NCBI RefSeq assembly: GCF_021869535.1
Contig: NW_026262582.1
Span: 26,474,001 to 26,538,000 of the forward strand
DNA: 64,000 bases
Direction: 5' to 3'
Source: Mytilus californianus
Lineage: Eukaryota
The notes beneath the pieces are model-generated. The model searched no databases and had not been told where the DNA came from. It saw nothing but the letters and a program-made list of their open reading frames with translations. Numbering within the stretch: position 1 is the stretch's first letter; each line of letters starts with the position of its first letter. The translations under genes were made by a program, and so were the position numbers. Shown one piece after another: positions 1-64,000 of the stretch.

Positions 1-960
1 GGAGTAGATTGAAATAAGTATCTTGTAGTACACAAACATAACAAATATAACTTTATAAATTATATGCGTTTGAAGCACTTTTCTGGATTAACATTCACCA
101 GGAACGCTCAAGCCAAGCTCAAGCCAAGCCAAGCCAAGGATGTAAAAAAAAAACATTCCAACACTTGATTCTGGAGATTGATAAAACAGTAAAACTACTG
201 ACCTGATATAAAATTTTTGAAATTAAACACATTCTTGTTAATGTAACCCTTTCGTCGAGTTTTCCAATTGACCGAAAACCCGACGTGAAAATGACAATAT
301 CAATCCATTAAATCCCTGACATACAATTATTAATAATTGTCGTTAAAAACAATCATTTTATTATTTTATTGAGCCAAAATAATTTTGTAAGTCTGGAAAT
401 CAATCTTATTATTTTGCTTTATTTCATGACATTGTTCCTTGCTATACTTTACAGAACCACTGGTCATTTTTCGTCAATATCAATGAATATTTTACAATTG
501 TGAAATGAACAAAGTTTAGAGCACCAACATGATTTATTTCCGTTATGAAACGCATTGTCAGCACTGTTGTGTTGACACGAATTATGGTCATCATTATAAA
601 TTTAAATAAAACTTTAAATTTTCGAAATACTAAGGCTTTTTTGCCTTAGGTATATATTAATTTAGCTGTATTTGGCAAAGCTGTTGGAATTGGGTGTCCT
701 AAATTCTCTTCTACTTCGTACTTTATATGGCCTTTTAAATTTCTTAATTTTCGAACGTCACTGATCTTTTGTAGACGAAACGCGCGTCTGGCGTATAACA
801 TTTTAATCCGGGTATCTATGATGAGTTTATTGTCAAAAAACATTACATGTATGTTTCATGAGAGTCCGTTATTTTGATTTGCTGAAAACAATTGCAAGGC
901 ATTATAATGTCTCATAGTATTTCTGAATAAAATTCAACATTCATGACAACACGTGCTTCT
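1..960 (+). repeat. Segmental-duplication unit, copy 1 (paralogous to 47557-48040 plus 52330-52770)
   Basis: Bases 1-490 align by eye with 47557-48040 (offset about 47556) and 545-960 align with 52330-52770 (offset about 51785). Shared strings include tatcttgtagtacaca, ccaacacttgattctggagatt, tcgtcgagttttccaattgac and cattcatgacaaca. Confidence 0.9.
596..845 (+). mobile_element. Retrozyme-like repeat with decayed type I hammerhead ribozyme (core about 751-797)
   Basis: cgtca-ctgat(deletion)-cttttgtagac-gaaa-cgcgc-gtc-tggcgt. The surrounding ~250 bp (ttagctgtatttggcaaa...cttcgtactt) recurs at about 2965, 52400 and 60290, and partially on the minus strand at about 35857 and 46500. Confidence 0.8.
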
Positions 961-1011
961 CATGGCAACGTCACAAAAAATGCGTAGGAAAACAAACTGA
1001 ATTGTTTCATA

Positions 1012-1166
1012 TTTGTCATATCAGGGCCTTTTTATAGGTGACTATGCCGTATGGGCTTCGCTCATTGTTAAGGGTAGTACGGTGATCTATTATAGTTGTT
1101 AATTTTGTGTCATTTGGTCTCACGTGGAGGGTTTTCTCATTGACAATCACACCACATCTTATTTCT
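1012..1166 (-). repeat. Interspersed repeat family R1 (begins gatgtggtatgattgccaatgagacaact)
   Basis: Reverse complement matches the copies at 54155-54425 and 59057-59300. Confidence 0.85.
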
Positions 1167-2146
1167 ATTAATATTTTCTATAACTCGTTATTTCGTGAAT
1201 ATAGCATTCGTTGTGCTTTTCAATTTAATAAGGTTGTGAAAGCGTTAATCATGCACATATTTCTAGTATGTAGTGCTTTCGCACTTTATACAAAATATGT
1301 TTCTGTCAACGATTTTGCACAACAAAAACTTAAAAAAAGGAGAATGCAATTCTTAAATAAATTCACATCGTTAAGATAATAAAGTTATGAGATATTGCAG
1401 CGACTTGTCCAGGCAAAACCATTAAGTGCTTCATATCTATCTGGCACGATTTTTTAAAACCGGAAAGAATTGAGAAGACAATAGTTGTGAATAATAAATA
1501 ATTCAAGTGTATCCGATCAATTTAACAATTGGAACATTGTATTTGAAGAGCGAGTTTCGTTGTGAAAGTTCCCAGGAAGTTTTTGTTCAACTGAATTGTG
1601 TTCATCAAATAATAATTGTTTTCCGAAACAAATGTGATTTGTTTTTCGAACAATAACAATACTGACATGACACTGAAAGCAAATACAATATCTGTGTAAA
1701 TTAAGTACACAAACTAACTCAAGAATTCAAATAAAGTAAATATTTTAATTCATGACTTAACTATACTCAACAGAAAGCTTTATAAAATATTTGAATATGG
1801 GGTCCGTTAAATATTAATTAAGTCACATCGAGAGATCATGTATATTAGTATTTAGAAGTTGAGACACCGTGTATACGTCAATCATAAAGAAAGATGATGC
1901 ATAAAGGTCACCAAAGTAAGATCTTTATTATAAGACATGCTTATATGTCAAATGTCGTGTTACAAATAGACCAGAGTATAGACAAGTGATGAATAAACCA
2001 AAAGAGACTACCAAAGACCAGTAATCAACACCATATGCTTCAATAGGTCAATCTACAACAACCTTAACATTGGTATCAAGAATATCATGGGGTCTTTCAA
2101 AGCAAAATTTGTTCTTCAAATGCACAACTCAAAAAAAGGTATTTAA

Positions 2147-2529
2147 AGGATGTTCGCTCCTCTTTTTTTTAAATTATGCCAGATATTCGGAAACCTTTGA
2201 TTTTATCCATGTAGTGCCATTAAAAAGTTTTCCCCACTAACCCCCACTTTTCTTTTCATAGATTTATTCCATATAGTTTAAAAAGCCATGTTAAAAAATC
2301 CTATAAAATCCTTGTTATTTTGTCATAATTTTTGAAAGAAAAAGGATGCCAATGTTAAATGCATAAAAAGTCTAGAGGGAATTATTTTCCGCTTTTCAAT
2401 GGCTTATATCTTGATAACAAGCACACGGACCCTTCTTTTTTTCCTGTTTTTTAATCCTTTATTTATATACTATCAATGTGTAATAGTCTTAAAAAGCTTG
2501 TTATTTAGAAACAGAGTAGCGAACATCCA
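2147..2529. mobile_element. Kolobok-like MITE
   Basis: Terminal inverted repeats aggatgttcgct / agcgaacatcc; ttaa on the left and taag on the right. The TTAA target with RR...YY ends fits Kolobok. Confidence 0.6.
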
Positions 2530-2964
2530 TAAGTAAGATCTACAGCGGTTTGCTATATCTCTGCTTTTTTTTCAAAGAAACGCATTTCCCAGGAAAATCT
2601 ATATTTCGAATTGCAAATCTAGTTTATTACGGCAACAACAGATTATCGATGTTTGAATATCATTATTCGATTACAAAGATACAAATGAAGGTAACAAACA
2701 AAACGAGGGAATCGCATGAATCCAAAAAGTAGCGATACGTGGTGCGTCAAACTGGATATATTATAATGAATGACGTCAATGAAAGAGAAGTGCACATTTT
2801 ATTCACGAAATTTTTTTTTTGTAATCATGAAAAATAAAGAATGGCTTAATTTTGAAATGAGTTATTCTTTCAAAAATTTATAAACGCTTTAAAGTGACAA
2901 CTAAAAACAAAGTATTTTGTATCTGACATTATGATCTTCGTTTTTATAATAATAGTCTGAGGTT

Positions 2965-3180
2965 TCGTTCGAAATACTTAGGAATTTCTAACCCCGGAAT
3001 AGATACCACAGCTCTATTTGGCAAAACCTTTCAGAATATTTAGTCCTCAATACTGTTCAACTTTGTTTTTTATTTGGCATTTTAACTTTTTGTATTCGAG
3101 CGTCACTAATGGAACATTTGAAGACGAAACGCGCATCTGGTGTACAAAAATTATAAGCCTGATGAGTTTTGTTCATCGAC
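2965..3180 (+). mobile_element. Retrozyme-like repeat with decayed hammerhead (about 3096-3143)
   Basis: tcgagcgtca-ctaatgga-acatttgaagac-gaaa-cgcgc-atc-tggtgt; same family as 596-845. Confidence 0.75.
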
Positions 3181-3264
3181 TTGATATATGTAACATTGTC
3201 ATATTAGAGCTTAACATGATGAGGGTATACATTAAAAATAAAAACAAAATTGCAACAATATATA

Positions 3265-3401
3265 AATAACACATAGCTGAGAGGGTGATAGAGCAGATTG
3301 TTACCCCGAGAAAACATTGTCAACTGAGGCGAAGCCAAGGTTGACAATATCTTTTCGAGGGGTAACAATCTGATCTATCACCCTCTCAGATATGTGTTAT
3401 T
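3265..3401. repeat. Palindromic hairpin, probably part of a Crypton-like non-autonomous element
   Basis: Arms aataacacat..ctgagagggtgataga..cagattgttacccc..attgtcaac and their reverse complements surround a gaggcgaagcc loop. Confidence 0.65.
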
Positions 3402-3759
3402 AAATATATTATACTGAATGTGTAGCCGACCGCGCAAGACCCTCATGGGTATTCAAGATCGTTAGAAACCACCCTCATCATCCTACTGAATGTTCTGTTA
3501 TAACTGTCAATTAAATTTCAAATTCAAGTAATAAACTTTGACGACTTTTACATAACAAACATCCGTATTTATCAAAGCGCACACTTGATCAAGCTTCTCC
3601 GTGAAGGGTAATTGAGTATTTGCCAGGGGACAGGGTAAATTGTCGCCTCCAAACAACAAATCAAAATCTGGCAATTTGACATGCATATACTAGTAATATA
3701 TATTATACTGAAGTGAACTATCCCAGCTTATTCTACAATTTGTTTTGTGAACCTGACTT

Positions 3760-5069
3760 GGTATATATGTAGGACTCTGAACCACGATGGTACTCCGAAC
3801 TGCGATGGTCACGCTGACGTGCGATGGTCCACGCTGATGTGCGATGGTGACATTGTGACGCTAACTTGTTGTTAGCTACGCTGAAGTGCGTTGATGGGTA
3901 CGCTGAAGTGCAATGGTCTAACTGTGACGTTGTGTATACTAGCCAAATGAAGATCTTGTTATATTTCTGGTCAGGTCAAATCAAAGACTTTAATTTTAAA
4001 TTTGCTAATTATCCGCTTAGCACACAGCAGTATGGAGTCAGAATAGACAGGATGGCTCAGATTAAATATAATGGATTCTAGTTGGAGGACATGTGTTTAT
4101 ATTGAGTGTTCAAGTGCGATAAAAAATACGGGTTCAGCGCGGCGGTCTTTAGTACTAACTAAACAGGAGTCCATTTAATTTTATCAAATAAACTAGTAAC
4201 TTGTTCTTGTCATGTCATAGCCAAGAAATTGCTCACAACACTCATTCATCAATTTATCTGCTATCATAACCGTTTTTAAGAAATTAAAACCACCAAGTAC
4301 ATTTATGCTACACTTGTAGTGAGACGTGACGCGTGTTCTCTCAAAAGCTTGAGAATTGCTTACTTCTCCGCTCAGCAGCAGAAATTGAGAAGTACAGCAA
4401 GTAGGGACCATTCGGGTTTATGTTGACCTTACCCGTTGCAGAAGAATAATACTTTAAGCACAATAAAATTACTAAGAGTGTGTGTTTTCTTACAAAGCAG
4501 GATTCATCTCAAGAAAAGAACTAAAGTATCTCTATTTGATATAACGAAAACATTGCTAATAATTAATTTAATTTGATCATTAAATTGTCCAGACAAAATC
4601 ATGTGAAGTATACTTGAAGAGAAGTCAAAATTAATACTAAGATCAAGACACTATTTATCAAATCCTCATACCAATATTATCTTTTAGCCGCCTTGTTCTC
4701 CATGATTTGCTACCTGACTTATTTTATTCATATTTTTGTAATCTCCACCTCCAATGCTAAAAACTGTTCGGGACTTGAATCGCTCGTTTCTTTTTGTTTC
4801 CTTTCCTTTGTACGCATGAAACCTTCATCTACAAATCTTATTTAGCTACCTGCAAATCCAATTTGTTTAATAACGTTGTATTGGAAAACGTCACAATATC
4901 CAAACGTCATGCCAAACCATCGCACTTCAGCAAAAGGACCATTGTACTTCGGCGTAGACCATCGCACTTCAGCGAAAGGACCATCGCACTTCAGCGTAGA
5001 CCATCGCACTTCACCGTGACCATCGCACTTCGCTGTCCCCATCGCACCTCCGAGTCCATCATATATACC
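3760..5069. mobile_element. Non-autonomous foldback-type element with long imperfect TIRs made of ~20-bp tandem units
   Basis: Unit cgctgaagtgcgatggt is repeated at 3780-3920 (+) and 4915-5050 (-). The outer ends ggtatatatg(t)aggactc and gagtccatcatatatacc are inverted copies. Confidence 0.7.
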
Positions 5070-5980
5070 CATATACCCTGTTAGCACAATAGAGGATTAG
5101 AACAGTATAGAATATTGAAGTATTGAAACATTGAAACCAGGGTAATCCAGTATAATATAATTGATATTCGGGCTTCATATAGGATATGTGCTCAGGATAT
5201 ATCAAACACTGACAGTATATCCAGTATAATATTGGCTCAAATTCCCTGTGAAGTTTAAAAAAAATGAACAGTAAATAAATATGAATATAAGTATTGATTT
5301 AGTTCGAATACATTTTCATTGTGGGTAAAACGGAGATATATGTAACTTGCGTTAATATCTTAGATATTGTTAATCAGTTATGGCAGATCAGGGAAAAAAG
5401 ATGGAGATCACAAAAGACAAAACTAAGGTCCCACCTTACCTAAATTAAACAAAATAATGAAAACAGACTTAACGAAGTTCTACTCAAATTTACAACCACA
5501 AAAGAACGTATCTACAGTCAGAACTTACGCTTGCATGAGTTACTTATCAGTGTTGTTCGGGCAAACGAATATATTTTACGATATCTTTGTTCTTTCTTAA
5601 TGTGATTATTTATTTTTTTTGCCTTTAAATGTAAATAAAACAGAAAATGTAAGGGACTACACAGGGTTTACTTCACATGTGAAAATTGTTTTTAATTTGA
5701 CTGCGACATTATGTTAAAAGGATACTTAATGTTCAATTGAAGATTTAAAAGTGTTTTGTCTAAAGACTCACATCATGCAACTGTATTATGTCATAGTGTT
5801 TTAGTGTGATATATTTTCATTTAAACGCTTTGCCTGTAATTTATGCAAGTCAACATATAATAATCCCTATGGATTAAAAACGTGAGGAAATACTAAAAAT
5901 GTAAAAAGAACTGATAAAACAACCAACGGAGTAACTGACAAACAACTATCATATACAAAAGATGTAAATATATTATCTAA

Positions 5981-7092
5981 GGGGGCATTAGCTGTCAAAT
6001 TCATTTTCATCGATTTGACTCAAATTATCATATTATATTTGTAACATACTAAAAGGTATATCCTACTTACAATAAGTCTAAAATAAACAATTAACTATGC
6101 ATGGACTCGATAATATATATCAGCATTTCGTTTAAATTTTAGTCAAGACGTTATCTAAGACTGTCGGCGGTCATATAATCCGATATAAACATAACATTAA
6201 TATAAATGTAAATAGATAGCGACCACGTGTAATTGCACTTTTCTGGGCCTGCTTCATTTCATGCTTTAGGTTAAAGAAACTAGTTAATGATCATTTTTAC
6301 CTATATAAGAATAATTGTTTTTGGGATCAAAAAGCTCAACAAAATGGTTCACAAATGTTTCACTTTAAATGTTGACGTTCTTTTTCTTTTAATAGGTGAA
6401 AACGTCTAGAACATGCGTAACTCATCTCCATCTAAGGGGTAAAATTGAAGTGCATATGCATACTAATTCGCATGAGGTCGAAATAGTCACTTCCAAGTCT
6501 ATCATACATCAGCGATGTTTTCGTGTTTATTTTGACAAATTTGGGCCAAACTTACTGCTTATTACGAAATATCATATCAAAAAACCCCAAGGGTGACTAG
6601 GAAATAGAAGTATGGTCACCATTGGTCTTCCTCCGACCGGCAGTAGAACCCTCGCCAAAGTCGGGCGTCCGTTTGACTGTGCGGGATGTACAAATAAGCA
6701 GCCACGTCCGGTCAGAATGGGGACGTTAAATCCGATGCCTCGTGTAAAGAGAGTGCCACGCTCTTTGCACGTTAAGAACCCTTGCAACAACTCTCTGAGG
6801 GGTCCGTAGGTGACCTGTTGCAAGGCTAAATTTCTGTCCCTATCCAATATACCCTCGTTTCCCGTGGCAGTCTAAATTTCTCCTACCTTAATCCAGACCG
6901 CCTCTATTACATAACCTACCTATTGTATTCATTGTTAATTTGTTCTCGTCCTGAATATGCATGAAATATTTGCCACTGGACGTTAAGCAATCAACAATCA
7001 ATCAATCATATAAAAAATTCCGCCTTTATCAATACTTGAAACACAAAGATTCGTATTTATTTTTTTTTGTCTAAATCGTAGCTAATGCCCCT
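5981..7092. mobile_element. Kolobok-like MITE carrying a nested SINE
   Basis: TIRs ggggcattagct / agctaatgcccc, flanked by ctaa and ttaa. Confidence 0.6.
6590..7010 (+). mobile_element. SINE with (caat)n tail
   Basis: GC-rich head, central ggggacgttaaatccgatgcctcgtgtaaagagagtgccacg, and 3' tail atgcatgaaatatttgccactggacgttaagcaatcaacaatcaatc. The tail recurs on the minus strand at about 24510, 30548 and 31985. Confidence 0.7.
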
Positions 7093-8307
7093 TTAACATG
7101 TTTAAGCAATTGAAAGTGATACGGTTAAAACTTTGTATTAACTAGAATATCACTATTTACAATATGGTAACCAATGATATAAACATTTCGTAAACATTTC
7201 AAATTATTTTCAGTTATTGAAATTTTTCATGCTCCTCTTTATGCGAGTTGCAATTACAGTAGTTTATACGTGCTGCCCCTCTATTCTTATGTAGACACCA
7301 ATGCTATTGTGAGATCATGAGAATAAGAGTATGAACATATCAGTTAAGTGAAAATAAGTGGAAATTAGAAGAAATTTTAAAAAAAAATCAATGTCAAACG
7401 CCGAAGAAGAGAAAACAAAATGTCTATGCCCCCAAACACCTGTGGTTTTACGTAAGGACGAAACTGTCTACAAAAAAAATACCTAGATTCAGAAGGTAAA
7501 GGATTTCAGTTAGTAACTTGTGCCGGTTTTGGTTCAGAGAACGAGCTGTGCCTATGTGTTTGTTATGAAAATTTGAATATATTCGAAAAATATCTATATA
7601 ATCTACATACTCATACGGTCCGGCCCATTAACAACAAAACAAGTATATACTCATATTGTCCGACCATACGCGTATGAGTATACCCATATGGGCATGACCA
7701 TATGCGTACAATTGTTTTTTTGGTTCGGCGTCTGTGCTAGATTTAATTGTATGTTCGTTTGAATTATTTAGTCTCGTTCTTTTGTGTACCTGTGATTTAT
7801 GTTTACACAGTTTCTGCTGCTCGACCACAATTTTGTTAATATACCTGAACACAACGCAATGTTCATAGAAGTTGTATGTTTAGCAAGCTATAAAATCAGG
7901 TCTAAGATATTCATTTTCCAGGAAAATGCCTTTACCAAATAAGTTTTCAGTTTGCTTTCATAGTCGAGTTATTTGTTTTGTCAGTATTCATCAGTTCATG
8001 GACTTCCCCTCTTTATAATTACCTTAAAATGTTGTATTTCTAAATAAGTGTTTTTGTTGTATATAAGAAAATAAGGAAGTGTATTATAAATGCCAATGAG
8101 ACAACTGTTACAAGAGTATATTCATTATGTTCTTTCACTTTTTCTCTTTCACTGGAGCTACATTTCTTTTACCGTCTCCAAATGTGTCAATCCAAAGGAA
8201 TGCGCCTAGCCGTTATCATTATTACTAGATGACAAGATGAATAATCCCAAGTAATCTATGTATAAATTGATAAAGGAACGAAGAAGGAAAATCTTTCTTA
8301 ATATGAA

Positions 8308-9444
8308 AACTAGAAGCTCTAAAGAGCCTGTGTCGCCCACCTTGGTCTATACGCATATTCAACGAAGGACACTCTCCAACATGAAGACGAGAATATAATT
8401 TATGATAAAAATCTCTGTATTGGTGATCTTGTTTTGCTGCTCTTTTAATCAGTTTCTCGCTATTTTCGTTAGTTTTGCTTAAAACAAAAAAGAGGATAAA
8501 CTATTCCCCATTTAAGTGCAATCACTCCTATAAAGCGTGACAGTCTACTAACTATATCGGCAAAATTTGACTTGTTGGTAGATCTTGCCTTGCTGATCAT
8601 TTTTATGATTTGAAATGTCTTTTTATCTATCATATTTTTTTATCATATAAGGCAAAACGCTAAAAAATGGTAAAACATCGTCATTAAAGGGCAATTACTC
8701 CAAAAAAAAAGTCGTCGGACGATTTCCTCCATATGATTTAATGGTAGTTTGTGTCTTGTTGGTCATTTTTGCTTCTTAAAGTTTCTATCTATCTATTATT
8801 ATTTTTAAGATATCAGGCAAAAACTAAAACAAAATGGTAAAAATCGTCATCAAAGGGAAAAAACTGTAAAACGGAGTCGACTGACGATTTCGACCATGAG
8901 ACTTTTTTATGAATTGTCTAGCTGTTCATTTGTTTGTAAATAAAAGTTTCTCTCCATCTATTACAGTTTTTAAGATAATAGCCAAAAATGAAAAAAAAAA
9001 TGGTAAGATTTGTCATTTAATGGCAATTACTCCTATGAGAAGACGTCTGACAGTCGTGACGTATATATATAATTGGTTGAACTAGCATTCTAAACATATT
9101 TTCTCTATTTATAACGGTATTAAAAATAATAGACAAAACTTGCTTTTTAACCCTATGTTTTATTGTTAGCCATGTCGGCCATCTTGGTTGGCAAGCGGGG
9201 TCATCGGACACATTTTTTAAACTAAATACTAAATGATTTTGAATACGTTTGGTTAAATTTGACCCAGTAGTTTCAGAGGAGAAGTTTTACAGACGACGAC
9301 GCCGGACGACGCCAAACTACGCCGGATGACGACGGATAACGTGGGACGATGACGGACGACGACGGACGTGGGCGGACGACGACGGACAACGAACGCCAAG
9401 TGATGAGAAAAGCTCACTTGGCTATTTGGGCCAGGTGAAGTAAA
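8308..9444 (+). mobile_element. Helentron-associated non-autonomous element (HINE/DINE-1-like)
   Basis: Starts aactagaagctctaaagagcctgtgtcg, has internal tandem subrepeats (aaaaatggtaaaa..tcgtcatt..aagggcaattactc), a gacgacg(g) microsatellite at 9290-9390, and a terminal hairpin gctcacttggc..gccaggtgaag. Confidence 0.7.
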
Positions 9445-10261
9445 CATGAATTTAAGTTATAAATACTTGAATGCTATCAATGAACATAAACTAAAGGTCA
9501 AAGGAAAATAATAGCTTTTCTGGAGTTTTTTCATGGACAGAGATGAATATTTGTTGTTTGTTTTCCTACAATATTTCCACAAAACGAATGCATTTTGCAC
9601 GTCAACGAAATATGTTGATTGACGATCACACAGAAAAGTGCATTTGATAATCTCGTTGTTACAGCATTTAACTCCGAGTCTTTTGATACTCGGGAATGCA
9701 AATCATTTTCCCTATTCAAGAGTTGATTTCCTGGAAAAATTATTCTACAGAACGTTATTGTTTAATCGGATTTTTATTCAATCTAACTGATTTTGTTATA
9801 ACATAAGTCGTATTTCGATAATAGTTTGGTTTTAATTTGATTAATTCAGAATATATTAGATTTAACTGTTATTTAAAGAACACTTGTGTGTAGATATCGA
9901 ACATTCTAACATGCATTTATTTTTGAAAAAGGAAACTTGTAGGACAAACAATCTGGCTAGATCAAGAGATATAGAAAGTTTAATCGACAGGAATTTGACG
10001 GAGAAATATGAACAATGACAATGTTTAAGCAACAGAGCAATACCAATGATGCATTTTCCTTCTCTTATTTCTTTTAAAGTAACAACGCTACAACTGAACC
10101 AAATTCTAGTGTTATACACATTGTGAAATGTGTGACTGTGTATTTTTTTATTTGTAGAATATTCCACGTCTGAAAACTTAAAATAAAGATTACATGTCTA
10201 GCTTTTGGGATTGGAATCAGTTTAGTTATTCGTGTCATAGGTAAATTATCTTATATGGGTT

Positions 10262-10472
10262 TATATTTCATTGTTTTTACATAAATCAGGCCGTCTGTTA
10301 GCTCGTTTGAATTGTTTACATTTGTCATTTCTGGGCCGTTTATAGCTTACTATGCGGTATGGGTTGTGCTCATCGTTGAAGGCCGTACGGTGACCTATAG
10401 TTGTTAACTTTTATGTCATTTGGTCTCTGGTGGAGAGTTGTCTCATTAGGAATTATACTACACCTTCCTATT
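10262..10472 (-). repeat. Interspersed repeat family R1
   Basis: tatgcggtatggg..ctcatcgttgaaggccgtacggtgacctatagttgttaa is the reverse complement of the R1 consensus. Confidence 0.85.
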
Positions 10473-11384
10473 TTTACATTTAATATATCTATTCATACAT
10501 GTATGCATATAACGTAAACTATGCACCCGAACAAATGGCGTCCTTAAAAGACTGCATTATACAGTCCAAGTTTGCTGAAAGGTATCGATAACAGTACTTT
10601 TTTTTCGAAATAAAGGAAACTTATTTACAAACATGTATAACTGTACACGAACTTGTTTTCCACTTACAAAAAGAATATGACGTGAATTTAAAGTGTCACA
10701 AATATGTGAAACAGATCTATTTGAACTTAGAAAAAAAAATTTAAAAAAATGAGTTAATAAGTCAGCAATTGATGTCGAGCAGAAATGGCTGAATACCTTA
10801 AATAGTATCCGGGGGAAGAAATTGGGATAAAATAGTTTGTATTCTGTATAATGAGAAGAAGAAAAAAAGACACTTTACCAAAACAAATTGAGCGTGACCT
10901 ATTGTTGATCAAACTAATAGCCAGATTGATCCACCATCTGTATAACCTTATTGTCACGCATTTAAATTATTATCCGACTTATGGGCAGTTATAATGCTTA
11001 CTGCATGCACTCGGCGAGGAAAATCAAGACAATACAGTGATGTGTGGATGCAGCATTTTACTATTAAATAAAAACAGCACTTTATAATCTGAGTGCGTTC
11101 GGAGCGCTTTTGTGTGTTTTGTTGATGATCCATTTCATTAAAGACGATCAACCATACAATTGAAAATCAGGGATGTTTAAATATTTAGAAACATTTTTAT
11201 GACTGAAACACTGTGTCTAAACTACCCCGGCCAAAAATGTTTGGACTCAATAGTATCTAATATCCAATACGGTGACGGACCATTATCAGACAGAGAAAAG
11301 GTAGGATTTCTGTGTATCTATTTGTTTTTTTTTTATGATATTGAAGAACATTCATACACATATAATTGTTTTCGATTGTGAGAA

Positions 11385-11500
11385 ACTGACAATAAGAGTG
11401 GTTCTTTCCTGGCGCTCCGGTTTCCTCCGCCAATGAAATCTGACCGCCATGAAATACCACAATGGCTCCAAATGTGACATTAAAAACCAACCAATCGATT
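11385..11500 (+). mobile_element. 3' fragment of a CORE/Nin-type SINE
   Basis: ctccggtttcctccgccaatgaaatctgaccgccatga resembles the conserved central domain of these SINEs. Confidence 0.55.
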
Positions 11501-11997
11501 AATTAATGTAAGCACTGACTTCTGATATGATGATACCTTCAGAGGCAAACAATAGTATATCAGTACTTGTATCGACTCAATGCAAGTATATGAAATAACA
11601 CTTTATCAATATCATGTGTACGAAGTGAAATAAAAAAAAATACATTGAAACTGTCATAACCATATTTCTATTGAGCGTATCTAATATACAATCTTCATAG
11701 TATTCTTTCTTCGAGATGTAGCCTGTTTTCCTTAGACGGAAATCAATCAAGTATTCATAGCAATATTCATTACCAATAATTTTGATGAAACTAGAGCTAT
11801 TTTCAGACAAATCTCAACAGAGAATATTTATTGAAAACATACATATTGGGGTTTTATATCAATGAATAAAATATTAGTAATTTCATAGCGCTACGAAGCT
11901 GCTTCACTTGAGTGTGGTACACAAAAGAGCATTTCAAATTGAAAAAAACATCGAACTTTCATGTAAAATTTCTAGTATTCGTATTTTATATTTTTAG

Positions 11998-12366
11998 CAG
12001 AAATGAAGAATGTAGAAAATAATGTAACATACTGTTCAACTGGCGAAGCAATAACTCTTAAATGCAATTGCAAAGTTTCGTTCTGGAATGGAACTGTAGT
12101 GACAAATATTGAAAATGGAACATATCTTATCATGATCACTGATATATACGGCAAGCCTCAGGTGTGGCATGTATCTATTTAATTTCATAGCGGCAAACTT
12201 GCAAATACGCTGCCAAAGAAACCTTCCGAAAAACTAAATGTAATTGGTGAGAACTTTGATCTTCGAATAACAAATTTGTCTACCTCCGACGAAGGTCTAT
12301 ACATATGTGAACTGAACGAAAAGTGTTTATTAGTGTCACCAAGTCGATACCTTCTTCAAAACAAAT
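11998..12366 (+). pseudogene. Copy A exon: N-terminal V-like Ig domain with in-frame stop
   Basis: tttttag acceptor and t|gtaagt donor. Reads STGEAITLKCNCKVSFWNG...VSI*FHSG...DLRITNLSTSDEGLYICELN; about 66% identical by hand count to 55851-56213, where Y replaces the stop. Confidence 0.9.
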
Positions 12367-13446
12367 GTAAGTAGATATTTACGGTCAAGTATAAACTTAA
12401 TCAAGTATTTAGTTATTATCAATTAATTTGTTTTTATTGTGATAAAAATATAGTCTTCAGATGTATATGAATACATGTATTTTTAAGTGGGAGTCGAATA
12501 CCAGATATCACATTCTGCAAAGTTCGTCTATTGAACGCGTATAATATGGATCTATTAAGAAATTACCCAGATTAATAATTATTATTATAATTATGTATAA
12601 CATTTTGCCAGCCGAGCATGACTTCTATTTGACAAGAAAGACTAGAAATACATGTATAAGGTGACATAGTGCATGTGACATTATAGAATTTAAAGCTACT
12701 TTTGTTACTTTTTGAAATGAAAGCAAGCGGCGAATGACATTTTCTATGACGCTCAAAGGCGCTTCTTGCCTAAAATATGATTCGTCACTTGCTTTAACAT
12801 CAAACATTTAATGATTATATTTACAAATCTTCGACAATATTTTGAATATAAAAACATAGCAAAATTGGTGTTGTCATATGAATAAAGTATTATCCCACTT
12901 GAAATCAATTCAATATTTTAGAGTCCAATGAACTAGGTAATAACTTCGAAAACGTATACCAGAAGAATGTTATTGAATACAAGCGTTCTAAGCAATAACA
13001 TGCTAGCAAATGAACATAAAAAATGACGTAAATACCTTCTTTGGGTGCGAACAATAAAATTTCCAATATTTGTTTAGGTTCAGAAATTGGAAATTGAACG
13101 CATAAGAGTTGATGTTTTCATAATGTAGAATTCTATTTCGAAGTAAATACATGTAGCTCATACAATATCTTTTTATTAAAATTTTGATAATTTTAAGGGT
13201 AATTTATATAAGTTTACTTAAATAAATTGGTTTTATAGACACAAAACTATTTTCCACCTTAGGGTGCCTCTTGCATGAAGGGTGAAGTCATATAGCACGT
13301 GACCTATGCCATTAATAATTTGCAATGGAGTAGTTTTGTCGATTCTGTATAGACTAAACTTAATATCATTTCATATTCATTCATGATTAACTTTATACAT
13401 AATATTGATACTTACTGGGAGTATTGATATCAAGAAACGTTTCACA

Positions 13447-14623
13447 ATGAGTGGCCGAAAACGGCCAGCGCGGCATGATCCAAATCATCCCATGCGTTGG
13501 AACAAAGAACAATATGTCAGCCATTTGAAGAATATGGGAATTTTAGTCAAGTCTACCCGAAGAGTTAGATATGATTCGACAACTTTATTTTGTAAATCAA
13601 AAGGACATTCAAAATTTAACACAAAGTGATCCGGAACCACATGATAGCAATGTCAATGATGTGCCAGTCGCTGCCGATGAGCAACCTTTCGTAGAGACTA
13701 ACCAACATTCAAACGAGAACAGCACACCTTCACGTACAGATGAAATGTTGAAGGATTGTACTTCCTCGCTATTGTCGGCAAATGTTGAACAAACTTTCCA
13801 CAGACAAGAAGACACTTCAAAAGGGATTGTATTTGCGGAGGATTTACCGAAATTGGACTACGTGTCGACTTCCTTGCGCAAGCAAATTTGAGAAGGTAAG
13901 GACATAAACCTTTCTTCATTACTTTATCCAAAGAACGAGGTTCCCCAAATACGCTCTGTCTTTTCTGAAGGGCTAACTGTAGAGTTATCAGCTCCTACGG
14001 ATCCTCGTCTAGAAAAAAGTTTGACACTTGATGAGTTCAACAAGGCCTTCATGAAATTAAGGAACATCATTTGTAAAGTGTACTCTCAACAGCGAGATGC
14101 ACTCGATCAATACGAGGCCGATATAAATGATATAGCCTGTAACTACGGACCAAGATTTTATAGATATCACAAATTGTTTTTAGCTAAGGCCGCCAATGCT
14201 ATAATAGAACATAACACCGCCATTAACTGGGGAAAGGTAGACGCCTGTCTGTTGCATTTGGCCATGAATGGTTTGCAAAGTAGAGAATGCCAACTCTGTG
14301 GAGATTACGACTACACAACGAAGTTCTGCCAAAAACAAGTATATCAAGAAACTCCTTCATCCGCCCCACAAAACACGACGAACGCTCGTGTGCTAGATAA
14401 ATCAAAAGATAGGTATGGGAGGAGTATAGTTCAAGCAGATGGTCATGATCTGTGTAATAACTTTAATTATGCAACATGCAAATGGAAAGATTGCAAATTT
14501 ACACATGCGTGTCTTAAGTGTAAAAGTAGAGGTCGTGGCTTTAAGACATGTGTTAACAATAACAAGGATACCAGTAATCAAAACAAAACCGCTGATAAGC
14601 CTAAAGTCAAAACAGTTAGGTGA
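13447..14623 (+). pseudogene. Ngaro gag-like ORF1 (frameshifted)
   Basis: MSGRKRPARHDPNHPMRWNKEQY... through LCNNFNYATCKWKDCKFTHACLKC, a C-x7-C-x4-C-x3-H finger of Ngaro type. Confidence 0.75.
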
Positions 14624-14629
14624 CTCGTA

Positions 14630-15848
14630 GTGAATGATGATTTTCCATTATCTCACATCAACGTAAATAACCTTGAAAAAGAATTAACAAAACACCCAGA
14701 TAGGCATTTTGTAAAATATTTATTAGACGGTATAAAAAACGGTTTTGATACCATGGTGACTATAAGAGAATTTCCAAATAAAAATCTACAATTTCCGAAA
14801 TCCAGACAGCATTGATAGTATAATTAAACAAGAGGTTGATAAAGGTTATCTAATGGAGCCATTTAAAAAGCTAACTTTTGATAGGTATCGTGTGAGTCCA
14901 ATAGGTATAGTGGAAGGCAAATATTCAGGGAAAAAGAGGCTAATAGTTGATTTGTCGTCTCAAAAAAGTCACGATCATTCTAGTATTAACGATTTAATCG
15001 ATGAAGATCAATGCTTGCTGTCATACGTTAAAATAGATGATGCAATCAACGCAATTCGGCCGATTTTCAATATTAAATAAAGCGGACATTGCAAATGCAT
15101 TCAAACAATTAGGGATCAAAAGGGAGCAGCATCATTTATACTGTATCAAATAGAGAAATGTATATTACTATTATGTGCATCTTTGTTTTGGCTCACGATC
15201 TTCACCTAAAATATGTGACAATTTGTCAGAAGCAATTTGTTGCATAGCCAAGAACAATTACAATACTCCAGTTATACTTCATCTGCTTGATGATTTTTTA
15301 ACTGTTCAAGCATCTGACACTTCAGGTGACAGAACTATGGCAATAATCACCTTAAATTTTAATAGATTGAATATACCATTATCTAAGAAAAAACTTAAGG
15401 TCCACATACCACATTAGAGTATCTAGAAATTATTTCAGACACAGATAAGATGGAAGCTAGACCTCCACAAGATCAGGTTGAACGTATTATTTACTTCATC
15501 GAAACATTTCTACGTCGACACTCTATTAAAAAACAAGAACTTTTACAACTCTTGGGACATTTCAATTTTGCTGCGAGAGTCATTATACCTGGAAGGACTT
15601 TTGTTACATATCAAATAAACCTATCTACTAAAGTTAATAATCTCAATTACTATGTTTCACTGTCAACCGAATGTCGAGACGATTTAAAGATGTGGTATAT
15701 TTTTCTAAAACAGTGGAACTGCGTCTCCTTTTTCTACGATACTTTCATTACAAGTGCTGCTGACTTGGACTTGTATACAGATGTTGCTTCAACACTTGGC
15801 TTCGGGGGGTACTTCAAGGGACATTGGTTTTGTAGTTCTTGGCCATCG
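14630..15848 (+). pseudogene. Ngaro reverse transcriptase and partial RNase H
   Basis: SPIGIVEGKYSGKKRLIVDLS, LCFGSRSSPKI, LHLLDDFL (YxDD-like), LGHFNFAARVIIPGRTF, LYTDVASTLGFGGYFKGHWF. Confidence 0.9.
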
Positions 15849-16745
15849 GAACACGTACAAAGTATGAGTGTGGGTATTCTGCTTATGCAACCTTCTTACG
15901 AATGACTGGGGTGATTTGGAGTAACTCAGACACGCCTCCGTTAACTGAAGATTCTCTAATTCCCTTCGCTACGCATTGTTTCAAAAACTTGCATTTGAAA
16001 TGTTCTACAATTAAAATGTATATATGTGGAATACGATATAAATATTTAGAGTTTGGGAAGCCTTCGATATTTGGCGACGGTTCTGATAAACCTTATCGAC
16101 TCGGTGCCTTATATAGAGGAATAAAGAAAAATGAGAAAAAATCAACAAAACCTAGACTGCCAATTACCTTCACGATACTACGGGATATTTGTCAGTTTTT
16201 GAGGAAGGTTATTACACGCCGTATATAGACATTCTTTTGGAAGCAGCGTGTGTCACGGCATATTTTGGGTTCTTCGATGTGGTGAATTTACAGTATTACA
16301 TTCTTTTGATTCAGAATGCAATGTGTGTATCGAAGATATCCGGTTTCTAAAGGATAAAGTGACCTTTCATTTGAAAGCTTTTAAAACAGACCCATTTCGT
16401 GAAGGTGTTGATATTCATTTATTTGCGTCGGGAGCTTCGGTTTGACCAGACTTATCTCTGGAACATTACGTGGAATTTCGTAATAGAAAATTTAAAGAGA
16501 GTAAAACACAAAACGCTTTCTTTGTGATGGAGAATAGAAAAGCTTTAACACGAAACTATTTCATTTCTTCTCTTAAAAAGATACTTTCCGTACTTGGATA
16601 CAATTCAGACTTATATAATGCGCATAGCTTTCGCATTGGGGCCAGTACCTCTGCAGGTTCAGTAAAATTGAAGATCACCTTATTCAGACACTCGGACGAT
16701 GGAGTTCACAGTGTTATACTCGATATAGCAGAGCATCTTTGTTAA
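15849..16745 (+). pseudogene. Ngaro tyrosine recombinase (frameshifted)
   Basis: PRLPITFTIL, LRCGEF (catalytic R), LKAFKTDPFREG and HSFRIGAST (H-x-x-R) motifs. Confidence 0.9.
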
Positions 16746-16902
16746 CGATAAAGCAAGCTTAACAAGCATTAGTCGAGTGAAGATTTATTGCTTACATATT
16801 GTACCTAGGCATATATAAATCGCATATGCTTTCATCTTGATTAAATGTTGTTAGTGCCTAGGAGTGTTGGGGAATAAAAATCCCATACGTGTATATATAG
16901 AC

Positions 16903-17800
16903 ATGAGAAGATGTGGTATGAGTGCCAATGGGACAACTCTTTATCCAAGTCAAAATTTATAAAAGTAAACCATTATAGGTCAAAGTACGGTCTTCAACAC
17001 GGAGCCTTGGCTCACACCGAAAAGCATGCTAAAAAGGGTCCCAAAAATTACTAGTGTAGAACCATTCAATCGGGAAAACCAACGGTTCTAGTCTTTATAA
17101 AAAACGAGAAACGAGAAACACTTATGAACCACATATACAAACGACAACTACTGAACATCAGATTCCTGACTTAGGACAGGTGCAAACAATTGCAGCGGGT
17201 TTTAACGTTTTAATGGTACCAAACCTTCACCCTTATCTGAAACATTAGTGTAACATCACAACATAGAAAGACACACTATAAAATATCACTTGAAATGGCT
17301 TAACTCAATCAAAAGACATATTAACACCAGTGAACATACACTGAACAAATATATTTGATCTATGATACAGTGTAAATACAAAATAAATAAACTAAGGGAA
17401 GAATAATTAAAGTAACATGTTCTACCGCTGTGAAATGTTAAACAATTGAAGAAAAACAATATGTTTGAACAAAAATATCAGCCATTTGCAATTACTTTAA
17501 ACACAGGTAAATGAAAATAATTTTGTTGTTAGGTATACGTGTACAGTTCAAATGGAGAAAGGAAATATTTTTACAAAATAAATAATTTTGATGTTTATAG
17601 TACGAAGAAGTGACAACTTATAGTAATACCAAATACTTATGAAAGCTGGTATATAGACTAGATTTAACCTTGAATAAGTACACATTAAATAACAAAAAAG
17701 CATTATAATTAGTATCAACAGGTCAAATACACAAGACAGTACGATTTGAGAGTACTCGCAGTTACTGACAGCTAGTTAAAAGCCAAACACAATTATTAAT
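16903..17800 (+). repeat. Long R1-related interspersed repeat (variant subfamily)
   Basis: Starts atgagaagatgtggtatgagtgccaatgggacaact. Near-identical inverted copy at 19420-19962; its 3' part (gagagtactcgcagttactgacagctagtt) is inverted at about 29590-29640. Confidence 0.85.
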
Positions 17801-18541
17801 AACAAATATAGTCTGTTAATTCACACATGTCAGTTCATTGCCTTTTCGTGGTCAACGGCAAAATCAGTGGCGATTTTACTAAGTGTTTTAGGGGCATAAT
17901 AATCCCCATTGTTTGTATCTGATATTGGTTTAAAGTGTATTTTGATAGTGTTGGGGCATAATAATGCGCATATTATGTAAATAAATATTGAGGTGTCATT
18001 GTCCTTATTGTGTCTTCCTTGGTTATGTGTAAAAGTAATTGCTAAAAACATAGAAATTGTTAATTACCACAATCAGTGACGTAACATTTTCATTGAATGA
18101 GACGATGATTAAGCATTTGAGATCAAGTTATTCAGTATGACAGTTACCGATATTCTTGATATTTGCACTAACTGATTAATTATGTACATAATAAATCATT
18201 ATAGTATAGCCGAAGCTGAGAACTTTATTATCAAAAGTTCCTTGACATGTTTCAGAAAGTCATGTTAAGGTCAAGTAGCTAGAACATTGAAATTTCATAA
18301 AGATCGTAACATTTCTTCTCATTTCCCGCTGAGGTAGACGGTAGTTAATCAGAACACTTGTGCTTAGCAGTTGTAAATTTTACAATGTTTTCCAGCACGC
18401 CTGAATTACATACTGATAAACGATTAGTATTGAATGTTTTAATAGCTATATCTCTATTCCCATCTGATATTACGTTCATTAGTATATTATTTCACATATT
18501 GAGATATATTAATTTGATTACAAATCTTTGTTCAAGAGATA

Positions 18542-18748
18542 CTGTAAATTCAGAAATTAATGCGTGCATTTATTATTGCTATTTTTGAAGAAAATACAAA
18601 AATGCGAGATTTATTCTTGCGATTTCAGAAAAATCTGCATACAGATATATGAATCATCTATTAAAATGCGAATTCTTATCATTACGATACTCACCCAGTC
18701 GCATTATTTGCATTAATAAAAACCTTGCAATAATTCCTAAATTTACAG
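18542..18748. mobile_element. Tc1/mariner-type MITE
   Basis: ta|ctgtaaattcagaaatta ... taattcctaaatttacag|ta: imperfect TIRs with TA on both sides. Confidence 0.75.
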
Positions 18749-19419
18749 TAGTGTTGTGCTGATTGTAGGGGGATTTTTCTTGTTTATATTGCAAGTTACT
18801 AAAATAGACAGAAGTTCTGTAAGTAAAGATGTTTTATTTTCAGGTTCCAAAAATCAAGTCTACATTGTATATTCAATAAACAATTACAATCAATTATGAA
18901 TAAATCATGCATCCATAAATCAATAAACAATGATCAGCCTTTACAGTCTCACATACAACTTATTTCAAAGGGGAATAACTCATCAGGGGAATTAACTCTG
19001 TAACTTTCAATAGTTATATTTCTTTAAAAAGGGGGGAACCTAACTCAAGAGCCTTACTCGCATATTTTCTTTAATTGCATAACTAAATATATTTCTTTGA
19101 ACATTCCAGATAATTCACAATACTAAATCAATGCTGTCTCTTAATAATTGCCTTTTCATAAATTTAAGTTAACTTACTAATCAAAACAGGTACATGTACT
19201 TAATACTCTAAATTGAAAAAGGGACTTTATATTTCTAATAATTAAAATGTTGTATGCAAGACTTGCTAATAACATAAAGGAAATGATATGTGTATATTTT
19301 ACTATCTGAATCAATCTAAATTCTAAGTATTCAAAATATTAACATGTACCTGTGTTTAAAGTTATTGCAAATGGATGGTATTTTTGTTCGAGCATATTGT
19401 TTTTCTTTAATTGTTTAAC

Positions 19420-19962
19420 ACTTCTTACCGATATAACATGTTACTTTTTTTATTATTCTTCCCTTAGTTTATTTATTTTGTATTTAAATTGTGTCATAGG
19501 TCAAATTTATTTGTTCAGTGTATGTTCAATGGTGTTAATATGTCTTTTGATTTAGTTAAGCTATTTCAGTTGATATTTTATAGTGTGTCTTTCTATGTTG
19601 TGATGTTACACTATTGTTTCAGAAAAAGGGTGAAGGTTTGGTACCATTAAAACGTTTAAACCCGCTGCATTTGTTTGCACCTGTCCTAAGTCAGGAATCT
19701 GATGTTCAGTAGTTGTCGTTTGTTGATGTGGTTCATAAGTGTTTCTCGTTTCTCGTTTTTTATATAGATTAGACCGTTGGTTTTCCCGTTTGAATGGTTT
19801 TACACTAGTAATTTTTTGGGGCCCTTTATAGCTTACGGTTCAGTGTGAGCCAAGGCTCCGAGTTGAAGACCGTACTGTGACCTATAGTGGTTTACTTTTA
19901 TAGATTTTTACTTGGATGGAGAGTTGTCTCATTGGCACTCATGCCACATCTTCTTATATCTA
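19420..19962 (-). repeat. R1-related repeat, inverted copy of 16903-17400
   Basis: gtcctaagtcaggaatctgatgttcagtagttgtcgtttg...gagttgtctcattggcactcatgccacatcttc. Confidence 0.85.
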
Positions 19963-20246
19963 TAAATCACAATATAGCTACATTATATAATGAATACCTC
20001 AGTCTCCAGGCTTCAAACATTTCTGCAATTTCTGTAAGTTAAACTTATTGAAATAATCAGTAAAATTAGGGTTTTGAAGATTGTGCGTGTTCAGAATCTT
20101 TAGCGATATAAATTTACACTCAAAATTATCTCCCATGAACTAAGTAATACGTAAGATTCAGATTACCGAACGTCAAGAACTCTTTTGTACAGGAAGGTAC
20201 GTAAATCGTATGACGTCGGGGCAACTATTTGTTTACATTGACGACA

Positions 20247-22729
20247 ATGGACTCTGATTTCAAGAATAAAAACGTCCCGGAAATCAAACAGTTCTTAAAA
20301 AACAGAGGGGTAAAAACAACTGGATATAAAAAAAAACAAATTAGTTGAACTAGCAGAAGAAGCTGAATTACAAAAGATTCCCCCTTTTGAACCAGACAAT
20401 TAAATATTCGCAAATAAAATACGCCGAACTGTAGATGGTGTTGTGTTGCCGCATCCCAGGACTGTTATTGATTGGTCTGAAGATTTAAATGCAATTCCAA
20501 TAATTGAAGCGTTTGATGTTAATCATTATTTAAAAAAACATTTGTAACTGGACAAATGAACGTTTGAAAGGCTATAAAAATGACAACAGTTACCGTCTTC
20601 ATTCTGATGGACATATCCGTGATGTTAGGCAGTCTAAATTTCACAACGATATACATTATGTAAAAGCAGCATGTGTACCAGAAGAGAGACAGTCTGCTGA
20701 CCCATACGAAGTTTGGGTAGTGGTCCTATTTGATGGGTCAATACATTCAGCAGAATGTACATGTGTGGCGTAAGTTTTTACATGCATAATCCGAGTCCGA
20801 GGGTGTGGATGCCGATGGGGTTTACAGAATAGAGAATAATGGGCAGAAACATATTAATGGGGTGTTAAAATATAAAGAATAACTTAACAAAAATAATGAA
20901 TTGGTTAAAATATATACTGATTACAGAAAAGAATAATATTAAGAATACAGTTATCAAGTAATTACAGCTAGAATACTGATTAGCCATTATTTTTTTAAGA
21001 TAAAAAAAGAATATAATGAGCGAAAAAAAAAATTTAAAAACTAAATAATCCCATCAAGAAATGAAAATAGATTCTTTAAGACAACAGCTCATGCAATTTA
21101 TATTTTTTTCTATGTTCATTGTGTTGTAATTAAAATATGAAACAATTGCATTAAAAAAATTGAATTGTAAATTAATTTTGATATCCTCAATTCCACTTGT
21201 AAGGTTGGATTTGCACACAATGTGAACTGTTGTGATATAAGTTGAATCTAAATTTGAATCTGTAAGGAAAGTTGGTCTTGTGTATTTTTATTATGTCATC
21301 TGTTTATGATCTTTAACCTACATGTACCATATTGTCTGTTCACTCAAAATTAACTGTAAAGGGCACATAAAATTAATTTCTAGTTTTTTCTCTCAGAATT
21401 ATCACCTTCAAAAAAGGGATGCAAACAAGCGTGGAAAAACAACATAGTCATAAGTTGATTTTTCAGAGACAAAAGAATGTTTTTTTCAAGCAACATAAAT
21501 TTTATTTATTTATTTTTTAAATATAGAGAAACAGTGTTATTTAAATGTTTAAACCCTCGAGCCCTTCTAATAAACAAATACTTGAGTGTATATAATTGTT
21601 TTACAGTGGTGATGGAACATGTAAGCACGTGGCAGCACTCATGTTCGGGATGCAAAGATTTTGTCAGGATTTGTCCGATAGATATGATGTTTCTGTTACT
21701 GACAAGGCAGCTAAATGGGTTAACCCAGTCAGGACATCAATCAGCTCCAGCTAAAATCACCTCTTTAGATCTGAGGAGTGAGCCTAAAGGACAACCACCA
21801 ATTAAACCAACAAGTGACCTTCTTGTCATAACATGTCACCTCATGCTGTAGAAAAAGAAATGCTGCGGTTAATAAAATCAGAAAACTTACCAGCATGCGC
21901 AGCTTATGTTCTGTCAGATAGATCTGGTTCTGAGTATGATTTTGAGTGTGTGCCTGTCAACATGCTAGATCTAGCAACACAATTTAATAATGATGATTCA
22001 TCAAATGATTCACTTGAATCTTTTATTGAGCACATACATAGAAATATCCCTGATAATTATTTCACTGATATATTCGAAAAGACTATCAGTCAGAGTGATA
22101 GTGATTTGTGGTTTTATCAGAGACATGGCAGAATAACTGCTTCCATTTTATATAGTTGTCTTCATTTTTCAGGAAGAAACCCTGATGGTCATCTAGTCAA
22201 ACTCATTTTAGGTCTTGCAAACAGTGTTAATTCAGACTTGCCTGCTTCAAGACATTGACAAAAATATAAACATGTTGCTAGAGAGTCTTATCTTCATGAC
22301 AAAAAAAACTTGCATGATAATTTAGAATGTAAATTATCTGGATTTGTAATTGACAACAACATTCCTTACTTAGGTTGCTCTCCTGATGGTCTACTAGAGT
22401 GTAAATGCTGTGGACAAGGTTGTTTGGAAATAAAATGTCCATATAAATTTTCCGAAGAAACTCCCATCAATGCTGCTTGTTTAGACAAAACAAACTTTCA
22501 CATAGAAAATGATACTCCACTTATGAAGAGAAATGACACATCTCCGTATTACTGTCAAATTCAATGTCAGCTTGCAGTTACTAAAAGAAAATGGTGTGAT
22601 TTTGTATTATTTACTTTTAAAGGTGTACATCATGAGATAATACCATTTAATGAACAATTTTTGTCTAATGTTTTACCAAAACTTGCATCATTCTACAGTT
22701 CATATGTTCTACCAAAACTTCTGCTATAG
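20247..22729 (+). pseudogene. ISL2EU accessory gene: SAP-like + SWIM zinc finger + YqaJ (lambda-exonuclease) domain; exons 20247-20769 and 21607-22729
   Basis: FKNKNVPEIKQFLKNRGVKTTG (SAP-like). The GT/AG intron joins ECTCVA|GDGTCKHVAALMFG (SWIM). LGCSPDGL..CLEIKCPY..YYCQIQCQL..WCDFV is the YqaJ motif set. Several frameshifts and a TGA at 22256-22258. Confidence 0.88.
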
Positions 22730-23320
22730 CGGTCAGAATTACACATGTACCAGTTAATTACTTTGTTTGAAGTTAGTACCATTCACAATATAAAGCAGTG
22801 ATAAGGTTTGGTTATATAATTTAATTTGATTAAACATAACAAAAATAAACTATATTTAACATAATAAATAGATAAATATCATCTTTTATTTTAAGACATC
22901 TAATGAGATAAGTTGCTTTCATTATTTAAAAACATAATGTAAATATTCTCTATTCTAAATTTATATAAGACAACTCTTTCAAATTGGAGATAACCTACTA
23001 GTTTGCATAGACGTGTACATCTATTATTTTTGACAAAATCTTAACCACAAAATTTTAATTATGAATATATGATAAAGCCATATTTCCACTACTTTTCAAT
23101 TTTTGAAAGAAAATTTTAGAACAGAATAATTCGCTTATCAAACTGTTGATATTTTTTTAATTTGTATTATTAACATGATTAACAAAATGATTAATAAAAG
23201 AAAAAAAGAAACACTGAGAAAAAAAAAATTGCCAATCATTGCTCCTTTAATTAATATATATGTCAAATTAATTTCAAATGATAAAACAGAGCACGTTTTA
23301 TAACTTTTGAACTAACGGTT

Positions 23321-24398
23321 TCATGAGGTTACAAAAAATGCTGCAACCTTAAGAGCCTGATTAGCAACAGAAAGTGAATTTATTGGCATAACACCACTTA
23401 AGAACTTATAAGATTTCAGTCTCTGGATTGATATTTCTACATGTATTCTCAAAGAGGCTATGGATTTTGATTCCTTAATCTCCTTTGCCGTAAGGCATCT
23501 TCCTTTTCCATGTTTACATGGTCTGGTAAACGGTGGCATATTTAAGGTGGCACCTTTTGATAATAATAAGTCTTTGATTAAAAACCCTCTGTCAGCCATT
23601 ACATGATCCCCCTTTTCAATCATATCAATGAATCCACTTCTTTCTGTAATGCTCCTATCAGAAATGTTGCCAGTCCATAAGTCAGATATAAACAAAAAAG
23701 CGTCATTTGGTGTAACACCTACAAGTGTTTTAAAAGTGTTCTTTGACTTGTAATTTGACCACGTTTTTGACTGTGCTGTTGGGTTTCTTGGTCTCTGCAC
23801 ATAAAATTCAGTAGCATCGATGATTACACGAGTGTTGGGATATATTCTACGAAATGATAGAGGCATGTGTTTTTTTTATATTTTCCTTAGATGGCCATTT
23901 AATAAGTGGTCCTAAACATTGTGCCATTAAAGATATCCAAGTCGTGAAAACCCTGCTAATTGTTGACTGTGAAACACCAAACAAAAGAGACAACACATAT
24001 GTGTTTAGTCCTAGCCTTAACCTCAAAAGAGTTATAATAAATTCTTCAAAAAAAGTCAACTTCCGTGAAGCCCCAGGTTTTTTCTTATTATTTACTTGCC
24101 ATCTTTTACCGTCACTTGAGTCGGGACCCATCCAGTATTTCATTTTTGAAGCATGTCCTTCCAATAATTTAAAAATTCCAAAAAGCATTGAAATACTTGG
24201 CAGTCCGAGAAAACATTTAACATTACTATTTGATTTGGTCAACTTTTCAACAAGTTTGTCCTTTAGCAGTTCATCTGTATTATTAAACTTCCCATTTAAA
24301 TTTTTATTTTCCTCTTTGGTAGTATGTAGTTCAACTTGTAGCAATTTAACTTGCTTCCGTAGCTGGTTATTATCTGTCTTATATCTTTGACATTTTTG
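23321..24398 (-). pseudogene. ISL2EU transposase main exon (HTH + DDE_Tnp_4 type)
   Basis: LLRLRLGLNTYVLSLLFGVSQSTISRVF (HTH), IIDATE, MADRGF and RIHVE (D, D, E). One frameshift in the homopolymer run near 23870. Confidence 0.92.
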
Positions 24399-24739
24399 CT
24401 GTGAAAAAAAGTAATAATTATAAATATAATCAATGCAAACAATTTATGAAATAATTTTGTATTTTTTATTTACTTTAGTCAAGTTGGTAACAATTAAACA
24501 ATGCAGTTGTATGATCGATTGATTTTTGGTTGTTTAACATTCAGTGGCAAATATTTCATGCATGTTCAGAACGAAATACAGTTGTTATATTGTAAAATGA
24601 CTAATAAAAAACAGTTAATACTATATTTCAACATGTCTAACATGTCTAAGTTGGATTACAAATTTAAAAAGTAAATATATATTTAGTAAAATGTTTGAAT
24701 AGATCATATATAATATTGATGTATTAATTTGAATATAAA

Positions 24740-25709
24740 TTAAATGCTTCGCTGAGCGCGGCCTGATACGACCGCAGAGGTCGAACCCTGAACAGTTGGG
24801 GCAAATTTGGACACAATATTCAAGCTTGATACTGTCTGAATTTGGATTGTAATCAAATTTTTGACATAATATAGGTTTCTGACACAAAATAAATGTGGTC
24901 AAAGATCTTATAAATCCATTGCGCAATACTGTGCAATTGAAGATTTCTTCTTGAAACTTTTCATAAATTCGAAATTTTAAAAATTTTGAAAAAAAATGAA
25001 TCTCTTAAAATAAATTGGGGAAAAAATTCCCCCCCAAACGTTTTAACCCCCCCCCCCCCCCCTTGGAGCAATAACCCAAAAACTCAATCTCAGTCTTTCC
25101 TTTGTAGTATGGAACCTTGTAGTACAATTTCAGAGAGATCCATACACTTACACACAAGTTATTGTCTGGAAACTAGAAAAATGCTTGTTGTTAGCCCTTT
25201 TTTGGCCTCTAATTCCTACATGTTTAGAGCAATTAAGTCCAAACTCAATCCTAGCCTTCCCATTGTTATATGGAACCTTGTGGTATAATGTCAGAGAGAT
25301 CCATACACTTACACACAAGTAATTGTCTGGAAACTAGAAAAATGCTTGTTTTTGGTCACTTTTTGGCCCTTAATTTCTAAACTGTTGGCCCCATAACCCC
25401 TAAAATGGGTCCCAACCTTCTACTTATGGTATTAAACAGTGTGGTACAATTTCAGAGCAATCTAAATCCTTATACACAAGTTATTATCCTGAAACTAGAA
25501 AAATGCTTGTTTTGGACCCCTTTTAGGGCCCCTAATTTCTAAACGGTTTGGACCATCATCCCCAAAATCAATCCCAACCTTCCTTTTGTGGTACTAAACC
25601 TTCTTAAAAAATTTCATAAAGTTATTGTCGTGAAACCAATGTGTCTTCGGACGACGCAGACGACATCATACCATTATACGATCCCAAAAATTTTTTGCGA
25701 TCGTATAAA
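24740..25709 (+). mobile_element. Helentron-associated non-autonomous element nested in the transposase intron
   Basis: About three ~160-bp tandem units (ggaaccttgt..atttcagagagatccatacacttacacacaag..ctggaaactagaaaaatgcttg), gacgac remnants, and a terminal hairpin ttatacgatc..gatcgtataa at 25673-25708. Confidence 0.7.
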
Positions 25710-27006
25710 CACCTTGCTTCCTACATTATATCATTTTTGAAGTACATGTATAAGCTGTCATCTAATGAATTAAAAACAAATCAATTTTTGATTGAAATAT
25801 TATTTCTATAGTTCAGAAAGATTAAAAAATATCTATTACATGGCTTTTGAATCTTATATCCAATGGATGAATTTTCAATATCAAATAAAATCAATGAAAA
25901 CTTCAGTTAAGATAATTTAAAAAAAAATCTCACTTAATTTCACACCTCTAAGGTGTTGTTATTTTCAATTAATAACACATTTTTCTTCAATGGAGACATC
26001 TTCACTCACTTCAGTGCTAAAGCAATAAGTGTGGTCTAAACTTGGCTTTTCAATGTAGGAAATTACTGAAAGTAAGTAAATATGAACAGTACCATTTGAA
26101 TTAGAATTATTTGACTACAATGTACATCAGTTAGGCTCTTAGACCGGTTGATTTAAAAGAATTAAAGTACAAAATGTGTAATTCAGAAAGTTGAAGTAAG
26201 TAATTATCTTGTGGGAACTAGAACCATAACTCTCATAACACATATTTTTTCTACTGGACCTATAAGACTGTCCACCAGTATCCCAGTTGATGGTGTAGTG
26301 TGCAGACACAATTCATGTGCGACTCATATTTATCTTTGCAAAATACTTTTTACATTTTGGTTTTTAAGTTAAGTTTATTTTGTGATAAAATAATATTGGC
26401 AATTATTTTATCTTGACATTGTGAAGATAAATTGTTTTAAATTTGATATTTTACTTTTATATTTGTATTTTAATTAAAATAATATTATAATTGTTATTTA
26501 GCATTGTTTACTAACTGATTTTATATCGTCATTGATCAGCATTCATCAAAATTGTTATTGTTAAATTAAATTATGAAAACCTTCTATGCATTTTAACTAT
26601 ATGCCTATCAGAACATGCAGTCATGCAATAGACTGACCCCCATGTTCCTTGGTTCAGTTACATGTAGCTCCCTCTGATTTAACAGTACAATGGTGGCACA
26701 CTTACTTTTCAGGATGAAAAATGTTGTCCTGTCTATTTATTTTTCCCTCTATTCGGTCCTGCCTTTTTATTTTTCACTCTATTCGGTCCTGTTTTTTTTT
26801 TTTAGTTTATCCTGACTTTTTTTTTAAATAAATTGTCATCCTGCCTTTTTTTTTTTAGCAAATAATCTCATCATGCCTTTTTTTTACTCAAAACTCCTGT
26901 CCTGCCTATTTTTTTCAAATTTCATCCTAGCCCCCCCCCCCCCCCTCCCCCCCCCCCCCTGAAAATAAAATGGTAGCTCCCTAATTTCAACTATTTTGTT
27001 ACTTAC

Positions 27007-27368
27007 TGTGTTGTGAAAATTAATTGTTCAATGGGACGTAAATGACTGTTCTTGGTGTCTCTTGGTGTTCCAGTTTTGTAGTTGTTGTAGGCAAAAAGGG
27101 TTGGGACTGCATTTTCCTTCGTAGGTCTTCCTTCAATAAAATGACGGGAGCAAAGTGCATGCCAGTGACAATTTGGGTCGGGATTAAACCCTTCCCTTCT
27201 TATCTGAGACAACCAGAGCTTCCTTAGTTTAGGATTCTTTTAGGCTGAAGGAAGTACATGAAAGTCGACGATACATCCATTTAAAACCATATCAGGATAC
27301 TTTAGGGCATTATGTTTCTTTTGTGAATCGTTGGAGCAACCCTCCGCTATGCAGTGAAAATTCACCAT
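27007..27368 (-). pseudogene. ISL2EU transposase first exon: THAP zinc finger
   Basis: MVNFHCIAEGCSN...LP..*..LWLSQIRR...LCSRHF...AVPTLF matches the THAP C2CH plus AVPTIF box. One in-frame TAA near 27240; donor gtaagt at 27006-27001. Confidence 0.88.
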
Positions 27369-28668
27369 GCTTCTTTTCGAAGCTTTACCGCTCAAAAACT
27401 ATCAAAATAATTTTACATGACGTACATTTTGTACATGTGTTTCGACACAAAACATGCCCATAATAACGCAAAATCTCGCAGTAAACGTTATCACTAGGGC
27501 GAGACTAAAGGTAAACTCAAATACGGAACGGATAATATGAATCTTACGTATTATAAAACTTATTCCGGAGTAAATATGATAAGTTCCGTAATTTAGTAGT
27601 GTTCTCTTTTTAAACGTTTAACCTTTTAATTACTTTTAAAATTAATATCTTAAAAACTTATAATAACTCACATTTAACATAAAACTTATTTACAGCTAAC
27701 TTTAACATTACAAGACTTATTCAAGAGAATATGTCCATTTTGTAAATAAAATATTATATACAATTTGTCCTTAAAGTACAACAGATATTAATAAATCTTG
27801 ACTCTAATTAATTATAAATTTAGTATTAACTTATTTAATTCAAAATCGTTTTATAAAAATTAAATGTTACATTAACTCACCTAAAATAGACAGAAGTTCT
27901 GTAAGTAAAGATGTTTTATTTTCAGGTTCCAAAGATCAAGTGACGCTAAAACATAATTTTGGATATTCGAAATTTTAGTCACATGACCTTCTTCTATTTT
28001 CTCCAATCAAATGCCAAATAGTAATTAAAACGACTTCCCATAATTTATTTCATTGGTCATCAATTACCTGCTGACCATTTAAGCTTTTGTCAATCATTCT
28101 GTCTTAATTCTTAGCGTCCCTAGTAAACGGATTATCTAACTTTTACCTATGAACAAAGAAGATAAATAATTCCCTTTGTTCCTTTAAATTAAAATACTTC
28201 CCAAATACAATTGACATTTTTTTACTTGGATTTATCTATTTACTTTATAAAAGTCTTTATTAGCTAAAAGTACTGACATCTAGTACTTACAAAAGAGACT
28301 TAATTAACATGCTCTTTGATATAAAACTTTACGTAATACTATGTACAACATATCTGTGAAATTATATAATTAACTTTTAATTCTATTTACAAGTTTCCAA
28401 CTCCAGTTAATATTTAAAATTATATTTTTCATCATAAATCCTTTTTATAGGGTAACATAAATTATATTCAATTCTTCAAGTATGAATTTTCTTTATAAAA
28501 AGCATTATAATTTCACTTTCTTATAAAATCTATATTATTTCCTTTTATTCAAATTAAGCATTCTTTCTCTTTCTTTTAATGGAAATATAAAATTTCCATA
28601 TTTTGTTTATTTTTCCTTCACTAAAGTAGCCATCTTCATTTGGGGTTCAGTTGTCTCCTTTAAGTAAT

Positions 28669-28793
28669 AGTAAAAACTCAATGATAAGTTAATATTGATA
28701 CTAAAAGACCTCCGAACAAAAAGGGATTTGAACATCCCTTTTTGTGAGGAGGTCTTTTAATGTCAATATTAACTTAATCATTGAACTTTTACT
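28669..28793. repeat. 125-bp near-perfect hairpin
   Basis: agtaaaa..tcaatgat.aagttaatattga..taaaagacctcc..acaaaaagggat, 6-nt loop, then the reverse-complement arm. Confidence 0.9.
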
Positions 28794-29579
28794 GACTTAC
28801 AAACCGTCAAAAACATAAGAAAAGAACACAAAAAAAAAAACACTTGCAGAAGCCTAATTCCCCTGAATTGGACGAGTCAAAATATATTCAACTCAAATAA
28901 TAGTTAAACAGTACTTAGACTGATATAGATAAATAACAGTTACCTAATTGCATTGAAAACGGACCAATTAAATGGCATTGCACCATTTAATTATTTATGT
29001 ATTTTGATTTTTTAGCATTAAAATAAGACCGTAGGATAGGTTTATAAAATTAAGGGGTAAATTAATTATTTTTGAATTCCAACTTTTCAATATACACATG
29101 TAACGACTTTCTATTTTATAAATGAGGAAATCAAAACCCTATACAGACCTCATTTACAACTGACCAATGAATTTTATGCACCAAAACTTCTTGTTATATA
29201 TATTTGGTGTTTTTAATCTGTCAGTAATCATGAAATAGATTAGTAAAGACCAGACCAAATGAAAACAGTAAGTAAACTCTTCTAACAATTAGCTATTTAA
29301 ACAGCTTGTTTCACAGCTTCTAATCGAGCAGACCTATATGCATAAGGTCCTTCACAATATTCAGGTAAATGTTCATTTTGATTTTGATTCTGTAATTTTC
29401 CTACACAACGTTGCATGCAAATGCAAAATAATTAGTGTTGTCTGTATCAGTCCAATTAATTGATAAATCGTGTTTTGTTTGATTTTTTTTTCTTTTTTTT
29501 TAAAAACTATGCATGTAAACTCCAATGAATAAAATCAAATAAAATAGCCTTAATGTAACATCTTTAGCATCAAGTTATT

Positions 29580-30122
29580 TTTTATTAGTTGTTATAGGCT
29601 TTGAACTAGCTGTCAGTAACTGCGAGTACTCTCAGATCTGTACTTAGTGTCTTTTTGTTGTTGGGATCTACAATTACCCGTCCACGTCCACTTTGTGTTT
29701 TTGTTAGATGTGTTTCTATTTGGATCCATCTAATGAGTTAAGCCTTTTTCAACTGATTTTTATAGTTAGTTCATATGTTGTACCGTTACACAACTGTCCC
29801 AGGTTCGGGTGAAGGTTTGGTGCCATCTAACTAGTTTAACCCCGCAACATTCTGTATGTGCCTGTCCCAATTCAGTGATTGTCATTTGTTGCTGTGTTAC
29901 ATATTTGTTTTTCGTTCATTAATTTTACATAAATTAGGCCGTTAGTTTTCTCGTTTGAATTGTTTTATATTTGTCATTTCAGGGCCATTTAAAGCTGACT
30001 GTGCGGTATGGGTTTTGCTCATTATTGAAGGCCGTACGGTGACCTATAGTTGTTAATTTCTGTGTCATTTGGTCTATCGTGGAGTGTTGTCTCAGGGGAA
30101 ATCATACTATATCTTCTTTTTA
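29580..30122 (-). repeat. Interspersed repeat family R1 (long copy)
   Basis: gctcattattgaaggccgtacggtgacctatagttgttaatttctgtgtcatttggtc is the reverse complement of R1. Confidence 0.85.
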
Positions 30123-30547
30123 TATGTATGTTTGAGTGGATCGATTAAAACGTGTATAGATGAGATATTGTCGCAAGGCTGATCATCATTCTTAAATTGA
30201 AATGCAATGTATTATATGAAAGAAAACACTTTTGTTCTAGTCGTCCGTCATTCCCTTTTCACGTTTAAATGTAGCATAAACAAACACCCTAAACAAAAAA
30301 AAACTGTTACCATTCTAAGTTTTTTAATCGCCTGACAAAATCGTATGTCATAAATCGCAATAAAAACCGAAGATAAGAACTATAGTAAAACATTTTTTTT
30401 TTATAAGTGTTCAGTTATGTACAGTAAATTGCAAAACCATAAATATAGTTTGCACTATTATTGAGTGATTTAAATGGAATTTTTAAATTATAGCATTTTA
30501 CAAGATTTTGTCTTCGTGTACTATGCACATGGAATAATTAAGGGAGT

Positions 30548-30830
30548 TGATTGATTGTTGTTTGCTTTACGTCCAGTGGCAAATATTTCATGCATGTTTA
30601 TAACGAGAACACAAACATTTTTAATACAATAGGTAGGTCTTGAAATAGGAGGTCGACAGTGATGTAGAACGTGAATAAGGACAGAAATTTAGACTTGCAA
30701 CAGCTGGCCACATCCGGCCACATCCACACCCCTTAAATAATTGGTGCAAGAGTATCTAATTTGCAGGGAGCGTTGATCTATGAAATCTATTCTGAAGCCG
30801 GCCATCCATATTTACGTGTAGTTTCTAATA
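30548..30830 (-). mobile_element. SINE, same family as 6590-7010
   Basis: Reverse complement gives ctgttgcaagtctaaatttctgtcc..acctacctattgtatt..atgcatgaaatatttgccactggacg. Confidence 0.75.
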
Positions 30831-30959
30831 TAATTTAACGCATCTCATTTAGGTTAGATACTTTTAGCTCGCTTAAGTAACTGTGAAATTTTTGTGAAAC
30901 CGTATTTATTGTACATTCGTTTTTGGTATGATATTTTGTACTCCTGCTCTCCTAGTTTG

Positions 30960-31215
30960 TTTCGTGGGTGTGTTCGCCTCGTGAGCGGGAGGTCGTTGGT
31001 TCGAATCCCGACCAAGTCAAACAAAAACGTTAAAATTGGTATTTGCTGTTTCAACGCTGAACTAGCGGCATTTAAGAGTAAGAGCACAGCCGCGTAAACA
31101 AACGCGACTCAGCGTGTCGGTGTAGTACAAAGCAGGGTAATACTCAAATCATGTTCACATGTAATCGTCCTGAATATTCATTTAATATGCCTCTGGACGT
31201 CATTATTATCATCAT
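30960..31215 (+). mobile_element. tRNA-derived SINE (Meta-domain-like)
   Basis: B-box ggttcgaatccc at about 30997, then taaaattggtatttgctgtttc..gcatttaagagtaagagc, then a decayed cctgaatat..ctggacgt tail. Confidence 0.7.
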
Positions 31216-32757
31216 TTATTTTACCGTGAAGTAATTTTCTTCTACTGGTTTATATATTACACCTTCTTTAATTTCCACCGATCGAAATTAAAAAAGGGCA
31301 GGTGATATTTTTCATCCAAACACTTGTGTCTGTTGACATATCTTTAACGGTAAATAATATTAAATCAAATGTCCCTGTTAAGATATCTTTGACAGTAAAT
31401 TTTATTAAATTAACTCCGTATCTTTTAGTCATGGGACGGTTTTGAACTTATTATTCTGTATACGCATCTTTCTATAACAAAAGACTATGTTGACTCTTAA
31501 TATTTTGATTTGTCTGTGTCGTTGGGTAGCTGCCGCATTAATGTATACTTTTATCTCCTTTTATTTAAAACCAAAGGATTGACTTGGGTATATCCATTTT
31601 TGCTTTTATAACAACTGTTATACCAGATATATAAAAAACAAAACTTGAAACAGCAAATGTTGTCTTCTAGACAAGACTGCCGTCGTTGTACGCTTCAATG
31701 TATGAGTTATTTCCACTCGGTGAAGATTTTTTTCTGTTCTACTCCCCTCCTCCTAGTTTGGTTGGACAGGATAAAATGTAACCCCTGATGTGGACTACGT
31801 TATTTAATGTAAATAAAAAGAGAAAATGCAAAGAGAAAAATGAGGAAAGAAATGCTAAAAATTACGCTTAAAGAATCAAATATGAATAAAAATTAAATAT
31901 ATAAAAATTGGAAAACTGCCTGAGATAATTATCAGTTGAAGACTAATGATTATACATCACTAAATGGTGCCGATTAATTAACTGCTCCCTTAATGTCCAG
32001 TGGCAAATATGTCATGCATATTCACGACGAGATGTAAAGTGGATCAACCAAAAGCAAATGATATCAATTTTAGTGCGACACTTTAATAAGAAAGAGCGTT
32101 GGCTAGAGGTAAAACGTATGCCGTAATAGAATAAAGTTGAACCATGATCAAAATCGTAAGTTAAGCTATTAGCCCCCCACCCCCTTTTTTTTTCTCCACG
32201 GTAGGTGAATGCCAAAAACAAAACAACATGAATTTACAATCAATAACGGCCGCTATAAGTAAATGAGATAGGGACTTATTTTGTCAATAAAATCCAATTG
32301 CAGCCAGCATTTCCCGGTTTCGGACATGTTTGTATTTCCACTCATATACCGTTTGATTATTGACCGGAAATATTAAATCAATCAAAAGCACTTTGATTCT
32401 CTGAAATTGTAAATTATGATATTTCATTGACTGTTTTTTCCCGATCCTATTTTGGACCTCCTGATTCTAAGAGGGCGTGTCTAATTAGTCATTCCCGATT
32501 AACTTTTAGTAAATTGAACCTCAACTTAAAGACCTACACCGGGTTAATAAGTTCGAGGTACAATAAGTAAACAAAAGAGATCCTTTATGAAATGAGATCG
32601 TCTCAGGTATCTTAGATAATTATTTTGCTTTGAATAACAATGGAAAATGAACGAATAGGTTTGTAATAACCAGTCATCAACTCTATTTGGCATATTTTCG
32701 TTATTATTAACTCAATTTCCCCAAATTTGATGTAGAGTTATTGATGTATATGTTGCT

Positions 32758-33090
32758 TGTAACAGTTAATGGGACTTATAGCAGTAGCCTTGGTTAACAT
32801 TTAAATAGACCAGACACATGCTAGAAGTTTCCTGACACTAACTACCAACAGATCCCTGTTCTAAGTCAGTCCTGACGTCAGTCCTCCATGCATGGACTTC
32901 TATCACTGACGTTTTTGATCTACATGCTTGTAGTCATAAACAAGAACAGGTCCAGCAGTAAGTTCAATTATGAACTTAAAGTTAGTGTCCTATCCTTATT
33001 CAGAAGTTCAAGCGTGAACTCAGATCTTCCGATTGATATGTTTCCCAGGCTTGGGAATTAATTAATCACGACTAATCAATAACTGTGACA
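32758..33090. mobile_element. Possible solo LTR or small TIR element
   Basis: tgtaacagtt ... aactgtgaca ends (TG...CA, 9/10 inverted match); no clear target duplication. Confidence 0.3.
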
Positions 33091-33452
33091 ACAACAGAGA
33101 CGGCTATAAACGCCGAATGATGTTTATTTTAATGTGTGTATATCATGTAGTATGCATCTTAGTTTAATTATATCTTAATAAATATATAGTCTATGTTTTG
33201 TTGTGTATAAATATATTTTATTGTTTCAGACATATCAATTTGGTTTATTTAGAATAGAGTAAACTACTTTATAAAGTACACATTTACCACTGATTAATTA
33301 GGTAGGCGGAGTTTTTGATTCTTATTTTTGGTATGCTTATATATATTAAAAACATATACCTGTCTCAGGTGAATGGGTCTTGTAATCAATTACAACTATG
33401 TTTTCGTTTTGGTTATATTACATTCTGCTTGATGATATATTTCAAATTGTAG

Positions 33453-33733
33453 TGCTTCCATCAAAGTTGAAAATTCTAAACGTAACTGACGATTATACTG
33501 TGGATGGAAAAGAAAAATGTCAATTGAATCTCGTCTGCTCGGTAGAAAGTGGGAAACCACCTGAAGTCTAACATGGAGAAAGGATGAACGCATAATTATG
33601 CAAGAAGGACCAAGTAAACTTGTATATTCAGTTATTCCCGATAAAACTGATCGCCAATCTATTTATATATGCAAAGCACAAAATACAGACATGGAAAAAC
33701 CGCTTACCAAGTCAATTCATCTAAATATTAAAT
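33453..33733 (+). pseudogene. Copy A exon: Ig domain 2 (C2-type), 1-bp deletion
   Basis: 281 nt against 282 nt in copy B. Reads LNLVCSVESGKPPEV/(frameshift)/TWRK...YICKAQN; ag and gtaag splice sites. Confidence 0.9.
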
Positions 33734-34938
33734 GTAAGAATACTACTTTTATTCTTAAAGTTAACAAAGTTTTTTTTTCCTATTTCAATATCTATAAAAT
33801 AAATCTGCTGTAATGCTTTAAATTTTACATACAAGTCAAAACAGTAGTTTCTCTTTGATGATATAGTGGTCTGTATTTGAAAATCCTCACAAATACTGGG
33901 AATCCTTCTGTTGGTAAATTCGATTGAAATTTTCTTCAATCTTTTTGCCACTTGTTTTTTTTTTGTAATGGCGTTTACTTTGCTTTCAAGATCATGTACA
34001 TGGTGTTAAATTTTCTGCCACTGAATATTTGTTTTTCCCTTTTCGTTTTTTTCTTCATCAAATTGCAATGTTCGTGGCGCATCTCCATGAGAAGCCATCA
34101 TATTTAGGGTTTGGTGTAATATATTTGATATCAATTAAACGTTTCTCGGAAAAAAAATATTTTGTAGTCTATAAACGGCTTTTAATATGTGTTCAATAAA
34201 CATAAGCCCAAAACGGCATACTCAAATGTCATAAGTAAGTGAAGAATAAAACAGTCAGGGTAATCAACTTTTATTAGAGGGTGCCGCGCACGATAAACTA
34301 TCTAAAGTATATTTATGTATAAATGCAATAAATAAGTATCTTCCATCTGAATATGTACTTACAAGTTTAATCGAAGTCAATGGAGCAAGTACTATAAGTC
34401 AATGTAGACCTTTTTATTCGAAGCACCGATGCCCCCAAAGATAGACATTTATATAAAATGATAAAATTAAATCTGTCACTTCGCATTTGAGATATGAATT
34501 TGGACGTAAAATTACTTGAAATCAATAAATCATTTATTACAGAATTACATACCTTTTGTGGCGAACTGCATTCTGCATAAAACACATCTTTACAACGTTA
34601 TATGATATAGGTAATTTAGTATATGAACTTGAAAGGAAATCTAAAAGTAATGTGGTTTTAAACTACATTGGATAAACGAAATCATGATAGATAATGTTAA
34701 CCTTATATAATGCCACGTGATCGATTTTTCCACATATTAGAATATATAACGCCATTTTTATTAAAGGGCTGTTGACGAGTACATATACGAAGACGTTTAC
34801 GCTTTTGGTACTCTACCCCTTCCCCCAACACATACTTTAACTTAAAGAGTAATAATAACTAGCTCATGTAATTTACATGACGTGTATTTAGCATTTCATT
34901 TCCCATCATGGTAACATATATACAAAATTACTTTTCAG

Positions 34939-35205
34939 ACAAGCCATCCGTTGAAATAAATGTTAGCAGCACTTTAACCGTGGTTGAAGGTGAATTTGCA
35001 CATATCTGTTGCATATCAGTGAGTAATCCGAAGCCGACATCAATATCCTGGCATAAGGAGGATACAGAACTAGTTTCAACATTTAATAATTCTTCATTGT
35101 GCTATAGTATGAGTAATGTGAGTCGGCATGACACTGGCAACTACGTATGCAGTTCCCAGAACGATGTCGGGGATTCATCTAGTGAAATTTTGCTCATTAT
35201 TTCAT
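34939..35205 (+). pseudogene. Copy A exon: Ig domain 3 (I/C2-set), open
   Basis: KPSVEINVSSTLTVVEGEFAHICCISVSNPKPTSISW...DTGNYVC; 267 nt, phase 1-1. Confidence 0.92.
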
Positions 35206-35443
35206 GTAAGAATTTCATTTCAAAATATCTTATATTTTTTAAAAAATTCTGAAATTAGTGGCTGTTGATGACAGAATTTCAAAACAACAAACTTTGTATT
35301 TTAATTTTATTTTGTCTTGTCAAAATTAAGAAAGTTTGCTCGGTAACAAGTAATTATTGATTCGCTGTATTTTACTCATTCATGAAAAACATGCAAAGAG
35401 AATCCTCAAGATCATTTAAAAGTATCTTTTATTTTACTTATAC

Positions 35444-35748
35444 ATCCTCCTGTCATTAACATGCGATACAGAAATTTGACTGAATATAACAGCAATAGAG
35501 ACATGCTATGTCTTGCCCAAGGAGAACCGTGAAACTATCATTACTTTAAGTGGGAACACAAATCCCTGTTTAACGAACATATAAGATATTAACGCGGGAC
35601 AGACGATGGATTTCTTCGACTCCCAGAGCTGAACGTATCGAACATTTACCAAGATACAGGGTTTTACATATGCAATGTTTCAAACGGTATTCATGATTAT
35701 GATGGAATGTGTTTCAACTAGGTAGATCGTATTACCTTGTATCGATAG
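35444..35748 (+). pseudogene. Copy A exon: Ig domain 4; dead acceptor, two stops and a frameshift
   Basis: Aligns to 62991-63293 (CLAxGEP..W...YQDTGFYICNVSNG). ttatac replaces ttatag; TGA at 35530 and TAA at 35590. Confidence 0.88.
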
Positions 35749-35856
35749 GTATAATAAGAAACATTTAATATTAGTACTTCAAATAGATATATCTTTTCAT
35801 AATGAATTGTCTTGCAAATATCAGACTCATCATGGATACCAGGATTAACATGTTGT

Positions 35857-35906
35857 ATGCCAGACGTGCGTTTCGTCTACAAAAGACTTATCAGTCACGC
35901 TCGAAT
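35857..35906 (-). ncRNA. Decayed type I hammerhead ribozyme (retrozyme family), best-preserved copy
   Basis: Reverse complement gcgtga-ctgataa-gtc-ttttgta-gac-gaaa-cgcac-gtc-tggcat. Stem II and the GUC triplet are intact; the core reads CUGAUAA instead of CUGAUGA. Confidence 0.75.
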
Positions 35907-36478
35907 TAAAAAAGTTTAAACAGACCAATTCATATTCGTCAATGAATATACGTGAGACAGAGCCATCAGTTACGTGAGTATTCAGACCTCCATATTACTT
36001 AACAGTAAAAGTGAGTGGAAAAACACAATCAAAAAGTAAGTATGAAGAAACGATCATGCGAGGTAAGAGTCAATGAGGGTCAATTCAATGACTCAATTAC
36101 GGCGTTAAACAGTAGACAAGTGCAAAGGTTTAATTGCCTCCTTTTTTCCCCCAATTTGGTCAATCAAATAAGGAACGGTATATGAAAAAACAAACGAAAA
36201 GTAAAATTAAACACACAGGAGTGAACTACCTTCGTATCATACGTACATGTATAATGCATTAGAAATGGACGATGAAACCTGATTAAAAAGGTATTTCTCG
36301 GTTTACCAGATCTGAATTACAAAATAACGTAACAAAACAAATGAGATATATGTATGTTAGATACTTAGATAATTAAGTTAAAAAAAACTAATTTTATGTC
36401 GCAAGTACGGTCGGGTTTTTTTTCTAGTAGATAACTGTCTAAATGTTCTTATTGTTTGTTCTGTTGTTATTCAAATAG

Positions 36479-36811
36479 GCTCTCCTGTATTTGCTGCCGA
36501 CAACAGACAAATCCAAGATAATAACAAAAAATCAACAGTTGAAATAAAAGTAAGGGTGTGTAGTCCGTCGGAGATAATATGTCACAACATAACAGAAGTC
36601 GGTGGTTTGTCAGTTCGACAGCAAGACATGGAAGTTAGAATGGAACATAGTCTAATCAAGGAAAGTTTTCCCGATGCAATAGTGACAGTTAATGGTATAG
36701 ACATTACTTTTATGTTAAATGGACCGAATTCTTGTGAATCTCGTAAATTTAATGTCACTGTGTGCAACAGCTATGGACAAAGCAGTTTTGTAGTCGTCTT
36801 GAAACCTTTCA
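36479..36811 (+). pseudogene. Copy A exon: membrane-proximal Ig-like domain 5, open
   Basis: 333 nt, phase 1-1, ending FNVTVCNSYGQSSFVVVLKP; aatag and gtaagt sites. Confidence 0.8.
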
Positions 36812-37783
36812 GTAAGTTTATATGCTTAATTCATATTAAATGAAGAAATGGTGAGACAAACATTATGCTAACTGTTGAACGCTCATCTCCATCGTATGGT
36901 CGTTGGTAGATCTCATTTGATACGCTACTCTAGAGCATCTTAATGGAATGCAAACTTTATTAGCAAGGGTATGCTCCTTACACAAAAACTGCTCCAACAG
37001 AATTATGAGGAAGAACGACTAAAAAAAACACTTCACAAGTCACCACCACGACTTGGTTGTCCGATACGATATATCTGTGTCTCAACTAACTACCGACATG
37101 TTTTATCAGTCTTAGATATTTAGCTACCAAAATAGTTGTTTATTCTGTAATCTTTTCCGAATGTGTCCTATTTCAGATTGTAACAAATTGACTGTTTGCG
37201 GATTCGACTGGCGGGGACTTCGTGCATATCAGGAGTGGCTTACTGTGTCGACGCACTTGGTCTCTCTTGTTTTGGAGTTTGTGCGCTTTCCTCAGTATTT
37301 GGCTTAATATACTGAAGGGATTTGAACATTGATAAAATACTGTTGCCCATATTGAATGCTAAATGGACAGCCACACAGGGAAGTAAATACACCTAGTTGC
37401 AATACAGTGTACACCTGACGTGTTGCAAAACGTAAACATTGTCAATAACTTTTATATGAATCATCCTTTAGATTACTAGATTATAGAACAGCATTTTAAT
37501 TTGGGACCTAGCTGGTATCAACCCAAAAACTCCATATCAGGCCGAAGGCTTTAGCCCGATACCTCGAATTCGGTCAACTAATGATACAACTGGCGGTATG
37601 TACAATGCCATGTAATGATCTATTAAACACATATTTAGTATACAAGTCATTTCGAAACTAAATGACAACACCGACTATGATTTTTATGTATGACCTTACT
37701 TCCGATTTTTAGTAAATGTAGTGATTTGAATTGAAAATAAATCTTTTTATGATTGATTAAATATTGTATACTTTGCATTACAG

Positions 37784-37894
37784 TGAATAACTCATCAGAA
37801 CAAAATACACTGTCGTTAGAAGTCACCATCATTACCATTATAGCTTTTCTAATAATTATTGTAGTCCTAGTGACTGGAATGGGAATATATGTTA
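37784..37894 (+). pseudogene. Copy A exon: transmembrane helix
   Basis: 111 nt, phase 1-1: NNSSEQNTLSLEVTIITIIAFLIIIVVLVTGMGIYV. Confidence 0.88.
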
Positions 37895-38154
37895 GTAAGT
37901 ACAAACTGCTTGTTTTATAAATTGCGATGACAAGTAATAAAAGGGATCAACATACAATCGATATGTAACATTAACAAAGCAATGCTTAAACCAAAAAATG
38001 ATTATTCATGTGACGATCAGAGCCTGTTTGTCTTTTCGTTTCTTACGAATGCATAACAGTCGTCAAATTTATGTACAAAAACGATTAAAATCGGTTTGTA
38101 GATTATATATGGTTTCGAAAACGTCCTCGACTAAAGAGACCATATATACAAAAC

Positions 38155-38385
38155 AAGAAGATGTGTTATGATTACCAATGAGACAACTACCACATTTTAA
38201 ATGAAGTGGATGAACGCAATTATAGGCAATCTTACGACCTTCAACAATGAGAAAAAACCCATACCATGAAAGACCGCGACATGAAAAATGTGAAACCATG
38301 TAATTGAGAAAACTAACGACCTATTTTATAACAAAGCAATTTACGAAAAATAAATATAACAGACATGAAACAACGAGAACCACTG
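38155..38385 (+). repeat. Interspersed repeat family R1
   Basis: aagaagatgtgttatgattaccaatgagacaact..gaccttcaacaatgag..gagaaaactaacg. Confidence 0.8.
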
Positions 38386-38855
38386 TAGACTATTTGCCTA
38401 GTCAATTATAATCAAAATGATCAAAACACAATTTAAGAAAATAGCGATACATGTCATTTACACACGTGTAGTAGGTATTTATTATTGAATGATGATTATA
38501 AGCATTCATGTTTGCAAAATGGTTATGTCATACATTAACAAATAGGTGCAAGATTATTGTAATCATAGAAAATAATCAATTACTTTGAATTCAAAGTTTA
38601 AGAAAGTATTGATAAAATAATTTAAGTAAATTCATGTCTTTCTTTGACACGACATGAATTGCTCTGGATTAGCGTTGAAATTTTTCATGAGCTTTCCTTT
38701 GCTTAGTGAATTTGGATATAAGGTCAAATGAGTTAGGACTTTCTTTAATTATTCATACAAACTCATGTTTACGACATTTAACTCTTTTTATTTTCTAAGT
38801 AAAAAGTTCATATATACTATGCAATGTAATTTTTCTTCTTATGTTTCAATTAGAG

Positions 38856-38883
38856 GGTACTTGAAACAGATGTACAGAAAGAG
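38856..38883 (+). pseudogene. Copy A candidate juxtamembrane micro-exon
   Basis: ag|gg tac ttg aaa cag atg tac aga aag ag|gttggt gives RYLKQMYRKR, a basic stop-transfer segment. Its phase-2 end does not match the next exon. Confidence 0.45.
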
Positions 38884-39360
38884 GTTGGTCTACTATTTTT
38901 CTTATATCAAATATATTTTGATAATATGCTATGGATAATTTGTTATAAAGTTTAGCTTTTTTCTAAGAAAATTTATCTAAATGCACAAATGCGAATAGAC
39001 AGAGGATGATTATATGGAGGGGACAATACAAAAAACGATAAAAACAGCAAACAAAATAGCAAAAAATGGAAAACGGCGACAGGAGAAAAAGTATAACAAC
39101 CGTCCGCAAAAGCAATTAAACCTCATGCAACCAGAAAGCATGCAACCTTTGATCTGACATCATTTGAAGATTAATTGTGCATGTGCAATTAAATCTATTA
39201 AAATTGTTTTTCATGTATCACTATTGATTGGTTTCTGTCATTTCATCTGATCATAATACTTTGGAAAATGTAAGGCACACTACACAATTAAAAAAACATA
39301 GACTGTGAAAACTTAAACTATGTAATGTTTTTCATACATGCAATGATTTAAGAATTATAG

Positions 39361-39456
39361 CAGCAACGCATATTCCATCGACTGAACTCATTGGTGATGA
39401 AAGCTCTCATAATGCAGACATAATTGAAGCTGATAACATATTGACACCATCACAAG
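39361..39456 (+). pseudogene. Copy A candidate cytoplasmic exon
   Basis: ttatag acceptor and ag|gtacg donor; 96 nt open only in phase 1 (ATHIPSTELIGDESSHNADIIEADNILTPSQ). Confidence 0.5.
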
Positions 39457-40028
39457 GTACGAAAAGAGACAAACGTCAAAATATAAATGTGAACGTTTAG
39501 AAAATAATACATGTAGATAAGATATAGAATATTGCGTGTGTTTAATAGTCCTGTGACCACATGTTGATTATTTTTTTGGCCATATTACTGTAGATTTATT
39601 ATTATTCGTTGGGTACCAGTTTTTTTGGTATTTTTGTTTTACTTTTTTGCTAGTCTTTGTCAGTAGGCTAACAAACATACAACAAAATCAGTATAGGAAT
39701 AGGAAAATGATGGGATTCTTAGGATATTTCCTGTTATTTCTTTGATAGGACCAACAATGAATAATACAGAGCTGTTGGACATTTTTACATGGTTATGAAT
39801 GTTATTCAAGAATGTATTCCATGTCTTTACTGTAAAAAATTAGAACTTCAGAACATACACACACATATATATATATATTTATATATGAGCATTTGGAGTT
39901 TTTTTTATTAAGTATAGATTTATGTGATTCCAAATTGTACAAACACAATCAATGTCCTGCAATATATTCTTAATATCAATAAATGATCAAGAAAAGAACA
40001 ATGTGGCATACACGTTTCAATGTTTTAG

Positions 40029-40555
40029 GAAATTATGCTTTCAGACCCACTGAAGGTAGTTTCTCCGTTAAAAAAATGGAAAACATGATGACTTTACTTA
40101 TTTCAAGAACAAACACCCAGATGTTTTCAACAACTGATACAATACATGTAGTTGTGGAAAATAGAGGTATACCCCATGTGTCTGATGAACATTCGTCATC
40201 AATATCAGACAATAACATCAATGGTTCGGACATTTTGGACGATGGTTATGAGAAGCAATACTCGACTTGGGTTGAAAATGATATAGAAGAAATTAAACAT
40301 GTTTATCTCTCTACAACAAACAACTCAACCTATGAAAATTCAACACCTTCAGAGAATACTGCTTGCGGACATTCTCCAGATTCACAGAACTGGATTCCTC
40401 ACCTGATAAGACAAAAACACATATTGATGAAAATGACTGTCAGAAAAATGTGAAACAGAATTATGAATTATTTTCGAACGAGAGATTTCCAACGACCATA
40501 CGTTTATAAACAGCATAATCAAGTAGAGTACATTAACTTGTCACTTAAACAATAA
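40029..40555 (+). pseudogene. Copy A last exon: Ser/Thr/Tyr-rich cytoplasmic tail; in-frame TGA at 40451 precedes the ITIM-like VEYINL
   Basis: ttttag acceptor. Reads DDGYEKQYST..KHVYL..STYENSTP..RKM*NRIMNYFRTRDFQRPYVYKQHNQVEYINLSLKQ* in one frame; homologous to 47123-47457. Confidence 0.8.
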
Positions 40556-40699
40556 AAAAAATTTCCCTACAAATAATATCATTATTATTGGCGAGGCTCG
40601 GTCTCTATGCATCCCGCCAATGTGTTGTTGTGCTGTGGTCATTTTTTGTATTCTTGTCTTTCATTTTTGCTTATGTGCTTTGTCTATATGCCATTTTGT

Positions 40700-41052
40700 T
40701 TTTCTTTGTTGATATATTTGTTTGTTTTTATAGTGATTAAGATTATAACACGATGTTGACTGCTGTACCCCTATTTTTAACATTTTTACCTGTTATTTCT
40801 CTTTGTTTTGTTCACACATTTTTGTCAATATAATGGAATTTTATGCGACTGTCATACAAGTGAGAGGTTTAGCTAGCTATAAAATCAGGTTCAATCCACC
40901 ATTTCTACATAAGGAAATGCCTGTACCAAAACAGAAATATGACAGTTGTTTTTCATTCTTTTGATTTGATTGAGCTTTTGATTTTGCCATTTAATAAGGG
41001 ACTTTCCGATTTGAATTTTCCTTGGAGTTCAGTATTTTTGTTATTTTACTTT
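40700..41052 (+). repeat. Interspersed repeat family R2 (direct copy at 41470-41799; partial copies at 46075-46207 and 61215-61378)
   Basis: atgttgactgctgtaccc..gactgtcatacaagtgagaggtttagctagctataaaa..gagcttttgattttgccattt is shared by the copies. Confidence 0.85.
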
Positions 41053-42439
41053 TTACAAATAATGGATACATCATGCTTCTCTTACATAAAATATCAATCA
41101 GTACAAATCCAGCAGATGTTGTGTAAAGACGACCTAATGAATCTGAGGAATTGTGAAATGGCAACCTATAAGTATCGATAGGCTGTAGTACCATATAGGT
41201 TCATAAGTGTATATCAATACATATTTAAGTATATTTTAATTCATGAATAACAAAATCATTGTTAGTACCGATAAAGACAATATTCAGAGATGTTAAATAG
41301 ATAAACCTTAAACATAAGTTTTTTTTAAAGGATCAATGAGTTTATATGGATCGTGTTTAAATTTACGGGCTTATAAACAACATTATTATAATATTTTGGA
41401 TTTGATATCTCGTGTGTTTCTGTAATAAGGTACCGCTAAACTTTTTACCAACATTTTTGCATCTATCTATATATGTTTTTACAGTGATTAAGTTTATAAC
41501 ACAATGTTGACTGCTGTACCCCGATTTTTGACATTTTTACCTATTATGTATGTTTCTGTTGTTCACACATTGTTGTCAATATAATGGAATTTTAAGGCGA
41601 CTGTCATACAAGTGAGAGGTTTAGCTAGCTATAAAACAAGGTTTAACCCAACATTTTCTACACAAGGAAATGCCTGTACCTAGTCAGGAATATGACAGTT
41701 GTTTTCCATTCTTTTGAGCTTTTGATTATGCCATTTGATAAGGGACTTTCCGTTTTGAATTTATCCTTGGAGTTCGGCATTTTTGTTATTTTACTTTTTA
41801 GTAGTCATTAAGACTTTGAATAATAATTTGTGGTTACTGAAACGAAATCCCTGACTTTATAATTTACAAGTTATAAATAAATTACGCTCATTTAAATATA
41901 AAACGTCACTACAGACACAGGCATAGCGAACAAAATATACAGACCATACGGAAGGAACAAAGTACTACCACCGTCCGAATAAAAGGACAATTATCTGTAG
42001 GAACGAAAAATCATCTGTTTTGTTTTGATTTTGTTTTATATACTAATCATGCTAATATAAATTCCCATAAAAATCAAAATAAAGAGAAGACATCATTGCT
42101 GTTTGATATATTGATTTAAAGTAAGTTCTCTTGAATAAATTTCCATAGTGCTTTTTGATAATTCTTGATTATACAAAGCAAACATATCATCAAGGTAACG
42201 GTAAGTGTAGTTAAATGGCCAAGTAAATGAAATTTAGACGGATCTTCCTGGGTTCGGCCTTTAACTGTGATTCATAAATCTGCTAATAAAAATGCGCAAT
42301 TGGTGCTCAAAGGAATGTCTACAACATGTCTATAAACTATATTGCCTGGATGAACAAATAAATGTCAAGGAGAAAACTTACAAATATGATATCATCACAT
42401 CAGTTTCAGTAAGTATATCTAGCATATTGACGTTTTGTC

Positions 42440-43030
42440 ATTACAGAAGAAGGCTTAATAATTTCAGCTTCCCAATTGTGAACTTTCCAATTCTATGTAG
42501 CAACATTCCAGCAGCGCCTGCCTACAGAGTATATATCTCCCAGTTGATACGATATTCCAGGGCTTGTATTTCCTATCATGATTTTCTTGATAGAGGGTTG
42601 CTGCTCACAAGGAAGCTATTAAACCAAGAGTTCCAAGGGTTGAAGTTGAAATTATCCCTTCGTAAATTTTACGGACGCAATCACAAGTTGGTTTCGTTAT
42701 GGAATATCCGTTTCACAGATGATAGTTGATATATTCCAATTGTCGTAACTACAATCCCGTCACCTTTTCCCCGAATGGGACCTACCGAATTAGACTTATT
42801 ACCGGGTTTGTACTAATTTGAGCAACACGACGGGTGCCACATGTGGATCAGGATCTGCGTACCCTTCCGGAGCACCTGAGACCACCCCCAATGGTTGGTG
42901 GGGATTGTGTTGCTCAGTCTTTAGTTTTCTATGTTTTTTTAACTGTTGTTTGTTTGGTTTTTTTCTTTTTTAGTCATGGCGTTGTCAGTTTAATTTCGGC
43001 TTATAAGTTTGAATGTTCTTTTGGTATCTT
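42440..43030 (+). mobile_element. Penelope-like retroelement 3' fragment (RT C-terminus plus tail)
   Basis: NFPIVNFPILCSNIPAAPAYRVYISQLIRYSRAC..LKLSLRKFYGR, similar to 49066-49540. The tail acgacgggtgccacatgtgg..ccttccggagcacctg is related to about 59590-59700. Confidence 0.8.
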
Positions 43031-44182
43031 TCGCCTCTGCTTTAATAAATAGATATAACAGTATTACCAAACTCCAAGATAAATTCAAAAATTGGGAAGT
43101 CCATAAAAACGTATAAAATCAAACGTTAGACTTTATTATCCAAAGGAACGAATGGTTTGACGGTTTCGATTTGATATTAAATGTTTTAATTATCAAATAT
43201 TATTAATGCTTTACGCTTTGTCTTACTTTGTTAGCCTATGTCATGAAATTTATAACGTTTTGTTTTCATTTTTTTCTACCTGATATCTGTTATATATGCT
43301 TCATTGTAGAAAGTCTTTTCCTTATAAAAAAATATGTATTTCATAATGTTTAATGTGTTACGCAATACAGAATATAGTTTAAAAATCATGTCAAAACAAA
43401 CCAGATATTTCCGTTTCAGCTTGAGAGTTCATCCGTTGTAACTGTCTGGCACGATTTTTTTTTAATTCAAAATCAATAGGTATAAATCATTAAATTCAAG
43501 TATACAAATCCGACCTGTTTCCCTATTCGAATAAAGGTCATTGTTGAAAGTCTCCAGGAAGTATTCGTTCAAATGAATTGCAAATAAATCATAATTGTAT
43601 TTCTAACACATGTGATACGTTTTGTTGCTTTTATGTTCACGGTTACAGTGACGAAATGACAATAAGCAAAAAAAAAAAAAAAAGAAGAAGGAACCAGATA
43701 TCTTAAAGATCGAAAAATATTACACTCTCTACCGTCGGCACTTTTGAAATTTTAGGCAAACTTAGTTTAGACTGAAAATGATTGTCTGAAGTTAATGCTT
43801 TAAAATCTATGTATTCTCTTTTAGTGGACACAAATATAGTTGCCAATATATTGGAATGTATTCCTGTTACAAACCTGAAATTAAATTTGTTATCTATGTT
43901 GCCCGCTTTGAATAAAGATGCATGCTACAAAATTATATTTAACTGTCTTCGTTTTGTTAACATCTCCAAGCGCATTCCTTATGAAATGAAACCAATAAGA
44001 TATACGTAATTCGAAAACAAAATCTATGTTCGAAATACATATCATGTTATATTCTACTTAAAGTTACAAAAAATCATTTCAAACAAAATGTTTTGAATTA
44101 TCAATTCTTATGATTCAATTTAAGTCTTTAACAGCGCTTGCCATTTTGATTTAAAACGGCTGAACCTAAAAACGTCCATATA

Positions 44183-44302
44183 AGAATGAGGAGATATGTT
44201 GTGATTGACAATGAGACCACTATCCACCAGGGTCAAAATGAAGTGGTTGTTAATTATAGGCTATCGTTCGACCTTCAACAATGATAAAAGCCAATATCGT
44301 AT
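44183..44302 (+). repeat. Interspersed repeat family R1 (decayed)
   Basis: gatatgttgtgattgacaatgagaccactatccac..gaccttcaacaatgat. Confidence 0.7.
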
Positions 44303-44451
44303 AGACATTTTTGTCTTGTTAAGAGTTTAAGTTATTATTTTATATTTTTTCTTGTTGTAAATTCTGTATTGTTGAGATATTTGGCTCAATATTTTTTTCA
44401 GCCAACTAAGTATGTTGTTGTTAGTTTATGTACATACAAGATCTGGAAAGA

Positions 44452-44615
44452 TTAATTAACTACGTGCGAGTTGTCAAAACAGACTTGATTTAACCGCAGT
44501 GAATGAGTCTGAAAATTTACTGTAAGTTTTAACATGACTTTATAATTTAGAGCTCCGCCTTTTAAGAATTGTTCATATCAAACTGCTGTTTTATTTCAAA
44601 ATGGGTTTTCTAGCT
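44452..44615 (+). promoter_or_regulatory. Duplicated non-repeat block shared with 55128-55290; candidate 5' region or first exon of the Ig genes
   Basis: ttaattaa..gcga..tgtc..cgcagtgaat(g/a)agtctgaaa(a/g)tttact is present at both sites; the 55.1-kb copy lies about 650 bp upstream of the copy B V exon. Confidence 0.4.
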
Positions 44616-46479
44616 ACACATCCATTGCTTTATATATCCACGAAATAATTGCTGCATATACAAGGTAAACACGAATATGTACTCATAGTGAATGTATTTA
44701 CCATTTTACACTTTCGAATGTTTGTCATATTTTATGATAATGGTTATGTTAGACCATTTTATGCAAATTTTTGCTTGTTTTGTACTATGGAATTATTTAA
44801 AGACTCCACATCTGAAGGATAACAATTCTTTTTAAATTTAATTATTGTTTGTATTCTTGAAGACGTACTTGTTTGCTGTCTGTTTTGGTGTAATTGATGT
44901 CTTATTTGACAAGTAATACGTCAATCTTACGATACACGTATGCCTTCCAAGTCACATAAAAAAACACGAGTTGACACCCTTGCTACCTATTTCTGTTTAT
45001 ATACCATGGTAATCATATAGAAGTCGCTTTAACTGATGCAATCTGCAATTATTCTATACCACTAGAAACTTAAAAAGTAGTTTACCTCATTGACGGACGT
45101 GTACACAGTTTGTTCGTGCATGTATTTATGTGTTGAGTATTTTTTATCATTTGGGTTCTTGTTATTATTATAATAGTACTTATTATATAGAAAGGTAGAC
45201 TTCGTAAATAAGCTCTGTTTAAACAATATATGTAATGAACAATATATAATTGACAACCATGTATTGGTAGCTTCCCATTACTTTGATATACTTTGATTAT
45301 TGAAAGTTCCGATATATGTAAAACTAATGACTATGCAATGTTAAACATGTATATGAAGCGATTACAAGATGTGTATCACGATTTTCAATTTAAACAATGA
45401 AATGTAACAGTATTTACAAATGTAGTTACCTGGAATGAATATATTAATTTACCTAATTTGAATACATTTCTATTTATTATATAGTATTACCTGAGAATGA
45501 AAAGTTACTTATTGCGTGATTTTGTTTGTCAAAGGCAGACAGGATCAAACGTTCTCATGACTCAACTGTTTAAAACGTTTTATTACTAGTATACAGTGAT
45601 TTCCCAAGAAATTTAGACAACTTCACAATGTTCACGCACACTGTAATTTTCCAAGGGTAGTATTTTCAACGAATTTTGTAAACATATGGCCTACAATGAT
45701 TTGTTAAGTATATGTTCTAATAAAAATGGGTAACTTGTATGACTTACATTTTCTTACATCAACGTTTTTGACACTAGTCGATACATGTTGATAGTTGACC
45801 CATGCCACACATCGTAATCATTTTAGTAATAGCATACATGACAACTTCAAAATATTAATAGAACTAATAAACAACCGTCCATAATTCATGACATCGAAAA
45901 TATAAAACTCAGCAACATGAACCTGATCAAAAAATAAATGGCAATGTGAGGTACTACTAAACGTTTTGACAATTTTTTTTTAAAGTATAAAATGTAGACC
46001 TTTAGATATTGTTTATGTTCATTTTCGAAGCTTCAGTTGTTTGTATTTTTTTTTTTTGGTTAATCCAGTAATGACTGTACCAAGTCAGGACTATGACATT
46101 TGTGTTTCATTCGTTTGATGTGTTTGAGCTTTTGATTTTGCCTTTTGATTAAGGAATTTCCGTTTTGAATTTTCCTTGGAGTTCGGTATTTTTGCTATTT
46201 ACTGTTTTGTAAATATTTCTTGATCACAAAGAATTTGAACCTGGTTTGACATCTGACATTTTTTTGGGGTCACCAAATCCTTAAACCTTTATCTTTTTTA
46301 TTGATAGAATTAAACACCAATCGTGAAATATTATTTTTCGTGTGTATTTTTTATAACATGTTCAATTTGATTAAATGCTGATACTTTTGCAGTTTTTACT
46401 GCGATGATAGTTATATTTATTTATTGAGGATAGTGCAAAAATGTTCAGATTGTTGATACATTATTAATAAATGCATCAA

Positions 46480-46600
46480 AAATACCGGCTAACCATTTTT
46501 ACACCAGGTGCGCGTTTCGTCTAGAAAAGACTCATCGTTGACGCTCGAATCAATTAAGTTAAAAAGGCCAATAAGATACAAAGTTGAAGAGACTACACTT
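46480..46600 (-). mobile_element. Retrozyme-like fragment with decayed hammerhead (46501-46550)
   Basis: Reverse complement gcgtcaac-gatga-gtc-ttttcta-gac-gaaa-cgcgc-acc-tggtgt. Confidence 0.7.
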
Positions 46601-46855
46601 TATTATTGAAAATAAACAATACAATCATTGTCACCAAAATACGAGTTCATTTCCTGAAAATATTTTGTATGTAACTCAAAGTTACATATTATATTTTTAG
46701 TTGCAGAATCAACTATATTATTGAATTATCAAAACAGAGGTAATATCTTAACTTTATCATTCAGGATATGTCAGATTGACTATATTTTAAGGTTCACTTA
46801 GTGCATTTATTTAAAAAAAAATGTTAAAGAAATGGAATATCTTTTTATCTTGTAG

Positions 46856-47457
46856 GTCATTGTTTGTAGATGTGGTGCATTTCTGACCTGTATGTGTAAG
46901 TGAAAAAATCAAACCAGAATAAAAAAAAAACGCTAGCTACACCAACAAGAACGAAAATTGAATATTACCATGACGACAAGGAATAAAATGGACAACATAA
47001 ACCCATTAAAACGTACGACGGATTTTTTTAAATAAGATATTCGACGAGTGAAGTAGACTCCTCTAATCGTATTTACATTATTACAATCCTGTCTTTTTTC
47101 GTTGTTTCGGTGAAAATTTTAGGATGGTTATGAAAAACCATACACGACATTCGATTCGTTGCAAATAATGGAGGTGGAGACAAACATGTTTATCACAAGA
47201 CCAAACAAAACTGGAACTATGATAAGTCAACCCCCTTCAAAAATGCTACTTTTGGGCATTCATTTGAGTTCACAGAACAGGCTTTTTTTCAATGGAAAAA
47301 AACTAAAACAATTTTTATGCGAATGAAGTGCACCAAAGTGCAAACATTAATTATGGTGGAAAAATACTCTAAGGAAACAGACAATGATTTCCAACGGTCA
47401 AACGTTTATAAACAAAGGAAAACCACAAAATATATCAACTTGTCTTTTAAACAATAA
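46856..47457 (+). pseudogene. Orphan last exon of a third Ig-receptor paralogue (copy C); clear homology at 47123-47457, 5' boundary uncertain
   Basis: DGYEKPYTTF / 5-bp attcg duplication at 47149-47158 / VANNGGGDKHVY..NYDKSTP..DFQRSNVYKQRKTTKYINLSFKQ* aligns with 40241-40555. Confidence 0.8.
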
Positions 47458-47556
47458 AGTTTTAAAATGCCTGACTATAAATATATATTGTATCTTAATA
47501 CGAAACATTATCACACTATTCTTACATTCTACAACTCTACAGACAGTTCTGATTAT

Positions 47557-48040
47557 TGAATAGACGAAAGTAAATATCTTGTAGTACACAAAAATAAAAA
47601 TATAACTTTATAAATTGTATGCGTTCAAAGCACTTTTCTGGATTAAAATTCATCAGGAATGTTCATAACCAAAAATATGAAAGCCAAGGATGTAAAACAA
47701 AAATCCAACACTTGATTCTGGAGATTAATAAACCGGTAAACCTGCTGACTCGATATAATATTTTTGGAAATTTTACACCTTCTTGTTAATATAACTCTTT
47801 CGTCGAGTTTTCCAATTGACTGAAAATACGACGTGAAAGTGACAATATCAAACCCTTAAATCACTGATATACAATTATTAATAATCGACGTTAAAGACAA
47901 TAATTTTATCATTTTGTTGAACCAAATTTTTTTTGTAAGTCTGGAAATCAATCTTATTTTTTTGCTTTTTTCATGACATTGCTCCTTTCTATACTTTACA
48001 GAACCACTTGTCCATATTGTTTGGGTCAATGTCAATGAAT
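47557..48040 (+). repeat. Segmental-duplication unit, copy 2 (continues at 52330-52770)
   Basis: Aligns with bases 1-490. Confidence 0.9.
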
Positions 48041-48061
48041 ATATTTCAGTTATGGATGAAT

Positions 48062-48420
48062 AAAGGCAACAGTAGTATACCGCTGTTCAAAAGTCATAAA
48101 TCGATTGAGAGAAAACAAAACCGGGTTACAAACTAAAACCGAGGGAAACACTTCAACTTTAAGAGAAAACCAACGGAACAACAGAAACACTGAAGTGCAA
48201 CAGAAACAGACGCCAATGCAACATACATAGAAACGAACTATTTGATAACAACTGCCATATTCCTGACTTGGTACAGGACATTTTAAGAAGAAATGATGAG
48301 TTGAACCTGGTTTAATGGCTAGCCAAACCTCCCGCTAATATGGCAATGTTAAAAATACCAATAAAATGACAACATTACGCTACAGGAATACAGTACAAAT
48401 AAATGCAAGAACACTCAGGA
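48062..48420 (-). repeat. R2-related repeat, inverted relative to 60620-60895
   Basis: aaggcaacagtagtataccgctgttc..ccgggttacaaactaaaac..gagggaa is the reverse complement of 60810-60892. Confidence 0.8.
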
Positions 48421-48899
48421 CAGAGAAATACATAAATAAATAATATAATAGTACACTTCGACAGGTAAACTACAGAATAACAACGAACACCAAAAATTAA
48501 TTAACGACAGTACACAAATACATCATAATAGAATTATGAACTCTGCGTCACACGAATGTACCAACGCCACAAAATGTGATGTCATAGGTAAATTTCTAAA
48601 AATTTAAAATAAAATCGGGATTAAGTTTGTAATGGTATTATTTGATGTATTTTCTAACAATTACAAGAATATAAATATAGAATTGTATTAGTAATGGTGT
48701 AATTAATTGTATTTTCTAACCAAGTCGGTTTATCTTCTAAATCAAACTGTGCAAAAACAAATAAAATCCTTCGCATATAGTTGCTTTAAACTAAAGATCA
48801 TACAAATGAACTAGGTGATTAATTATCTTAACTTTACATACATATAGAAAATAAAAATAAAATTAAAACCACAAACGATGCATAAAACAATATCCAATA

Positions 48900-51800
48900 A
48901 GAATTACAAATAAAACATCATAACTAGATATATGAATTTTGGATGTACAAATACCGGGACACGTCTAAAAGCAATGCGGATTCACACTCAGCAAAACAGT
49001 TATATTCGTGAATAGGTCACATTTGGTACTTAAAAGACAAGACGACGTATATGGTAAACCACAATCTAAGACGTGTTAAAAAAGTCGTTGGTAAGTTTAG
49101 ACACAGACACGTCGTATAGATCAAACAATTCGTGATGGTGTCCATAAAATTTACGGAGTGTCATTTTTAATCTTTCCTCCTCATAACTCTGTTGTATCAG
49201 TTTGTGCGTAAGGATCACACTTCTGTATATGAAGTCTGTATAGTGTGAACATGCACGAGCATAACGTATCATTTGAGATATGTAAACACCATACGATGGG
49301 GCTGAGGGTATGTTACTGCTGAGGAATAGGAAATTGATAATTGGGAAGTTAAAATCGTCCCGTTTGTCATAGATTTTAGTGTGAAGTCGTCAATCTGTGT
49401 CAATATTGAGGAAAAGATCAACGTATGAAGCAGTCCTTCTAGTATCAGTAGTATACTTAATGTCAAGTTCACTGGGATATATGAGATGTAAGTACTGGCT
49501 GAAATATGGGTTATTTGGTGATAGGACATCATCAATATATACAGTCCGCCAAAAGTTAAGCACCATCTATCTTTGTTGCATCGAATTTTTTTTTCATTTA
49601 AAAAAACCAGTTAATCCTCGAAAAAGAGAAAATATTCATGTAGCAATTGTGCTAACATATGCCATAAACAAACCATCAACTTAAGTTTGGTCACTGATGC
49701 AGGTTCTATGCATTTGAATTTTGCGTTCATAGAAATAGTGAAAATTACACAAATCAGAAACGGAATTTAAGTTTTACTTTGATTTTATTTTTTTACAACA
49801 ATTAATCACCCAAAATCATTAAAATTCTCTACAAATAATCTTTGGTATGTTCGGCAAATTTAATGTCAATATTTAAGTCAATAGGATGTGTAACCATCTC
49901 TCATCCGGTACAGTTCCATAACACGGCGTCTCATACTCTGTACAAGCCTTCTGAACTTTAGTTGAGCAAATTTATTCCATTCATCAACAATTGCCCTCTT
50001 AAATCGCCAAGATTTTGCAAAGGTGGATCTCTGCAATTGAGATTTCTGCCAATGGCATCCCAGACATGTTCGATAGGGTTCAGGTCTGGAGACATGGAAG
50101 GCCAAAAGAAAGTGTCAATGGCTTCTTGATCTTTGTAATCGGTTACAATCCTTGTCCTGTGTGGTCTAGCGTTGTCGTCCATGTACGAGGGTCTTCAACG
50201 CAAGTTGGGGATTCTCAAAATGGGGTCTTTCGGACCTTGGTCTATCATTTACAGTTCCTGTGTCAATATGATGTTGTTAAAATCTGACAATGTTGGTGCG
50301 ATTAACATTGAAATGGTTACCAATGCTCCTAGTGCTCCTATCGGCATTTGACATGTCGATTGCTTGTCAACGTTCAGTCACAGATAACTTACCGCTTGCC
50401 ATATTTCACAGTGACTTGGTGAAGGTCAAATTTCACCTGTACGCTTGACAGTAGGAAGATGATTTAAAGGCATCGAAACAGTGTATTTGTAACAGTGCAG
50501 ATGACCTTTAATAAAAGGTTGCTTGGCGGGTATATCGGAGTTTATTTTTTTTGGTTGTAATGAATTTTCTTAGTGTATGCTATAGGCAATCCATAACACC
50601 AAATATAAATATTTTTTTCGCAATAGTTAAAAAAATATTGACAGTTATATTTAGGTGGTGCTTAACTTTTGGCGGACTGTATATCTGATAGTAAAATTAA
50701 TGAATTTCGCAAGGTGCTTTTTCTTTTTGTCTTAAAGAAGGTTCTGAATGAATTCTGCCTCATACGAGTACAACAAAAAATGGCCAGTAGGTGTGCACAA
50801 TTAGTATTCATCGGAATACCGACTGTCTGTAAAAATATCAATCCTCAAAACTCAACAAATATACTGTCGATAAAAAAGTCCAGTATTTTGATAATATCAT
50901 CTTCAGTATATTTTCTGGTAGAATCAGTGTGGTTCTTATCACAAAATAAGAATTATTAGAACCCAAAACAAGAAATTTGTATCTACGATTCCCATTTTTA
51001 TAGAAAAAGCTGTTTAATGAGATGGTGAAGTCGATCTTTCAATTGAGCTCGGGAATTGTAGTGTAAAGCGTAGAAAATCAAAGGTCTTAATGTTGCTACA
51101 AAATTGCAGGGATTGTGATCTAAGATTTAGCAGTAGATCCTTAGAATTTTTGAGAATCCACATCTGATTAACACTTCTGGTTGAATATATCACATCACAA
51201 TATATTTGAAAGCCATCTTTTACTGTAGAAAGAATAGTAGTCAGCACTTTAGAAAGGTGTTTAGTCGAACATCTTGATGATCCAGCTATTTATCGTTCTT
51301 TATACGGAGTTTTATGAAGTTTTGGTATCCAGTATAATGACGGTAGATTTTCTTCGTTTTCTTTGATGTTAATACCAAAAGAACGATGGACAGATTTGTG
51401 ATTTTGCAAAATTTCATTCTTTGTAAATGATGTTAAATAATATATGTAGGATTACCAGTTGTGCTGTGTATTCCAAGCTCTTTTGTGAGACATTGCAAAA
51501 ATGGTTTTTACATTCGAAGACAATATTATTGGAAGCTTTATCTGCTGGAACAACGACAAATGTGTCATGCAAAGAGGATAAAGCATCCACAACTTTCGGG
51601 TTCCTGAATGGGTTAGAAACCCTTGCGCTCATAGTACATCGTAGTTTCTGAATGCGCTTCTGAATGCATGATCGAAAAGCTTTGATCCATTCAGACAAAG
51701 TGTCCAGTTCTGGTTCGTCTGGTTCTCGTTTTACCCATTTTCTAGCATAGTCCTCAACTGCATTCATCAGTAATTTGAAGTTCTTTTTCCAGTTGATGGT

Positions 51801-52250
51801 CTGGGGAATTCTATATTTTGGTCCCTTGGCTAACAACTCTCTTAGTTGTTCATTGGCAACGATGCCAAGGTCGCCAGTAATAACATGACCAACTGGACTA
51901 TAACTGTATTTTGACGATGCACATGATCAATCCGGAGGTTTGGATTTCACATCTTTGAGGTTAAAGGCCTCTAAAACCCTCTTGTGGTTGAAAATCTTGG
52001 ATGCAATAGACTTGGTGTAATTTCAGGTATAGTTTTTTGTACAGATTTCTGGTGGAAAATAGTGCTAATATTGAATATTGAATGGCGAATTCTTCTTTAA
52101 AAAAATTACGTTTTTCCTCATTTTTTGATGTAGTTGTTACGGGTTTAAATAGTCTATGGTAAGTAATGTCCATGATAACTGTAACTAATCGATAGAAAAC
52201 AGAATTAGAATCAATAACAGCGGTATTTTGAGCCTCTTGAAATAGTAAAT
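48900..52250 (-). mobile_element. Decayed Penelope-like retroelement whose RT ends without a C-terminal endonuclease (Naiad-like); interrupted by Tc1
   Basis: GHVITGDLGIV..LLAKGPKYR, VVVPADKASNNIVF, FTIR|YIDDVLS split by the Tc1, YDKRDDFNFPIINF, and RKFYGHHHEL close to the stop at 49066. Confidence 0.85.
49542..50679 (-). mobile_element. Internally deleted Tc1 (DD34E) transposon
   Basis: Perfect 24-bp TIRs cagtccgccaaaagttaagcacca, flanked by TA runs. Transposase remnants include an N-terminal HTH near 50400 and DDNARPH..SPDLNPIEHVWD. Confidence 0.92.
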
Positions 52251-52399
52251 AAAGTTTAGATAATGGAATGGAGTATAATTTAGTTCTGATATGGTGAATT
52301 CCTAAAGGTTGAATATGGTGAATTCCTAAATGAAACGCAATTATCAGCACTGTTGTGTTGACATGAATTATCATTGATATGGTCATAATTATAAATTAT

Positions 52400-52650
52400 T
52401 TGTTTACAAAACTTTGAATTGTCGAAATATTGAGGCTTTTTTACCTCAGGAATAGATTAGTTTAGCTGTATTTGGCAAAACATTTGGAATTGTGGGTCAT
52501 TAATGCTCTTCAACTTCGTACTTCATTTGGCCTTTTTAACTTTTTATAATTCGAGCGTCACTGATGAACTTTAGCATGTTTAGTAGACGAAACGCGCATC
52601 TGGCGTATACAATTTCAATCCGGGTATCTATGATAAGTTCATTGTCAATA
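52400..52650 (+). mobile_element. Retrozyme-like repeat, positional paralogue of 596-845; hammerhead at about 52551-52607
   Basis: gcgtca-ctgatga-(disrupted stem II)-gac-gaaa-cgcgc-atc-tggcgt. Confidence 0.8.
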
Positions 52651-54154
52651 AACATTACGTGTTTGTTTCATAAGAATCCTTAATTTTGATTTGCTGAAAA
52701 TAATTGCAATGCTTTATGATATCACATAGTATTTCTGAATAAAGTTCTACATTCATGACAACATCATAGAAAATGTGTTATATCTATGTCACCAACTAGC
52801 TTCATTTGAACATGCCATTAATAAATTCTTGAACATGATGAATTTAAGTTAACAGTTATGTGTCAGATATTTTCTACTAATTAAAAAATCTTTAAGGTTG
52901 ATCATCGGTATATATTCCTCAGATAGAATTTTCATATACTCCGCCAAAATGTAGATTTTACCATGCTTTTTCCACAAATATAATAAAAAGTATGAGTAAC
53001 CGTGCTATTTTGTAAGCTAAACATCTGGCAAAACTGCCCAGTTTTGCATAGAATATCCCTAAATAAACACTTTTTTTGTGAATAAAAAAAAATTTATGAG
53101 ATAGAATTTTGAAATAAAATATGAAAAGATAGGTTTTATAATATGCTTTAGGAAAATAAAATGCAAAAATGATGTCACCGAAATTGTTTTCTTGCTACAA
53201 GTAAAACATGGCAATTTCTTTAACTTTTCTTTTAACGAATTTTACTATAACAGTTATTTCCCCTCGATGGCCATGTTTAATAAATGATTCGAACATTAAC
53301 AAATATTTCGTATTTGTTAGAAATGTGTTAATAATGCAATAAATCACTTATTTTCATTCATTCAAATAACCAGTTTTACAAATTAATTGCCAATCTGTCT
53401 CAAAATTTGTAGAATTTAGCAAAAAACTAGACCGAATCTGTACTGCTTTTTACAATTCAAAATGACAGTATACAGTTAATCTACTTTAAAAGACTCTGTT
53501 TCAGAAAATATATTCCAAGTTTGTTTACAAATACAGTTAATAATACTTTTTCAGAAATGCATCATACTGTAACCCAACTTGTTTTCCAAGGCCATCCATT
53601 TCCGCCATTTAGACTAGTAGAGACAAATTTAAATTTAAAGTTTTGCGAACATTGGAAACTTGGATCTATTCGAATATGAAAACATCAGAAAAGTGAAAAA
53701 ATCGAAATATGTCGGCTGCATATCAAAAACGCGTATAATAGTATTCGGGAAAATAAATCTAGATGCAATTTCTTGTATTTTGTTTAATGACAAAAAAGGT
53801 TACAACTACACATAAACATAAAGGGTGACATATGGAAGATCTAAACTAATGGTCAGGTGTATTCAGCATATGCATATCCTAAATTTAGGGCTTCAAACCT
53901 ATTGCAATTTTTGTCCGATGAATTGTCAGTTTTAGCTAAGCGATAATACGTACATTTTCTTACTTGCTGCATGCATTTTGAAATCAATCAGTACAGGACA
54001 GTTTGTGAGTGCTTTCAGTACTGTACTATTATGGAAAAAATAACTCTTAATAAATTGCGTGCATTAGAAGCGATGCTCAAATCCAAAAAAACTGAAAGCA
54101 GGGATGGCTAGGAGCCATATGACATAAAAAGAATAGTTTTATTCATCTAAGTAT

Positions 54155-54425
54155 AAAAAGAAGATGTGGTATGATTGCCAATGAGACAACTCTCCACAAG
54201 AGACCAAATGACACAGAAATTAACAACTATAGGTCACCGTACGGCTTTCAACAATGAGCAAAGCCCATACCGCATAGTCAGCTATAAAAGACCACGAAAA
54301 GACAAATGTAAAACGAGAAAACTAACGGCCTAATTTATGTACAAAATAATGAATGAAAAACAAATATGTTACACAGCAACAAACGACAACTATTGAATTA
54401 CAGGCTCATGACGGGACAGGCAAAT
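54155..54425 (+). repeat. Interspersed repeat family R1 (consensus-like)
   Basis: aagaagatgtggtatgattgccaatgagacaactctccacaagagaccaaatgacacagaaattaacaactataggtcaccgtacgg. Confidence 0.9.
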
Positions 54426-55850
54426 ACAGAATGTGGCGGGGTTTACTTTGTCTATGGGATATTAATTTATCAACGAGAAATGTAGATTAATTTTAGATAT
54501 TTTAGTTTTAAGTCAAAGTAGTACCTAAACACCGACTACTGAGCATATGATATCCTTGGGGACTAACATGCAATCATCAATAGTATCAACCGTGTGGTAG
54601 TAAAAGAAAATAGTACTTGATAAATGTCTCCAACGATCTTGTTGTTCTTAACATCATCTGAAATGTCTGAACAATAAAATGTTATTTCAGGTTGAGGTAT
54701 CAGGACCACCAATTCACCCACTTCAATTTAGAACGTATGTAAAAGTAGCCCTTCCCTGGAAAAATACTGCTTTTGATGTCATTGTTTACTTAAACTAACA
54801 AACAAATTTGCAAAATGAACTTTTTTGTGAAAGAGAAATGTATGTAGACCATTTTGAGCCAAAATGTTCTTGTCCATAAGTTGGATTAAAAATTAAGGAT
54901 TAATGCGCTCCATAATATATTTATTTAAGAATTCCAGAAAACCAGGGGTTATTTTTAGTAGTACTTGACTTCCGAACGATAGTATTTCATTACAAGACTT
55001 TAAACATTGGTTGCAATCAATTCAGTACTGTTCAGTAGCTTTTCAGAAAATTTAAGTAGAATGTTGATCTGTAAAGGATCTTCTTAATAGCAACTGCTGA
55101 ATATTTTGAACACAGACTGTACAGGTCTTAATTAATTGCAAGCGAAATGTCTGAATAGTTCTGACCTTATCGCAGTGAATAAGTCTGAAAGTTTACTTAA
55201 AAGCTGAAAATGTATTATTTAGTCCTTTAAGAGATGTTACATGTAAGATCAAAATGACATTTTCAGATTAAAATTGGTTTACTAGTGTAAGTTAAGTCAA
55301 TAAATAAACTGAAATTGGCAACATAACCATCTTCATATTAAACCTGCCGATAGTAGCTGTTCTTCGGGTTGTGGCCTTTTGTAGAAACCGGAACGTTTAT
55401 CAAACATCAATCAATTAATCGATTATAGCAATCGCCATTCTACATAATTTTGATAACGAATTATAAGCCTGTTTAAAAAATCTGAAAGCAATATTACTAC
55501 CTGTTTCAAAATTATATATGCATACTGGAGTTTTTCATTAATGGATACAAATTCTATTAAATTCATTGCTAAATTTACAACGCTACAAAGCTGCTTCCCT
55601 TGAGTATGGTACACAACAGAGCAATCCCATGTCATGAAAATAAATTGCTTATATTTCCGCCGACAAATAATCGATATACACGTAAAAAACCTTACAATCA
55701 ATGTCAAATATTTCAATGACCCGAATCAGCTCATTAATTTCCAAAAGCGAGGACGAACGGAGATGGTGTCGGGTGGTTTGTTTAATAGAAATATAAAACA
55801 TTCATGTAATAAGTTCTTCAACAAATCATGATGTGCATGTTGTTTTTCAG

Positions 55851-56213
55851 CTATAAAGACGGTGGACTATAATTTGATATATTTTTCAACCGGTGAAGCA
55901 TTAACTCTTTCATGTAATTGCAAAGTTTCGTTCTGGAATGGACCTGTAGTGACACATATGGGAAATGGGATATCGCCAGTTCCGATAACTGATATCTACG
56001 GCAACCTTAAAGTATTGAATGTATCCATTTACATGCAAAGGGGTATACTAGCAAATACGCTCTCCAAGAAACTTTTCAAAAGACTAAATGTAGTTGGTGA
56101 CGACTTTGGTCTTCAAATAACAAACTTGTCTACCTCGGACGAAGGTTTATACATATGTGAACTAAATGCATTTTGCTTCATAAAACAAAAACGATATCTT
56201 CTTCAACATAAAT
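55851..56213 (+). CDS. Ig-superfamily receptor copy B exon: N-terminal V-like Ig domain (open)
   Basis: ttttcag acceptor and gtaagt donor; 363 nt, phase 1-1. Reads LTLSCNCKVSFWNG..FGLQITNLSTSDEGLYICELN. Confidence 0.88.
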
Positions 56214-56834
56214 GTAAGTAGATATTTACTATCAGGTATAAAAATAAATCAAGTATTTTGTTATTATTAATGAGTACAATGTTTATCATTTTGTAATTGT
56301 GTCTTCTACTCTAAATTGATATCATCTTCCCAGAGTCGCATACCCGATATTCCATAGTGTAAAACTCGTAGAATGGATGCATCGAAAGACATTTGATACA
56401 GTATAGCATGCATCTATTTAGAAAACACCTTGATTTGTAAATACTTATCCTACGTTTAGCTGGTTGATTTTTGGAATTGCTTGTTCTAATTACTATTTGA
56501 CAGTGACGACTAGGAGAACATGCAAATATTTACATGGAACATGTAAGATTATAGAACTAAAAGCGGTTTTTTCAATTATTTATGTGAAATGAATGCATTA
56601 TGAGCAAGTGAGGAATCACATTTTGTATGGAAAAAATGCGATTCGTCTCTTGATTTCACTTCGATTTTGTCTAAACAGTTTTCAATGCTTATATTTTCAT
56701 TTTTTTTTTTACATTTCCTCCAAACATATACAGTGTATATAGATATTATATATATGTATGGTGTCTAAAAATAGCAACAATCAACATGCAATCTATCTAA
56801 GCGTTGATCCGTTTGTAAATAATGCAGAATTATA

Positions 56835-57235
56835 TAAATGCCTAAGAATGTAACTTAAACACACTAATGAGTGTTATAAAAATAGTTGTTATATTTTATA
56901 TATTCACGCAATAACTCGCTAAACAAATTAGCTTCATCAGGCGCGTGCAGCTATCTAGGATAAAAAAAATCGGAGGTTGTAAAGAAATTTTTGCAGCTTA
57001 TTGTACATTGCGATTCTTAAATCAAAACAAATAATTGTGTTAGTATTATAAATCCTGAACTTCATACTAATTAACTAACACAATTATTTGTTTTGATTTA
57101 AGAATCGCATTGTACAATAAGCTGCAAAAATATATTAAAGACATGTACATTAAGCAGCAAACCTTTCTGCAAGCGCCTGATGAAGCTAATTTGTTAAGCG
57201 AAATATTGTGTTAAAGTTACATTCTTAGGCATTTA
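56835..57235. mobile_element. 400-bp foldback MITE
   Basis: Three nested inverted blocks: taaatgcctaagaatgtaactt, caaattagcttcatcaggcgc and a ~58-bp block atttttgcagcttattgtac..aataattgtgttagt. TA-rich flanks. Confidence 0.85.
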
Positions 57236-57266
57236 GATATATATATAAATTGTTTCAATTTAGACT

Positions 57267-57302
<36 letters not shown>

Positions 57303-57304
<2 letters not shown>

Positions 57305-57990
57305 AGTCTAAAGATTTGCACAACGGTACTAATATAAGATGGTAATATACGAAGATGATGCTATAAAATCGTGATGACAAATATTTCGACTTAACAAATA
57401 GCATTCGTCAGTGTCAATAAATTTAACAATACTAATTGTATGTTAAAAATAGCTCAATAATACAGGTAAGTTTTTGTCTATTGATTTAATCCCAAATCTT
57501 GAACATCATAATATAAAAAACGTCTCGATACTCAATAGACGTGACTGTGTATACATGTATATACATCCCAAAATGAGTGAAAATAAAAGTGCTAGTATTT
57601 TTTTATTGATGACGTTTGGATGATGTACATTTAGTTCCTTTATCCAAAAGCTTTCCCGAACCTATCTCTGGGCATCACTCCAGTGAATGTTCTGTTCAAA
57701 CACTAGGATTTCCATGCGGTTAAAGTCATCAAGTTTATGACCCGATTGTCTGAAATGCTGACTAACTGGGAGAAGTGGCTTCTTAGAGATATCACTCCTA
57801 TGGCCATTGAGGCCTTTGTGGAAAGGCTGATTTGACTCACCAACATATTAGGCCACAAACTGAACATTCTAGAATGTAAATAACATTCATACTTTTGCAG
57901 TTCACATTGCAAAATATCCTATAATTATTTTCGGTTGCCTGAATGTAAAATGTTGATAAGTGATGCATCTGTAGGCAGCATTTACAGCAT
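57303..57990 (-). mobile_element. Penelope-like (Neptune/Poseidon-type) 3' fragment with GIY-YIG endonuclease, next to (TA)n
   Basis: Paralogous to 61677-62360; decayed GIY-YIG frame; (TA)n at 57269-57301. Confidence 0.85.
57374..57417 (-). ncRNA. Minimal hammerhead ribozyme motif in the PLE 3' repeat (stem II decayed)
   Basis: Reverse complement uugaca-CUGACGA-augcu-auuuguu-aaguc-GAAA-uauu-ugucau. Confidence 0.55.
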
Positions 57991-58618
57991 TTGCAGCGAT
58001 ATATATATATCTGTCATCGACATTCTAAATCTAAAAGTATAGCAATGTATAGTTTTAAACATAAAATTTAAGTAACAATTGTGTTGTGATATTAAATAAG
58101 TATTTTCTCATTTCACATCAATAACCATTTTCAGAGTTTAATTAGTTCTGGGTAATATTTTCAAACGCGTACACCAAAACGTTGTAAAACGTACTGTTAA
58201 TTCAAATTGAACATATGACATGACGTATTTGTTTTTTTTTTTAAATTACTCATGAGCCTTTAGATTCTGAAACGTCGAATTTAACACCATAGAGTTGAGC
58301 TCTGCATAATAAAAAATAACATTCCGAAGTTAATAGCTGATTCAATTTGTATTCAATTCAAATAATTATGATGTATTATAAGATAATATTGTATTGTTAC
58401 ATAGTTTAATTAATTATTACATTCACAACAAATAAGGAAACTACTTTTTTTCAAATAGACATTTATAATTGACTAATAAGGTCCTCCATTTTTTGTATTG
58501 ATTATACATCAATTTGAATAGTAAAACGAAATCAGGCTATTCGTTGGGCACTCAATTAAAACTATGTTTACAAGTTGGTCGAAACACCTTCTTCGTGATA
58601 ATATATTTCATATTTCAG

Positions 58619-58900
58619 TGCGTCCATCAAAATTAGAAATTCTAAACGTAACTCGTGATGATACTGTAAACGGAAAAGAAAATTGTCAACTGAATCTTGT
58701 TTGCTTGGTTAAAAGAGGGAAACCACCTGAAGTACTTAAATGGAGAAAGAATGGATCTATTATAAGGCATGGAGGATCAAACAGACTTGTCTATACCTTT
58801 GTTCCCAATAAAACTGATCATCAATCTATTTATACATGCGAAGCACAAAATCCAGATATGGAAAAACCGCTTACCAAGTCAATTCATCTAAACATTAAAT
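58619..58900 (+). CDS. Copy B exon: Ig domain 2 (open)
   Basis: 282 nt, phase 1-1: LNLVCLVKRGKPPEVLKW..YTCEAQNP. Confidence 0.9.
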
Positions 58901-59056
58901 GTGAGATTTGTATGTTTATGTTTAAAGTTATCAAGCTTTCTTCATTGCAAGTATCTGTAAATAATACCAGCAATTATGCTTCAAAACTATGCATACAAGT
59001 CAAAGTAATGGTTATATTTTCTCAGGAAAATAACCAAACCTATCTCTAATTATAAA

Positions 59057-59300
59057 AAAAGATGTGGTACGATTGCCACTGAGACAACTCTCTGCAAGAG
59101 ACCAAATGACACAGAAATTAACAACTAAAGGTACAGCCTTCAACAATGAGCAAAGCCCATACCGCATAGTCAGCTACAAAAGACCCCGAAATGAAAAAAA
59201 TAAAACGATTCAAACGAGAAAACTAACGGCCAAATTTATGTACAAAAGAATGAACGAAAAACAAATATGTAACATAGAAACAAACGACAACCACTGAATA
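59057..59300 (+). repeat. Interspersed repeat family R1
   Basis: Near-identical to 54155-54400. Confidence 0.9.
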
Positions 59301-60289
59301 CTGTTTTAACTATGCATTGAATAAAATGCAGTGATTTTAAAACATAAGGCCAAATAGGATTATTAAAATTTTATGTTTGGAGCGCATATGTTCTTATTAC
59401 ATGTAAATTTGTCAAAAAATGATGATGCAAAAAACTTTCCTCAAATTATTTATAGAAAAGAAAAAAAAGAAATAACACGTTATCAATTATTATTTGAAAT
59501 GTGAACACGGAGGTACGATGGGTAAACATTAAATGAAGCGTATAAAGGCCAGAGTGATTATATTTTATTACAGGGAGCTACACAACAGGTGTCACATGGG
59601 GATCGGACTCTTCTTCCTGGACTCATGAGAACACATCCGCTTTTTTGGTGGGGTTCGTGTTGCCCGGTTTTAGATTTCTTTTTGGAATTTATATACTGTA
59701 TGTTTCGTTTGCCATTTCGGTGTCAGTTTGTCATCGTATTTTACATTTGAATATCCCTTTGGTATCATCCGCCCCTCTTCTATTACATGTACATTATCTA
59801 TACTATTGTGTCCAGGCCAAAAAAAAATCATCTGACATCTAAATTAGGTGACATGAAATTTATTCAAATGGAACAAACAGTATACGTCAATGTGGAGCTC
59901 TTATTTTTACAGTTTTATTCAGAAGAAACACCGACATAGCTAGATAATACAATTAATTATCTAATTACTACCACAATTTGATATTAATAAGTATTGTAAT
60001 TATTATTGTTATTAATAAATGTAATGTCAGTATTACGAATCTAATCTTGAATCAATCCTAATCCTATCTTATTTTTGGAAATATTTTTACAAATTCAAAT
60101 GTGACGTCACTTTGGGTGTTTTTTTAGAATTTCAAATGTGACGTCACTTTGTGCGTTGAGGCTTTGGCTAAATCGGCTTGGTATTTTTAAGTGTTGGATT
60201 AAGTTGTTTTATGTAATGTATCCGTTTTTATTCTGTAGTTAGTCCCCACTTTGGTTTTATCATGTATATCTACTATATAGTCATTTTAT

Positions 60290-60530
60290 AAAATTTACAG
60301 TTTGCAAAATTATAAATTATTCTAAATAATAAGGATGTTCTTGTCCCAGGCAGAAAATCCTGGCCGTGTTAGGTGCAATTTTTTGGAAGTTTTGGTCCTC
60401 GTTGCTCTTCAGCTTTGTACTTGTTTTGGCTTTCAAACTGTTTTCATCTGAGCGTCACTGGTTGGTCTTGTGTGGACAAGACGCACGTCTGGCGTATTGA
60501 ATTTTAAGCCTAGTACCTTTTGTTAGCTAA
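60290..60530 (+). mobile_element. Retrozyme-like repeat, strongly decayed hammerhead (about 60450-60497)
   Basis: gagcgtcactggttggtcttgtgtggacaagacgcacgtctggcgta, in the same flanking context as the other copies. Confidence 0.65.
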
Positions 60531-61548
60531 TATTCATGTGTTTCTTTGTCCTATATGTTCTCCCATTTATTTGTATTGTGGTCCTGTCATGTGATGTTGT
60601 CGTTTTGGTGTTGTGTTTGACGTTGCCATGCAAGCGGGAGGTTTGGCATGCCACAAAACCAGGTTCAACCCACCATTTTTTTTCTTAAAGTGTCCTGTAC
60701 CAAGTCAGAAAAATGGCTATTGTTATATTATAGTTCGTTTCTGTGTGTGTTACATTTTAATGTTGTGTTTTTGTTGTGTCGTTGTTCTCCTCTTATATTT
60801 GATGCGCTTCCCTCAGTTTTAGTTTGTAACCCGGATTTGTTTTTATCTCTATCGATTTATGAGTTTCGAACAGCGGTATACTACTGTTGCCTTAATTTAT
60901 ATCAGCAGCTGACATACGGCCGAATATAAATCCTTACATTATATGATATAATTGTATTTGTCACTTTGCATTTGGGATATGAAATCGGGCATTATCTGAA
61001 TAAAACTCAATCAATCTTCAATAACACGATAACATTCACTTTCTGCTATTTTCCTTAAAACGTATCTTTACACAGTGTGATATTGTATAGGTCATTTAGT
61101 AGATGAATACTAAACCCGACGAACGTCAATCCAAAAACCAATGAAGTTTTAAACTGTATCGGTGCTACGGAATCATGATTGGTAATGTAAACATGTGCTT
61201 GATGTATCAAATATGTACCCACTATTTTCTACATCAGGAAATACCTCACCAAGTCAATAACATGACAGTTGTTTTCCATTCGTTTGATGTGTTTGAACTT
61301 TTGGTTTTGCCATTTCATAAGGGGCTTACCGTTTTCAATTTTCCTTGGAATTCGGTATTTTTGTTATTTTACTTTTCAGTACATTAAAATGTATGTCGGC
61401 ATCTTTATAAAAATGTTGAAGACGAAAACACTGGCAGTACTCCTAAAACCCCTCTTTTACTTTAAGCGTATTAATGACTGATTCTGAAGATTCACATTTG
61501 AATGTAGTACTTAGATTTGTATATTGCATTTCCCTTCCAATCATAGTA

Positions 61549-61587
<39 letters not shown>

Positions 61588-61589
<2 letters not shown>

Positions 61590-62463
61590 GTCTATAAAAA
61601 GGACCAACCAGCAAATTTACTATGTACCGGATCGTCTAGAATAGACGATACTGTGCAGATAAGGAAAAAATTATATAAGTCTAGAGATTTGCACAACGAT
61701 ACTAATATAAGATGGTATTATACGAAGATGTTGTTAATAAATCGTGTTGACAAATATTTCGGCTTAACAAATAGCCTTCTTCGGTGTCAATTATTTTAAC
61801 AATACTGATAATATGTATAAAAATAGCTCAATAATACAGGTAAGTTTTGGTCTATTGATTTAATCCAAAATCCTGAACATCATAATATAAAACAAAACTC
61901 AATACTCAAATATACGTGACTGTGTATATTTGCAACCCAAAATGAGTGAAAAATAAAACTTAGTATTTTTTATTGATGCCGTTTGGATGATGTACATTTA
62001 GTTCCTTTATCCAAAAGATTTCCCGAACCTGTCGCTGGGCATCACTCCAGTGAATGTTCTGTTCAATCACTAGGATCTTCATGCGGTTAAAGTCATCAAG
62101 TGTGTGACCAGACTGTCTGAAATGCTGAGAAACTGGGAGAAGTGGCTTCTTAGAGATATCACTCCTATGGCCATTGAGGCGTTTGTGGAAAGGCTGCTTT
62201 GACTCACCAACATATTGGAGGCCACAAACCGAACATTCTAGAATGTAAATAACATTCATACTTTTGCAGTTAACATTGCAAAATATCTTATAGTTATTTT
62301 CGGTTGCCTTACTGTGAAAAGTTGATGAGTGATGCATCTGTAGGCAGCATTTGCAGCGTTTTTCATCACACGAACGACATTCTCCAGAAGTACTTCCACA
62401 AACGCCTCAATGATGCGTATAATACCATCTTATATTAGTATCGTTGTGCAAATCTCTAGACTT
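61588..62463 (-). mobile_element. Penelope-like 3' fragment: Cys-rich linker plus GIY-YIG endonuclease ORF (61960-62390), with 48-bp inverted terminal repeats
   Basis: CRSCDEKRCKCC..NVIYILECSVCGLQYVGES..RLNGHRSD..REIFWIKEL..PNGIN. 61677-61724 and 62416-62463 are exact reverse complements; (TA)n on both sides. Confidence 0.92.
61747..61790 (-). ncRNA. Minimal hammerhead ribozyme motif in the PLE 3' repeat (one core substitution)
   Basis: Reverse complement uugaca-CCGAAGA-a-ggcu-auuuguua-agcc-GAAA-uauu-ugucaa; stems I and II pair perfectly. Confidence 0.6.
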
Positions 62464-62500
62464 ATATATATATATATATATATGCATAATTACTTTTCAG

Positions 62501-62767
62501 ATACGCCGTCCGTTAGAATAAATGTAAGCAGTTATTTAACAGTGGTGGAAGGTGAAATCGCACATATCTGTTGTATATCAAGGAGTAATCCGAACCCGAC
62601 ATCAATATCCTGGTATGAAGAGGATAAAAAATTAGTTTCAACATTTAGTAATTCTTCACTGTGCTATAAGATGAGTAATGTGAGTCGTAATGCCACTGGC
62701 AAGTACACATGCAGTTCCCGGAACGAGATTGGTGATGCATCTAGTGAGATCTCGCTAATTATTTCAT
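62501..62767 (+). CDS. Copy B exon: Ig domain 3 (open)
   Basis: 267 nt, phase 1-1; about 76% identical by hand count to 34939-35205. Confidence 0.9.
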
Positions 62768-62990
62768 GTAAGAATTTCACTTCCAAATATCTAATATTTC
62801 TTCGAATTTTTTCGAAATAAATTATGATAACGTCACAAGAACGATCAGGTGTTTTTTGTTTATCTTGTCAAAATTTCGAATAGTTGCTGAGTAAGAAGTA
62901 ATTCATGATTCACCATATTTTACCCCTTCACAAAACAAGATGCATATACAATCCTCAAGATCATTAAAATTAACCAATTTTTATTTATAG

Positions 62991-63293
62991 ATCCTCCTGT
63001 CATTAATTTTCGGTACAGAAATTTGACTGAATATAGCAAAAGAGAAATTCGATGTCTTGCCAAAGGGGAACCAAATACGTATAATTACTTTATGTGGGAA
63101 CACCAATCCCTGTTTAACGAACATATAAGATATCTAAACGAGGCAGATGATGGAATTCTTCGACTGCCAGAAATCAACGGATCAAACATTTACCAAGATA
63201 CAGGGTTTTATATATGCAATGTTTCAAACGGGATTCCTGATTAACGTGGGAATGTTTTTCAGCTAGGTAGAGCGTACTACCTTGTATCGATAG
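62991..63293 (+). CDS. Copy B exon: Ig domain 4 with in-frame TAA at 63242-63244
   Basis: ttatag acceptor and g|gtata donor. Reads PPVINFRYRNLTEYSKREIRCLAKGEP..YQDTGFYICNVSNGIPD*RGNVFQLGRAYYLVSI; copy A has TAT at this codon. Confidence 0.8.
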
Positions 63294-64000
63294 GTATAAC
63301 TAGACACATTCAATTTTTGTACTTAAAATATATATATATTTCTTTTCGAATATCGGTGGTTGGATACGTCATGTTCCTCAATGGATATAAGAGAGACAGA
63401 GATATTTTTTAAAAAATCAACAAAAAACAAATAGTTTTGTGAGTATTCAGACCTCCATATAACATATAAACTGTTTCTAAGTGAGTGGAACAACAAATGA
63501 CACAATCAGTCAGTAATTATTATAAATCAGCCATGGGAAGTATGCGCCAATGAAAGCCAATTCAATGACTCAATTATGATGTTAAACAGTACAAGTGCAA
63601 AGGTTTAACGACCCTCCTCTTTGTTGAATTTGGCCAGTAAAATAATGAACGGTACTTAGAAAAACGTACATAAATATTAGAACATAAAATATAAAATGTA
63701 CTTAATTCTTACACATCTGTATAAAAACAACAAATCTCAAATAAATGTAACAATTACACTGTACAAAAGAATTCGTGCAGACTCTGAAGTCAGTTCTACA
63801 TCTGCTGATTGCAAATCAAAACCGTATTAATGTTTTAGGGGCGCACGCATTTTGGAAAAGTTATATATACAGGACCATCATACACATAAAGGAAAATACG
63901 ATGTTTGGTGATTAATAGTCAACTAATGTATTTAGAATATTAGTGAATTGCAGACTGTATCGTGTATGCATACCCGAAAGCTTGAAAACAAATAGATCAA

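What the first reader, a model, noticed from the sequence alone, without database searches (positions are those of the whole stretch)
11998..63293. Tandem cluster of 5-Ig type-I receptors with an ITIM/ITSM-like tail, in birth-and-death turnover
Seen: at least three paralogous units sharing one architecture. Each Ig domain sits in its own phase 1-1 exon, followed by a TM exon and a tail ending V-E-Y-I-N-L (copy A) or T-K-Y-I-N-L (copy C). Established: (I/V/L/S)xYxx(L/V) is the ITIM consensus and TxYxx(V/I) the ITSM; both recruit SHP phosphatases in clustered vertebrate receptor families such as SIRP, CD33-Siglec and CD300. Inference: this is an independently expanded, possibly inhibitory immune or allorecognition receptor family in a bivalve, which automated annotation might label only as a generic adhesion or hemicentin-like protein. 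I cannot confirm that the family is undescribed.
Basis: partly seen in the sequence, partly recalled or inferred. Interest (0 to 1): 0.72.

Follow-up and report, generated by a model that had tools for sequence, protein, structure and literature searches.

The report
Decaying mussel Ig-receptor gene cluster
This stretch of the California mussel genome holds three broken or fragmentary copies of a Mytilus-only family of immunoglobulin-type surface receptors that share a conserved tyrosine-rich signalling tail; the family is real and apparently undescribed, but these copies are dead or dying, and the claim that the tail is inhibitory is only weakly supported.

Summary
The paralogous units are real. 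Every Ig exon is phase 1-1, and the tails end VEYINLSLKQ* (A) and TKYINLSFKQ* (C). The genome is Mytilus californianus.

All three units are damaged:
- A has at least 8 disabling lesions.
- C is only a ~340-bp relic of the tail exon.
- B runs 8 kb past the window. Its one lesion seen is a TAA replacing a Tyr codon in Ig4. RefSeq annotates only its 3' half, as "uncharacterized protein LOC127717860".

The tail occurs at 30-47 or more places in this genome, in several clusters. In a search of 1.84 billion proteins it appeared only in Mytilus species, attached to varying Ig or Ig+FN3 ectodomains.

Conserved across the family are GYExPYxxL, HVYL, YEN and the C-terminal EYINLxLKQ. Asn at +2 is effectively fixed. 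Position -2 is an ITIM-type residue in only 16 of 59 tails. No ITSM or ITAM is conserved.

Best reading: a lineage-specific family of phosphotyrosine-docking receptors in birth-and-death turnover. The signalling sign is undetermined, and pYxN (Grb2-type) docking fits at least as well as ITIM. This is a new member of a known kind.

The parts
11998..12366 (+). Unit A, exon Ig1 (V-set-like), phase 1-1, with an in-frame stop (…VSI*FHS…).
   Evidence: 60% aa identity to B Ig1. Stop seen in the translation. Boundaries ttttag|…|gtaagt.
12367..33452 (+). Unit A, intron 1. It is 21 kb long, against 2.4 kb in B, and is swollen by transposon remnants.
   Evidence: ORF list. YqaJ-like domain at 22259-22726 and HTH_Tnp_4 at 23850-24443 on the minus strand.
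33453..33733 (+). Unit A, exon Ig2 (C2-type), with a 1-bp deletion that shifts the frame near 33568.
   Evidence: The tblastn match splits across two frames. DNA alignment shows GAAGT-CTAAC in A against GAAGTACTTAA in B.
34939..35205 (+). Unit A, exon Ig3 (I-set/Ig_3), open reading frame.
   Evidence: Pfam Ig_3 E=3e-11. 76% aa identity to B.
35444..35748 (+). Unit A, exon Ig4. The splice acceptor is lost (tatag to tatac). There are two in-frame stops and a 1-bp deletion in the G strand.
36479..36811 (+). Unit A, fifth ectodomain exon. A divergent Ig-like domain, open reading frame, B- and F-strand cysteines retained.
   Evidence: No Pfam hit. Family alignment. AF2 model of unit Z's fifth domain (first row of the family alignment that includes this exon), pLDDT 86.6. 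Best solved-structure matches are titin, myomesin and Dscam Ig domains, TM 0.5-0.59.
37784..37894 (+). Unit A, transmembrane exon (…VTIITIIAFLIIIVVLVTGMGIYV), phase 1-1.
   Evidence: Hydropathy scan and sequence.
38856..38883 (+).
   Evidence: Found by an AG…GT scan. The identical peptide in B is part of RefSeq XP_052079678.1.
39353..39456 (+). Unit A, juxtamembrane exon (…DESSHNADIIEADNILTPSQ). The family's conserved Tyr is replaced by Asn.
   Evidence: tblastn with P0012. Sequences. B and Z have SSHYADII and SSHYAEII.
40108..40555 (+). Unit A, tail exon. The acceptor is shifted (ttcag|G to ttcaa|g). There are two frameshifts relative to B and a TGA at 40451-40453. It ends VEYINLSLKQ*.
47117..47460 (+). 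Unit C, an isolated frameshifted relic of the 3' part of a tail exon, ending TKYINLSFKQ*. No other exons of a unit lie nearby.
55851..56213 (+). Unit B, exon Ig1 (V-set-like), open, phase 1-1.
   Evidence: Pfam V-set E=1.3e-5, 25.8 bits, just under the cutoff. Boundaries.
58619..58900 (+). Unit B, exon Ig2 (Ig_2/C2-set), open, phase 1-1.
62501..62767 (+). Unit B, exon Ig3 (Ig_3/I-set), open, phase 1-1.
62991..63293 (+). Unit B, exon Ig4, phase 1-1, with an in-frame TAA at 63242-63244 (GIPD*RGNVF). Unit Z and M. coruscus P0012 have Tyr at this position (GIPDYH). The rest of B lies beyond the window. In window-extended coordinates: fifth domain 65529-65861, TM 66840-66950, micro-exon 69603-69630, juxtamembrane exon about 70351-70454, tail 71653-72107.
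   Evidence: RefSeq's ORF for this locus starts at a Met in the fifth domain, downstream of the TAA.

Best explanation
The window is part of a roughly 210-kb tandem cluster on a Mytilus californianus chromosome (C2, 26.36-26.58 Mb). The cluster belongs to a Mytilus-restricted multigene family of single-pass Ig-superfamily receptors.

Architecture. An intact member has:
- a leader (not found here);
- a V-like Ig domain;
- two to three further Ig domains;
- a divergent membrane-proximal Ig-like domain, followed by FN3 domains in some subfamilies;
- a TM helix and a basic stop-transfer micro-exon;
- a juxtamembrane exon with Yx(E/D)I;
- a ~150-residue acidic, Ser/Asn-rich tail with fixed tyrosine motifs: GYExPYxxL, HVYL, YEN (often twice) and the C-terminal EYINLxLKQ-COOH.

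Inferred mechanism. Ligand-driven clustering leads to tyrosine phosphorylation of this tail, which then docks several SH2 proteins. The Asn fixed at +2 in two to four motifs per tail points to a Grb2/Drk-type adaptor. YExP points to Crk/Nck-type SH2 domains, and Yx(E/D)I to Src-type. In the local subfamily, which has S, V or I at -2, SHP/SHIP-type phosphatases could bind as well. Whether the net signal is activating or inhibitory cannot be read from the sequence.

State of the three units. They are products of birth-and-death evolution:
- A is long dead.
- C is a relic.
- B is a recent tandem duplicate of A that carries one nonsense codon. It can at best produce an N-terminally truncated product without a leader.
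For: Shown:
- Exon structure, phases and lesions.
- A and B are colinear through their introns at 78-90% identity.
- The species, and RefSeq's partial model of B, which matches my exon joins exactly.
- The tail exon matches at least 30 places with the A tail as query. P0075, the RefSeq protein of B's 3' half, gives 47 exon matches. They lie in clusters on C2 (3.2-3.5, 26.4-26.6, 26.9, 27.9-28.2 Mb), C110 (82 Mb) and C136.
- Within this cluster the tails of L007, L017 and L023 are broken, and L008 lacks the TM and juxtamembrane exons.
- The upstream unit Z has open Ig3, Ig4, fifth-domain, TM, micro, juxtamembrane and tail exons.
- dN/dS is 0.24-0.47 for B versus Z (TM exon 0.79, 33 codons) (dS 0.6-1.1) and 0.53 pooled for A versus B (dS 0.34). 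This means purifying selection through most of their history.
- The tail profile found only 66 cluster representatives among 1.84 billion proteins. All 21 named among the 30 looked up are Mytilus (coruscus, edulis, galloprovincialis, californianus).
- Motif conservation: Y, E, P, Y and L of the core are invariant, and 51 of 80 core-bearing sequences end with YINL within 12 residues of the C-terminus.
- A subfamily member has a signal peptide (P0072).

Established knowledge:
- Grb2 SH2 binds pYxN (PMC10968029, PMC9279350).
- Oyster IgSF receptors with tyrosine motifs signal in haemocytes (PMC11841013, PMC11999971).
Against: - No leader exon was identified for A, B or Z, and Ig1/Ig2 of Z were not found within 20 kb. 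No fully intact gene was therefore demonstrated in this cluster.
- There is no expression evidence. RNA run X21 (about 6% of it read, tissue unknown) put zero reads on B's Ig2-Ig4 exons.
- Phosphorylation and SH2 binding are inferred from motif resemblance alone.
- B's single TAA could be an allele private to the reference animal or an assembly error. The read contigs I laid did not resolve that base.
Confidence: 0.7

Rival explanations
1. These are inhibitory ITIM/ITSM receptors that recruit SHP-type phosphatases, like SIRP, CD33-Siglec or CD300.
For: - B's cytoplasmic domain has three matches to (S/I/V/L)xYxx(I/V/L): SHYADI, STYENL and VEYINL.
- Z has SHYAEI and IEYINL.
- Oysters have IgSF receptors whose ITIMs recruit SHIP/SHP (PMC11841013; CgIgIT and CgIgIT2 cited in PMC11999971).
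Against: - Across the family, -2 is an ITIM-type residue in only 16 of 59 C-terminal motifs, 6 of 25 juxtamembrane motifs and 0 of 86 core motifs.
- P0028, P0073 and P0024 have no ITIM match at all in their tails.
- No motif fits the ITSM consensus TxYxx(V/I).
- Selection has held N at +2 and E at -1, not the -2 hydrophobic residue that SHP SH2 domains need.
Confidence: 0.2
2. These are ordinary cell-adhesion IgCAMs (of the NCAM, IgLON or Dscam kind) with no immune or recognition-receptor role. On this view the tail tyrosines serve endocytosis (YxxΦ) or cytoskeletal coupling.
For: - The best sequence matches in the PDB are titin, neurotrimin, DSCAM, Robo and NCAM.
- One M. coruscus member is named NCAM.
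- Some members have an Ig+FN3 architecture.
Against: - The matches are generic Ig-domain similarity.
- The tail is confined to Mytilus.
- Dozens of clustered copies with many pseudogenes are not typical of conserved neural adhesion molecules.
Confidence: 0.15
3. The apparent gene death is an artefact. On this view assembly or consensus errors create the stops and frameshifts, and the units are functional.
For: - B has only one lesion, a single base in one codon.
- Contigs from other individuals match B's exons closely (X3 contig 62496-63241 has 0 differences) but stop one base short of the TAA.
Against: - A carries at least 8 independent lesions of different kinds: nonsense codons, 1-bp indels and two altered acceptors.
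- C lacks all the other exons.
- RefSeq's model of B starts downstream of the TAA.
- The A-B pooled dN/dS (0.53) lies above most B-Z exon values, which hints at relaxed constraint.
Confidence: 0.05

Closest known systems
Oyster IgSF signalling receptors: CgIgIT, CgIgIT2 and CgNCAM1 of Crassostrea gigas
   Same: - Bivalve type-I proteins with several Ig domains (with or without FN3), a TM helix and a tyrosine-motif tail.
- They are reported in haemocytes and signal through SH2 phosphatases or ERK (PMC11841013, PMC11999971).
   Different: - No oyster protein matched the Mytilus tail profile at E<=1e-3 in 1.84 billion representatives, so the tail is not homologous at detectable level.
- The oyster genes are described as single genes, not as a multi-cluster family of 40 or more copies.
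- The motifs here are GYExPYxxL, YEN and EYINL rather than canonical ITIM pairs.
Vertebrate clustered Ig receptors with tyrosine tails: CD22/Siglecs, PECAM-1, SIRP, LILR/KIR
   Same: - One Ig domain per phase-1 exon.
- Tandem clusters with pseudogenes (birth-and-death).
- Tails that mix YxxL/I and YxN motifs. From my own knowledge, CD22 carries both ITIMs and a Grb2-binding YENV.
   Different: - There is no sequence homology beyond the Ig fold.
- There is no conserved ITIM -2 residue, and no paired activating forms with a charged TM residue were seen.
- The membrane-proximal domain and the tail are lineage-specific.
Invertebrate polymorphic IgSF recognition families: Hydractinia Alr and the Botryllus fuhc-linked receptors
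   Same: Lineage-specific, clustered Ig-like receptors with ITIM/ITAM-like tail motifs and many pseudogenes (bioRxiv 10.1101/2022.03.04.482883, PMC12582321).
   Different: No allorecognition phenotype or polymorphism data exist for this mussel family. Homology was not tested and is not expected.

Membership tests
Immunoglobulin superfamily, type-I membrane receptor | Ig-fold ectodomains | tested here: met
   Pfam V-set, Ig_2, Ig_3 and I-set on Ig1-Ig4. The fifth domain is Ig-like by predicted fold.
Immunoglobulin superfamily, type-I membrane receptor | Single TM helix followed by a cytoplasmic tail | tested here: met
   TM exon. Joined model confirmed by XP_052079678.1.
Immunoglobulin superfamily, type-I membrane receptor | N-terminal signal peptide | tested here: inconclusive
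   No leader exon was found upstream of A or B. B Ig1 begins in phase 1, so an upstream exon must exist. P0072, from a related subfamily, has a leader.
ITIM-bearing inhibitory receptors | (S/I/V/L)xYxx(I/V/L) in the tail | tested here: met
   B has SHYADI, STYENL and VEYINL. A has VEYINL.
ITIM-bearing inhibitory receptors | The motif, including its -2 residue, is conserved in paralogues | tested here: not met
   The -2 residue is S/I/V/L in 16 of 59 C-terminal motifs, 6 of 25 juxtamembrane motifs and 0 of 86 core motifs. Several full tails have no match.
ITIM-bearing inhibitory receptors | Recruitment of SHP-1/2 or SHIP on phosphorylation | not testable with these tools
   Needs phosphopeptide or SH2 binding assays.
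ITSM receptors (SLAM/PD-1 type) | TxYxx(V/I) | tested here: not met
   TKYINL has L at +3 and sits in the relic C. T at -2 occurs in 2 of 59 tails. No ITSM match was found in the delimited tails.
ITAM receptors | YxxL/I-x(6-12)-YxxL/I | tested here: not met
   The regex found no match in any of the ten proteins checked.
pYxN (Grb2/Drk-type SH2) docking sites | Tyr with Asn at +2, conserved | tested here: met
   YINL and YEN are present in every tail that reaches the C-terminus, with two to four YxN per tail. I155 and N156 are nearly invariant in alignment A4. This is a sequence-level test only, and binding was not tested.
Orthologue of a named adhesion molecule (NCAM, hemicentin, Dscam, nectin) | Specific full-length similarity, including non-Ig parts, and conservation outside the genus | tested here: not met
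   Only generic Ig hits in the PDB and Pfam. The tail was found only in Mytilus.

The most novel reading that the evidence does not exclude
The GYExPYTTL…EYINLSLKQ tail defines a Mytilus-specific receptor module. It has been combined with different Ig and Ig+FN3 ectodomains and amplified to dozens of clustered, rapidly dying and duplicating genes. Its intact members would be haemocyte or epithelial recognition receptors that vary between individuals (presence/absence and null alleles such as B's TAA). They would signal through a multi-SH2 docking tail. That would make them a candidate self/non-self or pathogen-recognition system in a genus known for transmissible cancers and massive gene presence/absence variation.
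Probability: 0.2. Interest if true: 0.7.

Novelty: new member of a known kind. Interest (0 to 1): 0.42.

Why it matters
Bivalves lack adaptive immunity yet carry large lineage-specific receptor repertoires. A Mytilus-only Ig receptor family with a fixed multi-tyrosine tail is a concrete, testable signalling module. The peptides to test and the SH2 candidates can be named directly.

The clustered turnover of the family gives a handle on how such repertoires evolve. For genome annotation, the result shows that RefSeq's "uncharacterized protein LOC127717860" is the 3' remnant of a nonsense-disrupted receptor gene. It also shows that the neighbouring units are pseudogenes.

The window itself holds only dead or dying copies. 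The value therefore lies in the family it reveals, not in these loci.

Tried and rejected
- **B's second stop.** I first took B's TAA in "SVK*MEN" as a second lesion. The true tail acceptor (tttcag|GA, phase 1) lies downstream of it. Z, P0012, P0028 and RefSeq XP_052079678.1 all show this, so that stop is intronic.
- **Leader exon.** A/B comparison upstream of Ig1 found only dispersed repeats. An ATG plus hydrophobic-stretch scan gave no candidate shared by the two units.
- **Other exons of unit C.** None were found by tblastn or blastn.
- **Ig1/Ig2 of unit Z.** They were not found within 20 kb. Either Z is a four-domain form like P0028, or they lie further upstream.
- **The look-up of encoding contigs for the RefSeq proteins.** It returns nothing because the window's own genome is left out.
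- **Earlier findings of the scan.** There were none for this place or these words.
- **Literature.** I found no paper on a Mytilus ITIM/IgSF family.
- **Joined models.** I sent no self-made joined (spliced) model to any search tool. Exons were searched one by one by reference, and the database protein P0075 served as the joined model of B's 3' half.

Full report
**What is in the window**

Six-frame ORF extraction and self-tblastn show two colinear exon series on the + strand and one isolated fragment.

- Unit A runs from 11998 to 40555.
- Unit B starts at 55851 and leaves the window after its fourth Ig exon, at 63293.
- The finding's limits are exactly A-Ig1's first base and B-Ig4's last base.

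Pfam recognises the first four domain exons as V-set-like, Ig_2/C2-set, Ig_3/I-set and a weak Ig_3. All B domain exons are multiples of three.

The fifth domain exon has no Pfam hit. It keeps the B- and F-strand cysteines. Folded with a ten-sequence family alignment, it gives a seven-strand sandwich (pLDDT 86.6). Its best solved-structure matches are I-set Ig domains of titin, myomesin, Dscam and the DIP proteins, at TM 0.5-0.59. "Five Ig-like domains" is therefore acceptable.

A TM exon follows.

I fetched 10 kb downstream and 20 kb upstream, then ran tblastn with the M. coruscus protein P0012. This showed two further cytoplasmic exons between the TM and tail exons:

- A 28-nt micro-exon encoding R-YLKQMYRK-R. 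It lies at 38856-38883 in A and at window-extended 69603-69630 in B.
- A 104-nt juxtamembrane exon. B reads …DESSHYADIIEDDNLLTPTQ. A, at 39353-39456, reads SSHNADII, with the Tyr lost.

The real tail acceptor is tttcag|GA in phase 1.

RefSeq protein XP_052079678.1 is [quoted passage not shown]. It lies on a contig of 80,295,649 bp, the same length as C2. It reproduces these joins residue for residue. This identifies the species and validates the model.

**State of the three units**

Unit A carries these lesions:
- a nonsense codon in Ig1;
- a 1-bp deletion in Ig2;
- a lost acceptor, two nonsense codons and a 1-bp deletion in Ig4;
- a shifted tail acceptor, two frameshifts and a TGA at 40451 ahead of VEYINL.

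A's first intron is 21 kb and full of transposon remnants.

Unit C is only 47117-47460. It is a frameshifted piece of a tail exon, with nothing else of a unit around it.

Unit B is open in Ig1-3, the fifth domain, TM, micro, juxtamembrane and tail exons. It has a TAA at 63242-63244 in the G strand of Ig4, where unit Z and P0012 have Tyr. RefSeq's ORF accordingly begins at a Met in the fifth domain, without a leader.

A and B are colinear through their introns at 78-90% identity, so they are a recent tandem duplication.

**The cluster and the family**

The tail exon matches at least 30 places in the 1.65-Gb genome. P0075, the RefSeq protein of B's 3' half, gives 47 exon matches. The clusters lie on C2, C110 and C136.

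In the local cluster (C2, 26.36-26.58 Mb), eight tail exons lie in 180 kb:
- L007, L017, L023, A and C are broken.
- L008 has an open tail but no TM or juxtamembrane exon between a fifth-domain fragment and the tail.
- Unit Z ends 85 bp before the window. Its Ig3, Ig4, fifth-domain, TM, micro, juxtamembrane and tail exons are open.

Elsewhere there are units whose five domain exons show no stops, for example C110 81.79-81.81 Mb.

dN/dS values were as follows:

| Comparison | dN/dS | dS |
|---|---|---|
| B versus Z, by exon (TM exon: 0.79) | 0.24-0.47 | 0.6-1.1 |
| A versus B, pooled | 0.53 | 0.34 |

These genes therefore evolved under constraint and lost it recently.

**Taxonomic reach and annotation**

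A profile of 20 tails was searched against 1.84 billion cluster representatives. It gave only 66 hits. All 21 named among the 30 I looked up are Mytilus coruscus, edulis, galloprovincialis or californianus. Their labels are unnamed, uncharacterized, Ig-like, FN3-domain-containing or NCAM.

The tail is attached to different ectodomains:
- V-Ig-Ig-Ig5 (P0028, P0033);
- Ig plus FN3 (P0011, P0072, P0073);
- repeated I-set domains (P0068).

Sequence comparison with solved structures gives only generic Ig matches. It is therefore not an orthologue of a known adhesion molecule.

**The tail**

Alignment of the tails shows an invariant core, G-Y-E-x-P-Y-x-x-L. It is followed by HVYL, one or two YEN (or YxN) motifs, and the C-terminal E-Y-I-N-L-x-L-K-Q with a fixed distance to the stop.

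Counts over 96 sequences:
- The -2 residue of YINL is A in 29, V in 11, G in 4, P in 4, L in 2, I in 2, T in 2, and others in 5. It is ITIM-type in 16 of 59.
- It is ITIM-type in 6 of 25 juxtamembrane motifs and in 0 of 86 core motifs.
- No ITSM or ITAM pattern is conserved.
- Every complete tail has two to four YxN motifs.

By established knowledge, pYxN is the Grb2-SH2 motif (PMC10968029, PMC9279350). Also from my own knowledge, pYxxP suits Crk/Nck-type SH2 domains and pY-x-(E/D)-I suits Src-type. These assignments were not tested here.

The local subfamily (A, B, Z, L007, L008) does satisfy the ITIM consensus at one to three sites. SHP/SHIP binding is therefore possible there, as shown for oyster receptors (PMC11841013, PMC11999971).

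I conclude that this is a multi-site phosphotyrosine docking tail whose signalling sign is open.

**Expression**

One RNA run of the same species was examined (raw reads, about 6% read, tissue unknown to me). It gave zero depth on B's Ig2, Ig3 and Ig4 exons, and reads only on intronic repeats. An RNA-library contig at depth 1-2 touches Ig2 and Ig4 but cannot be told apart from DNA carry-over.

DNA contigs of other individuals carry B's exons at single-copy depth. None of the listed pieces resolved the TAA base.

**Verdict**

- The family-level inference is supported: an expanded, clustered, lineage-specific Ig receptor family that is poorly annotated.
- The inhibitory ITIM/ITSM label is not supported as a family trait.
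- The kind of system is known from oysters and many other animals. This particular Mytilus family appears undescribed in the literature I could search.

Noticed in passing
window 13387-16742 (+): A run of long ORFs (80-243 aa) in consecutive frames inside unit A's intron 1. The four largest gave no Pfam family at E<=0.01. It looks like a decayed mobile element of a type that Pfam does not cover.
   Followed up: partly
window 22259-22726 (+) and 23850-24443 (-): Transposon remnants in A's intron 1. One is a YqaJ-like recombinase domain (E=2e-10). The other is a DDE-transposase HTH_Tnp_4 domain (E=7.5e-18) on the opposite strand.
   Followed up: partly
window 61963-62406 (-): An ORF with a GIY-YIG nuclease domain (E=3.4e-8) in B's intron 2, about 95 bp upstream of the Ig3 exon.
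   Followed up: partly
window 59068-59400, 59900-60900, 61239-61405: Highly repeated intronic elements. DNA word depth is 10^4-10^5 times single copy. They are abundantly represented in RNA reads of run X21, mostly on one strand for 60237-60904. These are transcribed repeats, not the receptor.
   Followed up: no
L036/L037 (window -10221 to -85; G000:C2:26463780-26473915): Upstream paralogue Z has open Ig3, Ig4, fifth-domain, TM, micro, juxtamembrane and tail exons (tail ends IEYINLSIKQ*). It is the best candidate for a working gene in this cluster. Its Ig1/Ig2 and leader were not located.
   Followed up: partly
L008 (G000:C2:26399455-26402748): This unit has the C-terminal 65 residues of the fifth domain followed about 550 bp later by an open tail exon, with no TM or juxtamembrane exon between them. 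L017 carries a near-identical tail with a frameshift. This points to local re-duplication of already truncated units.
   Followed up: partly
P0011, P0072, P0076 (M. coruscus and M. edulis proteins): Some gene models carry the juxtamembrane-plus-core tail segment twice in tandem (…DDGI…, then again …DDGYEKPYTTL…). This is either internal duplication of the cytoplasmic exons or fused neighbouring genes in the gene predictions.
   Followed up: no
window 62655-63134 (run X6): A contig from another individual differs from B's Ig3-Ig4 region by 5 substitutions and an in-frame 3-bp insertion after 63034. This is allelic or paralogous variation within Ig4.
   Followed up: no
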